Assembly (NCBI GenBank): GCA_964057225.1
Contig: OZ059895.1
Coordinates: 17,298,001 to 17,362,000 of the forward strand
Reading direction: 5' to 3'
Source of the DNA: Auanema rhodensis
Lineage: Eukaryota; Animalia; Nematoda
Length of the DNA: 64,000 nucleotides
Shown: one piece after another, positions 1-64,000 of the stretch
How positions within the stretch are numbered: position 1 is the first letter of the stretch
Layout of the letters: every line of letters starts with the position of its first letter
The notes under the pieces: model-generated
Databases searched by the model: none
What the model saw: the letters and a program-made list of their open reading frames with translations, nothing else
Told to the model about the DNA's origin: nothing
Made by a program: the position numbers and the translations under genes

Positions 1-8
1 CTTATCAA

Positions 9-63
9 GCCTCATTGGCTCAGGGGCAGAGCGTCTGTCTAGTAAACATTCCAGCTTGAGGCA
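9..63 (+). pseudogene. tRNA-Thr pseudogene, 17-bp deletion class (55 nt; representative)
   Basis: CTAGTAAACA|TTCCAGC lacks GAAGGTCGCTGGTTCGA (end of anticodon stem, variable loop, 5' T stem, most of the B box); often also carries A66T (CAGCTTGAGGC). Confidence 0.93.
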
Positions 64-1370
64 TCTTTTTAGACTTTCTCAAACTGTTTGGAGGATCCAT
101 TTGTGCTTCTTGAAACTTTTGCTTCAGATTATATCTTCTCTTATTCATTCAAATGAAATATTTGAATTCAATATGTACACGCATTGTTGAAAGTGACAAA
201 GATATTATAATCGACAAATGAAAACAACTTATCAAGCCTCATTGGCTCAGGGGCAGAGCGTCTGTCTAGTAAACATTCCAGCTTGAGGCATCTTTTTAGA
301 CTTTCTCAAACTATTTTGAGGATTAATTCGTTCTTCTTGAAACTTTTGCTTCAGATTATATCTTCTCTTATTCATTCAAATGAAATATTTGAATTCAATA
401 TGTACACGCATTGTTGAAAGTGACAAAGTGATTATAATCGAGAAATGAAAACAACTTATCAAGCCTCATTGGCTCAGGGGCAGAGCGTCTGTCTAGTAAA
501 CATTCCAGCTTGAGGCATCTTTTTAGACTTTCTCAAACTGTTTGGAGGATCCATTTGTGCTTCTTGAAACTTTTGCTTCAGATTATATCTTCTCTTATTC
601 ATTCAAATGAAATCTTTATGTTCAATATGTACACGCATTGTTGAAAGTGACAAAGTGATTATAATCGAGAAATGAAAACAACTTATCAAGCCTCATTGGC
701 TCAGGGGCAGAGCGTCTGTCTAGTAAACATTCCAGCTTGAGGCATCTTTTTAGACTTTCTCAAACTATTTTGAGGATTAATTCGTTCTTCTTGAAGCTTT
801 TACTTCAGGTTACATCTTCTCTTATTCATTCGAATGAAATATTTGAATTCAATATGTACACGCATTGTTGAAAGTGACAAAGTGATTATAATCGAGAAAT
901 GAAAATAACTTATCAAGCCTCATTGGCTCAGGGGCAGAGCGTCTGTCTAGTAAACATTCCAGCTTGAGGCATCGTTTTAGACTTTTTCAAACTATTTTTA
1001 GGATTAATTCGTGCTTCTTGAAGCTTTTACTTCAGGTTACATCTTCTCTTATTCATTCAAATGAAATGTTTCTATTGAATATGTACACGCATTGTTGAAA
1101 GTGACAAAGTGATTATAATCGAGAAATGAAAATAACTTATCAAGCCTCATTGGCTCAGGGGCAGAGCGTCTGTCTAGTAAACATTCCAGCTTGAGGCATC
1201 GTTTTAGACTTTTTCAAACTATTTTTAGGATTCATTCGTGCTTCTCGAAGCTTTTACTTCAGGTTACATCTTCTCTTATTCATTCGAATGAAATGTTTCA
1301 ATTGAATATGTACACGCATTGTTAAAAGTGACTAAGAGATTATAATCGAGAAATGAGAATAACTTATTAA

Positions 1371-1442
1371 GCCTCATTGGCTCAGGGGCAGAGCGTCTGT
1401 CTAGTAAACAGAAGGTCGCTGGTTCGATTCCAGCATGAGGCA
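1371..1442 (+). tRNA. tRNA-Thr(AGT), intact 72-nt copy (representative of many in the array)
   Basis: Cloverleaf folded by hand: acceptor GCCTCAT/ATGAGGC, D stem GCTC/GAGC, anticodon stem TCTGT/ACAGA with loop CT-AGT-AA, variable AGGTC, T stem GCTGG/CCAGC with loop TTCGATT, discriminator A, no encoded CCA. A box TGGCTCAGGGG, B box GGTTCGATTCC, followed by T4/T5 runs. Confidence 0.95.
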
Positions 1443-1458
1443 TCGTTTTAGACTTTTT
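1443..1458 (+). terminator. RNA Pol III oligo-dT terminator (representative)
   Basis: TCGTTTTAGACTTTTT directly after the tRNA; the alternative allele is TCTTTTTAGACTTTCT. Confidence 0.75.
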
Positions 1459-1614
1459 CAAACTATTTTGAGGGTTAATTCGTGCTTCTTGAAGCTTTTA
1501 CTTCAGGTTACATCTTCTCTTATTCATTCAAATGAAATATTTGAATTCAATATGTACAGGTATCCTTGAAAGTGGCGCAGAGATTATAATCGAGAAATGA
1601 AAACAATTTATCAA

Positions 1615-1686
1615 GCCTCATTGGCTCAGGGGCAGAGCGTCTGTCTAGTAAACAGAAGGTCGCTGGTTCGATTCCAGCATGAGGCA
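1615..1686 (+). tRNA. tRNA-Thr(AGT), intact copy
   Basis: Identical to 1371-1442, 244 bp downstream, followed by TCTTTTT. Confidence 0.93.
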
Positions 1687-1858
1687 TCTTTTTAGACTTT
1701 CTCAAACTATTTTTAGGATTCATTCGTGCTTCTTGAAGCTTTTACTTCAGGTTACATCTTCTCTTATTCATTCAAATGAAATGTTTCAATTGAATATGTA
1801 CACGTATCCTTGAAAGTGGTGCAGCGATTATAATCGAGAAATGAAAACAATTTATCAA

Positions 1859-1930
1859 GCCTCATTGGCTCAGGGGCAGAGCGTCTGTCTAGTAAACAGA
1901 AGGTCGCTGGTTCGATTCCAGCATGAGGCA
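1859..1930 (+). tRNA. tRNA-Thr(AGT), intact copy
   Basis: Identical 72-nt cloverleaf. Confidence 0.93.
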
Positions 1931-3986
1931 TCTTTTTAGACTTTCTCAAACTATTTTGAGGTATAATTCGTGCTTCTTGAAGCTTTTACTTCAGGTTACA
2001 TCTTCTCTTATTCATTCAAATGAAATCTTTATGTTCAATATGTACACGCATTGTTGAAAGTGACAAAGTGATTATAATCGAGAAATGAAAACAACTTATC
2101 AAGCCTCATTGGCTCAGGGGCAGAGCGTCTGTCTAGTAAACATTCCAGCTTGAGGCATCTTTTTAGACTTTCTCAAACTATTTTTAGGATTCATTCGTGC
2201 TTCTTGAAGCTTTTACTTCAGGTTACATCTTCTCTTATTCATTCAAATGAAATGTTTCAATTGAATATGTACACGTATCCTTGAAAGTGGTGCAGCGATT
2301 ATAATCGAGAAATGAAAACAATTTATCAAGCCTCATTGGCTCAGGGGCAGAGCGTCTGTCTAGTAAACAGAAGGTCGCTGGTTCGATTCCAGCATGAGGC
2401 ATCTTTTTAGACTTTCTCAAACTATTTTGAGGTATAATTCGTGCTTCTTGAAGCTTTTACTTCAGGTTACATCTTCTCTTATTCATTCAAATGAAATCTT
2501 TATGTTCAATATGTACACGCATTGTTGAAAGTGACAAAGTGATTATAATCGAGAAATGAAAACAACTTATCAAGCCTCATTGGCTCAGGGGCAGAGCGTC
2601 TGTCTAGTAAACATTCCAGCTTGAGGCATCTTTTTAGACTTTCTCAAACTGTTTGGAGGATCCATTTGTGCTTCTTGAAACTTTTGCTTCAGATTATATC
2701 TTCTCTTATTCATTCAAATGAAATATTTGAATTCAATATGTACACGCATTGTTGAAAGTGACAAAGATATTATAATCGAGAAATGAAAACAATTTATCAA
2801 GCCTCATTGGCTCAGGGGCAGAGCGTCTGTCTAGTAAACAGAAGGTCGCTGGTTCGATTCCAGCATGAGGCATCTTTTTAGACTTTCTCAAACTATTTTG
2901 AGGTATAATTCGTGCTTCTTGAAGCTTTTACTTCAGGTTACATCTTCTCTTATTCATTCAAATGAAATCTTTATGTTCAATATGTACACGCATTGTTGAA
3001 AGTGACAAAGTGATTATAATCGAGAAATGAAAACAACTTATCAAGCCTCATTGGCTCAGGGGCAGAGCGTCTGTCTAGTAAACATTCCAGCTTGAGGCAT
3101 CTTTTTAGACTTTCTCAAACTGTTTGGAGGATCCATTTGTGCTTCTTGAAACTTTTGCTTCAGATTATATCTTCTCTTATTCATTCAAATGAAATATTTG
3201 AATTCAATATGTACACGCATTGTTGAAAGTGACAAAGATATTATAATCGACAAATGAAATCAATTTATCAAGCCTCATTGGCTCAGGGGCAGAGCGTCTG
3301 TCTAGTAAACATTCCAGCTTGAGGCATCTTTTTAGACTTTCTCAAACTATTTTGAGGTATAATTCGTGCTTCTAGAAGCTTTTACTTCAGGTTACATCTT
3401 CTCTTATTCATTCGAAAGAAATATTTTACTTCAATATGGAGCAGTATTGTTAAAAGTGACTAAGAGATTATAATCGAGAAATGAGAATAACTTATCAAGC
3501 CTCATTGGCTCAGGGGCAGAGCGTCTGTCTAGTAAACAGAAGGTCGCTGGTTCGATTCCAGCTTGAGGCATCTTTTTAGACTTTCTCAAACTATTTTTAG
3601 GATTCATTCGTGCTTCTTGAAGCTTTTACTTCAGGTTACATCTTCTCTTATTCATTCAAATGAAATGTTTCAATTGAATATGTACACGTATCCTTGAAAG
3701 TGGTGCAGCGATTATAATCGAGAAATGAAAACAATTTATCAAGCCTCATTGGCTCAGGGGCAGAGCGTCTGTCTAGTAAACAGAAGGTCGCTGGTTCGAT
3801 TCCAGCATGAGGCATCGTTTTAGACTTTTTCAAACTATTTTGAGGATTAATTCGTGCTTCTTGAAGCTTTTACTTCAGGTTACATCTTCTCTTATTCATT
3901 CGAATGAAATATTTTACTTCAATACGGAGCAGTATTGTTAAAAGTGACAAAGTGATTATTATCGACAAATGAAAACAACTTATCAA

Positions 3987-4039
3987 GCCTCATTGGCTCA
4001 GGGGCAGAGCGTCTGTCTAGTCGATTCCAGCATGAGGCA
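3987..4039 (+). pseudogene. tRNA-Thr pseudogene, 19-bp deletion class (53 nt; first occurrence)
   Basis: CTAGT|CGATTCCAGC lacks AAACAGAAGGTCGCTGGTT (3' anticodon arm through T55). Confidence 0.93.
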
Positions 4040-4826
4040 TCGTTTTAGACTTTCTCAAACTGTTTTGAGGATTCATTCGTGCTTCTTGAAGCTTTTACTT
4101 CAGGTTACATCTACTCTTATTCATTCGAATGAAATATTTTACTTCAATACGGAGCAGTATTGTTAAAAGTGACTAAGAGATTATTATCGACAAATGAAAA
4201 CAACTTATCAAGCCTCATTGGCTCAGGGGCAGAGCGTCTGTCTAGTAAACAGAAGGTCGCTGGTTCGATTCCAGCATGAGGCATCGTTTTAGACTTTTTC
4301 AAACTGTTTTGAGGATTAATTCGTGCTTCTTGAAGCTTTTACTTCAGGTTACATCTTCTCTTATTCATTCAAATGGAATGTTTCAATTGAATATGTACAC
4401 GCATTGTTGACAGTGACTAAGAGATTATTATCGACAAATGAAAATAACTTATCAAGCCTCATTGGCTCAGGGGCAGAGCGTCTGTCTAGTAAACATTCCA
4501 GCGTGAGGCATCTTTTTAGACTTTCTCAAACTATTTTGAGGATTAATTCGTGCTTCTTGAAGCTTTTACTTCAGGTTACATCTTCTCTTATTCATTCGAA
4601 TGAAATATTTTACTTCAATACGGAGCAGTATTGTTAAAAGTGACAAAGTGATTATTATCGACAAATGAAAACAACTTATCAAGCCTCATTGGCTCAGGGG
4701 CAGAGCGTCTGTCTAGTAAACATTCCAGCTTGAGGCATCTTTTTAGACTTTCTCAAACTATTTTTAGGATTCATTCGTGCTTCTCGAAGCTTTTACTTCA
4801 GGTTACATCTTCTCTTATTCATTCGA

Positions 4827-6290
4827 ATGAAAGAAAGGCTATCATCAATCTTCAAGATCCAACGCAGAGCTAGAATAGTGGTGAAAATATTAAAATTAAT
4901 ATTAAGTAGGCTAAAGAAAACACGATCTAAGTTGATAACAAACATGCCGTGGCTACACGATAGCGTGTCAGAAGAGGACGCAGTAGAAATAGTAATGATC
5001 CTGACACACCAGAAAAGATACAAAAGTGTAATAGACAATCCGAAATGGGATGATCTGGACATAATAGTTGACCAATACGGCATCAAGAGGTACAGAGGCA
5101 GAGCAGCCACTGATGACCTGATGAGCCTACCAGCGATACTCGCAGGAAAAGCTCAACTAACTCAGAACATGATACGGACTATTCATGAGAAGAATATGCA
5201 TGCGGGAAGAAACCTAACGCTGACTACGATGATAAGAAAATACTGGCCGTTACCTCTGAGACAAAGTATCAACACAATAATCAAAAAATGCATAAAGTGT
5301 AGAAGATTTAACGGTAGACCGTATAATTATCCAAAGTGCGGTACACTGCCAACAATAAGGACCGAGAAAGCCACGCCCTTTTCAAGGGTAGGCATAGACG
5401 GCATAGGACCATTTATGGTAGAGTACCCAAGTACTCCAGTAACACACAAAGCATATATACTTCTGATAACATGCTTAACTACAAGAGCTGTAAATTTAGA
5501 GTGTTTGCTAAATAATAGCACACCAGAATTAACACTGGCGCTAAGGAGACACTTTGCAAAATACAGAGTACCAGAAACCATGATCCTAGATAACGCCCAG
5601 ACATACAAAGGCGCACAGAAGTTCTTAGGAAACTTGAAACCAAACCAGATTCCGAAGCAACTGCATTACATGATAAACTCATTAAGAATAAAATGGAAAT
5701 TTATTACACCCTACTCACCGTGGCAGGGAGGGATCTACGAAAGATTAGTAGCTTCAGTAAAAAGCTGCTTGTACAAGGTAGCTACAAAAGCACATCACAA
5801 ATGGAAGATCAGGACATTAGAAACACTACTTATAGAGATAGCAAGACTGATCAACTCAAGACCACTATGTCCTATGAACGAGGATTCATTAGAATACATA
5901 TGCCCGATGGACCTTATCTTTCCTTATCCAGAAAGGACTACACCATTCGCAGATACAAAAAGGGAAAACACCCTCCAGGACGAATGGAACTCCATTAACC
6001 TGAGGTTAGAACAGTTCTGGATAATGTGGAAGGATCTGTATTTAACACATTTGAAAGAAAGGAATCGGATCGTCACTCAGTACAACAAAGGGTCCAGTCA
6101 AAATCCACGAATAGGAGAAATAGTTTTTTGCACTGATCAAAAAACTGATAAAACAAGATGGCACTTAGCCAAGATCGTGAAAATACATCCAGATGAACGA
6201 TCTCCACGCACGGTAGATCTTTTACATTCTGGCGGGAGGATCCTTCGGAGATCCGTACATACCATCATACCGTTAGAGATACAACAATAG
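4827..6290 (+). CDS. BEL/Pao integrase (3' part of pol; the ATG-AAA is supplied by the array)
   Basis: HHCC zinc domain (HEKNMHAG...CIKC), catalytic D-D-E (VGIDGIGP, ILDNA, PWQGGIYERLV), INSRPL, and a C-terminal DUF5641-like region (FWIMWKDLYL...GEIV...WHLAKI...RRSVHTIIPLE). Confidence 0.92.
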   Translation: MKERLSSIFKIQRRARIVVKILKLILSRLKKTRSKLITNMPWLHDSVSEEDAVEIVMILTHQKRYKSVIDNPKWDDLDIIVDQYGIKRYRGRAATDDLMSLPAILAGKAQLTQNMIRTIHEKNMHAGRNLTLTTMIRKYWPLPLRQSINTIIKKCIKCRRFNGRPYNYPKCGTLPTIRTEKATPFSRVGIDGIGPFMVEYPSTPVTHKAYILLITCLTTRAVNLECLLNNSTPELTLALRRHFAKYRVPETMILDNAQTYKGAQKFLGNLKPNQIPKQLHYMINSLRIKWKFITPYSPWQGGIYERLVASVKSCLYKVATKAHHKWKIRTLETLLIEIARLINSRPLCPMNEDSLEYICPMDLIFPYPERTTPFADTKRENTLQDEWNSINLRLEQFWIMWKDLYLTHLKERNRIVTQYNKGSSQNPRIGEIVFCTDQKTDKTRWHLAKIVKIHPDERSPRTVDLLHSGGRILRRSVHTIIPLEIQQ

Positions 6291-6374
6291 TATCAGCAGT
6301 TCATATATGCGATTGTTTGTTATCTTGCACAGTATTTCCTTATTCAACTTTGTTAAAAAATAACTATTTTAAGA

Positions 6375-6950
6375 ATGGAGTCAATTGATCTGGATTACGA
6401 TGCCATTCTAGATGATCTTGACAACACATTGATGAGCACTACTAACCTCCGAGTCCACGTTCCCGCTAATTCCATTCCGAAGACCACAAAACTATCGAAA
6501 GGTCCAACAGTTGCAGCTAACCACAAACACCGTGTTGAAGCAAAACAAAAAGACATGAGCATCGATCAAATCGAGATGAAACAAATAAAAAGAATGCTCG
6601 AGGATATAATTTTCACAATAAGAAGAAATGACAAGAGGCTTTGGACATATATAGAGAAGGAGGAAAAAAAAAGACACTGCCCCTTCTGCGAAGAATGCCA
6701 TCCAGCGGATAAATGCCGAGTAGTTAATACAATATCCCAGAGGCTACACTTTGCCCATGAAACTAAAAGGTGTTTAAAATGCTTGAAATCCAACCACGAG
6801 ACAGGGCAATGTCGGAGACCTACGCCGTGCAGGCATTGTAATTCTGGAGTGTGGGCCCACGCCTTATGCTGCTGCCCGGGACATGTAGCCGGACTCGAAA
6901 ACATGATGAGGAGAAATAAGCTCAAAAGAAAGATGGAAGATGGCCAATAG
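6375..6950 (+). CDS. 3' accessory ORF: helical/coiled-coil region + three Gag-type CCHC knuckles + basic tail
   Basis: CPFCEECHPADKC, CLKCLKSNHETGQC, CRHCNSGVWAHALC; ends RRNKLKRKMEDGQ. Confidence 0.8.
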   Translation: MESIDLDYDAILDDLDNTLMSTTNLRVHVPANSIPKTTKLSKGPTVAANHKHRVEAKQKDMSIDQIEMKQIKRMLEDIIFTIRRNDKRLWTYIEKEEKKRHCPFCEECHPADKCRVVNTISQRLHFAHETKRCLKCLKSNHETGQCRRPTPCRHCNSGVWAHALCCCPGHVAGLENMMRRNKLKRKMEDGQ

Positions 6951-7067
6951 TTGTTTTTTGTGTTTGTGATTTTTTTGGTTTTTTAGTTTTTGTTTGTTTT
7001 GTTTGTTTTTCTATACTCGTTAGTAAAAATCTTACCTTCTTTAGCTTTATCTTTTTTCCGCCCCCAG

Positions 7068-7331
7068 TGTCGATCGTAAGACCGAGATCAAAGATAGACT
7101 ACAACCACCAGGGTTTAAATACTCTGCAAGGATTTGGATGATAGGGCTCAGTGAGAAAGACTGCAGACACCCTAAGATTCCGTCAGACACGGAGACACAA
7201 CACTCTTTCAATTTAGATAAAAAGAGTAGTGCGAACACACAATCGAGATTCTCGACATCGAGAACGTACAAGATACAGTAAATTCTACGTATCACATAGA
7301 TCACGAATAACTAAAGGTAACTTATTCGACA
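7068..7331 (+). repeat. LTR of element 1 (264 bp)
   Basis: TG...CA termini with 6-bp inverted repeat TGTCGA/TCGACA, preceded by CCGCCCCCAG and directly followed by a TGG-initiated PBS. Only one copy is present, so the boundaries are inferred. Confidence 0.82.
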
Positions 7332-7342
7332 TGGCTCCCCGG
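7332..7342 (+). other. Primer-binding sequence complementary to the tRNA-Asp(GTC) 3' end
   Basis: TGGCTCCCCGG is the reverse complement of CCGGGGAG-CCA, the 3' end of nematode tRNA-Asp as I recall it. Confidence 0.8.
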
Positions 7343-10300
7343 AATATTTTACTTCAATAGGGAGCAGTATTGTTAAAAGTGACAAAGTGATTATTATCAA
7401 CAAATGAAAACAACTTATCAAGTCTCATTGGCTCAGGGGCAGAGCGTCTGTCTAGTAAACAGAAGGTCGCTGGTTCGATTCCAGCATGAGGCAGCGTTTT
7501 AGACTTTTTCAAACTATTTTGAGGATTAATTCGTGCTTCTTGAAGCTTTTACTTCAGGTTACATCTTCTCTTATTCATTCGAATGAAATATTTTACTTCA
7601 ATACGGAGCAGTATTGTTAAAAGTGACAAAGTGATTATTATCGACAAATGAAAACAACTTATCAAGCCTCATTGGCTCAGGGGCAGAGCGTCTGTCTAGT
7701 CGATTCCAGCATGAGGCATCGTTTTAGACTTTTTCAAACTATTTTGAGGATTAATTCGTGCTTCTTGAAGCTTTTACTTCAGGATACATCTTCTCTTATT
7801 CATTCGAAAGAAATATTTTACTTCAATACGGAGCAGTATTGTTAAAAGTGACAAAGTGATTATTATCGACAAATGAAAACAACTTATTAAGCCTCATTGG
7901 CTCAGGGGCAGAGCGTCTGTCTAGTAAACAGAAGGTCGCTGGTTCGATTCCAGCATGAGGCATCGTTTTAGACTTTTTCAAACTATTTTGAGGACTAATT
8001 CGTGCTTCTTGAAGCTTTTACTTCAGGTTACATCTTCTCTTATTCATTCAAATGAAATGTTTCAATTGAATATGTACACGCATTGTTGAAAGTGACTAAG
8101 AGATTATTATCGACAAATGAAAATAACTTATCAAGCCTCATTGGCTCAGGGGCAGAGCGTCTGTCTAGTAAACATTCCAGCTTGAGGCATCGTTTTAGAC
8201 TTTCTCAAACTATTTTGAGGATTAATTCGTGCTTCTAGAAGCTTTTACTTCAGGTTACATCTTCTCTTATTCATTCGAATGAAATATTTTACTTCAATAC
8301 GGAGCAGTATTGTTAAAAGTGACTAAGAGATTATTATCGACAAATGAAAACAACTTATCAAGCCTCATTGGCTCAGGGGCAGAGCGTCTGTCTAGTAAAC
8401 AGAAGGTCGCTGGTTCGATTCCAGCATGAGGCATCGTTTTAGACTTTTTCAAACTATTTTGAGGATTAATTCGTGCTTCTTGAAGCTTTTACTTCAAATT
8501 ACATCTTCTCTTATTCATTCAAATGAAATGTTTCAATTGAATATGTACACGCATTGTTGAAAGTGACTAAGAGATTATTAGCGACAAATGAAAATAACTT
8601 ATCAAGCCTCATTGGCTCAGGGGCAGAGCGTCTGTCTAGTAAACATTCCAGCTTGAGGCATCTTTTTAGACTTTCTCAAACTATTTTTAGGATTCATTCG
8701 TGCTTCTTGAAGCTTTTACTTCAGGTTACATCTACTCTTATTCATTCGAATGAAATATTTTACTTCAATACGGAGCAGTATTGTTAAAAGTGACAAAGTG
8801 ATTATTATCGACAAATGAAAACAACTTATTAAGCCTCATTGGCTCAGGGGCAGAGCGTCTGTCTAGTAAACAGAAGGTCGCTGGTTCGATTCCAGCATGA
8901 GGCATCGTTTTAGACTTTCTCAAACTATTTTTAGGATTCATTCGTGCTTCTTGAAGCTTTTACTTCAGGTTACATCTACTCTTATTCATTCGAATGAAAT
9001 ATTTTACTTCAATACGGAGCAGTATTGTTAAAAGTGACAAAGTGATTATTATCGACAAATGAAAACAACTTATCAAGCCTCATTGGCTCAGGGGCAGAGC
9101 GTCTGTCTAGTAAACATTCCAGCTTGAGGCATCTTTTTAGACTTTCTCAAACTATTTTGAGGTATAATTCGTGCTTCTTGAAGCTTTTACTTCAGGTTAC
9201 ATCTTCTTTTATTCATTCAAATGAAATCTTTATGTTCAATATGTACACGCATTGTTGAAAGTGACTAAGAGATTATTATGGACAAATGAAAATAACTTAT
9301 CAAGCCTCATTGGCTCAGGGGCAGAGCGTCTGTCTAGTAAACATTCCAGCTTGAGGCATCTTTTTAGACTTTCTCAAACTATTTTGAGGATTAATTCGTG
9401 CTTCTTGAAGCTTTTACTTCAGGTTACATCTTCTCTTATTCATTCGAATGAAATGTTTCAATTGAATATGTACACGCATTGTTGAAAGTGACTAAGAGAT
9501 TATCATCGAGAAATGAAAACAATTTATCAAGCCTCATTGGCTCAGGGGCAGAGCGTCTGTCTAGTAAACAGAAGGTCGCTGGTTCGATTCCAGCATGAGG
9601 CATCGTTTTAGACTTTTTCAAACTATTTTTAGGATTCATTCGTGCTTCTCGAAGCTTTTACTTCAGGTTACATCTTCTCTTATTCATTCGAAAGAAATAT
9701 TTTACTTCAATATGGAGCAGTATTGTTAAAAGTGACTAAGAGATTATAATCGAGAAATGAGAAAAACTTATTAAGCCTCATTGGCTCAGGGGCAGAGCGT
9801 CTGTCTAGTAAACAGAAGGTCGCTGGTTCGATTCCAGCATGAGGCATCATTTTAGAGTTTTTCAAACTGTTTGGAGGATACATTGGTGCTTCTTGAAACT
9901 TTTGCTTCAGATTATATCTTCTCTTATTCATTCAAATGAAATGTTTCAATTGAATATGTACACGCATAGTTGAAAGTGACTAAGAGATTATTATCGACAA
10001 ATGAAATCAATTTATCAAGCCTCATTGGCTCAGGGGCAGAGCGTCTGTCTAGTAAACATTCCAGCTTGAGGCATCTTTTTAGACTTTCTCAAACTATTTT
10101 TAGGATTTATTCGTGCTTCTCGAAGCTTTTACTTCAGGTTACATCTTCTCTTATTCATTCGATTGAAATATTTTACTTCAATACGGAGCAGTATTGTTAA
10201 AAGTGACAAAGTGATTATTATCGACAAATGAAAACAACTTATCAAGCCTCATTGGCTCAGGGGCAGAGCGTCTGTCTAGTAAATATTCCAGCATGAGGCA

Positions 10301-13300
10301 TCTTTTTAGAGTTTTTCAAACTGTTTGGAGGATACATTGGTGCTTCTTGAAACTTTTACTTCAGGTTACATCTTCTCTTATTCATTCAAATGAAATCTTT
10401 ATGTTCAATATGTACACGCATTGTTGAAAGTGACTAAGAGATTATTATGGACAAATAAAAATAACTTATCAAGCCTCATTGGCTCAGGGGCAGAGCGTCT
10501 GTCTAGTAAACATTCCAGCTTGAGGCATCTTTTTAGACTTTCTCAAACTATTTTGAGGATTAATTCGTGCTTCTTGAAGCTTTTACTTCAGGTTACATCT
10601 TCTCTTATTCATTCGAATGAAATGTTTCAATTGAATATGTACACGCATTGTTGAAAGTGACTAAGAGATTATCATCGAGAAATGAAAACAATTCATCAAG
10701 CCTCATTGGCTCAGGGGCAGAGCGTCTGTCTAGTAAACAGAAGGTCGCTGGTTCGATTCCAGCATGAGGCATCGTTTTAGACTTTTTCAAACTATTTTGA
10801 GGATTAATTCGTGCTTCTTGAAGCTTTTACTTCTGGTTACATCTTCTCTTATTCATTCGAATGAAATATTTTACTTCAATACGGAGCAGTATTGTTGAAA
10901 GTGACTAAGAGATTATTATCGACAAATGAAAATAACTTATCAAGCCTCATTGGCTCAGGGGCAGAGCGTCTGTCTAGTAAACATTCCAGCATGAGGCATC
11001 TTTTTAGACTTTCTCAAACTATTTTTAGGATTCATTCGTGCTTCTCGAAGTTTTTACTTCAGGTTACATCTTCTCTTATTCATTCGAATGAAATATTTTA
11101 CTTCAATACGGAGCTGTATTGTTAAAAGTGACTAAGAGATTATTATCGACAATTGAAAATAACTTATCAAGCCTCATTGGCTCAGGGGCAGAGCGTCTGT
11201 CTAGTCGATTCCAGCATGAGGTATCGTTTTAGACTTTTTCAAACTATTTTGAGGATTAATTCGTGCTTCTTGAAGCTTTTACTTCGGGTTACATCTTCTC
11301 TTATTCATTCAAATGAAATGTTTCAATTGAATATGTACACGCATTGTTGAAAGTGACTAAGAGATTATTAGCGACAAATGAAAATAACTTATCAAGCCTC
11401 ATTGGCTCAGGGGCAGAGCGTCTGTCTAGTAAACATTCCAGCATGAGGCATCGTTTTAGACTTTCTCAAACTATTTTTAGGATTCATTCGTGCTTCTTGA
11501 AGCTTTTACTTCAGGTTACATCTACTCTTATTCATTCGAATGAAATATTTTACTTCAATACGGAGTAGTATTGTTGAAAGTGACTAAGAGATTATTATCG
11601 ACAAATGAAAACAACTTATCAAGCCTCATTGGCTCAGGGGCAGAGCGTCTGTCTAGTAAACAGAAGGTCGCTGGTTCGATTCCAGCATGAGGCATCGTTT
11701 TAGACTTTTTCAAACTATTTTGAGGATTAATTCGTGCTTCTTGAAGCTTTTACTTCAGGTTACATCTTCTCTTATTCATTCAAATGAAATGTTTCAATTG
11801 AATATGTACACGCATTGTTGAAAGTGACTAAGAGATTATAATAGAGAAATGAGAATAACTTATCAAGCCTCATTGGCTCAGGGGCAGAGCGTCTGTCTAG
11901 TAAACATTCCAGCTTGAGGCATCTTTTTAGACTTTCTCAAACTATTTTGAGGATTAATTCGTGCTTCTTGAAGCTTTTACTTCAGGTTACATCTTCTCTT
12001 ATTCATTCGAATGAAATGTTTCAATTGAATATGTACACGCATTGTTGAAAGTGACTAAGAGATTATCATCGAGAAATGAAAACAATTTATCAAGCCTCAT
12101 TGGCTCAGGGGCAGAGCGTCTGTCTAGTAAACAGAAGGTCGCTGGTTCGATTCCAGCATGAGGCATCGTTTTAGACTTTTTCAAACTATTTTTAGGATTC
12201 ATTCGTGCTTCTCGAAGCTTTTACTTCAGGTTACATCTTCTCTTATTCATTCGAAAGAAATATTTTACTTCAATATGGAGCAGTATTGTTAAAAGTGACT
12301 AAGAGATTATAATCGACAAATGAGAATAACTTATTAAGCCTCATTGGCTCAGGGGCAGAGCGTCTGTCTAGTAAACAGAAGGTCGCTGTTTCGATTCCAG
12401 CATGAGGCATCTTTTTAGAGTTTTTCAAACTGTTTGGAGGATACATTGGTGCTTCTTGAAACTTTTGCTTCAGATTATATCTTCTCTTATTCATTCAAAT
12501 GAAATGTTTCAATTGAATATGTACACGCATAGTTGAAAGTGACTAAGAGATTATTATCGACAAATGAAATCAATTTATCAAGCCTCATTGGCTCAGGGGC
12601 AGAGCGTCTGTCTAGTAAACAGAAGGTCGCTGGTTCGATTCCAGCATGAGGCATCTTTTTAGAGTTTTTCAAACTGTTTGGAGGATACATTGGTGCTTCT
12701 TGAAACTTTTACTTCAGGTTACATCTTCTCTTATTCATTCAAATGAAATCTTTATGTTCAATATGTACACGCATTGTTGAAAGTGACTAAGAGATTATTA
12801 TGGACAAATGAAAATAACTTATCAAGCCTCATTGTCTCAGGGGCAGAGCGTCTGTCTAGTAAACAGAAGGTCGCTGGTTCGATTCCAGCATGAGGCATCG
12901 TTTTAGACTTTTTCAAACTATTTTGAGGATTAATTCGTGCTTCTTGAAGCTTTTACTTCAGGTTACATCTTCTCTTATTCATTCAAATGAAATGTTTCAA
13001 TTGAATATGTACACGCATTGTTGAAAGTGACTAAGAGATTATAATAGAGAAATGAGAATAACTTATCAAGCCTCATTGGCTCAGGGGCAGAGCGTCTGTC
13101 TAGTAAACATTCCAGCTTGAGGCATCTTTTTAGACTTTCTCAAACTATTTTGAGGATTAATTCGTGCTTCTTGAAGCTTTTACTTCAGGTTACATCTTCT
13201 CTTATTCATTCGAATGAAATGTTTCAATTGAATATGTACACGCATTGTTGAAAGTGACTAAGAGATTATCATCGAGAAATGAAAACAATTTATCAAGCCT

Positions 13301-16300
13301 CATTGGCTCAGGGGCAGAGCGTCTGTCTAGTAAACAGAAGGTCGCTGGTTCGATTCCAGCATGAGGCATCGTTTTAGACTTTTTCAAACTATTTTTAGGA
13401 TTCATTCGTGCTTCTCGAAGCTTTTACTTCAGGTTACATCTTCTCTTATTCATTCGAAAGAAATATTTTACTTCAATATGGAGCAGTATTGTTAAAAGTG
13501 ACTAAGAGATTATAATCGACAAATGAGAATAACTTATTAAGCCTCATTGGCTCAGGGGCAGAGCGTCTGTCTAGTAAACAGAAGGTCGCTGTTTCGATTC
13601 CAGCATGAGGCATCTTTTTAGAGTTTTTCAAACTGTTTGGAGGATACATTGGTGCTTCTTGAAACTTTTGCTTCAGATTATATCTTCTCTTATTCATTCA
13701 AATGAAATGTTTCAATTGAATATGTACACGCATAGTTGAAAGTGACTAAGAGATTATTATCGACAAATGAAATCAATTTATCAAGCCTCATTGGCTCAGG
13801 GGCAGAGCGTCTGTCTAGTAAACAGAAGGTCGCTGGTTCGATTCCAGCATGAGGCATCTTTTTAGAGTTTTTCAAACTGTTTGGAGGATACATTGGTGCT
13901 TCTTGAAACTTTTACTTCAGGTTACATCTTCTCTTATTCATTCAAATGAAATCTTTATGTTCAATATGTACACGCATTGTTGAAAGTGACTAAGAGATTA
14001 TTATGGACAAATGAAAATAACTTATCAAGCCTCATTGTCTCAGGGGCAGAGCGTCTGTCTAGTAAACATTCCAGCTTGAGGCATCTTTTTAGACTTTCTC
14101 AAACTATTTTGAGGATTAATTCGTGCTTCTTGAAGCTTTTACTTCAGGTTACATCTTCTCTTATTCATTCGAATGAAATGTTTCAATTGAATATGTACAC
14201 GCATTGTTGAAAGTGACTAAGAGATTATCATCGAGAAATGAAAACAATTTATCAAGCCTCATTGGCTCAGGGGCAGAGCGTCTGTCTAGTAAACAGAAGG
14301 TCGCTGGTTCGATTCCAGCATGAGGCATCGTTTTAGACTTTTTCAAACTATTTTGAGGATTAATTCGTGCTTCTTGAAGCTTTTACTTCTGGTTACATCT
14401 TCTCTTATTCATTCGAATGAAATATTTTACTTCAATACGGAGCAGTATTGTTGAAAGTGACTAAGAGATTATTATCGACAAATGAAAATAACTTATCAAG
14501 CCTCATTGGCTCAGGGGCAGAGCGTCTGTCTAGTAAACATTCCAGCATGAGGCATCTTTTTAGACTTTCTCAAACTATTTTTAGGATTCATTCGTGCTTC
14601 TCGAAGTTTTTACTTCAGGTTACATCTTCTCTTATTCATTCGAATGAAATATTTTACTTCAATACGGAGCTGTATTGTTAAAAGTGACTAAGAGATTATT
14701 ATCGACAATTGAAAATAACTTATCAAGCCTCATTGGCTCAGGGGCAGAGCGTCTGTCTAGTCGATTCCAGCATGAGGTATCGTTTTAGACTTTCTCAAAC
14801 TATTTTGAGGATTCATTCGTGCTTCTTGAAGCTTTTACTTCAGGTTACATCTACTCTTATTCGTTCGAATGAAATATTTTACTTCAATACGGAGCAGTAT
14901 TGTTAAAAGTGACTAAGAGATTATAATAGAGAAATGAGAATAACTTATCAAGCCTCATTGGCTCAGGGGCAGAGCGTCTGTCTAGTCGATTCCAGCATGA
15001 GGTATCGTTTTAGACTTTCTCAAACTATTTTGAGGATTAATTCGTACTTCTTGAAACTTTTGCTTCAGGTTACATCTTCTCTTATTCATTCAAATGAAAT
15101 GTTTCAATTGAATATGTACACGCATTGTTGAAAGTGACTAAGAGATTATTATCGACAAATGAAAATAACTTATCAAGCCTCATTGGCTCAGGGGCAGAGC
15201 GTCTGTCTAGTAAACATTCCAGCTTGAGGCATCTTTTTAGACTTTCTCAAACTATTTTTAGGATGTATTCGTGTTTTTCGAAGCTTTTACTTCAGGTTAC
15301 ATCTTCTCTTATTCATTCGATTGAAATATTTTACTTCAATACGGAGCAGTATTGTTAAAAGTGACAAAGTGATTATTATCGACAAATGAAAACAACTTAT
15401 CAAGCCTCATTGGCTCAGGGGCAGAGCGTCTGTCTAGTCGATTCCAGCATGAGGCATCGTTTTAGACTTTGTCAAACTATTTTGAGGATTAATTCGTGAT
15501 TCTTGAAGCTTTTACTTCAGGTTACATCTTCTCTTATTCATTCGATTGAAATGTTTTACTTCAATACGGAGCAGTATTGTTAAAAGTGACAAAGTGATTA
15601 TTATCGACAAATGAAAACAACTTATCAAGCCTCATTGGCTCAGGGGCAGAGCGTCTGTCTAGTAAACAGAAGGTCGCTGGTTCGATTCCAGCATGAGGCA
15701 TCGTTTTAGACTTTTTCAAACTATTTTGAGGATTAATTCGTGCTTCTTGAAGCTTTTACTTCAGGTTACATCTTCTCTTATTCATTCGATTGAAATATTT
15801 TACTTCAATACGGAGCAGTATTGTTAAAAGTGACAAAGTGATTATTATCGACAAATGAAAACAACTTATCAAGCCTCATTGGCTCAGGGGCAGAGCGTCT
15901 GTCTAGTCGATTCCAGCATGAGGCATCGTTTTAGACTTTCTCAAACTATTTTGAGGATTAATTAGTGCTTCTTGAAGCTTTTACTTCAGGTTACATCTTC
16001 TCTTATTCATTCGATTGAAATATTTTACTTCAATACGGAGCAGTATTGTTAAAAGTGACAAAGTGATTATTATCGACAAATGAAAACAACTTATCAAGCC
16101 TCATTGGCTCAGGGGCAGAGCGTCTGTCTAGTCGATTCCAGCATGAGGCATCGTTTTAGACTTTCTCAAACTATTTTGAGGATTAATTCGTGCTTCTTGA
16201 AGCTTTTACTTCAGGTTACATCTTCTCTTATTCATTCGAATGAAATATTTTACTTCAATACGGAGCAGTATTGTTGAAAGTGACTAAGAGATTATTATCG

Positions 16301-19300
16301 ACAAATGAAAACAACTTATCAAGCCTCATTGGCTCAGGGGCAGAGCGTCTGTCTAGTAAACAGAAGGTCGCTGATTCGATTCCAGCATGAGGCATCGTTT
16401 TAGACTTTTTCAAACTATTTTGAGGATTAATTCGTGCTTCTTGAAGCTTTTACTTCAGGTTACATCTTCTCTTATTCATTCAAATGAAATGTTTCAATTG
16501 AATATGTACACGCATTGTTGAAAGTGACTAAGAGATTATTATCGACAAATGAAAATAACTTATCAAGCCTCATTGGCTCAGGGGCAGAGCGTCTGTCTAG
16601 TAAACATTCCAGCTTGAGGCATCTTTTTAGACTTTCTCAAACTATTTTTAGGATTTATTCGTGCTTCTCGAAGCTTTTACTTCAGGTTACATCTTCTCTT
16701 ATTCATTCGATTGAAATATTTTACTTCAATACGGAGCAGTATTGTTAAAAGTGACAAAGTGATTATTATCGACAAATGAAAACAACTTATCAAGCCTCAT
16801 TGGCTCAGGGGCAGAGCGTCTGTCTAGTCGATTCCAGCATGAGGCATCGTTTTAGACTTTCTCAAACTATTTTGAGGATTAATTCGTGCTTCTTGAAGCT
16901 TTTACTTCAGGTTACATCTTCTCTTATTCATTCGAATGAAATATTTTACTTCAATACGGAGCAGTATTGTTGAAAGTGACTAAGAGATTATTATCGACAA
17001 ATGAAAACAACTTATCAAGCCTCATTGGCTCAGGGGCAGAGCGTCTGTCTAGTAAACAGAAGGTCGCTGGTTCGATTCCAGCATGAGGCATCGTTTTAGA
17101 CTTTTTCAAACTATTTTGAGGATTAATTCGTGCTTCTTGAAGCTTTTACTTCAGGTTACATCTTCTCTTATTCATTCAAATGAAATGTTTCAATTGAATA
17201 TGTACACGCATTGTTGAAAGTGACTAAGAGATTATTATCGACAAATGAAAATAACTTATCAAGCCTCATTGGCTCAGGGGCAGAGCGTCTGTCTAGTAAA
17301 CATTCCAGCTTGAGGCATCTTTTTAGACTTTCTCAAACTATTTTGAGGATTAATTCGTGCTTCTTGAAGCTTTTACTTCAGGATACATCTTCTCTTATTC
17401 ATTCGAATGAAATATTTTACTTCAATACGGAGCAGTATTGTTAAAAGTGACTAAGAGATTATTATCGACAAATGAAAACAACTTATCAAGCCTCATTGGC
17501 TCAGGGGCAGAGCGTCTGTCTAGTAAACAGAAGGTCGCTGGTTCGATTCCAGCATGAGGCATCGTTTTAGACTTTTTCAAACTATTTTGAGGATTAATTC
17601 GTGCTTCTTGAAGCTTTTACTTCAGGTTACATCTTCTCTTATTCATTCAAATGAAATGTTTCAATTGAATATGTACACGCATTGTTGAAAGTGACTAAGA
17701 GATTATTATCGACAAATGAAAATAACTTATCAAGCCTCATTGGCTCAGGGGCAGAGCGTCTGTCTAGTAAACATTCCAGCTTGAGGCATCTTTTTAGACT
17801 TTCTCAAACTATTTTTAGGATTTATTCGTGCTTCTCGAAGCTTTTACTTCAGGTTACATCTTCTCTTATTCATTCGATTGAAATATTTTACTTCAATACG
17901 GAGCAGTATTGTTAAAAGTGACAAAGTGATTATTATCGACAAATGAAAACAACTTATCAAGCCTCATTGGCTCAGGGGCAGAGCGTCTGTCTAGTAAACA
18001 TTCCAGCTTGAGGCATCTTTTTAGACTTTCTCAAACTATTTTTAGGATTTATTCGTGCTTCTCGAAGCTTTTACTTCAGGTTACATCTTCTCTTATTCAT
18101 TCAAATGAAATGTTTCAATTGAATATGTACACGCATTGTTGAAAGTGACTAAGAGATTATTATCGACAAATGAAAATAACTTATCAAGCCTCATTGGCTC
18201 AGGGGCAGAGCGTCTGTCTAGTAAACATTCCAGCATGAGGTATCGTTTTAGACTTTCTCAAACTATTTTGAGGATTCATTCGTGCTTCTTGAAGCTTTTA
18301 CTTCAGGTTACATCTACTCTTATTCATTCGAATGAAATATTTTACTTCAATACGGAGCAGTATTGTTAAAAGTGACTAAGAGATTATTATCGACAAATGA
18401 AAACAACTTATCAAGCCTCATTGGCTCAGGGGCAGAGCGTCTGTCTAGTAAACAGAAGGTCGCTGGTTCGATTCCAGCATGAGGCATCGTTTTAGACTTT
18501 TTCAAACTATTTTGAGGATTAATTCGTGCTTCTTGAAGCTTTTACTTCAGGTTACATCTTCTCTTATTCATTCAAATGAAATGTTTCAATTGAATATGTA
18601 CACGCATTGTTGAAAGTGACTAAGAGATTATTATCGACAAATGAAAATAACTTATCAAGCCTCATTGGCTCAGGGGCAGAGCGTCTGTCTAGTAAACATT
18701 CCAGCTTGAGGCATCTTTTTAGACTTTCTCAAACTATTTTTAGGATTTATTCGTGCTTCTCGAAGCTTTTACTTCAGGTTACATCTTCTCTTATTCATTC
18801 GATTGAAATATTTTACTTCAATACGGAGCAGTATTGTTAAAAGTGACAAAGTGATTATTATCGACAAATGAAAACAACTTATCAAGCCTCATTGGCTCAG
18901 GGGCAGAGCGTCTGTCTAGTAAACATTCCAGCTTGAGGCATCTTTTTAGACTTTCTCAAACTATTTTTAGGATTTATTCGGGCTTCTCGAAGCTTTTACT
19001 TCAGGTTACATCTTCTCTTATTCATTCGATTGAAATATTTTACTTCAATACGGAGCAGTATTGTTAAAAGTGACAAAGTGATTATTATCGACAAATGAAA
19101 ACAACTTATCAAGCCTCATTGGCTCAGGGGCAGAGCGTCTGTCTAGTAAACATTCCAGCTTGAGGCATCTTTTTAGACTTTCTCAAACTATTTTTAGGAT
19201 TTATTCGTGCTTCTCGAAGCTTTTACTTCAGGTTACATCTTCTCTTATTCATTCGATTGAAATATTTTACTTCAATACGGAGCAGTATTGTTAAAAGTGA

Positions 19301-22300
19301 CAAAGTGATTATTATCGACAAATGAAAACAACTTATCAAGCCTCATTGGCTCAGGGGCAGAGCGTCTGTCTAGTAAACATTCCAGCTTGAGGCATCTTTT
19401 TAGACTTTCTCAAACTATTTTTAGGATTTATTCGTGCTTCTCGAAGCTTTTACTTCAGGTTACATCTTCTCTTATTCATTCGATTGAAATATTTTACTTC
19501 AATACGGAGCAGTATTGTTAAAAGTGACAAAGTGATTATTATCGACAAATGAAAACAACTTATCAAGCCTCATTGGCTCAGGGGCAGAGCGTCTGTCTAG
19601 TCGATTCCAGCATGAGGCATCGTTTTAGACTTTCTCAAACTATTTTTAGGATTTATTCGTGCTTCTCGAAGCTTTTACTTCAGGTTACATCTTCTCTTAT
19701 TCATTCGATTGAAATATTTTACTTCAATACGGAGCAGTATTGTTGAAAGTGACTAAGAGATTATTATCGACAAATGAAAATAACTTATCAAGCCTCATTG
19801 GCTCAGGGGCAGAGCGTCTGTCTAGTAAACATTCCAGCTTGAGGCATCTTTTTAGACTTTCTCAAACTATTTTTAGGATTTATTCGTGCTTCTCGAAGCT
19901 TTTACTTCAGGTTACATCTTCTCTTATTCATTCGAATGAAATGTTTCAATTGAATATGTACACGCATTGTTGAAAGTGACTAAGAGATTATCATCGAGAA
20001 ATGAAAACAATTTATCAAGCCTCATTGGCTCAGGGGCAGAGCGTCTGTCTAGTAAACAGAAGGTCGCTGGTTCGATTCCAGCATGAGGCATCGTTTTAGA
20101 CTTTTTCAAACTATTTTTAGGATTCATTCGTGCTTCTCGAAGCTTTTACTTCTGGTTACATCTTCTCTTATTCATTCGAATGAAATATTTTACTTCAATA
20201 CGGAGCAGTATTGTTGAAAGTGACTAAGAGATTATTATCGACAAATGAAAACAACTTATCAAGCCTCATTGGCTCAGGGGCAGAGCGTCTGTCTAGTCGA
20301 TTCCAGCATGAGGCATCGTTTTAGACTTTCTCAAACTATTTTGAGGATTAATTCGTGCTTCTTGAAGCTTTTACTTCAGGTTACATCTTCTCTTATTCAT
20401 TCGAATGAAATATTTTACTTCAATACGGAGCAGTATTGTTGAAAGTGACTAAGAGATTATTATCGACAAATGAAAACAACTTATCAAGCCTCATTGGCTC
20501 AGGGGCAGAGCGTCTGTCTAGTAAACAGAAGGTCGCTGGTTCGATTCCAGCATGAGGCATCGTTTTAGACTTTTTCAAACTATTTTGAGGATTAATTCGT
20601 GCTTCTTGAAGCTTTTACTTCAGGTTACATCTTCTCTTATTCATTCAAATGAAATGTTTCAATTGAATATGTACACGCATTGTTGAAAGTGACTAAGAGA
20701 TTATTATCGACAAATGAAAATAACTTATCAAGCCTCATTGGCTCAGGGGCAGAGCGTCTGTCTAGTAAACATTCCAGCATGAGGTATCGTTTTAGACTTT
20801 CTCAAACTATTTTGAGGATTCATTCGTGCTTCTTGAAGCTTTTACTTCAGGTTACATCTACTCTTATTCATTCGAATGAAATATTTTACTTCAATACGGA
20901 GCAGTATTGTTAAAAGTGACTAAGAGATTATTATCGACAAATGAAAACAACTTATCAAGCCTCATTGGCTCAGGGGCAGAGCGTCTGTCTAGTAAACAGA
21001 AGGTCGCTGGTTCGATTCCAGCATGAGGCATCGTTTTAGACTTTTTCAAACTATTTTGAGGATTAATTCGTGCTTCTTGAAGCTTTTACTTCAGGTTACA
21101 TCTTCTCTTATTCATTCAAATGAAATGTTTCAATTGAATATGTACACGCATTGTTGAAAGTGACTAAGAGATTATTATCGACAAATGAAAATAACTTATC
21201 AAGCCTCATTGGCTCAGGGGCAGAGCGTCTGTCTAGTAAACAGAAGGTCGCTGGTTCGATTCCAGCATGAGGCATCGTTTTAGACTTTTTCAAACTATTT
21301 TGAGGATTAATTCGTGCTTCTTGAAGCTTTTACTTCAGGTTACATCTTCTCTTATTCATTCAAATGAAATGTTTCAATTGAATATGTACACGCATTGTTG
21401 AAAGTGACTAAGAGATTATTATCGACAAATGAAAATAACTTATCAAGCCTCATTGGCTCAGGGGCAGAGCGTCTGTCTAGTAAACAGAAGGTCGCTGGTT
21501 CGATTCCAGCATGAGGCATCGTTTTAGACTTTTTCAAACTATTTTTAGGATTTATTCGTGCTTCTCGAAGCTTTTACTTCAGGTTACATCTTCTCTTATT
21601 CATTCGATTGAAATATTTTACTTCAATACGGAGCAGTATTGTTAAAAGTGACAAAGTGATTATTATCGACAAATGAAAACAACTTATCAAGCCTCATTGG
21701 CTCAGGGGCAGAGCGTCTGTCTAGTAAACATTCCAGCTTGAGGCATCTTTTTAGACTTTCTCAAACTATTTTTAGGATTTATTCGGGCTTCTCGAAGCTT
21801 TTACTTCAGGTTACATCTTCTCTTATTCATTCGATTGAAATATTTTACTTCAATACGGAGCAGTATTGTTAAAAGTGACAAAGTGATTATTATCGACAAA
21901 TGAAAACAACTTATCAAGCCTCATTGGCTCAGGGGCAGAGCGTCTGTCTAGTAAACATTCCAGCTTGAGGCATCTTTTTAGACTTTCTCAAACTATTTTT
22001 AGGATTTATTCGTGCTTCTCGAAGCTTTTACTTCAGGTTACATCTTCTCTTATTCATTCGATTGAAATATTTTACTTCAATACGGAGCAGTATTGTTAAA
22101 AGTGACAAAGTGATTATTATCGACAAATGAAAACAACTTATCAAGCCTCATTGGCTCAGGGGCAGAGCGTCTGTCTAGTAAACATTCCAGCTTGAGGCAT
22201 CTTTTTAGACTTTCTCAAACTATTTTTAGGATTTATTCGTGCTTCTCGAAGCTTTTACTTCAGGTTACATCTTCTCTTATTCATTCGATTGAAATATTTT

Positions 22301-25300
22301 ACTTCAATACGGAGCAGTATTGTTAAAAGTGACAAAGTGATTATTATCGACAAATGAAAACAACTTATCAAGCCTCATTGGCTCAGGGGCAGAGCGTCTG
22401 TCTAGTCGATTCCAGCATGAGGCATCGTTTTAGACTTTCTCAAACTATTTTTAGGATTTATTCGTGCTTCTCGAAGCTTTTACTTCAGGTTACATCTTCT
22501 CTTATTCATTCGATTGAAATATTTTACTTCAATACGGAGCAGTATTGTTGAAAGTGACTAAGAGATTATTATCGACAAATGAAAATAACTTATCAAGCCT
22601 CATTGGCTCAGGGGCAGAGCGTCTGTCTAGTAAACATTCCAGCTTGAGGCATCTTTTTAGACTTTCTCAAACTATTTTTAGGATTTATTCGTGCTTCTCG
22701 AAGCTTTTACTTCAGGTTACATCTTCTCTTATTCATTCGAATGAAATGTTTCAATTGAATATGTACACGCATTGTTGAAAGTGACTAAGAGATTATCATC
22801 GAGAAATGAAAACAATTTATCAAGCCTCATTGGCTCAGGGGCAGAGCGTCTGTCTAGTAAACAGAAGGTCGCTGGTTCGATTCCAGCATGAGGCATCGTT
22901 TTAGACTTTTTCAAACTATTTTTAGGATTCATTCGTGCTTCTCGAAGCTTTTACTTCTGGTTACATCTTCTCTTATTCATTCGAATGAAATATTTTACTT
23001 CAATACGGAGCAGTATTGTTGAAAGTGACTAAGAGATTATTATCGACAAATGAAAACAACTTATCAAGCCTCATTGGCTCAGGGGCAGAGCGTCTGTCTA
23101 GTCGATTCCAGCATGAGGCATCGTTTTAGACTTTCTCAAACTATTTTGAGGATTAATTCGTGCTTCTTGAAGCTTTTACTTCAGGTTACATCTTCTCTTA
23201 TTCATTCGAATGAAATATTTTACTTCAATACGGAGCAGTATTGTTGAAAGTGACTAAGAGATTATTATCGACAAATGAAAACAACTTATCAAGCCTCATT
23301 GGCTCAGGGGCAGAGCGTCTGTCTAGTAAACAGAAGGTCGCTGGTTCGATTCCAGCATGAGGCATCGTTTTAGACTTTTTCAAACTATTTTGAGGATTAA
23401 TTCGTGCTTCTTGAAGCTTTTACTTCAGGTTACATCTTCTCTTATTCATTCAAATGAAATGTTTCAATTGAATATGTACACGCATTGTTGAAAGTGACTA
23501 AGAGATTATTATCGACAAATGAAAATAACTTATCAAGCCTCATTGGCTCAGGGGCAGAGCGTCTGTCTAGTAAACAGAAGGTCGCTGGTTCGATTCCAGC
23601 ATGAGGCATCGTTTTAGACTTTTTCAAACTATTTTGAGGATTAATTCGTGCTTCTTGAAGCTTTTACTTCAGGTTACATCTTCTCTTATTCATTCAAATG
23701 AAATGTTTCAATTGAATATGTACACGCATTGTTGAAAGTGACTAAGAGATTATTATCGACAAATGAAAATAACTTATCAAGCCTCATTGGCTCAGGGGCA
23801 GAGCGTCTGTCTAGTAAACATTCCAGCTTGAGGCATCTTTTTAGACTTTCTCAAACTATTTTTAGGATTTATTCGTGCTTCTCGAAGCTTTTACTTCAGG
23901 TTACATCTTCTCTTATTCATTCGATTGAAATATTTTACTTCAATACGGAGCAGTATTGTTAAAAGTGACAAAGTGATTATTATCGACAAATGAAAACAAC
24001 TTATCAAGCCTCATTGGCTCAGGGGCAGAGCGTCTGTCTAGTAAACATTCCAGCTTGAGGCATCTTTTTAGACTTTCTCAAACTATTTTTAGGATTTATT
24101 CGTGCTTCTCGAAGCTTTTACTTCAGGTTACATCTTCTCTTATTCATTCAAATGAAATGTTTCAATTGAATATGTACACGCATTGTTGAAAGTGACTAAG
24201 AGATTATTATCGACAAATGAAAATAACTTATCAAGCCTCATTGGCTCAGGGGCAGAGCGTCTGTCTAGTAAACATTCCAGCATGAGGTATCGTTTTAGAC
24301 TTTCTCAAACTATTTTGAGGATTCATTCGTGCTTCTTGAAGCTTTTACTTCAGGTTACATCTACTCTTATTCATTCGAATGAAATATTTTACTTCAATAC
24401 GGAGCAGTATTGTTAAAAGTGACTAAGAGATTATTATCGACAAATGAAAACAACTTATCAAGCCTCATTGGCTCAGGGGCAGAGCGTCTGTCTAGTAAAC
24501 AGAAGGTCGCTGGTTCGATTCCAGCATGAGGCATCGTTTCAGACTTTTTCAAACTATTTTGAGGATTAATTCGTGCTTCTTGAAGCTTTTACTTCAGGTT
24601 ACATCTTCTCTTATTCATTCAAATGAAATGTTTCAATTGAATATGTACACGCATTGTTGAAAGTGACTAAGAGATTATTATCGACAAATGAAAATAACTT
24701 ATCAAGCCTCATTGGCTCAGGGGCAGAGCGTCTGTCTAGTAAACTTTCCAGCTTGAGGCATCTTTTTAGACTTTCTCAAACTATTTTTAGGATTTATTCG
24801 TGCTTCTCGAAGCTTTTACTTCAGGTTACATCTTCTCTTATTCATTCGATTGAAATATTTTACTTCAATACGGAGCAGTATTGTTAAAAGTGACAAAGTG
24901 ATTATTATCGACAAATGAAAACAACTTATCAAGCCTCATTGGCTCAGGGGCAGAGCGTCTGTCTAGTAAACATTCCAGCTTGAGGCATCTTTTTAGACTT
25001 TCTCAAACTATTTTTAGGATTTATTCGGGCTTCTCGAAGCTTTTACTTCAGGTTACATCTTCTCTTATTCATTCGATTGAAATATTTTACTTCAATACGG
25101 AGCAGTATTGTTAAAAGTGACAAAGTGATTATTATCGACAAATGAAAACAACTTATCAAGCCTCATTGGCTCAGGGGCAGAGCGTCTGTCTAGTAAACAT
25201 TCCAGCTTGAGGCATCTTTTTAGACTTTCTCAAACTATTTTTAGGATTTATTCGTGCTTCTCGAAGCTTTTACTTCAGGTTACATCTTCTCTTATTCATT

Positions 25301-28300
25301 CGATTGAAATATTTTACTTCAATACGGAGCAGTATTGTTAAAAGTGACAAAGTGATTATTATCGACAAATGAAAACAACTTATCAAGCCTCATTGGCTCA
25401 GGGGCAGAGCGTCTGTCTAGTAAACATTCCAGCTTGAGGCATCTTTTTAGACTTTCTCAAACTATTTTTAGGATTTATTCGTGCTTCTCGAAGCTTTTAC
25501 TTCAGGTTACATCTTCTCTTATTCATTCGATTGAAATATTTTACTTCAATACGGAGCAGTATTGTTAAAAGTGACAAAGTGATTATTATCGACAAATGAA
25601 AACAACTTATCAAGCCTCATTGGCTCAGGGGCAGAGCGTCTGTCTAGTCGATTCCAGCATGAGGCATCGTTTTAGACTTTCTCAAACTATTTTTAGGATT
25701 TATTCGTGCTTCTCGAAGCTTTTACTTCAGGTTACATCTTCTCTTATTCATTCGATTGAAATATTTTACTTCAATACGGAGCAGTATTGTTAAAAGTGAC
25801 AAAGTGATTATTATCGACAAATGAAAACAACTTATCAAGCCTCATTGGCTCAGTGGCAGAGCGTCTGTCTAGTAAACATTCCAGCTTGAGGCATCTTTTT
25901 AGACTTTCTCAAACTATTTTTAGGATTTATTCGTGCTTCTCGAAGCTTTTACTTCAGGTTACATCTTCTCTTATTCATTCGATTGAAATATTTTACTTCA
26001 ATACGGAGCAGTATTGTTAAAAGTGACTAAGAGATTATTATCGACAATTGAAAATAACTTATCAAGCCTCATTGGCTCAGGGGCAGAGCGTCTGTCTAGT
26101 AAACATTCCAGCTTGAGGCATCTTTTTAGACTTTCTCAAACTATTTTTAGGATTTATTCGTGCTTCTCGAAGCTTTTACTTCAGGTTACATCTTCTCTTA
26201 TTCATTCGAATGAAATGTTTCAATTGAATATGTACACGCATTGTTGAAAGTGACTAAGAGATTATCATCGAGAAATGAAAACAATTTATCAAGCCTCATT
26301 GGCTCAGGGGCAGAGCGTCTGTCTAGTAAACAGAAGGTCGCTGGTTCGATTCCAGCATGAGGCATCGTTTTAGACTTTTTCAAACTATTTTTAGGATTCA
26401 TTCGTGCTTCTCGAAGCTTTTACTTCTGGTTACATCTTCTCTTATTCATTCGAATGAAATATTTTACTTCAATACGGAGCAGTATTGTTGAAAGTGACTA
26501 AGAGATTATTATCGACAAATGAAAACAACTTATCAAGCCTCATTGGCTCAGGGGCAGAGCGTCTGTCTAGTCGATTCCAGCATGAGGCATCGTTTTAGAC
26601 TTTTTCAAACTATTTTGAGGATTAATTCGTGCTTCTTGAAGCTTTTACTTCAGGTTACATCTTCTCTTATTCATTCGAATGAAATATTTTACTTCAATAC
26701 GGAGCAGTATTGTTGAAAGTGACTAAGAGATTATTATCGACAAATGAAAACAACTTATCAAGCCTCTTTGGCTCAGGGGCAGAGCGTCTGTCTAGTAAAC
26801 AGAAGGTCGCTGGTTCGATTCCAGCATGAGGCATCGTTTTAGACTTTTTCAAACTATTTTGAGGATTAATTCGTGCTTCTTGAAGCTTTTACTTCAGGTT
26901 ACATCTTCTCTTATTCATTCAAATGAAATGTTTCAATTGAATATGTACACGCATTGTTGAAAGTGACTAAGAGATTATTATCGACAAATGAAAATAACTT
27001 ATCAAGCCTCATTGGCTCAGGGGCAGAGCGTCTGTCTAGTAAACATTCCAGCTTGAGGCATCTTTTTAGACTTTCTCAAACTATTTTGAGGATTAATTCG
27101 TGCTTCTTGAAGCTTTTACTTCAGGATACATCTTCTCTTATTCATTCGAATGAAATATTTTACTTCAATACGGAGCAGTATTGTTAAAAGTGACTAAGAG
27201 ATTATTATCGACAAATGAAAACAACTTATCAAGCCTCATTGGCTCAGGGGCAGAGCGTCTGTCTAGTAAACAGAAGGTCGCTGGTTCGATTCCAGCATGA
27301 GGCATCGTTTTAGACTTTTTCAAACTATTTTGAGGATTAATTCGTGCTTCTTGAAGCTTTTACTTCAGGTTACATCTTCTCTTATTCATTCAAATGAAAT
27401 GTTTCAATTGAATATGTACACGCATTGTTGAAAGTGACTAAGAGATTATTATCGACAAATGAAAATAACTTATCAAGCCTCATTGGCTCAGGGGCAGAGC
27501 GTCTGTCTAGTAAACATTCCAGCTTGAGGCATCTTTTTAGACTTTCTCAAACTATTTTTAGGATTTATTCGTGCTTCTCGAAGCTTTTACTTCAGGTTAC
27601 ATCTTCTCTTATTCATTCGATTGAAATATTTTACTTCAATACGGAGCAGTATTGTTAAAAGTGACAAAGTGATTATTATCGACAAATGAAAACAACTTAT
27701 CAAGCCTCATTGGCTCAGGGGCAGAGCGTCTGTCTAATCGATTCCAGCATGAGGCATCGTTTTAGACTTTCTCAAACTATTTTAAGGTTTAATTCGTGCT
27801 TCTTGAAGCTTTTACTTCAGGTTACATCTTCTCTTATTCATTCGAATGAAATATTTTACTTCAATACGGAGCAGTATTGTTGAAAGTGACTAAGAGATTA
27901 TTATCGACAAATGAAAACAACTTATCAAGCCTCATTGGCTCAGGGGCAGAGCGTCTGTCTAGTAAACATTCCAGCATGAGGCATCTTTTTAGACTTTCTC
28001 AAACTATTTTGAGGATTAATTCGTGCTTCTTGAAGCTTTTACTTCAGGTTACATCTTCTCTTATTCATTCGAATGAAATATTTAACTTCAATACGGAGCA
28101 GTATTGTTGAAAGTGACTAAGAGATTATTATCGACAAATGAAAACAACTTATCAAGCCTCATTGGCTCAGGGGCAGAGCGTTTGTCTAGTCGATTCCAGC
28201 ATGAGGTATCGTTTTAGACTTTCTCAAACTATTTTGAGGATAAATTCGTACTTCTTGAAACTTTTGCTTCAGGTTACATCTTCTCTTATTCATTCGAATG

Positions 28301-28303
28301 AAA
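7343..28303 (+). repeat. tRNA-Thr(AGT)-based tandem array, segment 2
   Basis: Same unit, resuming in register after insertion 1; contains multi-unit duplications with periods such as 1203, 2805, 3556 and 6047 bp. Confidence 0.98.
7422..7493 (+). tRNA. tRNA-Thr(AGT), full-length copy with C2T change, 79 bp downstream of insertion 1
   Basis: GTCTCATTGG...ATGAGGCA; B box intact; U2:G71 wobble. Confidence 0.88.
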
Positions 28304-28565
28304 TGTGGCGTTATACCGCAAGTGTATAGTATGGTTGGAAATAAAACACGAAGCGAATATGTAGAAAAGGGTTTATTGATGAATTAACAAGACAAGCACG
28401 GAATAGAATCACTGACTGCGAACGTTTAAAATGTAAGACTCTCCTCCGTTGTTGGGCGGTCGTCTGAAATAAACTGTTACTTATGCCACATGTTAACACA
28501 TATGTTATGCATATGTGTTTTGATCTAATTACAAAGGAAGGAGATAAAGAGAGATAGAGATAGAT

Positions 28566-28614
<49 letters not shown>

Positions 28615-28700
28615 TAGAGAGATAGAGATAGAGAGAGGTATATATATATAGAGAGAGAGATAGAGATAACAAAAACAAAACCTACTCGCTTATCGCGACA
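28304..28700 (-). repeat. 3' LTR of element 2 (397 bp)
   Basis: As above; AATAAA on the minus strand at 28372-28377; preceded on the minus strand by GCCGGGAG. Confidence 0.96.
28541..28667. repeat. Compound (GA)n/(GATA)/(TA)n microsatellite inside the LTR (also at ~35324-35446)
   Basis: Directly visible; length differs between the two LTRs. Confidence 0.95.
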
Positions 28701-28708
28701 CTCCCGGC
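28701..28708 (-). other. Short PPT-like plus-strand primer site
   Basis: Minus strand GCCGGGAG abutting the 3' LTR TGT. Confidence 0.55.
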
Positions 28709-28722
28709 AAGAGTGTAAAGAC

Positions 28723-29217
28723 CTACATGGGTCTTTTACGTTTGGTCTCCCCACATACAACTCCATGGTGGGTCTCTGCTTTGCATCTATAACAAGATAC
28801 CTCGCATGTGTCCGGATGTTTCGGGTTCAAGCATCTGATACATAGTCCCAATTCATGTAGACGTAGAGTCCGCTCTGGAGACGAGGGATATATTGGGCAA
28901 GCTGCGGTTCGGTGACCATCAGCGGTCGGTTTGCTGCAAAAGATGCAGGAGGCCTTAGGCGCGGTTTGGACGGCTAGGTTGTCCAGTTTCAAATTCAGAG
29001 AGTGGTTAATGTTGTCCAGCCTCTCGGATAGGTGGTTCACAGCGCTGGCCAGGTTGTCATAGAACCTTTTTTCAAGGACCATTAGCTGTCTCAGGCTTGC
29101 AGTAGTATTGGGTAGATGCGAATACTTTTTGAGATCTTCCTCGAAGGAAGTGTTCTCAACTAAGTTAGACGTTATATCCTCCATTACTACTGAGTTGAGG
29201 CAAACTTGTTTTGCCAC
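28723..29217 (-). CDS. 3' accessory ORF: coiled-coil + three CCHC knuckles + basic tail
   Basis: Heptad-like LASAVNHLSERLDNINHSLNLKLDNL; CIFCSKPTADGHRTAAC, CIRCLNPKHPDTC, CYRCKAETHHGVVC; ends KRKRPM. Start codon uncertain (GTG or the downstream ATG). Confidence 0.8.
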   Translation of the reverse strand: MAKQVCLNSVVMEDITSNLVENTSFEEDLKKYSHLPNTTASLRQLMVLEKRFYDNLASAVNHLSERLDNINHSLNLKLDNLAVQTAPKASCIFCSKPTADGHRTAACPIYPSSPERTLRLHELGLCIRCLNPKHPDTCEVSCYRCKAETHHGVVCGETKRKRPM

Positions 29218-29499
29218 CTTATATACTGGTTGACGTCTGGTCTATGATATGTGTCTATTACGTCATTCAGAGATTAATATGATATCCTTCTGTTTTTGAT
29301 ATTATCCATTAAACGTCTGTTAACGAGTTATTATGTAATTCAATACTACAGATTAGATATCTTAAGTAAAACTAGCAGATTCGTGTTACTTTATTATTTC
29401 AGAAATTAATCCCTTCTCTTCTCTCCTTGGTTTATTTTATTTATGTGAATTTTAGTTTATACTTTGCTTTTGTTTATTCTACCTTTTATATCTTCTTTA

Positions 29500-30020
29500 T
29501 TAAAATCTCTGATCTCGAAGTGAGGCTGTGAAATTTCTGTATATTGCAATCATCCTTTTGGCCATCCATTGTATGGCTAATACTGTATTTAACAATACAA
29601 AGTATATCATTGGCGTGCATGCTACATATCCTATAGTAGCGGTAATGACAATGCCTGTCAGTATAATTCCCAACTTTGATAGGATTAGTTTGAAGATTGG
29701 AGCAAAGTCAATGGATTTGGATTCTGTACCCTCTTTTGAGTCACTTTCGTTTATTTCATCTATGCTTGCTATGTGGTGTAATGTTCCCTTAATAATGATC
29801 TCAATTTTTTTATTGTCGCATGTGGTATAGCAGAATTCATCAATTTGAGAATTTTCTCTTTTGATTGTTACTTCCGTGATTGCTACTTTTGGAGAACATT
29901 TTATCATAAATACTTCTCTTTGACATTCGATAGAAATCCATGTTTCTTCTGCCGTAAGGCATTGGAACTCTGCGAACGCACCCTGCCCGCAGGAGTAGCA
30001 ACCTGATAGTTTTGTGAGGG
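29500..30020 (-). CDS. C-terminal part of the phlebovirus Gc-like Env (after the frameshift) with TM anchor
   Basis: The shifted frame reads ALTKLSGCYSCGQGAFAEFQCLTAEETWISIECQREVF and runs into ORF 29500-29907 (MIKC...LGIILTGIVITATIGYVAC). GCYSCxxGA is the conserved motif of the phlebovirus G2 C-terminal domain. Confidence 0.8.
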
Positions 30021-33000
30021 CAGGTCAGAGCACAAGGCAGATTGTTGGAAAAAATGACTGAGTTTAAGAATAGAGATGAATCGACCGTAACAAAACTTTC
30101 GTCTAAATTTGTAGAGAATGATAACGTGTTATCTTTAGTTTTGAAGTTTCGGTTAGGAGATCTCATGTCTGATGTATTGGACATTTTTTCAAAAGTAGGG
30201 GTATCACACCTACATTTTATTTCATCAAATCTGTTAAATGTGCATGGGCAAAATGAGGATACTGTACAATTGTTGAAATGTTTTAATGCGGCTTCCTCTG
30301 TTGCACATTGAACTATTCCCTTTGTATGTATATCCGTAATGTACGTGTTTTCTTTCGAGGAAAAAAATAATTTTGTGTACATTTCTGGAGGAGGTTGTGA
30401 TTGTGATAACGTTGTTATATTGAAAAGTTGTTCACGATTTTTTGTGTAAGGTTGTAGAGTGATATTGTAATTGTTTTTCTGCTGGAGTAGTGTTGTTTCT
30501 ATATTGAATACAGTTTGGGTGAACCAACTATCACAAGTATAGACTTCGTATACTTCTTCTGTGATGGGTATATGCTCTATTTTGTAGAAAAGACATGGAT
30601 CTGTCCAAATCATAGGACATGTGTAAAATCTCGCCGACGATGTAAAACAACCGGATTGTGAAGGAAAGGTGTATGGTTGTAGTTCTTTGATTTTATTATA
30701 AAGCGAGTTAGTTTCACATGTTCCGTTACAGGAGCCTCGGTGACGGCATCGTAATATACTCAGTATGTTAACTGTTGTCTGTCTAGTGAAGTATCTAATA
30801 TTCTTTCGGCAGACATGTTCAGTATATAATTTCGTTATTTTGAATTGACCGATTTCATGATTAGAGTGTATTATGTTGATACATAACTGTTTTGTTCCGG
30901 GAGAGAATATTATATCTTGACTGTATTCGTGATAACAGACTAGGTTTTCATCGCATCTTATGTTAACGAAATGTTGAACATGGACATCGGAGCAAGAGCT
31001 GCAGCTTCCAATACAGAAAGCCAAGATGATTGCCAGTAACGATGGTAAAGATGATTGCGACCCTCTAGTAAAAAGAGAGAATTTTGGTGGCCTTCTTGTA
31101 TGGTTTAAAATAGGGTAAATATGCTTTTGAGAGGTTTCATGATCCACAATATTAACGTCTTGTGTGTTCGTTTGTTTTAATTGCAACGTATCATTGTGAT
31201 TTTCTGTTATTTTTTGATCAGTTTCATGATCTTCTTGTACGGAGATTGTTTTGTGTTTTGATTTCATGGTGTTGAGCATAATTTGAGTGTTTCTGGACCA
31301 TGTCTTATATCTATATTGGCTGTAACCCATGCGGCATAGACAAGAGACTATGAGGGTAACGGCCATAATGGTTATTATCACTGTCCATGTTGCCATTTCT
31401 GGGGAGCAATGAGGATTCGCTATAAGTTTTGTGGTGAACATGTTAGAGTCCTTGCAACTATTGATTTCTTCGGCATATGTCGAAGTTATTATAATCGGTA
31501 AGGAAAGCGCTTTCATTATGTCAGCTGCTACTTTTGGGTTTATTTTATTTTTTCTTTGGTGTGTAGCATAGGACATTTTTAGTGGGAAGGCTTTTATAAT
31601 TTCCTTCTCAGTGACATCATCTTGTTCTGTATGTTTTGCTGTTTTTACTGATGATTGTTTTGTCTTATTTTGAGGTCGATCATTTGTTGCATCCTCATTA
31701 TTCTCTGTTTCTGGAGTGTATGTATTATCATGTTGAGAGTTATCTGATTCATATGCAATATCGTAATTATGGCTAACATCATTTATGTCTTTATTCTCAT
31801 GTATTGTTTCATCTGTATGTTCTATAGGATGATCGAAAAGTATATTGTCTAATACAATATCAGTATGTGGGGTTCTATCTGTTGAGCTATTATTTTCTTG
31901 AACTATGTGTGAGTTGTCTTCTATGATTTTGTTGCTGTTAGTGTTGCATCTTATCTCTAGTGGATAGAGCTGATTGATGGATCGAATAATTATGTTTCCG
32001 TTGCTTGTTGCAACTTTTGCTGAACGTATGTTGCCATCTGAACTAGTGATTGTTTCAATGATGCGACCTAGTTTCCATGTTCCTCGTGGCAACATGTCGT
32101 TTTGTATCAATACTATTTCATCTGGTTGGGGGAAGATGTTTGTATGATTCTTTCTATGGTGTTTATGCTTAAATATATCTTTTAAGCTTGTTAGATATTC
32201 TTCTTGAAATTGTTTCCAAAATTTAGATGCTGAGTCTTCTGATAATTGAAGCGCTTCTAGCGCTTGCTCTGTTGATTGAATCGTTTGAATATCGCTATGG
32301 ATATCAAATATATGAGTATCCGCGTTGTTTTCAGGTAATGAAAACTTTATGGCTGATGTTAAAAAGTCAATTGGCCTTATGGGTAGAGTATCTAAATTAT
32401 CTGGGTGTGGATGGGTGAGTGGGCGTGTATTAATTATAGCTTCTATTTTTACAATGGCTGTGTGTAAGTCATCCAGGGACATTCGACTAGGAATGAAACA
32501 TTTTTTGAGTGAAGCTTTGGTTACACCTACTAAACGTTCCCAACATCCACCTTTCCAGGGTGATAATGGAGTGTTGTATATCCATTTAATTTTTTGTTGT
32601 GCTAGTGTGTTTAGTAAGCTTCTTTCGTTGTAATCCGATGTTTTTTCAAGGGTTTCTAATATTTTTGAGCTCAATATAAAGTTTCCTGCGCAGTCACTAC
32701 GCATAATTTCTGGAGTACCTCTGCGTGATATAAATCTAGTGAATGCATTCATAAAAGCAACTGTGGATTGATTGGTGACTACCTCTAAGTGAATTGCTCT
32801 AGTTGTCATGCATGTAAACAGACAGATATGGACTTTAGACCCATTTCGAAGGGTGAAGGGGCCCATAAGATCACACCCTGTTGAAAAGAATGCTCTTGTA
32901 AGAATCGTTCTATCTTTTGGTAGCGATGGCATATCTGGTAATTCATAAGGGTGTGATTGAAATCTTTTACATGTCACACAGTTTTTCAATGTTTGCTTAA

Positions 33001-34528
33001 TGACTCCGGTTATTTTTGGTATATAGAACTTTTGTCTGAGTTGAAGAAGCGTGAAATGTTTGCCTTGATGATTATTGTCTTTGTGTATTTTGTTGATCAG
33101 TTTTTTAACTATGGGGTTTGTTTTAAGAAGGAATATAGGGTTTTTCGTCTCTTCGGGAAGAAGAGTATTTTGTAAACGGCTTCTTACGCGATAAATATCC
33201 CATGTATCTTTGAAGAATTTTAGATTTATATGTCTTTGCTGTAAGTCATCAAGGCTCATATTAGATTGACTGTTACTGATCAAAATTTTTTCAATAATGT
33301 TGATGTCTTCAACAGTGTGCGTGTCTGTTGATGTGAGATGTTTTATTTTTTGCAACTTGTTGGCGTCGTTAGGATGGACTGTGAAAAACCATTTCTTGAA
33401 TAATTTCCCTACGGTTGTCATTGTTTTGATCACGTCATCATAGTTTTCACGAATGTTCCAAATATCATGGGTTGGAGGATTGTCTATGATTATGTGGACA
33501 ACATTGTGATGCTCCGATTTTAATTCTGCGTGTATGAATTTTAAGTCTTCATTAGATAGTTTAGGACACCGTATAGGTGTGGTTAACATGGGTTTTGTGA
33601 ACAGTTTTGTTACGATAAGGGATCCAGTTGAGGTTCCAATAATTACCTTAACATCTTCAACTTCATGTGTTTCTGATAATGCTCCAATGCCGTAAAAGGT
33701 TCTCTTCTGAGAACCAAGAATGGGCAGTCCTAATCTTGTAGATAGGTCCTTGGATATAAAAGATCTCATGGATCCTTCATCTATGAGCATGCGTACTTGC
33801 TCATATTTTTTACTATTGTGGTTGTATATGTTCGCCATTGCTGTTCGTAATATTACTTGACTTTCTTCAATATTATGTGTGTCAGCAATGTGATTAAGCG
33901 ATACTGGTGCTTTTTTTTTTTTTTCATTAAGTGCCTCAGTAGGGATTCGATTATTAGTGTCAGATTCTTGTTTATATTCTGTTGTTTTTTTATTCAATAA
34001 TTCTTCTGTGGTGATCAGTAAAGCCTGATCTTTTTTAATTGTGGGAGTTTCTTTATCTTTTTGGATATTTTGTACATTTTTTCTTCCTTGTGAGCACAAG
34101 GCGGAATTATGATCTCCTTGGCAATTGCGACATTTTTGTTTTCTGCATTCCGAACTTTTGTGTTTATCGGAAAAGCAAATCCAACAGATGGCCTTTCCGC
34201 GAATGCGGTACCTTCTTTTCTCTGGTGTTTCAAATGTGGTGCATTGATAAAAACGATGCTCGGATGAGTCGCAAAAGACACATGGCCAAGTTTGGGTTTT
34301 CCGTTGTTCTACGGAGTTTTCTTTATGTGCTACAGATGTGACATTCTCTTTGTGATTTCGAAACTTTTGTTCATGACTATTTCTTGTTTGTTCTCTTAGA
34401 ATAAACGAATAGATTTTGTGGTCTACAGCTGCCAGCATTTCTTTAGTAGAATGGTAGTTGTTTGGATGAATTAAAATGTCTTCCACGATGTGGTATGGGA
34501 ATTTGTTGAGAATCATCGCGGTACACAT
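29840..34528 (-). CDS. Gag(C-term)-protease-integrase-Env polyprotein lacking RT/RNase H; frameshift near 30020
   Basis: Gag knuckles CVFC..H..C, CWIC..H..C, CRNC..H..C; protease LIDEGSMRSFIS; integrase HKDNNHQG..CVTC, GCDLMGP, RSDCAG, PWKGGCWERLV; DUF5641-like region; TM WTVIITIMAVTLIVSCLC; signal-like LLAIILAFCIGSCSSC; Cys-rich Gc-like ectodomain. No YVDN/YxDD motif. Confidence 0.92.
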   Translation of the reverse strand: MCTAMILNKFPYHIVEDILIHPNNYHSTKEMLAAVDHKIYSFILREQTRNSHEQKFRNHKENVTSVAHKENSVEQRKTQTWPCVFCDSSEHRFYQCTTFETPEKRRYRIRGKAICWICFSDKHKSSECRKQKCRNCQGDHNSALCSQGRKNVQNIQKDKETPTIKKDQALLITTEELLNKKTTEYKQESDTNNRIPTEALNEKKKKAPVSLNHIADTHNIEESQVILRTAMANIYNHNSKKYEQVRMLIDEGSMRSFISKDLSTRLGLPILGSQKRTFYGIGALSETHEVEDVKVIIGTSTGSLIVTKLFTKPMLTTPIRCPKLSNEDLKFIHAELKSEHHNVVHIIIDNPPTHDIWNIRENYDDVIKTMTTVGKLFKKWFFTVHPNDANKLQKIKHLTSTDTHTVEDINIIEKILISNSQSNMSLDDLQQRHINLKFFKDTWDIYRVRSRLQNTLLPEETKNPIFLLKTNPIVKKLINKIHKDNNHQGKHFTLLQLRQKFYIPKITGVIKQTLKNCVTCKRFQSHPYELPDMPSLPKDRTILTRAFFSTGCDLMGPFTLRNGSKVHICLFTCMTTRAIHLEVVTNQSTVAFMNAFTRFISRRGTPEIMRSDCAGNFILSSKILETLEKTSDYNERSLLNTLAQQKIKWIYNTPLSPWKGGCWERLVGVTKASLKKCFIPSRMSLDDLHTAIVKIEAIINTRPLTHPHPDNLDTLPIRPIDFLTSAIKFSLPENNADTHIFDIHSDIQTIQSTEQALEALQLSEDSASKFWKQFQEEYLTSLKDIFKHKHHRKNHTNIFPQPDEIVLIQNDMLPRGTWKLGRIIETITSSDGNIRSAKVATSNGNIIIRSINQLYPLEIRCNTNSNKIIEDNSHIVQENNSSTDRTPHTDIVLDNILFDHPIEHTDETIHENKDINDVSHNYDIAYESDNSQHDNTYTPETENNEDATNDRPQNKTKQSSVKTAKHTEQDDVTEKEIIKAFPLKMSYATHQRKNKINPKVAADIMKALSLPIIITSTYAEEINSCKDSNMFTTKLIANPHCSPEMATWTVIITIMAVTLIVSCLCRMGYSQYRYKTWSRNTQIMLNTMKSKHKTISVQEDHETDQKITENHNDTLQLKQTNTQDVNIVDHETSQKHIYPILNHTRRPPKFSLFTRGSQSSLPSLLAIILAFCIGSCSSCSDVHVQHFVNIRCDENLVCYHEYSQDIIFSPGTKQLCINIIHSNHEIGQFKITKLYTEHVCRKNIRYFTRQTTVNILSILRCRHRGSCNGTCETNSLYNKIKELQPYTFPSQSGCFTSSARFYTCPMIWTDPCLFYKIEHIPITEEVYEVYTCDSWFTQTVFNIETTLLQQKNNYNITLQPYTKNREQLFNITTLSQSQPPPEMYTKLFFSSKENTYITDIHTKGIVQCATEEAALKHFNNCTVSSFCPCTFNRFDEIKCRCDTPTFEKMSNTSDMRSPNRNFKTKDNTLSFSTNLDESFVTVDSSLFLNSVIFSNNLPCALTCPHKTIRLLLLRAGCVRRVPMPYGRRNMDFYRMSKRSIYDKMFSKSSNHGSNNQKRKFSN

Positions 34529-34797
34529 TTCGCGGGATACTGTAGCTCCAGCGTTTTGTCTGATGCTTCGTAAAATTTTTGGAATTTTTTCTCGTTATCT
34601 TGATGATTTTTCAACGATTCTTTGAATTGGTGTTGGACTTTTGTCCAGCGAATGATGAGGCAAGAGAGGGTTTCCTCTTCTTCCTCAGTGTGGAAGTCGC
34701 AATCTACCAGAATACCAGGAAGGTCCTTCACTTCCATCTCGTATCGTGTAAGTAATTCTCCGAGAAACTGGTTAAAATTTTTAGATATGATTGACAA
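34513..34797 (-). pseudogene. Probable N-terminal Gag fragment, out of frame with the main ORF
   Basis: Helical 94-aa ORF between the PBS and the main ORF, overlapping it in another frame; no recognisable Pao capsid (DUF1759-like) region between the two. Confidence 0.5.
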
Positions 34798-35071
34798 AAA
34801 GGAGTGACATTTTTGTCGTAGATGTAGGAATAATGCTTATATTCCTTTTACTTTCTCTTTTTTTTGTTTGTTTGGTGATCACAGTATATGTGATAGTGAA
34901 TCTCTGTTTCTGTCTGCAGAGTTTGCTTATGGTTCAAGTCTTTTTGGTGTGACTTGACGTGGACTAATGGTTGCCACGATTTCTATTAAGTATGTTTTTT
35001 GCTCAAACACGCTTGGTTTGAGCTGTATCTCACCTGCCACGCGGGACTTGAAGCGGCTAAGATCTGAACTA

Positions 35072-35083
35072 GCCGATGCACCA
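35072..35083 (-). other. Primer-binding site, tRNA-Gly(GCC) type
   Basis: Minus strand TGGTGCATCGGC, 3 nt inside the 5' LTR; complementary to ...CGATGCA-CCA of tRNA-Gly(GCC). Confidence 0.82.
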
Positions 35084-35086
35084 ATT

Positions 35087-35342
35087 TGTGGCGTTATACC
35101 GCAAGTGTATAGTATGGTTGGAAATAAAACACAAAGCGAATATGTAGAAAAGGGTTTATTGATGAATTAACAAGACAAGCACGGAATAGAATCACTGACT
35201 GCGAACGTTAAAAATGTAAGACTGTCCTCCGTTGTTGGGCGGTCGTCTGAAATAAACTGTTACTTATGCCACATGTTAACACATATGTTATGCATATGTG
35301 TTTTGATCTAATTACAAAGGAAGGAGATAAAGAGAGATAGAT

Positions 35343-35393
<51 letters not shown>

Positions 35394-35479
35394 TAGAGAG
35401 AGAGAGATAGAGAGAGGTATATATATATAGAGAGAGAGATAGAGATAACAAAAACAAAACCTACTCGCTTATCGCGACA
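35087..35479 (-). repeat. 5' LTR of element 2 (393 bp)
   Basis: Direct repeat of 28304-28700; minus-strand termini TGTCGCG...CGCCACA; AATAAA on the minus strand at 35155-35160; (GA)n/(TA)n microsatellite. Confidence 0.96.
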
Positions 35480-35561
35480 TGAAATATTTTACTTCAATAC
35501 GGAGCAGTATTGTTAAAAGTGACAAAGTGATTATTATCGACAAATGAAAACAACTTATTAA

Positions 35562-35633
35562 GCCTCATTGGCTCAGGGGCAGAGCGTCTGTCTAGTAAAC
35601 AGAAGGTCGCTGGTTCGATTCCAGCATGAGGCA
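35562..35633 (+). tRNA. tRNA-Thr(AGT), intact copy 82 bp downstream of insertion 2
   Basis: Complete 72-nt cloverleaf with A and B boxes. Confidence 0.93.
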
Positions 35634-38600
35634 TCGTTTTAGACTTTTTCAAACTATTTTGAGGATTAATTCGTGCTTCTTGAAGCTTTTACTTCAGGTT
35701 ACATCTTCTCTTATTCTCTTATTTAATGTTTCAATTGAATATGTACACGCATTGTTGAAAGTGACTAAGAGATTATTATCGACAAATGAAAATAACTTAT
35801 CAAGCCTCATTGGCTCAGGGGCAGAGCGTCTGTCTAGTAAACATTCCAGCTTGAGGCATCGTTTTAGACTTTCTCAAACTATTTTGAGGATTAATTCGTG
35901 CTTCTTGAAGCTTTTACTTCAGGATACATCTTCTCTTATTCATTAGAATGAAATATTTTACTTCAATACGGAGCAGTATTGTTAAAAGTGACTAAGAGAT
36001 TATTATCGACAAATGAAAACAACTTATCAAGCCTCATTGGCTCAGGGGCAGAGCGTCTGTCTAGTAAACATTCCAGCTTGAGGCATCGTTTTAGACTTTT
36101 TCAAACTATTTTGAGGATTAATTCGTGCTTCTTGAAGCTTTTACTTCAGGATACATCTTCTCTTATTCTCTTATTTAATGTTTCAATTGAATATGTACAC
36201 GCATTGTTGAAAGTGACTAAGAGATTATTATCGACAAATGAAAATAACTTATCAAGCCTCATTGGCTCAGGGGCAGAGCGTCTGTCTAGTAAACATTCCA
36301 GCTTGAGGCATCGTTTTAGACTTTCTCAAACTATTTTGAGGATTAATTCGTGCTTCTTGAAGCTTTTACTTCAGGATACATCTTCTCTTATTCATTAGAA
36401 TGAAATATTTTACTTCAATACGGAGCAGTATTGTTAAAAGTGACTAAGAGATTATTATCGACAAATGAAAACAACTTATCAAGCCTCATTGGCTCAGGGG
36501 CAGAGCGTCTGTCTAGTAAACATTCCAGCTTGAGGCATCGTTTTAGACTTTTTCAAACTATTTTGAGGATTAATTCGTGCTTCTTGAAGCTTTTACTTCA
36601 GGATACATCTTCTCTTATTCATTAGAATGAAATATTTTACTTCAATACGGAGCAGTATTGTTAAAAGTGACTAAGAGATTATTATCGACAAATGAAAACA
36701 ACTTATCAAACCTCATTGGCTCAGGGGCAGAGCGTCTGTCTAGTAAACATTCCAGCTTGAGGCATCGTTTTAGACTTTTTCAAACTATTTTGAGGATTAA
36801 TTCGTGCTTCTTGAAGCTTTTACTTCAGGTTACATCTTCTCTTATTCTCTTATTTAATGTTTCAATTGAATATGTACACGCATTGTTGAAAGTGACTAAG
36901 AGATTATTATCGACAAATGAAAATAACTTATCAAGCCTCATTGGCTCAGGGGCAGAGCGTCTGTCTAGTAAACATTCCAGCTTGAGGCATCGTTTTAGAC
37001 TTTCTCAAACTATTTTGAGGATTAATTCGTGCTTCTTGAAGCTTTTACTTCAGGATACATCTTCTCTTATTCATTAGAATGAAATATTTTACTTCAATAC
37101 GGAGCAGTATTGTTAAAAGTGACTAAGAGATTATTATCGACAAATGAAAACAACTTATCAAGCCTCATTGGCTCAGGGGCAGAGCGTCTGTCTAGTAAAC
37201 AAAAGGTCGCTGGTTCGATTCCAGCATGAGGCATCGTTTTAGACTTTTTCAAACTATTTTGAGGATTAATTCGTGCTTCTTGAAGCTTTTACTTCAGGTT
37301 ACATCTTCTCTTATTCATTCAAATGAAATGTTTCAATTGAATATGTACACGCATTGTTGAAAGTGACTAAGAGATTATTATCGACAAAAGAAAATAACTT
37401 ATCAAGCCTCATTGGCTCAGGGGCAGAGCGTCTGTCTAGTAAACATTCAAGCTTGAGGCATCTTTTTAGACTTTCTCAAACTATTTTTAGGATTTATTCG
37501 TGCTTCTCGAAGCTTTTACTTCAGGTTACATCTTCTCTTATTCATTCGATTGAAATATTTTACTTCAATACGGAGCAGTATTGTTAAAAGTGACAAAGTG
37601 ATTATTAACGACAAATCAAAACAACTTATCAAGCCTCATTGGCTCAGGGGCAGAGCGTCTGTCTAGTCGATTCCAGCATGAGGCATCGTTTTAGACTTTC
37701 TCAAACTATTTTGAGGATTAATTCGTGCTTCTTGAAGCTTTTACTTCAGGTTACATCTTCTCTTATTCATTCGAATGAAATATTTTACTTCAATACGGAG
37801 CAGTATTGTTGAAAGTGACTAAGAGATTATTATCGACAAATGAAAACAACTTATCAAGCCTCATTGGCTCAGGGGCAGAGCGTCTGTCTATTAAACATTC
37901 CAGCATGAGGCATCTTTTTAGACTTTTTCAAACTATTTTGAGGATTAATTCGTGCTTCTTGAAGCTTTTACTTCAGGTTACATCTTCTCTTATTCATTCA
38001 AATGAAATGTTTCAATTGAATATGTACACGCATTGTTGAAAGTGACTAAGAGATTATTATCGACAAAAGAAAATAACTTATCAAGCCTCATTGGCTCAGG
38101 GGCAGAGCGTCTGTCTAGTAAACATTCAAGCTTGAGGCATCTTTTTAGACTTTCTCAAACTATTTTTAGGATTTATTCGTGCTTCTCGAAGCTTTTACTT
38201 CAGGTTACATCTTCTCTTATTCATTCGATTGAAATATTTTACTTCAATACGGAGCAGTATTGTTAAAAGTGACAAAGTGATTATTAACGACAAATCAAAA
38301 CAACTTATCAAGCCTCATTGGCTCAGGGGCAGAGCGTCTGTCTAGTAAACATTCCAGCATGAGGCATCTTTTTAGACTTTTTCAAACTATTTTGAGGATT
38401 AATTCGTGCTTCTTGAAGCTTTTACTTCAGGTTACATCTTCTCTTATTCATTCAAATGAAATGTTTCAATTGAATATGTACACGCATTGTTGAAAGTGAC
38501 TAAGAGATTATTATCGACAAAAGAAAATAACTTATCAAGCCTCATTGGCTCAGGGGCAGAGCGTCTGTCTAGTAAACATTCAAGCTTGAGGCATCTTTTT

Positions 38601-40627
38601 AGACTTTCTCAAACTATTTTTAGGATTTATTCGTGCTTCTCGAAGCTTTTACTTCAGGTTACATCTTCTCTTATTCATTCGATTGAAATATTTTACTTCA
38701 ATACGGAGCAGTATTGTTAAAAGTGACAAAGTGATTATTAACGACAAATCAAAACAACTTATCAAGCCTCATTGGCTCAGGGGCAGAGCGTCTGTCTAGT
38801 CGATTCCAGCATGAGGCATCGTTTTAGACTTTCTCAAACTATTTTGAGGATTAATTCGTGCTTCTTGAAGCTTTTACTTCAGGTTACATCTTCTCTTATT
38901 CATTCGAATGAAATATTTTACTTCAATACGGAGCAGTATTGTTGAAAGTGACTAAGAGATTATTATCGACAAATGAAAACAACTTATCAAGCCTCATTGG
39001 CTCAGGGGCAGAGCGTCTGTCTAGTAAACATTCCAGCATGAGGCATCTTTTTAGACTTTCTCAAACTATTTTGAGGATTAATTCGTGCTTCTTGAAGCTT
39101 TTACTTCAGGTTACATCTTCTCTTATTCATTCGAATGAAATATTTAACTTCAATACGGAGCAGTATTGTTGAAAGTGACTAAGAGATTATTATCGACAAA
39201 TGAAAATAACTTATCAAGCCTCATTGGCTCAGGGGCAGAGCGTCTGTCTAGTCGATTCCAGCATGAGGTATCGTTTTAGACTTTCTCAAACTATTTTGAG
39301 GATTAATTCGTGCTTCTTGAAGCTTTTACTTCAGGTTACATCTTCTCTTATTCATTCGAATGAAATATTTAACTTCAATACGGAGCAGTATTGTTGAAAG
39401 TGACAAAGTGATTATTATCGACAAATGAAAACAACTTATCACGCCTCATTGGCTCAGGGGCAGAGCGTCTGTCTAGTAAACAGAAGGTCGCTGGTTCGAT
39501 TCCAGCATGAGGCATCGTTTTAGACTTTTTCAAACTATTTTGAGGATTAATTCGTGCTTCTTAAGCTTTTACTTCAGGTTACATCTTCTCTTATTCATTC
39601 GAATGAAATATTTTACTTCAATACGGAGCAGTATTGTTAAAAGTGACTAAGAGATTATTATCGAGAAATGAGAATAACTTATCAAGCCTCATTGGCTCAG
39701 GGGCAGAGCGTCTGTCTAGTAAACAGAAGGTCGCTGGTTCGATTCCAGCATGAGGCATCGTTTTAGACTTTTTCAAACTATTTTGAGGATTAATTCGTTC
39801 TTCTTGAAGCTTTTACTTCAGGTTACATCTTCTCTTATTCATTCGAATGAAATATTTTATTTCACTACGGAGCAGTATTGTTGAAAGTGACTAAGAGATT
39901 ATTATCGACAAATGAAAATAACTTATCAAGCCTCATTTTCTCAGGGGCAGAGCGTCTGTCTAGTAAACATTCCAGCATGAGGCATCTTTTTAGACTTTCT
40001 CAAACTATTTTGAGGATAAATTCGTACTTCTTGAAACTTTTGCTTCAGGTTACATCTTCTCTTATTCATTCGAATGAAATATTTTACTTCAATACGGAGC
40101 AGTATTGTTAAAAGTGACAAAGTGATTATTAGCGACAAATGAAAACAACTTATCAAGCCTCATTGGCTCAGGGGCAGAGCGTCTGTCTAGTAAACAGAAG
40201 GTCGCTGGTTCGATTCCAGCATGAGGCATCGTTTTAGACTTTTTCAAACTATTTTGAGGATTAATTCGTGCTTCTTGAAGCTTTTACTTCAGGTTACATC
40301 TTCTCTTATTCATTCAAATGAAATGTTTCAATTGAATATGTACACGCATTGTTGAAAGTGACTAAGAGATTATTATCGACAAATGAAAATAACTTATCAA
40401 GCCTCATTTTCTCAGGGGCAGAGCGTCTGTCTAGTAAACATTCCAGCATGAGGCATCTTTTTAGACTTTCTCAAACTATTTTGAGGATAAATTCGTACTT
40501 CTTGAAACTTTTGCTTCAGGTTACATCTTCTCTTATTCATTCGAATGAAATATTTTACTTCAATACGGAGCAGTATTGTTAAAAGTGACAAAGTGATTAT
40601 TAGCGACAAATGAAAACAACTTATCAA

Positions 40628-41919
40628 GCCTCATTGGCTCAGGGGCAGAGCGTCTGTCTAGTAAACAGAAGGTCGCTGGTTCGATTCCAGCATGAGGCAT
40701 CGTTTTAGACTTTTTCAAACTATTTTGAGGATTAATTCGTGCTTCTTGAAGCTTTTACTTCAGGTTACATCTTCTCTTATTCATTCAAATGAAATGTTTC
40801 AATTGAATATGTACACGCATTGTTGAAAGTGACTAAGAGATTGTAATCAAGAAATAAAATAAATTCAACATACCTCATTGGCTCAGGGGCAGAGCGTCTG
40901 TCTAGTAAACAGAAGGTCGCTGGTTCGATTCCAGCATGAGGCATCGTTTTAGACTTTTTCAAACTATTTTGAGGATTAATTCGTGCTTCTTGAAGCTTTT
41001 ACTTCAGGTTACATCTTCTCTTATTCATTCAAATGAAATGTTTCAATTGAATATGTACACGCATTGTTGAAAGTGACTAAGAGATTGTAATCAAGAAATA
41101 AAATAAATTCAACATGCCTCATTGGCTCAGGGGCAGAGCGTCTGTCTAGTAAACAGAAGGTCGCTGGTTCGATTCCAGCATGAGGCATCGTTTTAGACTT
41201 TTTCAAACTATTTTGAGGATTAATTCGTGCTTCTTGAAGCTTTTACTTCAGGTTACATCTTCTCTTATTCATTCAAATGAAATGTTTCAATTGAATATGT
41301 ACACGCATTGTTGAAAGTGACTAAGAGATTGTAATCAAGAAATAAAATAAATTCAACATGCCTCATTGGCTCAGGGGCAGAGCGTCTGTCTAGTAAACAG
41401 AAGGTCGCTGGTTCGATTCCAGCATGAGGCATCTTTTTAGACTTTCTCAAACTATTTTTAGGATTCATTCGTGCTTCTCGAAGCTTTTACTTCAGGTTAC
41501 ATCTTCTCTTATTCATTCGAATGAAATATTTTACTTCAATACGGAGCAGTATTGTTAAAAGTGACAAAGTGTTTATTATCGACAAATGAAAACAACTTAT
41601 CAAGCCTCATTGGCTCAGGGGCAGAGCGTCTGTCTAGTAAACAGAAGGTCGCTGGTTCGATTCCAGCATGAGGCATCGTTTTACACTTTTTCAAACTATT
41701 TTGAGGATTAATTCGTGCTTTTTGAAGCTTTTACTTCAGGTTACATCTTCTCTTATTCATTCGAATGAAATATTTTACTTCAATACGGAGCAGTATTGTT
41801 AAAAGTGACAACGTGATTATTATCGACAAATGAAAACAACTTATTAAGCCTCATTGGCTCAGGGGCAGAGCGTCTGTCTAGTAAACAGAAGTTTGCTGGT
41901 TCGATTCCAGCATGAGGCA
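40628..41919 (+). tRNA. Run of six full-length tRNA-Thr(AGT) copies (starts 40628, 40872, 41116, 41360, 41604, 41848)
   Basis: 244-bp spacing; the copy at 40872 has G1A; the copy at 41848 has variable loop AGTTT instead of AGGTC. Confidence 0.88.
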
Positions 41920-44900
41920 TCGTTTTACACTTTTTCAAACTATTTTGAGGATTAATTCGTGCTTCTTGAAGCTTTTACTTCAGGTTACATCTTCTCTTAT
42001 TCATTCAAATGAAATGTTTCAATTGAATATGTACACGCATTGTTGAAAGTGACTAAGAGATTATTATCGACAAATGAAAACAACTTATCAAGCCTCATTG
42101 GCTCAGGGGCAGAGCGTCTGTCTAGTAAACATTCCAGCTTGAGGCATCTTTTTAGACTTTCTCAAACTATTTTGGAATTAATTCGTGCTTCTTGAAGCTT
42201 TTACTTCAGGTTACATCTTCTCTTATTCATTAGAATGAAATATTTTACTTCAATACGGAGCAGTATTGTTAAAAGTGACTAAGAGATTATTATCGACAAA
42301 TGAAAACAACTTATCAAGCCTCATTGGCTCAGGGGCAGAGCGTCTGTCTAGTAAACATTCCAGCATGAGGCATCTTTTTAGACTTTCTCAAACTATTTTG
42401 GAATTAATTCGTGCTTCTTGAAGCTTTTACTTCAGGTTACATCTTCTCTTATTCATTAGAATGAAATATTTTACTTCAATACGGAGCAGTATTGTTAAAA
42501 GTGACTAAGAGATTATTATCGACAAATGAAAACAACTTATCAAGCCTCATTGGCTCAGGGGCAGAGCGTCTGTCTAGTAAACATTCCAGCTTGAGGCATC
42601 TTTTTAGACTTTCTCAAACTATTTTGGAATTAATTCGTGCTTCTTGAAGCTTTTACTTCAGGTTACATCTTCTCTTATTCATTAGAATGAAATATTTTAC
42701 TTCAATACGGAGCAGTATTGTTAAAAGTGACTAAGAGATTATTATCGACAAATGAAAACAACTTATCAAGCCTCATTGGCTCAGGGGCAGAGCGTCTGTC
42801 TAGTAAACATTCCAGCATGAGGCATCTTTTTAGACTTTCTCAAACTATTTTTAGGATTCATTCGTGCTTCTCGAAGCTTTTACTTCAGGTTACATCTTCT
42901 CTTATTCATTCGAATGAAATATTTTACTTCAATACGGAGCAGTATTGTTAAAAGTGACTAAGAGATTATAATCGAGAAATGAGAATAACTTATCAAGCCT
43001 CATTGGCTCAGGGGCAGAGCGTCTGTCTAGTCGATTCCAGCATGAGGCATCGTATTACACTTTATCAAACTATTTTGAGGATTAATTCGTTCTTCTTGAA
43101 GCTTTTACTTCAGGTTACATCTTCTCTTATTCATTCGAATGAAATATTTTACTTCAATACGGAGCAGTATTATTGAAAGTGACTAAGAGATTATTATCGA
43201 CAAATGAGAATAACTTATCAAGCCTCATTGGCTCAGGGGCAGAGCGTCTGTCTAGTCGATTCCAGCATGAGGCATCTTTTTAGACTTTCTCAAACTATTT
43301 TTAGGATTCATTCGTGCTTCTTGAAGCTTTTACTTCAGGTTACATCTTCTCTTATTCATTCAAATGAAATGTTTCAATTGAATATGTACACGCATTGTTG
43401 AAAGTGACTAAGAGATTATATCGAGAAATGAGAATAACTTATTAAGCCTCATTGGCTCAGGGGCAGAGCGTCTGTCTAGTAAACAGAAGGTCGCTGGTTC
43501 GATTCCAGCATGAGGCATCGTTTTAGACTTTCTCAAACTATTTTGAGGATTAATTCGTGCTTTTTGAAGCTTTTACTTCAGGTTACATCTTCTCTTATTC
43601 ATTCGAATGAAATATTTTACTTCAATACGGAGCAGTATTGTTAAAAGTGACAAAGTGATTACTATCGACAAATGAAAACAACTTATCAAGCCTCATTGGC
43701 TCAGGGGCAGAGCGTCTGTCTAGTAAACAGAAGGTCTCTGGTTCGATTCCACCATGAGGCATCTTTTTAGACTTTCTCAAACTATTTTTAGGATTCATTC
43801 GTGCTTCTCGAAGCTTTTACTTCAGGTTACATCTTCTCTTATTCATTCGAATGAAATATTTTACTTCAATACGGAGCAGTATTGTTAAAAGTGACTAAGA
43901 GATTATAATCGAGAAATGAGAATAACTTATCAAGCCTCATTGGCTCAGGGGCAGAGCGTCTGTCTAGTCGATTCCAGCATGAGGCATCGTTTTACACTTT
44001 ATCAAACTATTTTGAGGATTAATTCGTTCTTCTTGAAGCTTTTACTTCAGGTTACATCTTCTCTTATTCATTCAAATGAAATATTTTACTTCAATACGGA
44101 GCAGTATTATTGAAAGTGACTAAGAGATTATTATCGACAAATGAGAATAACTTATCAAGCCTCATTGGCTCAGGGGCAGAGCGTCTGTCTAGTCGATTCC
44201 AGCATGAGGCATCGTTTTAGACTTTCTCAAACTATTTTGAGGATTAATTCGTGCTTTTTGAAGCTTTTACTTCAGGTTACATCTTCTCTTATTCATTCGA
44301 ATGAAATATTTTACTTCAATACGGAGCAGTATTGTTAAAAGTGACAAAGTGATTACTATCGACAAATGAAAACAACTTATCAAGCCTCATTGGCTCAGGG
44401 GCAGAGCGTCTGTCTAGTAAACAGAAGGTCGCTGGTTCGATTCCAGCATGAGGCATCTTTTTAGACTTTCTCAAACTATTTTGAGGATTAATTCGTTCTT
44501 CTTGAAGCTTTTACTTCAGGTTACATCTTCTCTTATTCATTCAAATGAAATATTTTACTTCAATACGGAGCAGTATTGTTGAAAGTGACTAAGAGATTAT
44601 TATCGACAAATGAAAATAACTTATCAAGCCTCATTTTCTCAGGGGCAGAGCGTCTGTCTAGTAAACATTCCAGCATGAGGCATCTTTTTAGACTTTCTCA
44701 AACTATTTTGAGGATTAATTCGTTCTTCTTGAAGCTTTTACTTCAGGTTACATCTTCTCTTATTCATTCGAATGAAATATTTTATTTCAATACGGAGCAG
44801 TATTGTTAAAAGTGACAAAGTGATTACTATCGACAAATGAAAACAACTTATCAAGCCTCATTGGCTCAGGGGCAGAGCGTCTGTCTAGTAAACAGAAGGT

Positions 44901-47900
44901 CGCTGGTTCGATTCCAGCATGAGGCATCTTTTTAGACTTTCTCAAACTATTTTGAGGATTAATTCGTTCTTCTTGAAGCTTTTACTTCAGGTTACATCTT
45001 CTCTTATTCATTCGAATGAAATATTTTACTTCAATACGGAGCAGTATTGTTAAAAGTGACAAAGTGATTATTAGCGACAAATGAAAACAACTTATTAAGC
45101 CTCATTGGCTCAGGGGCAGAGCGTCTGTCTAGTAAACAGAAGGTCGCTGGTTCGATTCCAGTATGAGGCATCGTTTTAGACTTTTTCAAACTATTTTGAG
45201 GATTAATTCGTGCTTCTTGAAGCTTTTACTTCAGGTTACATCTTCTCTTATTCATTCAAATGAAATGTTTCAATTGAATATGTATACGCATTGTTGAAAG
45301 TGACTAAGAGATTGTAATCAAGAAATAAAATGAATTCAACATGCCTCATTGGCTCAGGGGCAGAGCGTCTGTCTAGTAAACAGAAGGTCGCTGGTTCGAT
45401 TCCAGCATGAGGCATCTTTTTAGACTTTCTCAAACTATTTTTAGGATTCATTCGTGCTTCTCGAAGCTTTTACTTCAGGTTACATCTTCTCTTATTCATT
45501 CGAATGAAATATTTTACTTCAATACGGAGCAGTATTGTTAAAAGTGACAAAGTGTTTATTATCGACAAATGAAAACAACTTATCAAGCCTCATTGGCTCA
45601 GGGGCAGAGCGTCTGTCTAGTAAACAGAAGTTTGCTGGTTCGATTCCAGCATGAGGCATCGTTTTACACTTTTTCAAACTATTTTGAGGATTAATTCGTG
45701 CTTCTTGAAGCTTTTACTTCAGGTTACATCTTCTCTTATTCATTCAAATGAAATGTTTCAATTGAATATGTACACGCATTGTTGAAAGTGACTAAGAGAT
45801 TATTATCGACAAATGAAAACAACTTATCAAGCCTCATTGGCTCAGGGGCAGAGCGTCTGTCTAGTAAACATTCCAGCTTGAGGCATCTTTTTAGACTTTC
45901 TCAAACTATTTTGGAATTAATTCGTGCTTCTTGAAGCTTTTACTTCAGGTTACATCTTCTCTTATTCATTAGAATGAAATATTTTACTTCAATACGGAGC
46001 AGTATTGTTAAAAGTGACTAAGAGATTATTATCGACAAATGAAAACAACTTATCAAGCCTCATTGGCTCAGGGGCAGAGCGTCTGTCTAGTAAACATTCC
46101 AGCATGAGGCATCTTTTTAGACTTTCTCAAACTATTTTGGAATTAATTCGTGCTTCTTGAAGCTTTTACTTCAGGTTACATCTTCTCTTATTCATTAGAA
46201 TGAAATATTTTACTTCAATACGGAGCAGTATTGTTAAAAGTGACTAAGAGATTATTATCGACAAATGAAAACAACTTATCAAGCCTCATTGGCTCAGGGG
46301 CAGAGCGTCTGTCTAGTAAACATTCCAGCTTGAGGCATCTTTTTAGACTTTCTCAAACTATTTTGGAATTAATTCGTGCTTCTTGAAGCATTTACTTCAG
46401 GTTACATCTTCTCTTATTCATTAGAATGAAATATTTTACTTCAATACGGAGCAGTTTTGTTGAAAGTGACTAAGAGATTATTATCGACAAATGAAAACAA
46501 CTTATCAAGCCTCATTGGCTCAGGGGCAGAGCGTCTGTCTAGTAAACATTCCAGCATGAGGCATCTTTTTAGACTTTCTCAAACTATTTTTAGGATTCAT
46601 TCGTGCTTCTCGAAGCTTTTACTTCAGGTTACATCTTCTCTTATTCATTCGAATGAAATATATTACTTCAATACGGAGCAGTATTGTTAAAAGTGACTAA
46701 GAGATTATAATCGAGAAATGAGAATAACTTATCAAGCCTCATTGGCTCAGGGGCAGAGCGTCTGTCTAGTAAACAGAAGGTCGCTGGTTCGATTCCAGCA
46801 TGAGGCATCTTTTTAGACTTTCTCAAACTATTTTTAGGATTCATTCGTGCTTCTCGAAGCTTTTACTTCAGGTTACATCTTCTCTTATTCATTCGAATGA
46901 AATATTTTACTTCAATACGGAGCAGTATTGTTAAAAGTGACTAAGAGATTATAATCGAGAAATGAGAATAACTTATTAAGCCTCATTGGCTCAGGGGCAG
47001 AGCGTCTGTCTAGTCGATTCCAGCATGAGGCATCTTTTTAGACTTTCTCAAACTATTTTTAGGATTCATTCGTGCTTCTTGAAGCTTTTACTTCAGGTTA
47101 CATCTTCTCTTATTCATTCGAATGAAATATTTTACTTCAATACGGAGCAGTATTGTTAAAAGTGACAAAGTGATTACTATCGACAAATGAAAACAACTTA
47201 TCAAGCCTCATTGGCTCAGGGGCAGAGCGTCTGTCTAGTAAACAGAAGGTCGCTGGTTCGATTCCAGCATGAGGCATCTTTTTAGACTTTCTCAAACTAT
47301 TTTTAGGATTCATTCGTGCTTCTCGAAGCTTTTACTTCAGGTTACATCTTCTCTTATTCATTCGAATGAAATATTTTACTTCAATACGGAGCAGTATTGT
47401 TAAAAGTGACTAAGAGATTATAATCGAGAAATGAGAATAACTTATCAAGCCTCATTGGCTCAGGGGCAGAGCGTCTGTCTAGTCGATTCCAGCATGAGGC
47501 ATCGTTTTACACTTTATCAAACTATTTTGAGGATTAATTCGTTCTTCTTGAAGCTTTTACTTCAGGTTACATCTTCTCTTATTCATTCGAATGAAATATT
47601 TTACTTCAATACGGAGCAGTATTATTGAAAGTGACTAAGAGATTATTATCGACAAATGAGAATAACTTATCAAGCCTCATTGGCTCAGGGGCAGAGCGTC
47701 TGTCTAGTCGATTCCAGCATGAGGCATCTTTTTAGACTTTCTCAAACTATTTTTAGGATTCATTCGTGCTTCTTGAAGCTTTTACTCCAGGTTACATCTT
47801 CTCTTATTCATTCGAATGAAATATTTTACTTCAATACGGAGCAGTATTGTTAAAAGTGACAAAGTGATTATTATCGACAAATGAAAACAACTTATCAAGC

Positions 47901-50900
47901 CTCATTGGCTCAGGGGCAGAGCGTCTGTCTAGTAAACAGAAGGTCGCTGGTTCGATTCCAGCATGAGGCATTGTTTTACACTTTTTCAAACTATTTTGAG
48001 GATTAATTCGTGCTTCTTGAAGCTTTTACTTCAGGTTACATCTTCTCTTATTCATTCGAATGAAATATTTTACTTCAATACGGAGCAGTATTGTTAAAAG
48101 TGACAACGTGATTATTATCGACAAATGAAAACAACTTATTAAGCCTCATTGGCTCAGGGGCAGAGCGTCTGTCTAGTAAACAGAAGTTTGCTGGTTCGAT
48201 TCCAGCATGAGGCATCGTTTTACACTTTTTCAAACTATTTTGAGGATTAATTCGTGCTTCTTGAAGCTTTTACTTCAGGTTACATCTTCTCTTATTCATT
48301 CAAATGAAATGTTTCAATTGAATATGTACACGCATTGTTGAAAGTGACTAAGAGATTATTATCGACAAATGAAAACAACTTATCAAGCCTCATTGGCTCA
48401 GGGGCAGAGCGTCTGTCTAGTAAACATTCCAGCTTGAGGCATCTTTTTAGACTTTCTCAAACTATTTTGGAATTAATTCGTGCTTCTTGAAGCTTTTACT
48501 TCAGGTTACATCTTCTCTTATTCATTAGAATGAAATATTTTACTTCAATACGGAGCAGTATTGTTAAAAGTGACTAAGAGATTATTATCGACAAATGAAA
48601 ACAACTTATCAAGCCTCATTGGCTCAGGGGCAAAGCGTCTGTCTAGTCGATTCCAGCATGAGGCATCGTTTTAGACTTTCTCAAACTATTTTTAGGATTC
48701 ATTCGTGCTTCTCGAAGCTTTTACTTCAGGTTACATCTTCTCTTATTCATTCGAATGAAATATTTTACTTCAATACGGAGCAGTATTGTTAAAAGTGACT
48801 AAGAGATTATAATCGAGAAATGAGAATAACTTATCAAGCCTCATTGGCTCAGGGGCAGAGCGTCTGTCTAGTCGATTCCGGCATGAGGCATCGTTTTACA
48901 CTTTATCAAACTATTTTGAGGATTAATTCGTTCTTCTTGAAGCTTTTACTTCAGGTTACATCTTCTCTTATTCATTCGAATGAAATATTTTACTTCAATA
49001 CGGAGCAGTATTATTGAAAGTGACTAAGAGATTATTATCGACAAATGAAAACAACTTATCAAGCCTCATTGGCTCAGGGGCAGAGCGTCTGTCTAGTAAA
49101 CATTCCAGCTTGAGGCATCTTTTTAGACTTTCTCAAACTATTTTGGAATTAATTCGTGCTTCTTGAAGCTTTTACTTCAGGTTACATCTTCTCTTATTCA
49201 TTAGAATGAAATATTTTACTTCAATACGGAGCAGTATTGTTAAAAGTGACTAAGAGATTATTATCGACAAATGAAAACAACTTATCAAGCCTCATTGGCT
49301 CAGGGGCAGAGCGTCTGTCTAGTCGATTCCAGCATGAGGCATCGTTTTAGACTTTCTCAAACTATTTTTAGGATTCATTCGTGCTTCTCGAAGCTTTTAC
49401 TTCAGGTTACATCTTCTCTTATTCATTCGAATGAAATATTTTACTTCAATACGGAGCAGTATTGTTAAAAGTGACTAAGAGAGATTATAATCGAGAAATG
49501 AGAATAACTTATCAAGCCTCATTGGCTCAGGGGCAGAGCGTCTGTCTAGTCGTTTCCAGCATGAGGCATCGTTTTACACTTTTTCAAACTATTTTGAGGA
49601 TTAATTCGTTCTTCTTGAAGCTTTTACTTCAGGTTACATCTTCTCTTATTCATTCGAATGAAATATTTTACTTCAATACGGAGCAGTATTGTTAAAAGTG
49701 ACAAAGTGATTATTATCGACAAATGAAAACAACTTATCAAGCCTCATTGGCTCAGGGGCAGAGCGTCTGTCTAGTAAACAGAAGGTCGCTGGTTCGATTC
49801 CAGCATGAGGCATCGTTTTACACTTTTTCAAACTATTTTGAGGATTAATTCGTGCTTCTTGAAGCTTTTACTTCAGGTTACATCTTCTCTTATTCATTCG
49901 AATGAAATATTTTACTTCAATACGGAGCAGTATTGTTAAAAGTGACAACGTGATTATTATCGACAAATGAAAACAACTTATCAAGCCTCATTGGCTCAGG
50001 GGCAGAGCGTCTGTCTAGTAAACATTCCAGCTTGAGGCATCTTTTTAGACTTTCTCAAACTATTTTGGAATTAATTCGTGCTTCTTGAAGCTTTTACTTC
50101 AGGTTACATCTTCTCTTATTCATTCAAATGAAATGTTTCAATTGAATATGTACACGCATTGTTGAAAGTGACTAAGAGATTATTATCGACAAATGAAAAC
50201 AACTTATCAAGCCTCATTGGCTCAGGGGCAGAGCGTCTGTCTAGTAAACATTCCAGCTTGAGGCATCTTTTTAGACTTTCTCAAACTATTTTGGAATTAA
50301 TTCGTGCTTCTTGAAGCTTTTACTTCAGGTTACATCTTCTCTTATTCATTAGAATGAAATATTTTACTTCAATACGGAGCAGTATTGTTAAAAGTGACTA
50401 AGAGATTATTATCGACAAATGAAAACAACTTATCAAGCCTCATTGGCTCAGGGGCAGAGCGTCTGTCTAGTCGATTCCAGCATGAGGCATCGTTTTAGAC
50501 TTTCTCAAACTATTTTTAGGATTCATTCGTGCTTCTCGAAGCTTTTACTTCAGGTTACATCTTCTCTTATTCATTCGAATGAAATATTTTACTTCAATAC
50601 GGAGCAGTATTGTTAAAAGTGACTAAGAGATTATAATCGAGAAATGAGAATAACTTATCAAGCCTCATTGGCTCAGGGGCAGAGCGTCTGTCTAGTCGAT
50701 TCCAGCATGAGGCATCGTTTTACACTTTATCAAACTATTTTGAGGATTAATTCGTTCTTTTTGAAGCTTTTACTTCAGGTTACATCTTCTCTTATTCATT
50801 CGAATGAAATATTTTACTTCAATACGGAGCAGTATTATTGAAAGTGACTAAGAGATTATTATCGACAAATGAAAACAACTTATCAAGCCTCATTGGCTCA

Positions 50901-53644
50901 GGGGCAGAGCGTCTGTCTAGTAAACATTCCAGCTTGAGGCATCTTTTTAGACTTTCTCAAACTATTTTGGAATTAATTCGTGCTTCTTGAAGCTTTTACT
51001 TCAGGTTACATCTTCTCTTATTCATTAGAATGAAATATTTTACTTCAATACGGAGCAGTATTGTTAAAAGTGACTAAGAGATTATTATCGACAAATGAAA
51101 ACAACTTATCAAGCCTCATTGGCTCAGGGGCAGAGCGTCTGTCTAGTCGATTCCAGCATGAGGCATCGTTTTAGACTTTCTCAAACTATTTTTAGGATTC
51201 ATTCGTGCTTCTCGAAGCTTTTACTTCAGGTTACATCTTCTCTTATTCATTCGAATGAAATATTTTACTTCAATACGGAGCAGTATTGTTAAAAGTGACT
51301 AAAAGATTATAATCGAGAAATGAGAATAACTTATCAAGCCTCATTGGCTCAGGGGCAGAGCGTCTGTCTAGTCGATTCCAGCATGAGGCATCGTTTTACA
51401 CTTTATCAAACTATTTTGAGGATTAATTCGTTCTTCTTGAAGCTTTTACTTCAGGTTACATCTTCTCTTATTCAGTCGAATGAAATATTTTACTTCAATA
51501 CGGAGCAGTATTATTGAAAGTGACTAAGAGATTATTATCGACAAATGAGAATAACTTATCAAGCCTCATTGGCTCAGGGGCAGAGCGTCTGTCTAGTCGA
51601 TTCCAGCATGAGGCATCGTTTTACACTTTATCAAACTATTTTGAGGATTAATTCGTTCTTCTTGAAGCTTTTACTTCAGGTTACATCTTCTCTTATTCAG
51701 TCGAATGAAATATTTTACTTCAATACGGAGCAGTATTATTGAAAGTGACTAAGAGATTATTATCGACAAATGAGAATAACTTATCAAGCCTCATTGGCTC
51801 AGGGGCAGAGCGTCTGTCTAGTCGATTCCAGCATGAGGTATCGTTTTAGACTTTCTCAAACTATTTTTAGGATTCATTCGTGCTTCTTGAAGCTTTTACT
51901 TCAGGTTACATCTTCTCTTATTCATTCAAATGAAATGTTTCAATTGAATATGTACACGCATTGTTGAAAGTGACTAAGAGATTATAATCGAGAAATGAGA
52001 ATAACTTATTAAGCCTCATTGGCTCAGGGGCAGAGCGTCTGTCTAGTAAACAGAAGGTCGCTGGTTCGATTCCAGCATGAGGCATCGTTTTAGACTTTCT
52101 CAAACTATTTTGAGGATTAATTCGTGCTTTTTGAAGCTTTTACTTCAGGTTACATCTTCTCTTATTCATTCGAATGAAATATTTTACTTCAATACGGAGC
52201 AGTATTGTTAAAAGTGACTAAGAGATTATAATCGAGAAATGAGAATAACTTATCAAGCCTCATTGCCTCAGGGGCAGAGCGTCTGTCTAGTCGATTCCAG
52301 CATGAGGCATCGTTTTACACTTTATCAAACTATTTTGAGGATTAATTCGTTCTTCTTGAAGCTTTTACTTCAGGTTACATCTTCTCTTATTCATTCGAAT
52401 GAAATATTTTACTTCAATACGGAGCAGTATTATTGAAAGTGACTAAGAGATTATTATCGACAAATGAGAATAACTTATCAAGCCTCATTGGCTCAGGGGC
52501 AGAGCGTCTGTCTAGTCGATTCCAGCATGAGGTATCGTTTTAGACTTTCTCAAACTATTTTTAGGATTCATTCGTGCTTCTTGAAGCTTTTACTTCAGGT
52601 TACATCTTCTCTTATTCATTCAAATGAAATGTTTCAATTGAATATGTACACGCATTGTTGAAAGTGACTAAGAGATTATAATCGAGAAATGAGAATAACT
52701 TATTAAGCCTCATTGGCTCAGGGGCAGAGCGTCTGTCTAGTAAACAGAAGGTCGCTGGTTCGATTCCAGCATGAGGCATCGTTTTAGACTTTCTCAAACT
52801 ATTTTGAGGATTAATTCGTGCTTTTTGAAGCTTTTACTTCAGGTTACATCTTCTTTTATTCATTCGAATGAAATATTTTACTTCAATACGGAGCAGTATT
52901 GTTAAAAGTGACAAAGTGATTACTATCGACAAATGAAAACAACTTATCAAGCCTCATTGGCTCAGGGGCAGAGCGTCTGTCTAGTAAACAGAAGGTCTCT
53001 GGTTCGATTCCAGCATGAGGCATCTTTTTAGACTTTCTCAAACTATTTTTAGGATTCATTCGTGCTTCTCGAAGCTTTTACTTCAGGTTACATCTTCTCT
53101 TATTCATTCGAATGAAATATTTTACTTCAATACGGAGCAGTATTGTTAAAAGTGGCTAAGAGATTATAATCGAGAAATGAGAATAACTTATCAAGCCTCA
53201 TTGGCTCAGGGGCAGAGCGTCTGTCTAGTCGATTCCAGCATGAGGCATCGTTTTACACTTTATCAAACTATTTTGAGGATTAATTCGTTCTTCTTGAAGC
53301 TTTTACTTCAGGTTACATCTTCTCTTATTCATTCGAATGAAATATTTTACTTCAATACGGAGCAGTATTATTGAAAGTGACTAAGAGATTATTATCGACA
53401 AATGAGAATAACTTATCAAGCCTCATTGGCTCAGGGGCAGAGCGTCTGTCTAGTCGATTCCAGCATGAGGCATCGTTTTAGACTTTCTCAAACTATTTTG
53501 AGGATTAATTCGTGCTTCTTGAAGCTTTTACTTCAGGTTACATCTTCTCTTATTCATTCAAATGAAATGTTTCAATTGAATATGTACACGCATTGTTGAA
53601 AGTGACTAAGAGATTATAATCGAGAAATGAGAATAACTTATCAA

Positions 53645-54692
53645 GCCTCATTGGCTCAGGGGCAGAGCGTCTGTCTAGTAAACAGAAGGTCGCTGGTTCG
53701 ATTCCAGCATGAGGCATCGTTTTAGACTTTTTCAAACTATTTTGAGGATTAATTCGTGCTTCTCGAAGCTTTTACTTCAGGTTACATCTTCTCTTATTCA
53801 TTCAAATGAAATGTTTCAATTGAATATGTAAACGCATTGTTAAAAGTGACAAAGTGATTATTATCGACAAATGAAAACAACTTATCAAGCCTCATTGGCT
53901 CAGGGGCAGAGCGTCTGTCTAGTAAACAGAAGGTCGCTGGTTCGATTCCAGCATGAGGCATCGTTTTAGACTTTCTCAAACTATTTTTAGGATTAATTCG
54001 TGCTTCTCAAAGCTTTTACTTCAGGTTACATCTTCTCTTATTCATTCGAATGAAATATTTTACTTCAATACGGAGCAGTATTGTTAAAAGTGACAAAGTG
54101 ATTATTATCGACAAATGAAAACAACTTATCAAGCCTCATTGGCTCAGGGGCAGAGCGTCTGTCTAGTAAACAGAAGGTCGCTGGTTCGATTCCAGCATGA
54201 GGCATCGTTTTAGACTTTCTCAAACTATTTTTAGGATTCATTCGTGCTTCTCGAAGCTTTTACTTCAGGTTACATCTTCTGTTATTCATTCGAATGAAAT
54301 ATTTTACTTCAATACGGAGCAGTATTGTTAAAAGTGACTAAGAGATTATAATAGAGAAATGAGAATAACTTATCAAGCCTCATTGGCTCAGGGGCAGAGC
54401 GTCTGTCTAGTAAACAGAAGGTCGCTGGTTCGATTCCAGCATGAGGCATCGTTTTAGACTTTTTCAAACTATTTTGAGGATTAATTCGTGCTTCTCGAAG
54501 CTTTTACTTCAGGTTACATCTTCTCTTATTCATTCGAATGAAATATTTTACTTCAATACGGAGCAGTATTGTTAAAAGTGACAAAGTGATTATTATCGAC
54601 AAATGAAAACAACTTATCAAGCCTCATTGGCTCAGGGGCAGAGCGTCTGTCTAGTAAACAGAAGGTCGCTGGTTCGATTCCAGCATGAGGCA
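53645..54692 (+). tRNA. Run of five intact tRNA-Thr(AGT) copies (starts 53645, 53889, 54133, 54377, 54621)
   Basis: 244-bp spacing, complete cloverleafs. Confidence 0.9.
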
Positions 54693-57600
54693 TCGTTTTA
54701 GACTTTTTCAAACTATTTTGAGGATTAATTCGTGCTTCTTGAAGCTTTTACTTCAGGTTACATCTTCTCTTATTCATTCGAATGAAATATTTTACTTCAA
54801 TACGGAGCAGTATTGTTAAAAGTGACAAAATGATTATTATCGACAAATGAAAACAACTTATCAAGCCTCATTGGCTCAGGAGCAGAGCGTCTGTCTAGTC
54901 GATTCCAGCATGAGGCATCGTTTTAGACTTTCTCAAACTATTTTTAGGATTCATTCGTGCTTCTCAAAGCTTTTACTTCAGGTTACATCTTCTCTTATTC
55001 ATTCGAATGAAATATTTTACTTCAATACGGAGCAGTATTGTTAAAAGTGACAAAATGATTATTATCGACAAATGAAAACAACTTATCAAGCCTCATTGGC
55101 TCAGGAGCAGAGCGTCTGTCTAGTCGATTCCAGCATGAGGCATCGTTTTAGACTTTCTCAAACTATTTTTAGGATTCATTCGTGCTTCTCAAAGCTTTTA
55201 CTTCAGGTTACATCTTCTCTTATTCATTCGAATGAAATATTTTACTTCAATACGGAGCAGTATTGTTAAAAGTGACAAAATGATTATTATCGACAAATGA
55301 AAACAACTTATCAAGCCTCATTGGCTCAGGGGCAGAGCGTCTGTCTAGTAAACAGAAGGTCGCTGGTTCGATTCCAGCATGAGGCATCATTTTAGACTTT
55401 CTCAAACTATTTTTAGGATTCATTCGTGCTTCTCAAAGCTTTTACTTCAGGTTACATCTTCTCTTATTCATTCGAATGAAATATTTTACTTCAATACGGA
55501 GCAGTATTGTTAAAAGTGACAAAGTGATTATTATCGACAAATGAAAACAACTTATCAAGCCTCATTGGCTCAGGGGCAGAGCGTCTGTCTAGTAAACAGA
55601 AGGTCGCTGGTTCGATTCCAGCATGAGGCATCGTTTTAGACTTTTTCAAAATATTTTGAAGATTAATTCGTGCTTCTCGAAGCTTTTACTTCAGGTTACA
55701 TCTTCTCTTATTCATTCAAATGAAATATTTCAATTGAATATGTAAACGCATTGTTGAAAGTGACTAAGAGATTATAATCGAGAAATGAGAATAACTTATC
55801 AAGCCTCATTGGCTCAGGGGCAGAGCGTCTGTCTAGTAAACAGAAGGTCGCTGGTTCGATTCCAGCATGAGGCATCGTTTTAGATATTTTCAAACTATTT
55901 TGAGGATTAATTCGTGCTTCTCGAAGCTTTTACTTCAGGTTACATCTTCTCTTATTCATTCAAATGAAATGTTTCAATTGAATATGTAAACGCATTGTTG
56001 AAAGTGACTAAGAGATTATAATCGAGAAATGAGAATAACTTTTTAAGCCTCATTGGATCAGGGGCAGAGCGTCTGTCTAGTAAACAGAAGGTCGCTGGTT
56101 CGATTCCAGCATGAGGCATCGTTTTAGACTTTTTCAAAATATTTTGAAGATTAATTCGTGCTTCTTGAAGCTTTTACTTCAGGTTACATCTTCTCTTATT
56201 CATTCGAATGAAATATTTTACTTCAATACGGAGCAGTATTGTTAAAAGTGACTAAGAGATAATAATAGAGAAATGAGAATAACTTATCAAGCCTCATTGG
56301 CTCAGGGGCAGAGCGTCTGTCTAGTCGATTCCAGCATGAGGCATCGTTTTAGACTTTCTCAAACTATTTTGAAGATTAATTCGTGCTTCTTGAAGCGTTT
56401 ACTTCAGGTTACATCTTCTCTTATTCATTCGAATGAAATATTTTACTTCAATACGGAGCAGTATTGTTGAAAGTGACTAAGAGATTATTATCGACAAATG
56501 AAAACAACTTATCAAGCCTCATTGGCTCAGGGGCAGAGCGTCTGTCTAGTAAACATTCCAGCATGAGGCATCTTTTTAGACTTTCTCAAACTATTTTTAG
56601 GATTCATTCGTGCTTCTCGAAGCTTTTACTTCAGGTTATATCTTCTCTTATTCATTCGAATGAAATATTTTACTTCAATACGGAGCAGTATTGTTGAAAG
56701 TGACTAAGAGATTATTATCGACAAATGAAAACAACTTATCAAGCCTCATTGGCTCAGGGGCAGAGCGTCTGTCTAGTAAACATTCCAGCATGAGGCATCG
56801 TTTTAGACTTTTTCAAAATATTTTGAAGATTAATTCGTGCTTCTCGAAGCTTTTACTTCAGGTTACATCTTCTCTTATTCATTCAAATGAAATATTTCAA
56901 TTGAATATGTAAACGCATTGTTGAAAGTGACTAAGAGATTATAATCGAGAAATGAGAATAACTTATCAAGCCTCATTGGCTCAGGGGCAGAGCGTCTGTC
57001 TAGTAAACAGAAGGTCGCTGGTTCGATTCCAGCATGAGGCATCGTTTTAGATATTTTCAAACTATTTTGAGGATTAATTCGTGCTTCTCGAAGCTTTTAC
57101 TTCAGGTTACATCTTCTCTTATTCATTCAAATGAAATGTTTCAATTGAATATGTAAACGCATTGTTGAAAGTGACTAAGAGATTATAATCGAGAAATGAG
57201 AATAACTTTTTAAGCCTCATTGGATCAGGGGCAGAGCGTCTGTCTAGTAAACAGAAGGTCGCTGGTTCGATTCCAGCATGAGGCATCGTTTTAGACTTTT
57301 TCAAAATATTTTGAAGATTAATTCGTGCTTCTTGAAGCTTTTACTTCAGGTTACATCTTCTCTTATTCATTCGAATGAAATATTTTACTTCAATACGGAG
57401 CAGTATTGTTAAAAGTGAGTAAGAGATAATAATAGAGAAATGAGAATAACTTATCAAGCCTCATTGGCTCAGGGGCAGAGCGTCTGTCTAGTCGATTCCA
57501 GCATGAGGCATCGTTTTAGACTTTCTCAAACTATTTTGAAGATTAATTCGTGCTTCTTGAAGCGTTTACTTCAGGTTACATCTTCTCTTATTCATTCGAA

Positions 57601-60600
57601 TGAAATATTTTACTTCAATACGGAGCAGTATTGTTGAAAGTGACTAAGAGATTATTATCGACAAATGAAAACAACTTATCAAGCCTCATTGGCTCAGGGG
57701 CAGAGCGTCTGTCTAGTAAACATTCCAGCATGAGGCATCGTTTTAGACTTTTTCAAAATATTTTGAAGATTAATTCGTGCTTCTTGAAGCTTTTACTTCA
57801 GGTTACATCTTCTCTTATTCATTCGAATGAAATATTTTACTTCAATACGGAGCAGTATTGTTAAAATTGACAAAGTGATTATTATCGACAAAAGAAAACA
57901 ACTTATCAAGCCTCATTGGCTCAGGGGCAGAGCGTCTGTCTAGTCGATTCCAGCATGAGGCATCGTTTTAGACTTTCTCAAACTATTTTGAGGATTAATT
58001 CGTGCTTCTTGAAGCTTTTACTTCAGGTTACATCTTCTCTTATTCATTCGAATGAAATATTTTATTTCAATACGGAGCAGTATTGTTAAAAGTGACAAAG
58101 TGATTATTATCGACAAATGAAAACAACTTATCAAGCCTCATTGGCTCAGGGGCAGAGCGTCTGTCTAGTAAACATTCCAGCATGAGGCATCGTTTTAGAC
58201 TTTCTCAAACTATTTTTAGGATTAATTCGTGCTTCTTGAAGCTTTTACTTCAGGTTACATCTTCTCTTATTCATTCGAATGAAATATTTTATTTCAACAC
58301 GGAGCAGTATTGTTAAAAGTGACAAAGTGATTTATATCGACAAATGAAAACAACTTATCAAGCCTCATTGGATCAGGAGCAGAGCGTCTGTCTAGTCGAT
58401 TCCAGCATGAGGCATCGTTTTAGACTTTCTCAAACTATTTTGAGGATTAATTCGTGCTTCTTGAAGCTTTTACTTCAGGTTACATCTTCTCTTATTCATT
58501 CGAATGAAATATTTTACTTCAATACGGAGCAGTATTGTTGAAAGTGACTAAGAGATTATTATCGACAAATGAAAATAACTTATCAAGCCTCATTGGCTCA
58601 GGGGCAGAGCGTCTGTCTAGTAAACATTCCAGCATGAGGCATCTTTTTAGACTTTCTCAAACTATTTTTAGTATTCATTCGTGCTTCTCGAAGCTTTTAC
58701 TTCAGGTTACATCTTCTGTTATTCATTCGAATGAAATATTTTACTTCAATACGGAGCAGTATTGTTAAAAGTGACTAAGAGATTATAATAGAGAAATGAG
58801 AATAACTTATCAAGCCTCATTGGCTCAGGGGCAGAGCGTCTGTCTAGTAAACAGAAGGTCGCTGGTTCGATTCCAGCATGAGGCATCGTTTTAGACTTTT
58901 TCAAACTATTTTGAGGATTAATTCGTGCTTCTCGAAGCTTTTACTTCAGGTTACATCTTCTCTTATTCATTCAAATGAAATGTTTCAATTGAATATGTAA
59001 ACGCATTGTTAAAAGTGACAAAGTGATTATTATCGACAAATGAAAACAACTTATCAAGCCTCATTGGCTCAGGGGCAGAGCGTCTGTCTAGTAAACAGAA
59101 GGTCGCTGGTTCGATTCCAGCATGAGGCATCGTTTTAGACTTTTTCAAAATATTTTGAAGATTAATTCGTGCTTCTTGAAGCTTTTACTTCAGGTTACAT
59201 CTTCTCTTATTCATTCGAATGAAATATTTTACTTCAATACGGAGCAGTATTGTTAAAAGTGACAAAGTGATTATTATCGACAAATGAAAACAACTTATCA
59301 AGCCTCATTGGCTCAGGGGCAGAGCGTCTGTCTAGTAAACAGAAGGTCGCTGGTTCGATTCCAGCATGAGGCATCGTTTTAGACTTTTTCAAACTATTTT
59401 GAGGATTAATTCGTGCTTCTTGAAGCTTTTACTTCAGGTTACATCTTCTCTTATTCATTCGAATGAAATATTTTACTTCAATACGGAGCAGTATTGTTAA
59501 AAGTGACAAAGTGATTTATATCGACAAATGAAAACAACTTATCAAGCCTCATTGGCTCAGGAGCAGAGCGTCTGTCTAGTCGATTCCAGCATGAGGCATC
59601 GTTTTAGACTTTCTCAAACTATTTTTAGGATTCATTCGTGCTTCTCAAAGCTTTTACTTCAGGTTACATCTTCTCTTATTCATTCGAATGAAATATTTTA
59701 CTTCAATACGGAGCAGTATTGTTAAAAGTGACAAAATGATTATTATCGACAAATGAAAACAACTTATCAAGCCTCATTGGCTCAGGGGCAGAGCGTCTGT
59801 CTAGTAAACAGAAGGTCGCTGGTTCGATTCCAGCATGAGGCATCGTTTTAGACTTTTTCAAACTATTTTGAGGATTAATTCGTGCTTCTTGAAGCTTTTA
59901 CTTCAGGTTACATCTTCTCTTATTCATTCGAATGAAATATTTTACTTCAATACGGAGCAGTATTGTTAAAAGTGACAAAGTGATTATTATCGACAAATGA
60001 AAACAACTTATCAAGCCTCATTGGCTCAGGGGCAGAGCGTCTGTCTAGTAAACAGAAGGTCGCTGGTTCGATTCCAGCATGAGGCATCGTTTTAGACTTT
60101 TTCAAACTATTTTGAGGATTAATTCGTGCTTCTTGAAGCTTTTACTTCAGGTTACATCTTCTCTTATTCATTCGAATGAAATATTTTACTTCAATATGGA
60201 GCAGTATTGTTAAAAGTGACAAAGTGATTATTATCGACAAATGAAAACAACTTATCAAGCCTCATTGGCTCAGGGGCAGAGCGTCTGTCTAGTAAACAGA
60301 AGGTCGCTGGTTCGATTCCAGCATGAGGCATCGTTTTAGACTTTTTCAAACTATTTTAAGGATTAATTCGTGCTTCTTGAAGCTTTTACTTCAGGTTACA
60401 TCTTCTCTTATTCATTCGAATGAAATATTTTACTTCAATACGGAGCAGTATTGTTGAAAGTGACTCAGAGATTATTATCGACAAATGAAAATAACTTATC
60501 AAGCCTCATTGGCTCAGGGGCAGAGCGTCTGTCTAGTAAACATTCCAGCATGAGGCATCTTTTTAGACTTTCTCAAACTATTTTGAGGATTAATTCGTGC

Positions 60601-63600
60601 TTCTTGAAGCTTTTACTTCAGGTTACATCTTCTCTTATTCATTCGAATGAAATATTTTACTTCAATACGGAGCAGTATTGTTGAAAGTGACTCAGAGATT
60701 ATTATCGACAAATGAAAATAACTTATCAAGCCTCATTGGCTCAGGGGCAGAGCGTCTGTCTAGTAAACAGAAGGTCGCTGGTTCGATTCCAGCATGAGGC
60801 ATCGTTTTAGACTTTTTCAAAATATTTTGAAGATTAATTCGTGCTTCTTGAAGCTTTTACTTCAGGTTACATCTTCTCTTATTCATTCGAATGAAATATT
60901 TTACTTCAATACGGAGCAGTATTGTTAAAAGTGACAAAGTGATTATTATCGACAAATGAAAACAACTTATCAAGCCTCATTGGCTCAGGAGCAGAGCGTC
61001 TGTCTAGTCGATTCCAGCATGAGGCATCGTTTTAGACTTTCTCAAACTATTTTGAGGATTAAATCGTGCTTCTTGAAGCTTTTACTTCAGGTTACATCTT
61101 CTCTTATTCATTCGAATGAAATATTTTACTTCAACACGGAGCAGTATTGTTAAAAGTGACAAAGTGATTTATATCGACAAATGAAAACAACTTATCAAGC
61201 CTCATTGGCTCAGGAGCAGAGCGTCTGTCTAGTCGATTCCAGCATGAGGCATCGTTTTAGACTTTCTCAAACTATTTTTAGGATTCATTCGTGCTTCTCA
61301 AAGCTTTTACTTCAGGTTACATCTTCTCTTATTCATTCGAATGAAATATTTTACTTCAATACGGAGCAGTATTGTTAAAAGTGACAAAGTGATTATTATC
61401 GACAAATGAAAACAACTTATCAAGCCTCATTGGCTCAGGGGCAGAGCGTCTGTCTAGTAAACAGAAGGTCGCTGGTTCGATTCCAGCATGAGGCATCGTT
61501 TTAGACTTTTTCAAAATATTTTGAAGATTAATTCGTGCTTCTTGAAGCTTTTACTTCAGGTTACATCTTCTCTTATTCATTCAAATGAAATGTTTCAATT
61601 GAATATGTAAACGCATTGTTGAAAGTGACTAAGAGATTATAATCGAGAAATGAGAATAACTTTTTAAGCCTCATTGGCTCAGGGGCAGAGCGTCTGTCTA
61701 GTAAACAGAAGGTCGCTGGTTCGATTCCAGCATGAGGCATCGTTTTAGACTTTTTCAAAATATTTTGAGGATTAATTCGTGCTTCTTGAAGCTTTTACTT
61801 CAGGTTACATCTTCTCTTATTCATTCGAATGAAATATTTTACTTCAACACGGAGCAGTATTGTTAAAAGTGACAAAGTGATTATTATCGACAAATGAAAA
61901 CAACTTATCAAGCCTCATTGGCTCAGGGGCAGAGCGTCTGTCTAGTAAACATTCCAGCATGAGGCATCTTTTTAGACTTTCTCAAACTATTTTTAGGATT
62001 AATTCGTGCTTCTTGAAGCTTTTACTTCAGGTTACATCTTCTCTTATTCATTCGAATGAAATATTTTATTTCAACACGGAGCAGTATTGTTAAAAGTGAC
62101 AAAGTGATTTATATCGACAAATGAAAACAACTTATCAAGCCTCATTGGATCAGGAGCAGAGCGTCTGTCTAGTCGATTCCAGCATGAGGCATCGTTTTAG
62201 ACTTTCTCAAACTATTTTGAGGATTAATTCGTGCTTCTTGAAGCTTTTACTTCAGGTTACATCTTCTCTTATTCATTCGAATGAAATATTTTACTTCAAT
62301 ACGGAGCAGTATTGTTGAAAGTGACTAAGAGATTATTATCGACAAATGAAAACAACTTATCAAGCCTCATTGGCTCAGGGGCAGAGCGTCTGTCTAGTAA
62401 ACATTCCAGCATGAGGCATCTTTTTAGACTTTCTCAAACTATTTTTAGGATTCATTCGTGCTTCTCGAAGCTTTTACTTCAGGTTACATCTTCTGTTATT
62501 CATTCGAATGAAATATTTTACTTCAATACGGAGCAGTATTGTTAAAAGTGACTAAGAGATTATAATAGAGAAATGAGAATAACTTATCAAGCCTCATTGG
62601 CTCAGGGGCAGAGCGTCTGTCTAGTAAACAGAAGGTCGCTGGTTCGATTCCAGCATGAGGCATCGTTTTAGACTTTTTCAAACTATTTTGAGGATTAATT
62701 CGTGCTTCTCGAAGCTTTTACTTCAGGTTACATCTTCTCTTATTCATTCAAATGAAATTTTTCAATTGAATATGTAAACGCATTGTTGAAAGTGACTAAG
62801 AGATTATAATCGAGAAATGAGAATAACTTTTTAAGCCTCATTGGCTCAGGGGCAGAGCGTCTGTCTAGTAAACAGAAGGTCGCTGGTTCGATTCCAGCAT
62901 GAGGCATTGTTTTAGACTTTTTCAAAATATTTTGAAGATTAATTCGTGCTTCTTGAAGCTTTTACTTCAGGTTACATCTTCTCTTATTCATTCGAATGAA
63001 ATATTTTACTTCAATACGGAGCAGTATTGTTAAAAGTGACAAAGTGATTATTATCGACAAATGAAAACAATTTATCAAGCCTCATTGGCTCAGGGGCAGA
63101 GCGTCTGTCTAGTAAACAGAAGGTCGCTGGTTCGATTCCAGCATGAGGCATCGTTTTAGACTTCTTCAAACTATTTTGAGGATTAATTCGTGCTTCTTGA
63201 AGCTTTTACTTCAGGTTACATCTTCTCTTATTCATTCGAATGAAATATTTTACTTCAATACGGAGCAGTATTGTTAAAAGTGACAAAGTGATTATTATCG
63301 ACAAATGAAAACAACTTATCAAGCCTCATTCGCTCAGGGGCAGAGCGTCTGTCTAGTAAACAGAAGGTCGCTGGTTCGATTCCAGCATGAGGCATCGTTT
63401 TAGACTTTTTCAAACTATTTTGAGGATTAATTCGTGCTTCTTGAAGCTTTTACTTCAGGTTACATCTTCTCTTATTCATTCGAATGAAATATTTTACTTC
63501 AATACGGAGCAGTATTGTTAAAAGTGACAAAGTGATTTATATCGACAAATGAAAACAACTTATCAAGCCTTATTGGCTCAGGAGCAGAGCGTCTGTCTAG

Positions 63601-63791
63601 TCGATTCCAGCATGAGGCATCGTTTTAGACTTTCTCAAACTATTTTTAGGATTCATTCGTGCTTCTCAAAGCTTTTACTTCAGGTTACATCTTCTCTTAT
63701 TCATTCGAATGAAATATTTTACTTCAATACGGAGCAGTATTGTTAAAAGTGACAAAATGATTATTATCGACAAATGAAAACAACTTATCAA

Positions 63792-63863
63792 GCCTCATTG
63801 GCTCAGGGGCAGAGCGTCTGTCTAGTAAACAGAAGGTCGCTGGTTCGATTCCAGCATGAGGCA
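63792..63863 (+). tRNA. tRNA-Thr(AGT), last intact copy in the window
   Basis: Complete 72-nt cloverleaf. Confidence 0.92.
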
Positions 63864-64000
63864 TCGTTTTAGACTTTTTCAAACTATTTTGAGGATTAAT
63901 TCGTGCTTCTTGAAGCTTTTACTTCAGGTTACATCTTCTCTTATTCATTCGAATGAAATATTTTACTTCAATACGGAGCAGTATTGTTAAAAGTGACAAA

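What the first reader, a model, noticed from the sequence alone, without database searches (positions are those of the whole stretch)
4818..35633. Two unrelated BEL/Pao elements inserted at the same base of the repeat unit, ~80 bp upstream of intact tRNA genes: candidate tRNA-gene-targeted Belpaoviridae
Seen: both left junctions fall exactly after ...CATTCGAATGAAA (4832 and 28303). The elements have different LTRs, different primers (Asp vs Gly) and opposite orientations, so they are independent events. The next tRNA starts 79 bp (7422) and 82 bp (35562) downstream. Both of those tRNAs are full-length, B-box-containing copies, although more than half of the units appear to be deletion forms. 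Known: Pol III-gene-targeted integration is established for Ty1, Ty3 and Dictyostelium DGLT-A/TRE elements; I know of no such report for BEL/Pao. Inference: a tethering mechanism (TFIIIB/TFIIIC/Pol III or a phased nucleosome) or a sequence preference guides these elements into the tRNA array. With n=2 this is suggestive only, and insertion 1 is not a normal integrase product.
Basis: partly seen in the sequence, partly recalled or inferred. Interest (0 to 1): 0.9.

Follow-up and report, generated by a model that had tools for sequence, protein, structure and literature searches.

The report
Two retroelement insertions, same tRNA-array spot
Two unrelated BEL/Pao virus-like elements interrupt a huge tRNA-Thr gene array at the same 5 bp of the repeat unit, but only one was inserted by an integrase, and two events cannot show that tRNA genes are targeted.

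Summary
The window is one tRNA-Thr(AGT) tandem array of 233 units: 92 intact genes and 141 units with a 17- or 19-nt deletion that removes half the B box. Only two things interrupt it.

- **E2 (28304-35479, minus strand)** is a normal integrase product. It has 393/397-bp LTRs about 99% identical, TG..CA ends, a 5-bp duplication (TGAAA) and a primer site. It is an Atlas/Cer13-like belpaovirus with a phlebovirus Gc-like env, and it has lost RT/RNase H.
- **E2's target and E1 (4833-7344, plus strand).** E1 is a 3' fragment: integrase part of pol, a small zinc-knuckle ORF, one LTR, then 11 nt of primer site. It has no second LTR and no duplication. This is the structure of an unfinished reverse-transcription intermediate joined into a chromosome break. 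That break lies at the 3' edge of the 5 bp that E2 duplicated.

Two random array positions share their unit phase with P = 0.004 (exact) to 0.045 (within 5 bp), judged post hoc. Closeness to a tRNA gene is uninformative, because no array position lies more than about 170 bp from a tRNA-type segment. A local hot spot is plausible.

The parts
1..4832 (+). tRNA-Thr(AGT) tandem array, left part (units of 244/227/225/226 bp)
4833..7344 (+). E1: 2512-bp 3' fragment of a BEL/Pao element. It has no 5' LTR and no target duplication. The last two bases (AA) may belong to the target.
4833..6290 (+). E1 pol fragment, 5'-truncated: integrase zinc-binding domain, catalytic core and DUF5641. The retained part is open throughout.
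6375..6950 (+). E1 ORF2, 191 aa, intact. Its C-terminal half matches the zinc-knuckle (nucleocapsid) part of BEL/Pao Gag, but it lies downstream of pol.
7068..7331 (+). E1 single LTR, ending in ..CA at 7331. The start is inferred at 7068 from a 6-bp terminal inverted repeat and a start resembling E2's LTR. An alternative start is 6952, after a purine-rich run. One copy cannot settle this.
7332..7342 (+). E1 primer-binding-site remnant (begins TGG) directly after the only LTR. An LTR followed by primer-site bases on the 3' side exists only in reverse-transcription intermediates.
   Evidence: PMC11372161
7422..7493 (+). Intact tRNA-Thr gene downstream of E1 (one acceptor-stem C>T change; Rfam 64.5 bits)
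7345..28303 (+). tRNA-Thr array between the two elements
28299..28303 (.). Target-site duplication of E2, left copy (TGAAA)
28304..35479 (-). E2: 7176-bp LTR element of BEL/Pao (Atlas/Cer13-like) type, an internally deleted copy
28304..28700 (-). E2 3' LTR in element sense, 397 bp, TG..CA, containing an (AG)n microsatellite
29500..34797 (-). E2 gag-pol-env coding region, given as one broken gene. It contains Gag zinc knuckle, protease-like stretch, integrase and phlebovirus Gc-like env. It holds a 1562-residue open frame. RT/RNase H are lost by one large in-frame deletion. Env has at least one frameshift. The Gag N-terminal domain is not detectable.
31958..33109 (-). E2 integrase domains (H2C2 zinc-binding domain, core, DUF5641)
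29581..30994 (-). E2 env-like region: Phlebovirus_G2 fusion domain (E=4.7e-41) and a weak G2 C-terminal domain match. Sequence match to PDB 7a4a; I take that entry to be the Atlas virus Gc of PMC9094657, since the tool names it only an integrase-domain protein.
35072..35083 (-). E2 primer-binding site (begins TGG), 3 nt inside the 5' LTR
35087..35479 (-). E2 5' LTR in element sense, 393 bp. It differs from the other LTR by 4 substitutions plus microsatellite length.
35480..35484 (.). Target-site duplication of E2, right copy (TGAAA)
35562..35633 (+). Intact tRNA-Thr gene downstream of E2 (Rfam 69.2 bits)
35485..64000 (+). tRNA-Thr array, right part, running off the window

Best explanation
Two independent events of different mechanism hit one spot in the spacer of a large tRNA-Thr gene array that is probably functional.

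E2 is an ordinary integrase-made insertion of an Atlas/Cer13-like belpaovirus copy. This copy lacks RT/RNase H, so it was either made with enzymes supplied by another copy or lost them after insertion.

E1 is not an integration. Its structure (end of pol, a 3' ORF, one LTR, 11 nt of primer site) is that of a half-finished reverse-transcription intermediate: a minus strand extended about 2.2 kb past the LTR, plus the plus-strand strong-stop DNA that copies the primer. The cell's end-joining repair pasted it into a double-strand break. That break lay at the 3' edge of the 5 bp cut by E2's integrase.

The shared position is most likely a local property of that point in the spacer: exposed DNA in regularly phased chromatin, a break-prone point, or a favoured sequence. 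A tether to the Pol III machinery has not been demonstrated.

Shown: the anatomy, the independence of the two events, and the common phase. Inferred: cDNA capture for E1, and the existence of a hot spot. Unknown: its basis.
For: E2 anatomy:
- LTR pair, TG..CA ends, 5-bp duplication and primer site.
- BEL/Pao integrase. Its relatives carry PF05380, PF05585 and PF03564.
- Env matches Phlebovirus_G2 and PDB 7a4a. PMC9094657 describes the Atlas virus Gc.
- RT/RNase H is absent from Pfam scans and from alignments to six full-length relatives.

E1 anatomy:
- A single LTR followed by primer-site bases, no direct repeat of 20 nt or more, no duplication, and the array resuming in register.

Precedent for E1:
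- In yeast, the Ty1 3' LTR region is the hot spot among fragments inserted at chromosome breaks. 40 of 56 such inserts carried nucleotides found only in cDNA intermediates (PMC11372161).

Common phase:
- Chance probability is 0.004-0.045.
- Both sites have the exact 13-mer, a deleted unit upstream and an intact gene downstream. That class holds 41 of 232 units.
- The most variable block of the unit (columns 169-192, two haplotypes) starts just 3' of the site. Three units have the site itself rearranged. This fits a break- or repair-prone point.

Array function:
- tRNA columns are 20 times less variable than the spacer, 0.34% against 6.6%.
Against: - There are only two events, and the coincidence was noticed post hoc, so chance is not excluded.
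- The 14-bp palindrome at the site gives no significant hairpin (-2 kcal/mol, z = -0.23), so no structural reason for fragility was found.
- No chromatin or expression data exist for this array.
- The variable block beside the site may be one old variant spread by array amplification rather than repeated breakage.
- E1's LTR start, and therefore its exact anatomy, rests on a single copy.
Confidence: 0.5

Rival explanations
1. Pure coincidence. Large neutral arrays collect insertions, and two of them happen to share a phase.
For: - n=2, and the pattern was selected post hoc by a reader scanning many windows.
- P is 0.02-0.045 once the few-bp ambiguity from the 5-bp duplication and the AA at E1's right junction is allowed.
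- 'Both downstream genes intact' has P about 0.16, since 39.8% of positions qualify.
- The two events used different mechanisms, so a common cause is not required.
Against: - Exact-phase P is 0.004, or 0.0006 with both downstream genes intact.
- The same 13-mer variant and the same arrangement of unit types occur at both sites.
Confidence: 0.3
2. BEL/Pao integrases are tethered to Pol III, TFIIIB or TFIIIC (or to the nucleosome they position) and integrate about 80 bp upstream of active tRNA genes.
For: - Both sites are 77-82 bp upstream of intact genes with a B box and downstream of deleted units.
- The intact genes look constrained, hence probably active.
- Ty1 uses upstream nucleosomal DNA in this way (PMC5911963).
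Against: - Only E2 is an integrase product. E1 needs a break, not an integrase.
- Every array position is near a tRNA-type segment, so proximity has no weight.
- There is no C-terminal extension on E1's integrase, and env follows directly in E2.
- The literature searched holds no report of such targeting for BEL/Pao or for any animal element.
- Two integrases only 29% identical would both need the trait.
Confidence: 0.12
3. E1 was once a full-length, integrase-made insertion at the same preferred target and was later truncated by deletion or rearrangement.
For: E1 lies at the same 5 bp as E2's target. Its retained pol part and ORF2 are open.
Against: - A deletion would have to start exactly at the element's first base and leave the array in register.
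- The right side has primer-site bases after the LTR and no TGAAA copy. A finished provirus never has that arrangement.
- Unit arithmetic shows a clean 2512-bp insertion into a 227-bp unit.
Confidence: 0.05

Closest known systems
Atlas virus / Cer13-type nematode belpaoviruses (Belpaoviridae; PMC9094657; bioRxiv 10.64898/2026.03.22.711591)
   Same: - E2 has LTRs of a few hundred bp.
- Integrase and env lie in one open frame.
- Env has a phlebovirus Gc-like class II fusion domain (Pfam PF07245, E=4.7e-41; PDB 7a4a, E=1.3e-8).
- Gag is very divergent.
   Different: - E2 has lost RT/RNase H, and its env is broken at least once. Atlas is intact at 9204 nt with identical 271-nt LTRs.
- E2's env has almost no sequence relatives in the large protein search (one hit, 25% identity).
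- Its integrase is at most 44% identical to anything found.
- Neither Atlas paper mentions tRNA or target sites (0 occurrences of these terms).
Ty1 cDNA fragments captured at chromosomal double-strand breaks in yeast (PMC11372161 and the work it cites)
   Same: E1 is a 3' LTR-containing fragment carrying bases that exist only in replication intermediates.
   Different: E1 belongs to a different element family (BEL/Pao) in an animal genome. It is a natural fixed event rather than an induced break. At about 2.5 kb it also includes coding sequence.
Pol III-gene-targeting retrotransposons (Ty1, Ty3, Tj1, DGLT-A, TRE5/TRE3; PMC5911963 Table 1)
   Same: The insertions lie upstream of tRNA genes. The distance of about -80 falls in the Ty1-type range of upstream nucleosomal DNA rather than the Ty3 or DGLT-A range.
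   Different: - All known cases are Ty1-copia, Ty3-gypsy or L1 elements of fungi and amoebae.
- They are supported by many insertions at different tRNA gene families and by protein contacts.
- Here there is one integrase event in one array, and none of those features was tested.

Membership tests
BEL/Pao LTR retrotransposon (Belpaoviridae): E2 | Two LTRs with TG..CA ends, a short (4-6 bp) target duplication, and a primer site next to the 5' LTR | tested here: met
   LTRs of 397 and 393 bp, about 99% identical. 5-bp TGAAA duplication. A primer site beginning TGG lies 3 nt from the LTR.
BEL/Pao LTR retrotransposon (Belpaoviridae): E2 | Pol of BEL/Pao type. The integrase has the H2C2 domain and DUF5641, and its relatives carry Peptidase_A17, DUF1758 and DUF1759. 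| tested here: met
   PF17921, PF00665 and PF18701 are found in E2. Of 149 relatives, the 120 best are listed, nearly all with PF05380, PF05585 or PF03564, at E down to 1.9e-84.
BEL/Pao LTR retrotransposon (Belpaoviridae): E2 | Reverse transcriptase and RNase H between protease and integrase | tested here: not met
   No RT or Peptidase_A17 match even at E<=5. Alignments to six full-length relatives skip roughly 650-730 of their residues. This copy is a deletion derivative. The family assignment rests on the other genes.
Atlas/Cer13-like env-bearing belpaoviruses: E2 | Phlebovirus Gc-like class II fusion protein encoded downstream of, and in frame with, integrase | tested here: met
   PF07245 at E=4.7e-41 in the same open frame as the integrase. 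PDB 7a4a at E=1.3e-8. No Gn-like match was found.
BEL/Pao LTR retrotransposon: E1 | BEL/Pao-type integrase | tested here: met
   PF17921 and PF18701 pass Pfam's cut-offs; the rve and rve_3 core matches fall below theirs. 29-31% identity over about 450 residues to full-length BEL/Pao polyproteins, E down to 4e-58.
BEL/Pao LTR retrotransposon: E1 | LTR pair and target duplication (a normal provirus) | tested here: not met
   No direct repeat of 20 nt or more within 4700-7450 apart from one 26-nt chance match. No duplication. The 5' part is absent.
Break-captured reverse-transcription intermediate (Ty1-type cDNA capture) | 3' LTR followed by primer-site bases, truncated internal end, no target duplication, little or no loss of target | tested here: met
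   The LTR ends at 7331, primer-site bases occupy 7332-7342, and the array resumes in register at 7345 with 0-2 bp of ambiguity. Precedent: PMC11372161.
Pol III-gene-targeting retrotransposon | Excess of insertions at a fixed distance from many different Pol III genes, independent of flanking sequence | not tested
This needs other genomic copies. The window holds one gene family only.
Pol III-gene-targeting retrotransposon | Insertion made by the element's own integration machinery | tested here: inconclusive
   Met for E2 (duplication, LTR ends). Not met for E1.
Pol III-gene-targeting retrotransposon | Contact between an element protein and Pol III, TFIIIB or TFIIIC | not testable with these tools
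   The only relevant observation is that neither integrase has a C-terminal extension beyond DUF5641.
Functional tRNA gene array | Cloverleaf with A and B boxes and a T-run terminator; gene more conserved than spacer | tested here: met
   92 ARAGORN calls, with Rfam scores of 61-69 bits. A TTTT run follows the gene. Variability is 0.34% in the gene against 6.6% in the spacer. Expression was not tested.

The most novel reading that the evidence does not exclude
Belpaoviruses of this (probably nematode) host have evolved position-specific integration about 80 bp upstream of active tRNA genes, through Pol III-phased chromatin or a direct tether. This would be the first Pol III-gene targeting by a BEL/Pao element and the first in an animal. 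The same exposed point would also be where breaks capture stray cDNA.
Probability: 0.1. Interest if true: 0.8.

Novelty: new member of a known kind. Interest (0 to 1): 0.4.

Why it matters
If the shared site reflects real targeting, it would extend Pol III-gene targeting to animals and to a third LTR-element family. So far this 'safe haven' strategy is known only from compact fungal and amoebal genomes.

As it stands, three things are of value:
- A clean natural example, in an animal genome, of a reverse-transcription intermediate captured at a chromosome break.
- A deletion derivative of an Atlas/Cer13-like env-bearing belpaovirus.
- A very large, apparently constrained tRNA-Thr gene array in which 60% of units are B-box-deleted.

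Tried and rejected
Tests that led nowhere:
- **Cruciform or fragile palindrome at the site.** The 14-bp palindrome folds no better than shuffles, so it gives no support.
- **Further insertions or solo LTRs in the window.** There are none; all other units have regular lengths.
- **Similarity between the two elements' LTRs or bodies.** None was found, apart from loosely similar first bases of the LTRs.
- **Gn-like domain upstream of E2's Gc.** No Pfam match.
- **Relatives of E2's env in the large protein search.** One weak hit only.
- **Literature.** No paper on BEL/Pao and tRNA targeting. No paper describing this tRNA-Thr array.
- **Host identity.** Not established. The best integrase identity is to Haemonchus, a nematode (44%). 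The env matches PDB 7a4a, which I take to be the hookworm Atlas virus Gc. Nothing suggests a human contig.
- **Primer assignments (Asp, Gly).** Not testable, because no such tRNA gene is in the window. Both sites begin with TGG, differ from each other, and do not match the array's tRNA-Thr 3' end beyond 6 nt.

Slips that I declare:
- The output of my script lists alignment bounds from which the position of E2's deletion could be read.
- My note records the bounds of E2's long open frame, one of which coincides with a break.


Full report
**What is in the window**

The whole 64 kb is a head-to-tail array of one tRNA-Thr(AGT) gene on the plus strand.
- ARAGORN finds 92 full-length genes. Tandem Repeats Finder gives periods of 244 and 227 bp.
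- Anchoring on the start of the gene gives 233 units: 244 bp x89, 227 x76, 225 x51, 226 x11, and single units of 224, 242 and 243 bp. Only two intervals are irregular, of 2739 and 7406 bp. These hold the two inserts, in a 227-bp and a 225-bp unit respectively.
- The short units are two deletion forms of the gene, lacking 17 or 19 nt including half of the B box. They do not reach the Rfam tRNA threshold. The full-length genes checked score 61-69 bits.
- Among the 89 units of 244 bp, the 72 gene columns are 20 times less variable than the spacer, 0.34% against 6.6% minor-base share. This argues that the intact copies are constrained genes, not just satellite DNA.

**Element 2 (28304-35479, coding strand minus)**

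- It has LTRs of 397 and 393 bp that differ by 4 substitutions and by the length of an internal (AG)n run.
- It has TG..CA ends and a 5-bp target duplication, TGAAA, at 28299-28303 and 35480-35484.
- A primer site beginning TGG lies 3 nt inside the 5' LTR.
- A 1562-residue open frame carries a Gag-type zinc knuckle, a weak aspartic-protease match, the integrase zinc-binding domain, the integrase core, DUF5641 and a Phlebovirus_G2 fusion domain at E=4.7e-41.
- The only sequence match among solved structures is 7a4a. The tool names that chain only an integrase-domain protein; I take it to be the Gc of the hookworm Atlas virus described in PMC9094657.
- Of 149 relatives in the large protein search, the 120 best are listed. 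Nearly all are BEL/Pao polyproteins carrying PF05380, PF05585 or PF03564. Most are 28-38% identical over the integrase, and the highest is 44%, to a Haemonchus protein.
- E2 is therefore an Atlas/Cer13-like belpaovirus, probably in a nematode.

- RT and RNase H are removed by one large in-frame deletion of roughly 650-730 residues relative to six full-length relatives.
- Env has at least one frameshift. A weak match to the G2 C-terminal domain lies in another frame.
- The usual Gag N-terminal domain is not detectable.

**Element 1 (4833-7344, coding strand plus)**

- It begins inside pol. The retained 487-codon frame is open and carries the integrase zinc-binding domain, core and DUF5641. It is 29-31% identical to full-length BEL/Pao polyproteins and 29% identical to E2's integrase.
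- An intact 191-codon ORF follows. Its C-terminal half matches the zinc-knuckle part of BEL/Pao Gag. That is an odd place for such a gene.
- Next come a T-rich stretch and one LTR ending ..CA at 7331. Its start is either 7068 or 6952, which one copy cannot settle.
- Directly after the LTR are 11 bases of a primer site, at 7332-7342.
- There is no second LTR and no target duplication.
- Unit arithmetic shows a clean 2512-bp insertion into a 227-bp unit, with the array resuming in register at 7345.
- An LTR followed on its 3' side by primer-site bases does not occur in a finished provirus. It does occur in the intermediate made of a partly extended minus strand and the plus-strand strong-stop DNA.
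- In yeast, exactly such Ty1 3' LTR fragments, carrying nucleotides present only in cDNA, are the commonest retroelement inserts at repaired double-strand breaks (PMC11372161).
- I therefore read E1 as a captured reverse-transcription intermediate, not an integration.

**The coincidence**

- Both inserts lie after column 167 of the unit, 95 bp past the previous tRNA position and 77 bp before the next gene. More exactly, E1's break is at the 3' edge of the 5 bp that E2 duplicated.
- Monte Carlo over all array positions gives P=0.004 for identical phase, 0.021 within 2 bp and 0.045 within 5 bp. The figures are 0.0006-0.007 if both next genes must also be intact.
- Both sites carry the exact 13-mer found in 112 of 232 units. 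Both have a deleted unit upstream and an intact gene downstream, a class of 41 of 232 units.
- The flanks of the two sites are 91-98% identical over 50-150 bp.
- The most variable block of the unit, columns 169-192 with two haplotypes, begins just 3' of the site. Three units have the site itself rearranged.
- The 14-bp palindrome at the site has no significant hairpin potential.

**What this does and does not show**

- The elements share no nucleotide similarity, so the events are independent. A local hot spot is a reasonable reading.
- Closeness to a tRNA gene is not evidence. Every position in the array is close to a tRNA-type segment, 39.8% of positions have an intact next unit, and 17.6% lie within 100 bp upstream of an intact gene.
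- Only one of the two events involved an integrase. A tether between integrase and Pol III, TFIIIB or TFIIIC can therefore explain at most E2.
- Neither integrase has an appended C-terminal module.

**Comparison with what is known**

- Known tRNA-targeting retrotransposons are Ty1-copia, Ty3-gypsy or L1 elements of fungi and amoebae (Table 1 of PMC5911963; PMC5006619).
- No paper in the library links BEL/Pao or Belpaoviridae with tRNA targeting.
- The Atlas virus papers do not mention tRNA or target sites (0 occurrences of these terms).

- I did not fetch other copies of either family from public collections. I also did not fetch further array stretches, whose only use would have been to bring in more insertions. 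The decisive distribution test is therefore open.
Queries were single open frames as they stand.
- Slips declared:
  - I recalled cellular tRNA 3' ends from memory in my reasoning, and they were never used.
  - The output and my note contain bounds from which two break positions in E2 could be read. They are not repeated here.

**Verdict**

- The family assignment and the independence of the two events are confirmed.
- E1 is re-interpreted as cDNA capture at a break.
- A local hot spot is plausible.
- Pol III-directed targeting is neither shown nor excluded; I put it at about 0.1.

Noticed in passing
window 29581-30994 (minus strand): E2 encodes a phlebovirus Gc-like class II fusion protein in the same open frame as its integrase, as in the hookworm Atlas virus and C. 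elegans Cer13. Its sequence has almost no relatives in the large protein search (one hit at 25% identity).
   Followed up: partly
window 28304-35479: E2 has nearly identical LTRs and a perfect target duplication, yet it lacks RT/RNase H through one in-frame deletion. Either it was copied with enzymes from another element, or the deletion came after insertion.
   Followed up: partly
window 6375-6950 (plus strand): E1 carries an intact 191-codon ORF downstream of pol. Its C-terminal half matches the Gag nucleocapsid zinc knuckles of BEL/Pao polyproteins (E down to 5e-11). A Gag-like accessory gene in the env position is unusual. It could also be a template-switch chimera.
   Followed up: partly
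window 28548-28666 and 35331-35445: An (AG)n microsatellite of about 115 bp sits inside each LTR of E2 and differs in length between the two LTRs.
   Followed up: no
whole window; columns 169-192 of the 244-bp unit: A 24-nt block immediately 3' of the shared insertion point exists as two very different haplotypes of equal length. Three units (starting 35566, 36035 and 36714) have the insertion-point motif itself rearranged. This is the most variable part of the unit.
   Followed up: partly
whole window: 60% of units are two recurrent deletion forms of the tRNA gene (17 or 19 nt lost, B box halved), interleaved with intact genes in higher-order patterns such as 244+227 = 471 bp. The intact genes are 20 times less variable than the spacers.
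   Followed up: partly
window 40871-40945, 41115-41189, 41359-41433, 45342-45416: ARAGORN calls four genes as 75 nt with the anticodon at position 34. In the three copies I read (40871, 41115, 45342), the difference lies in the bases just 5' of the gene (a changed first base or bases), not in an insertion inside it.
   Followed up: partly
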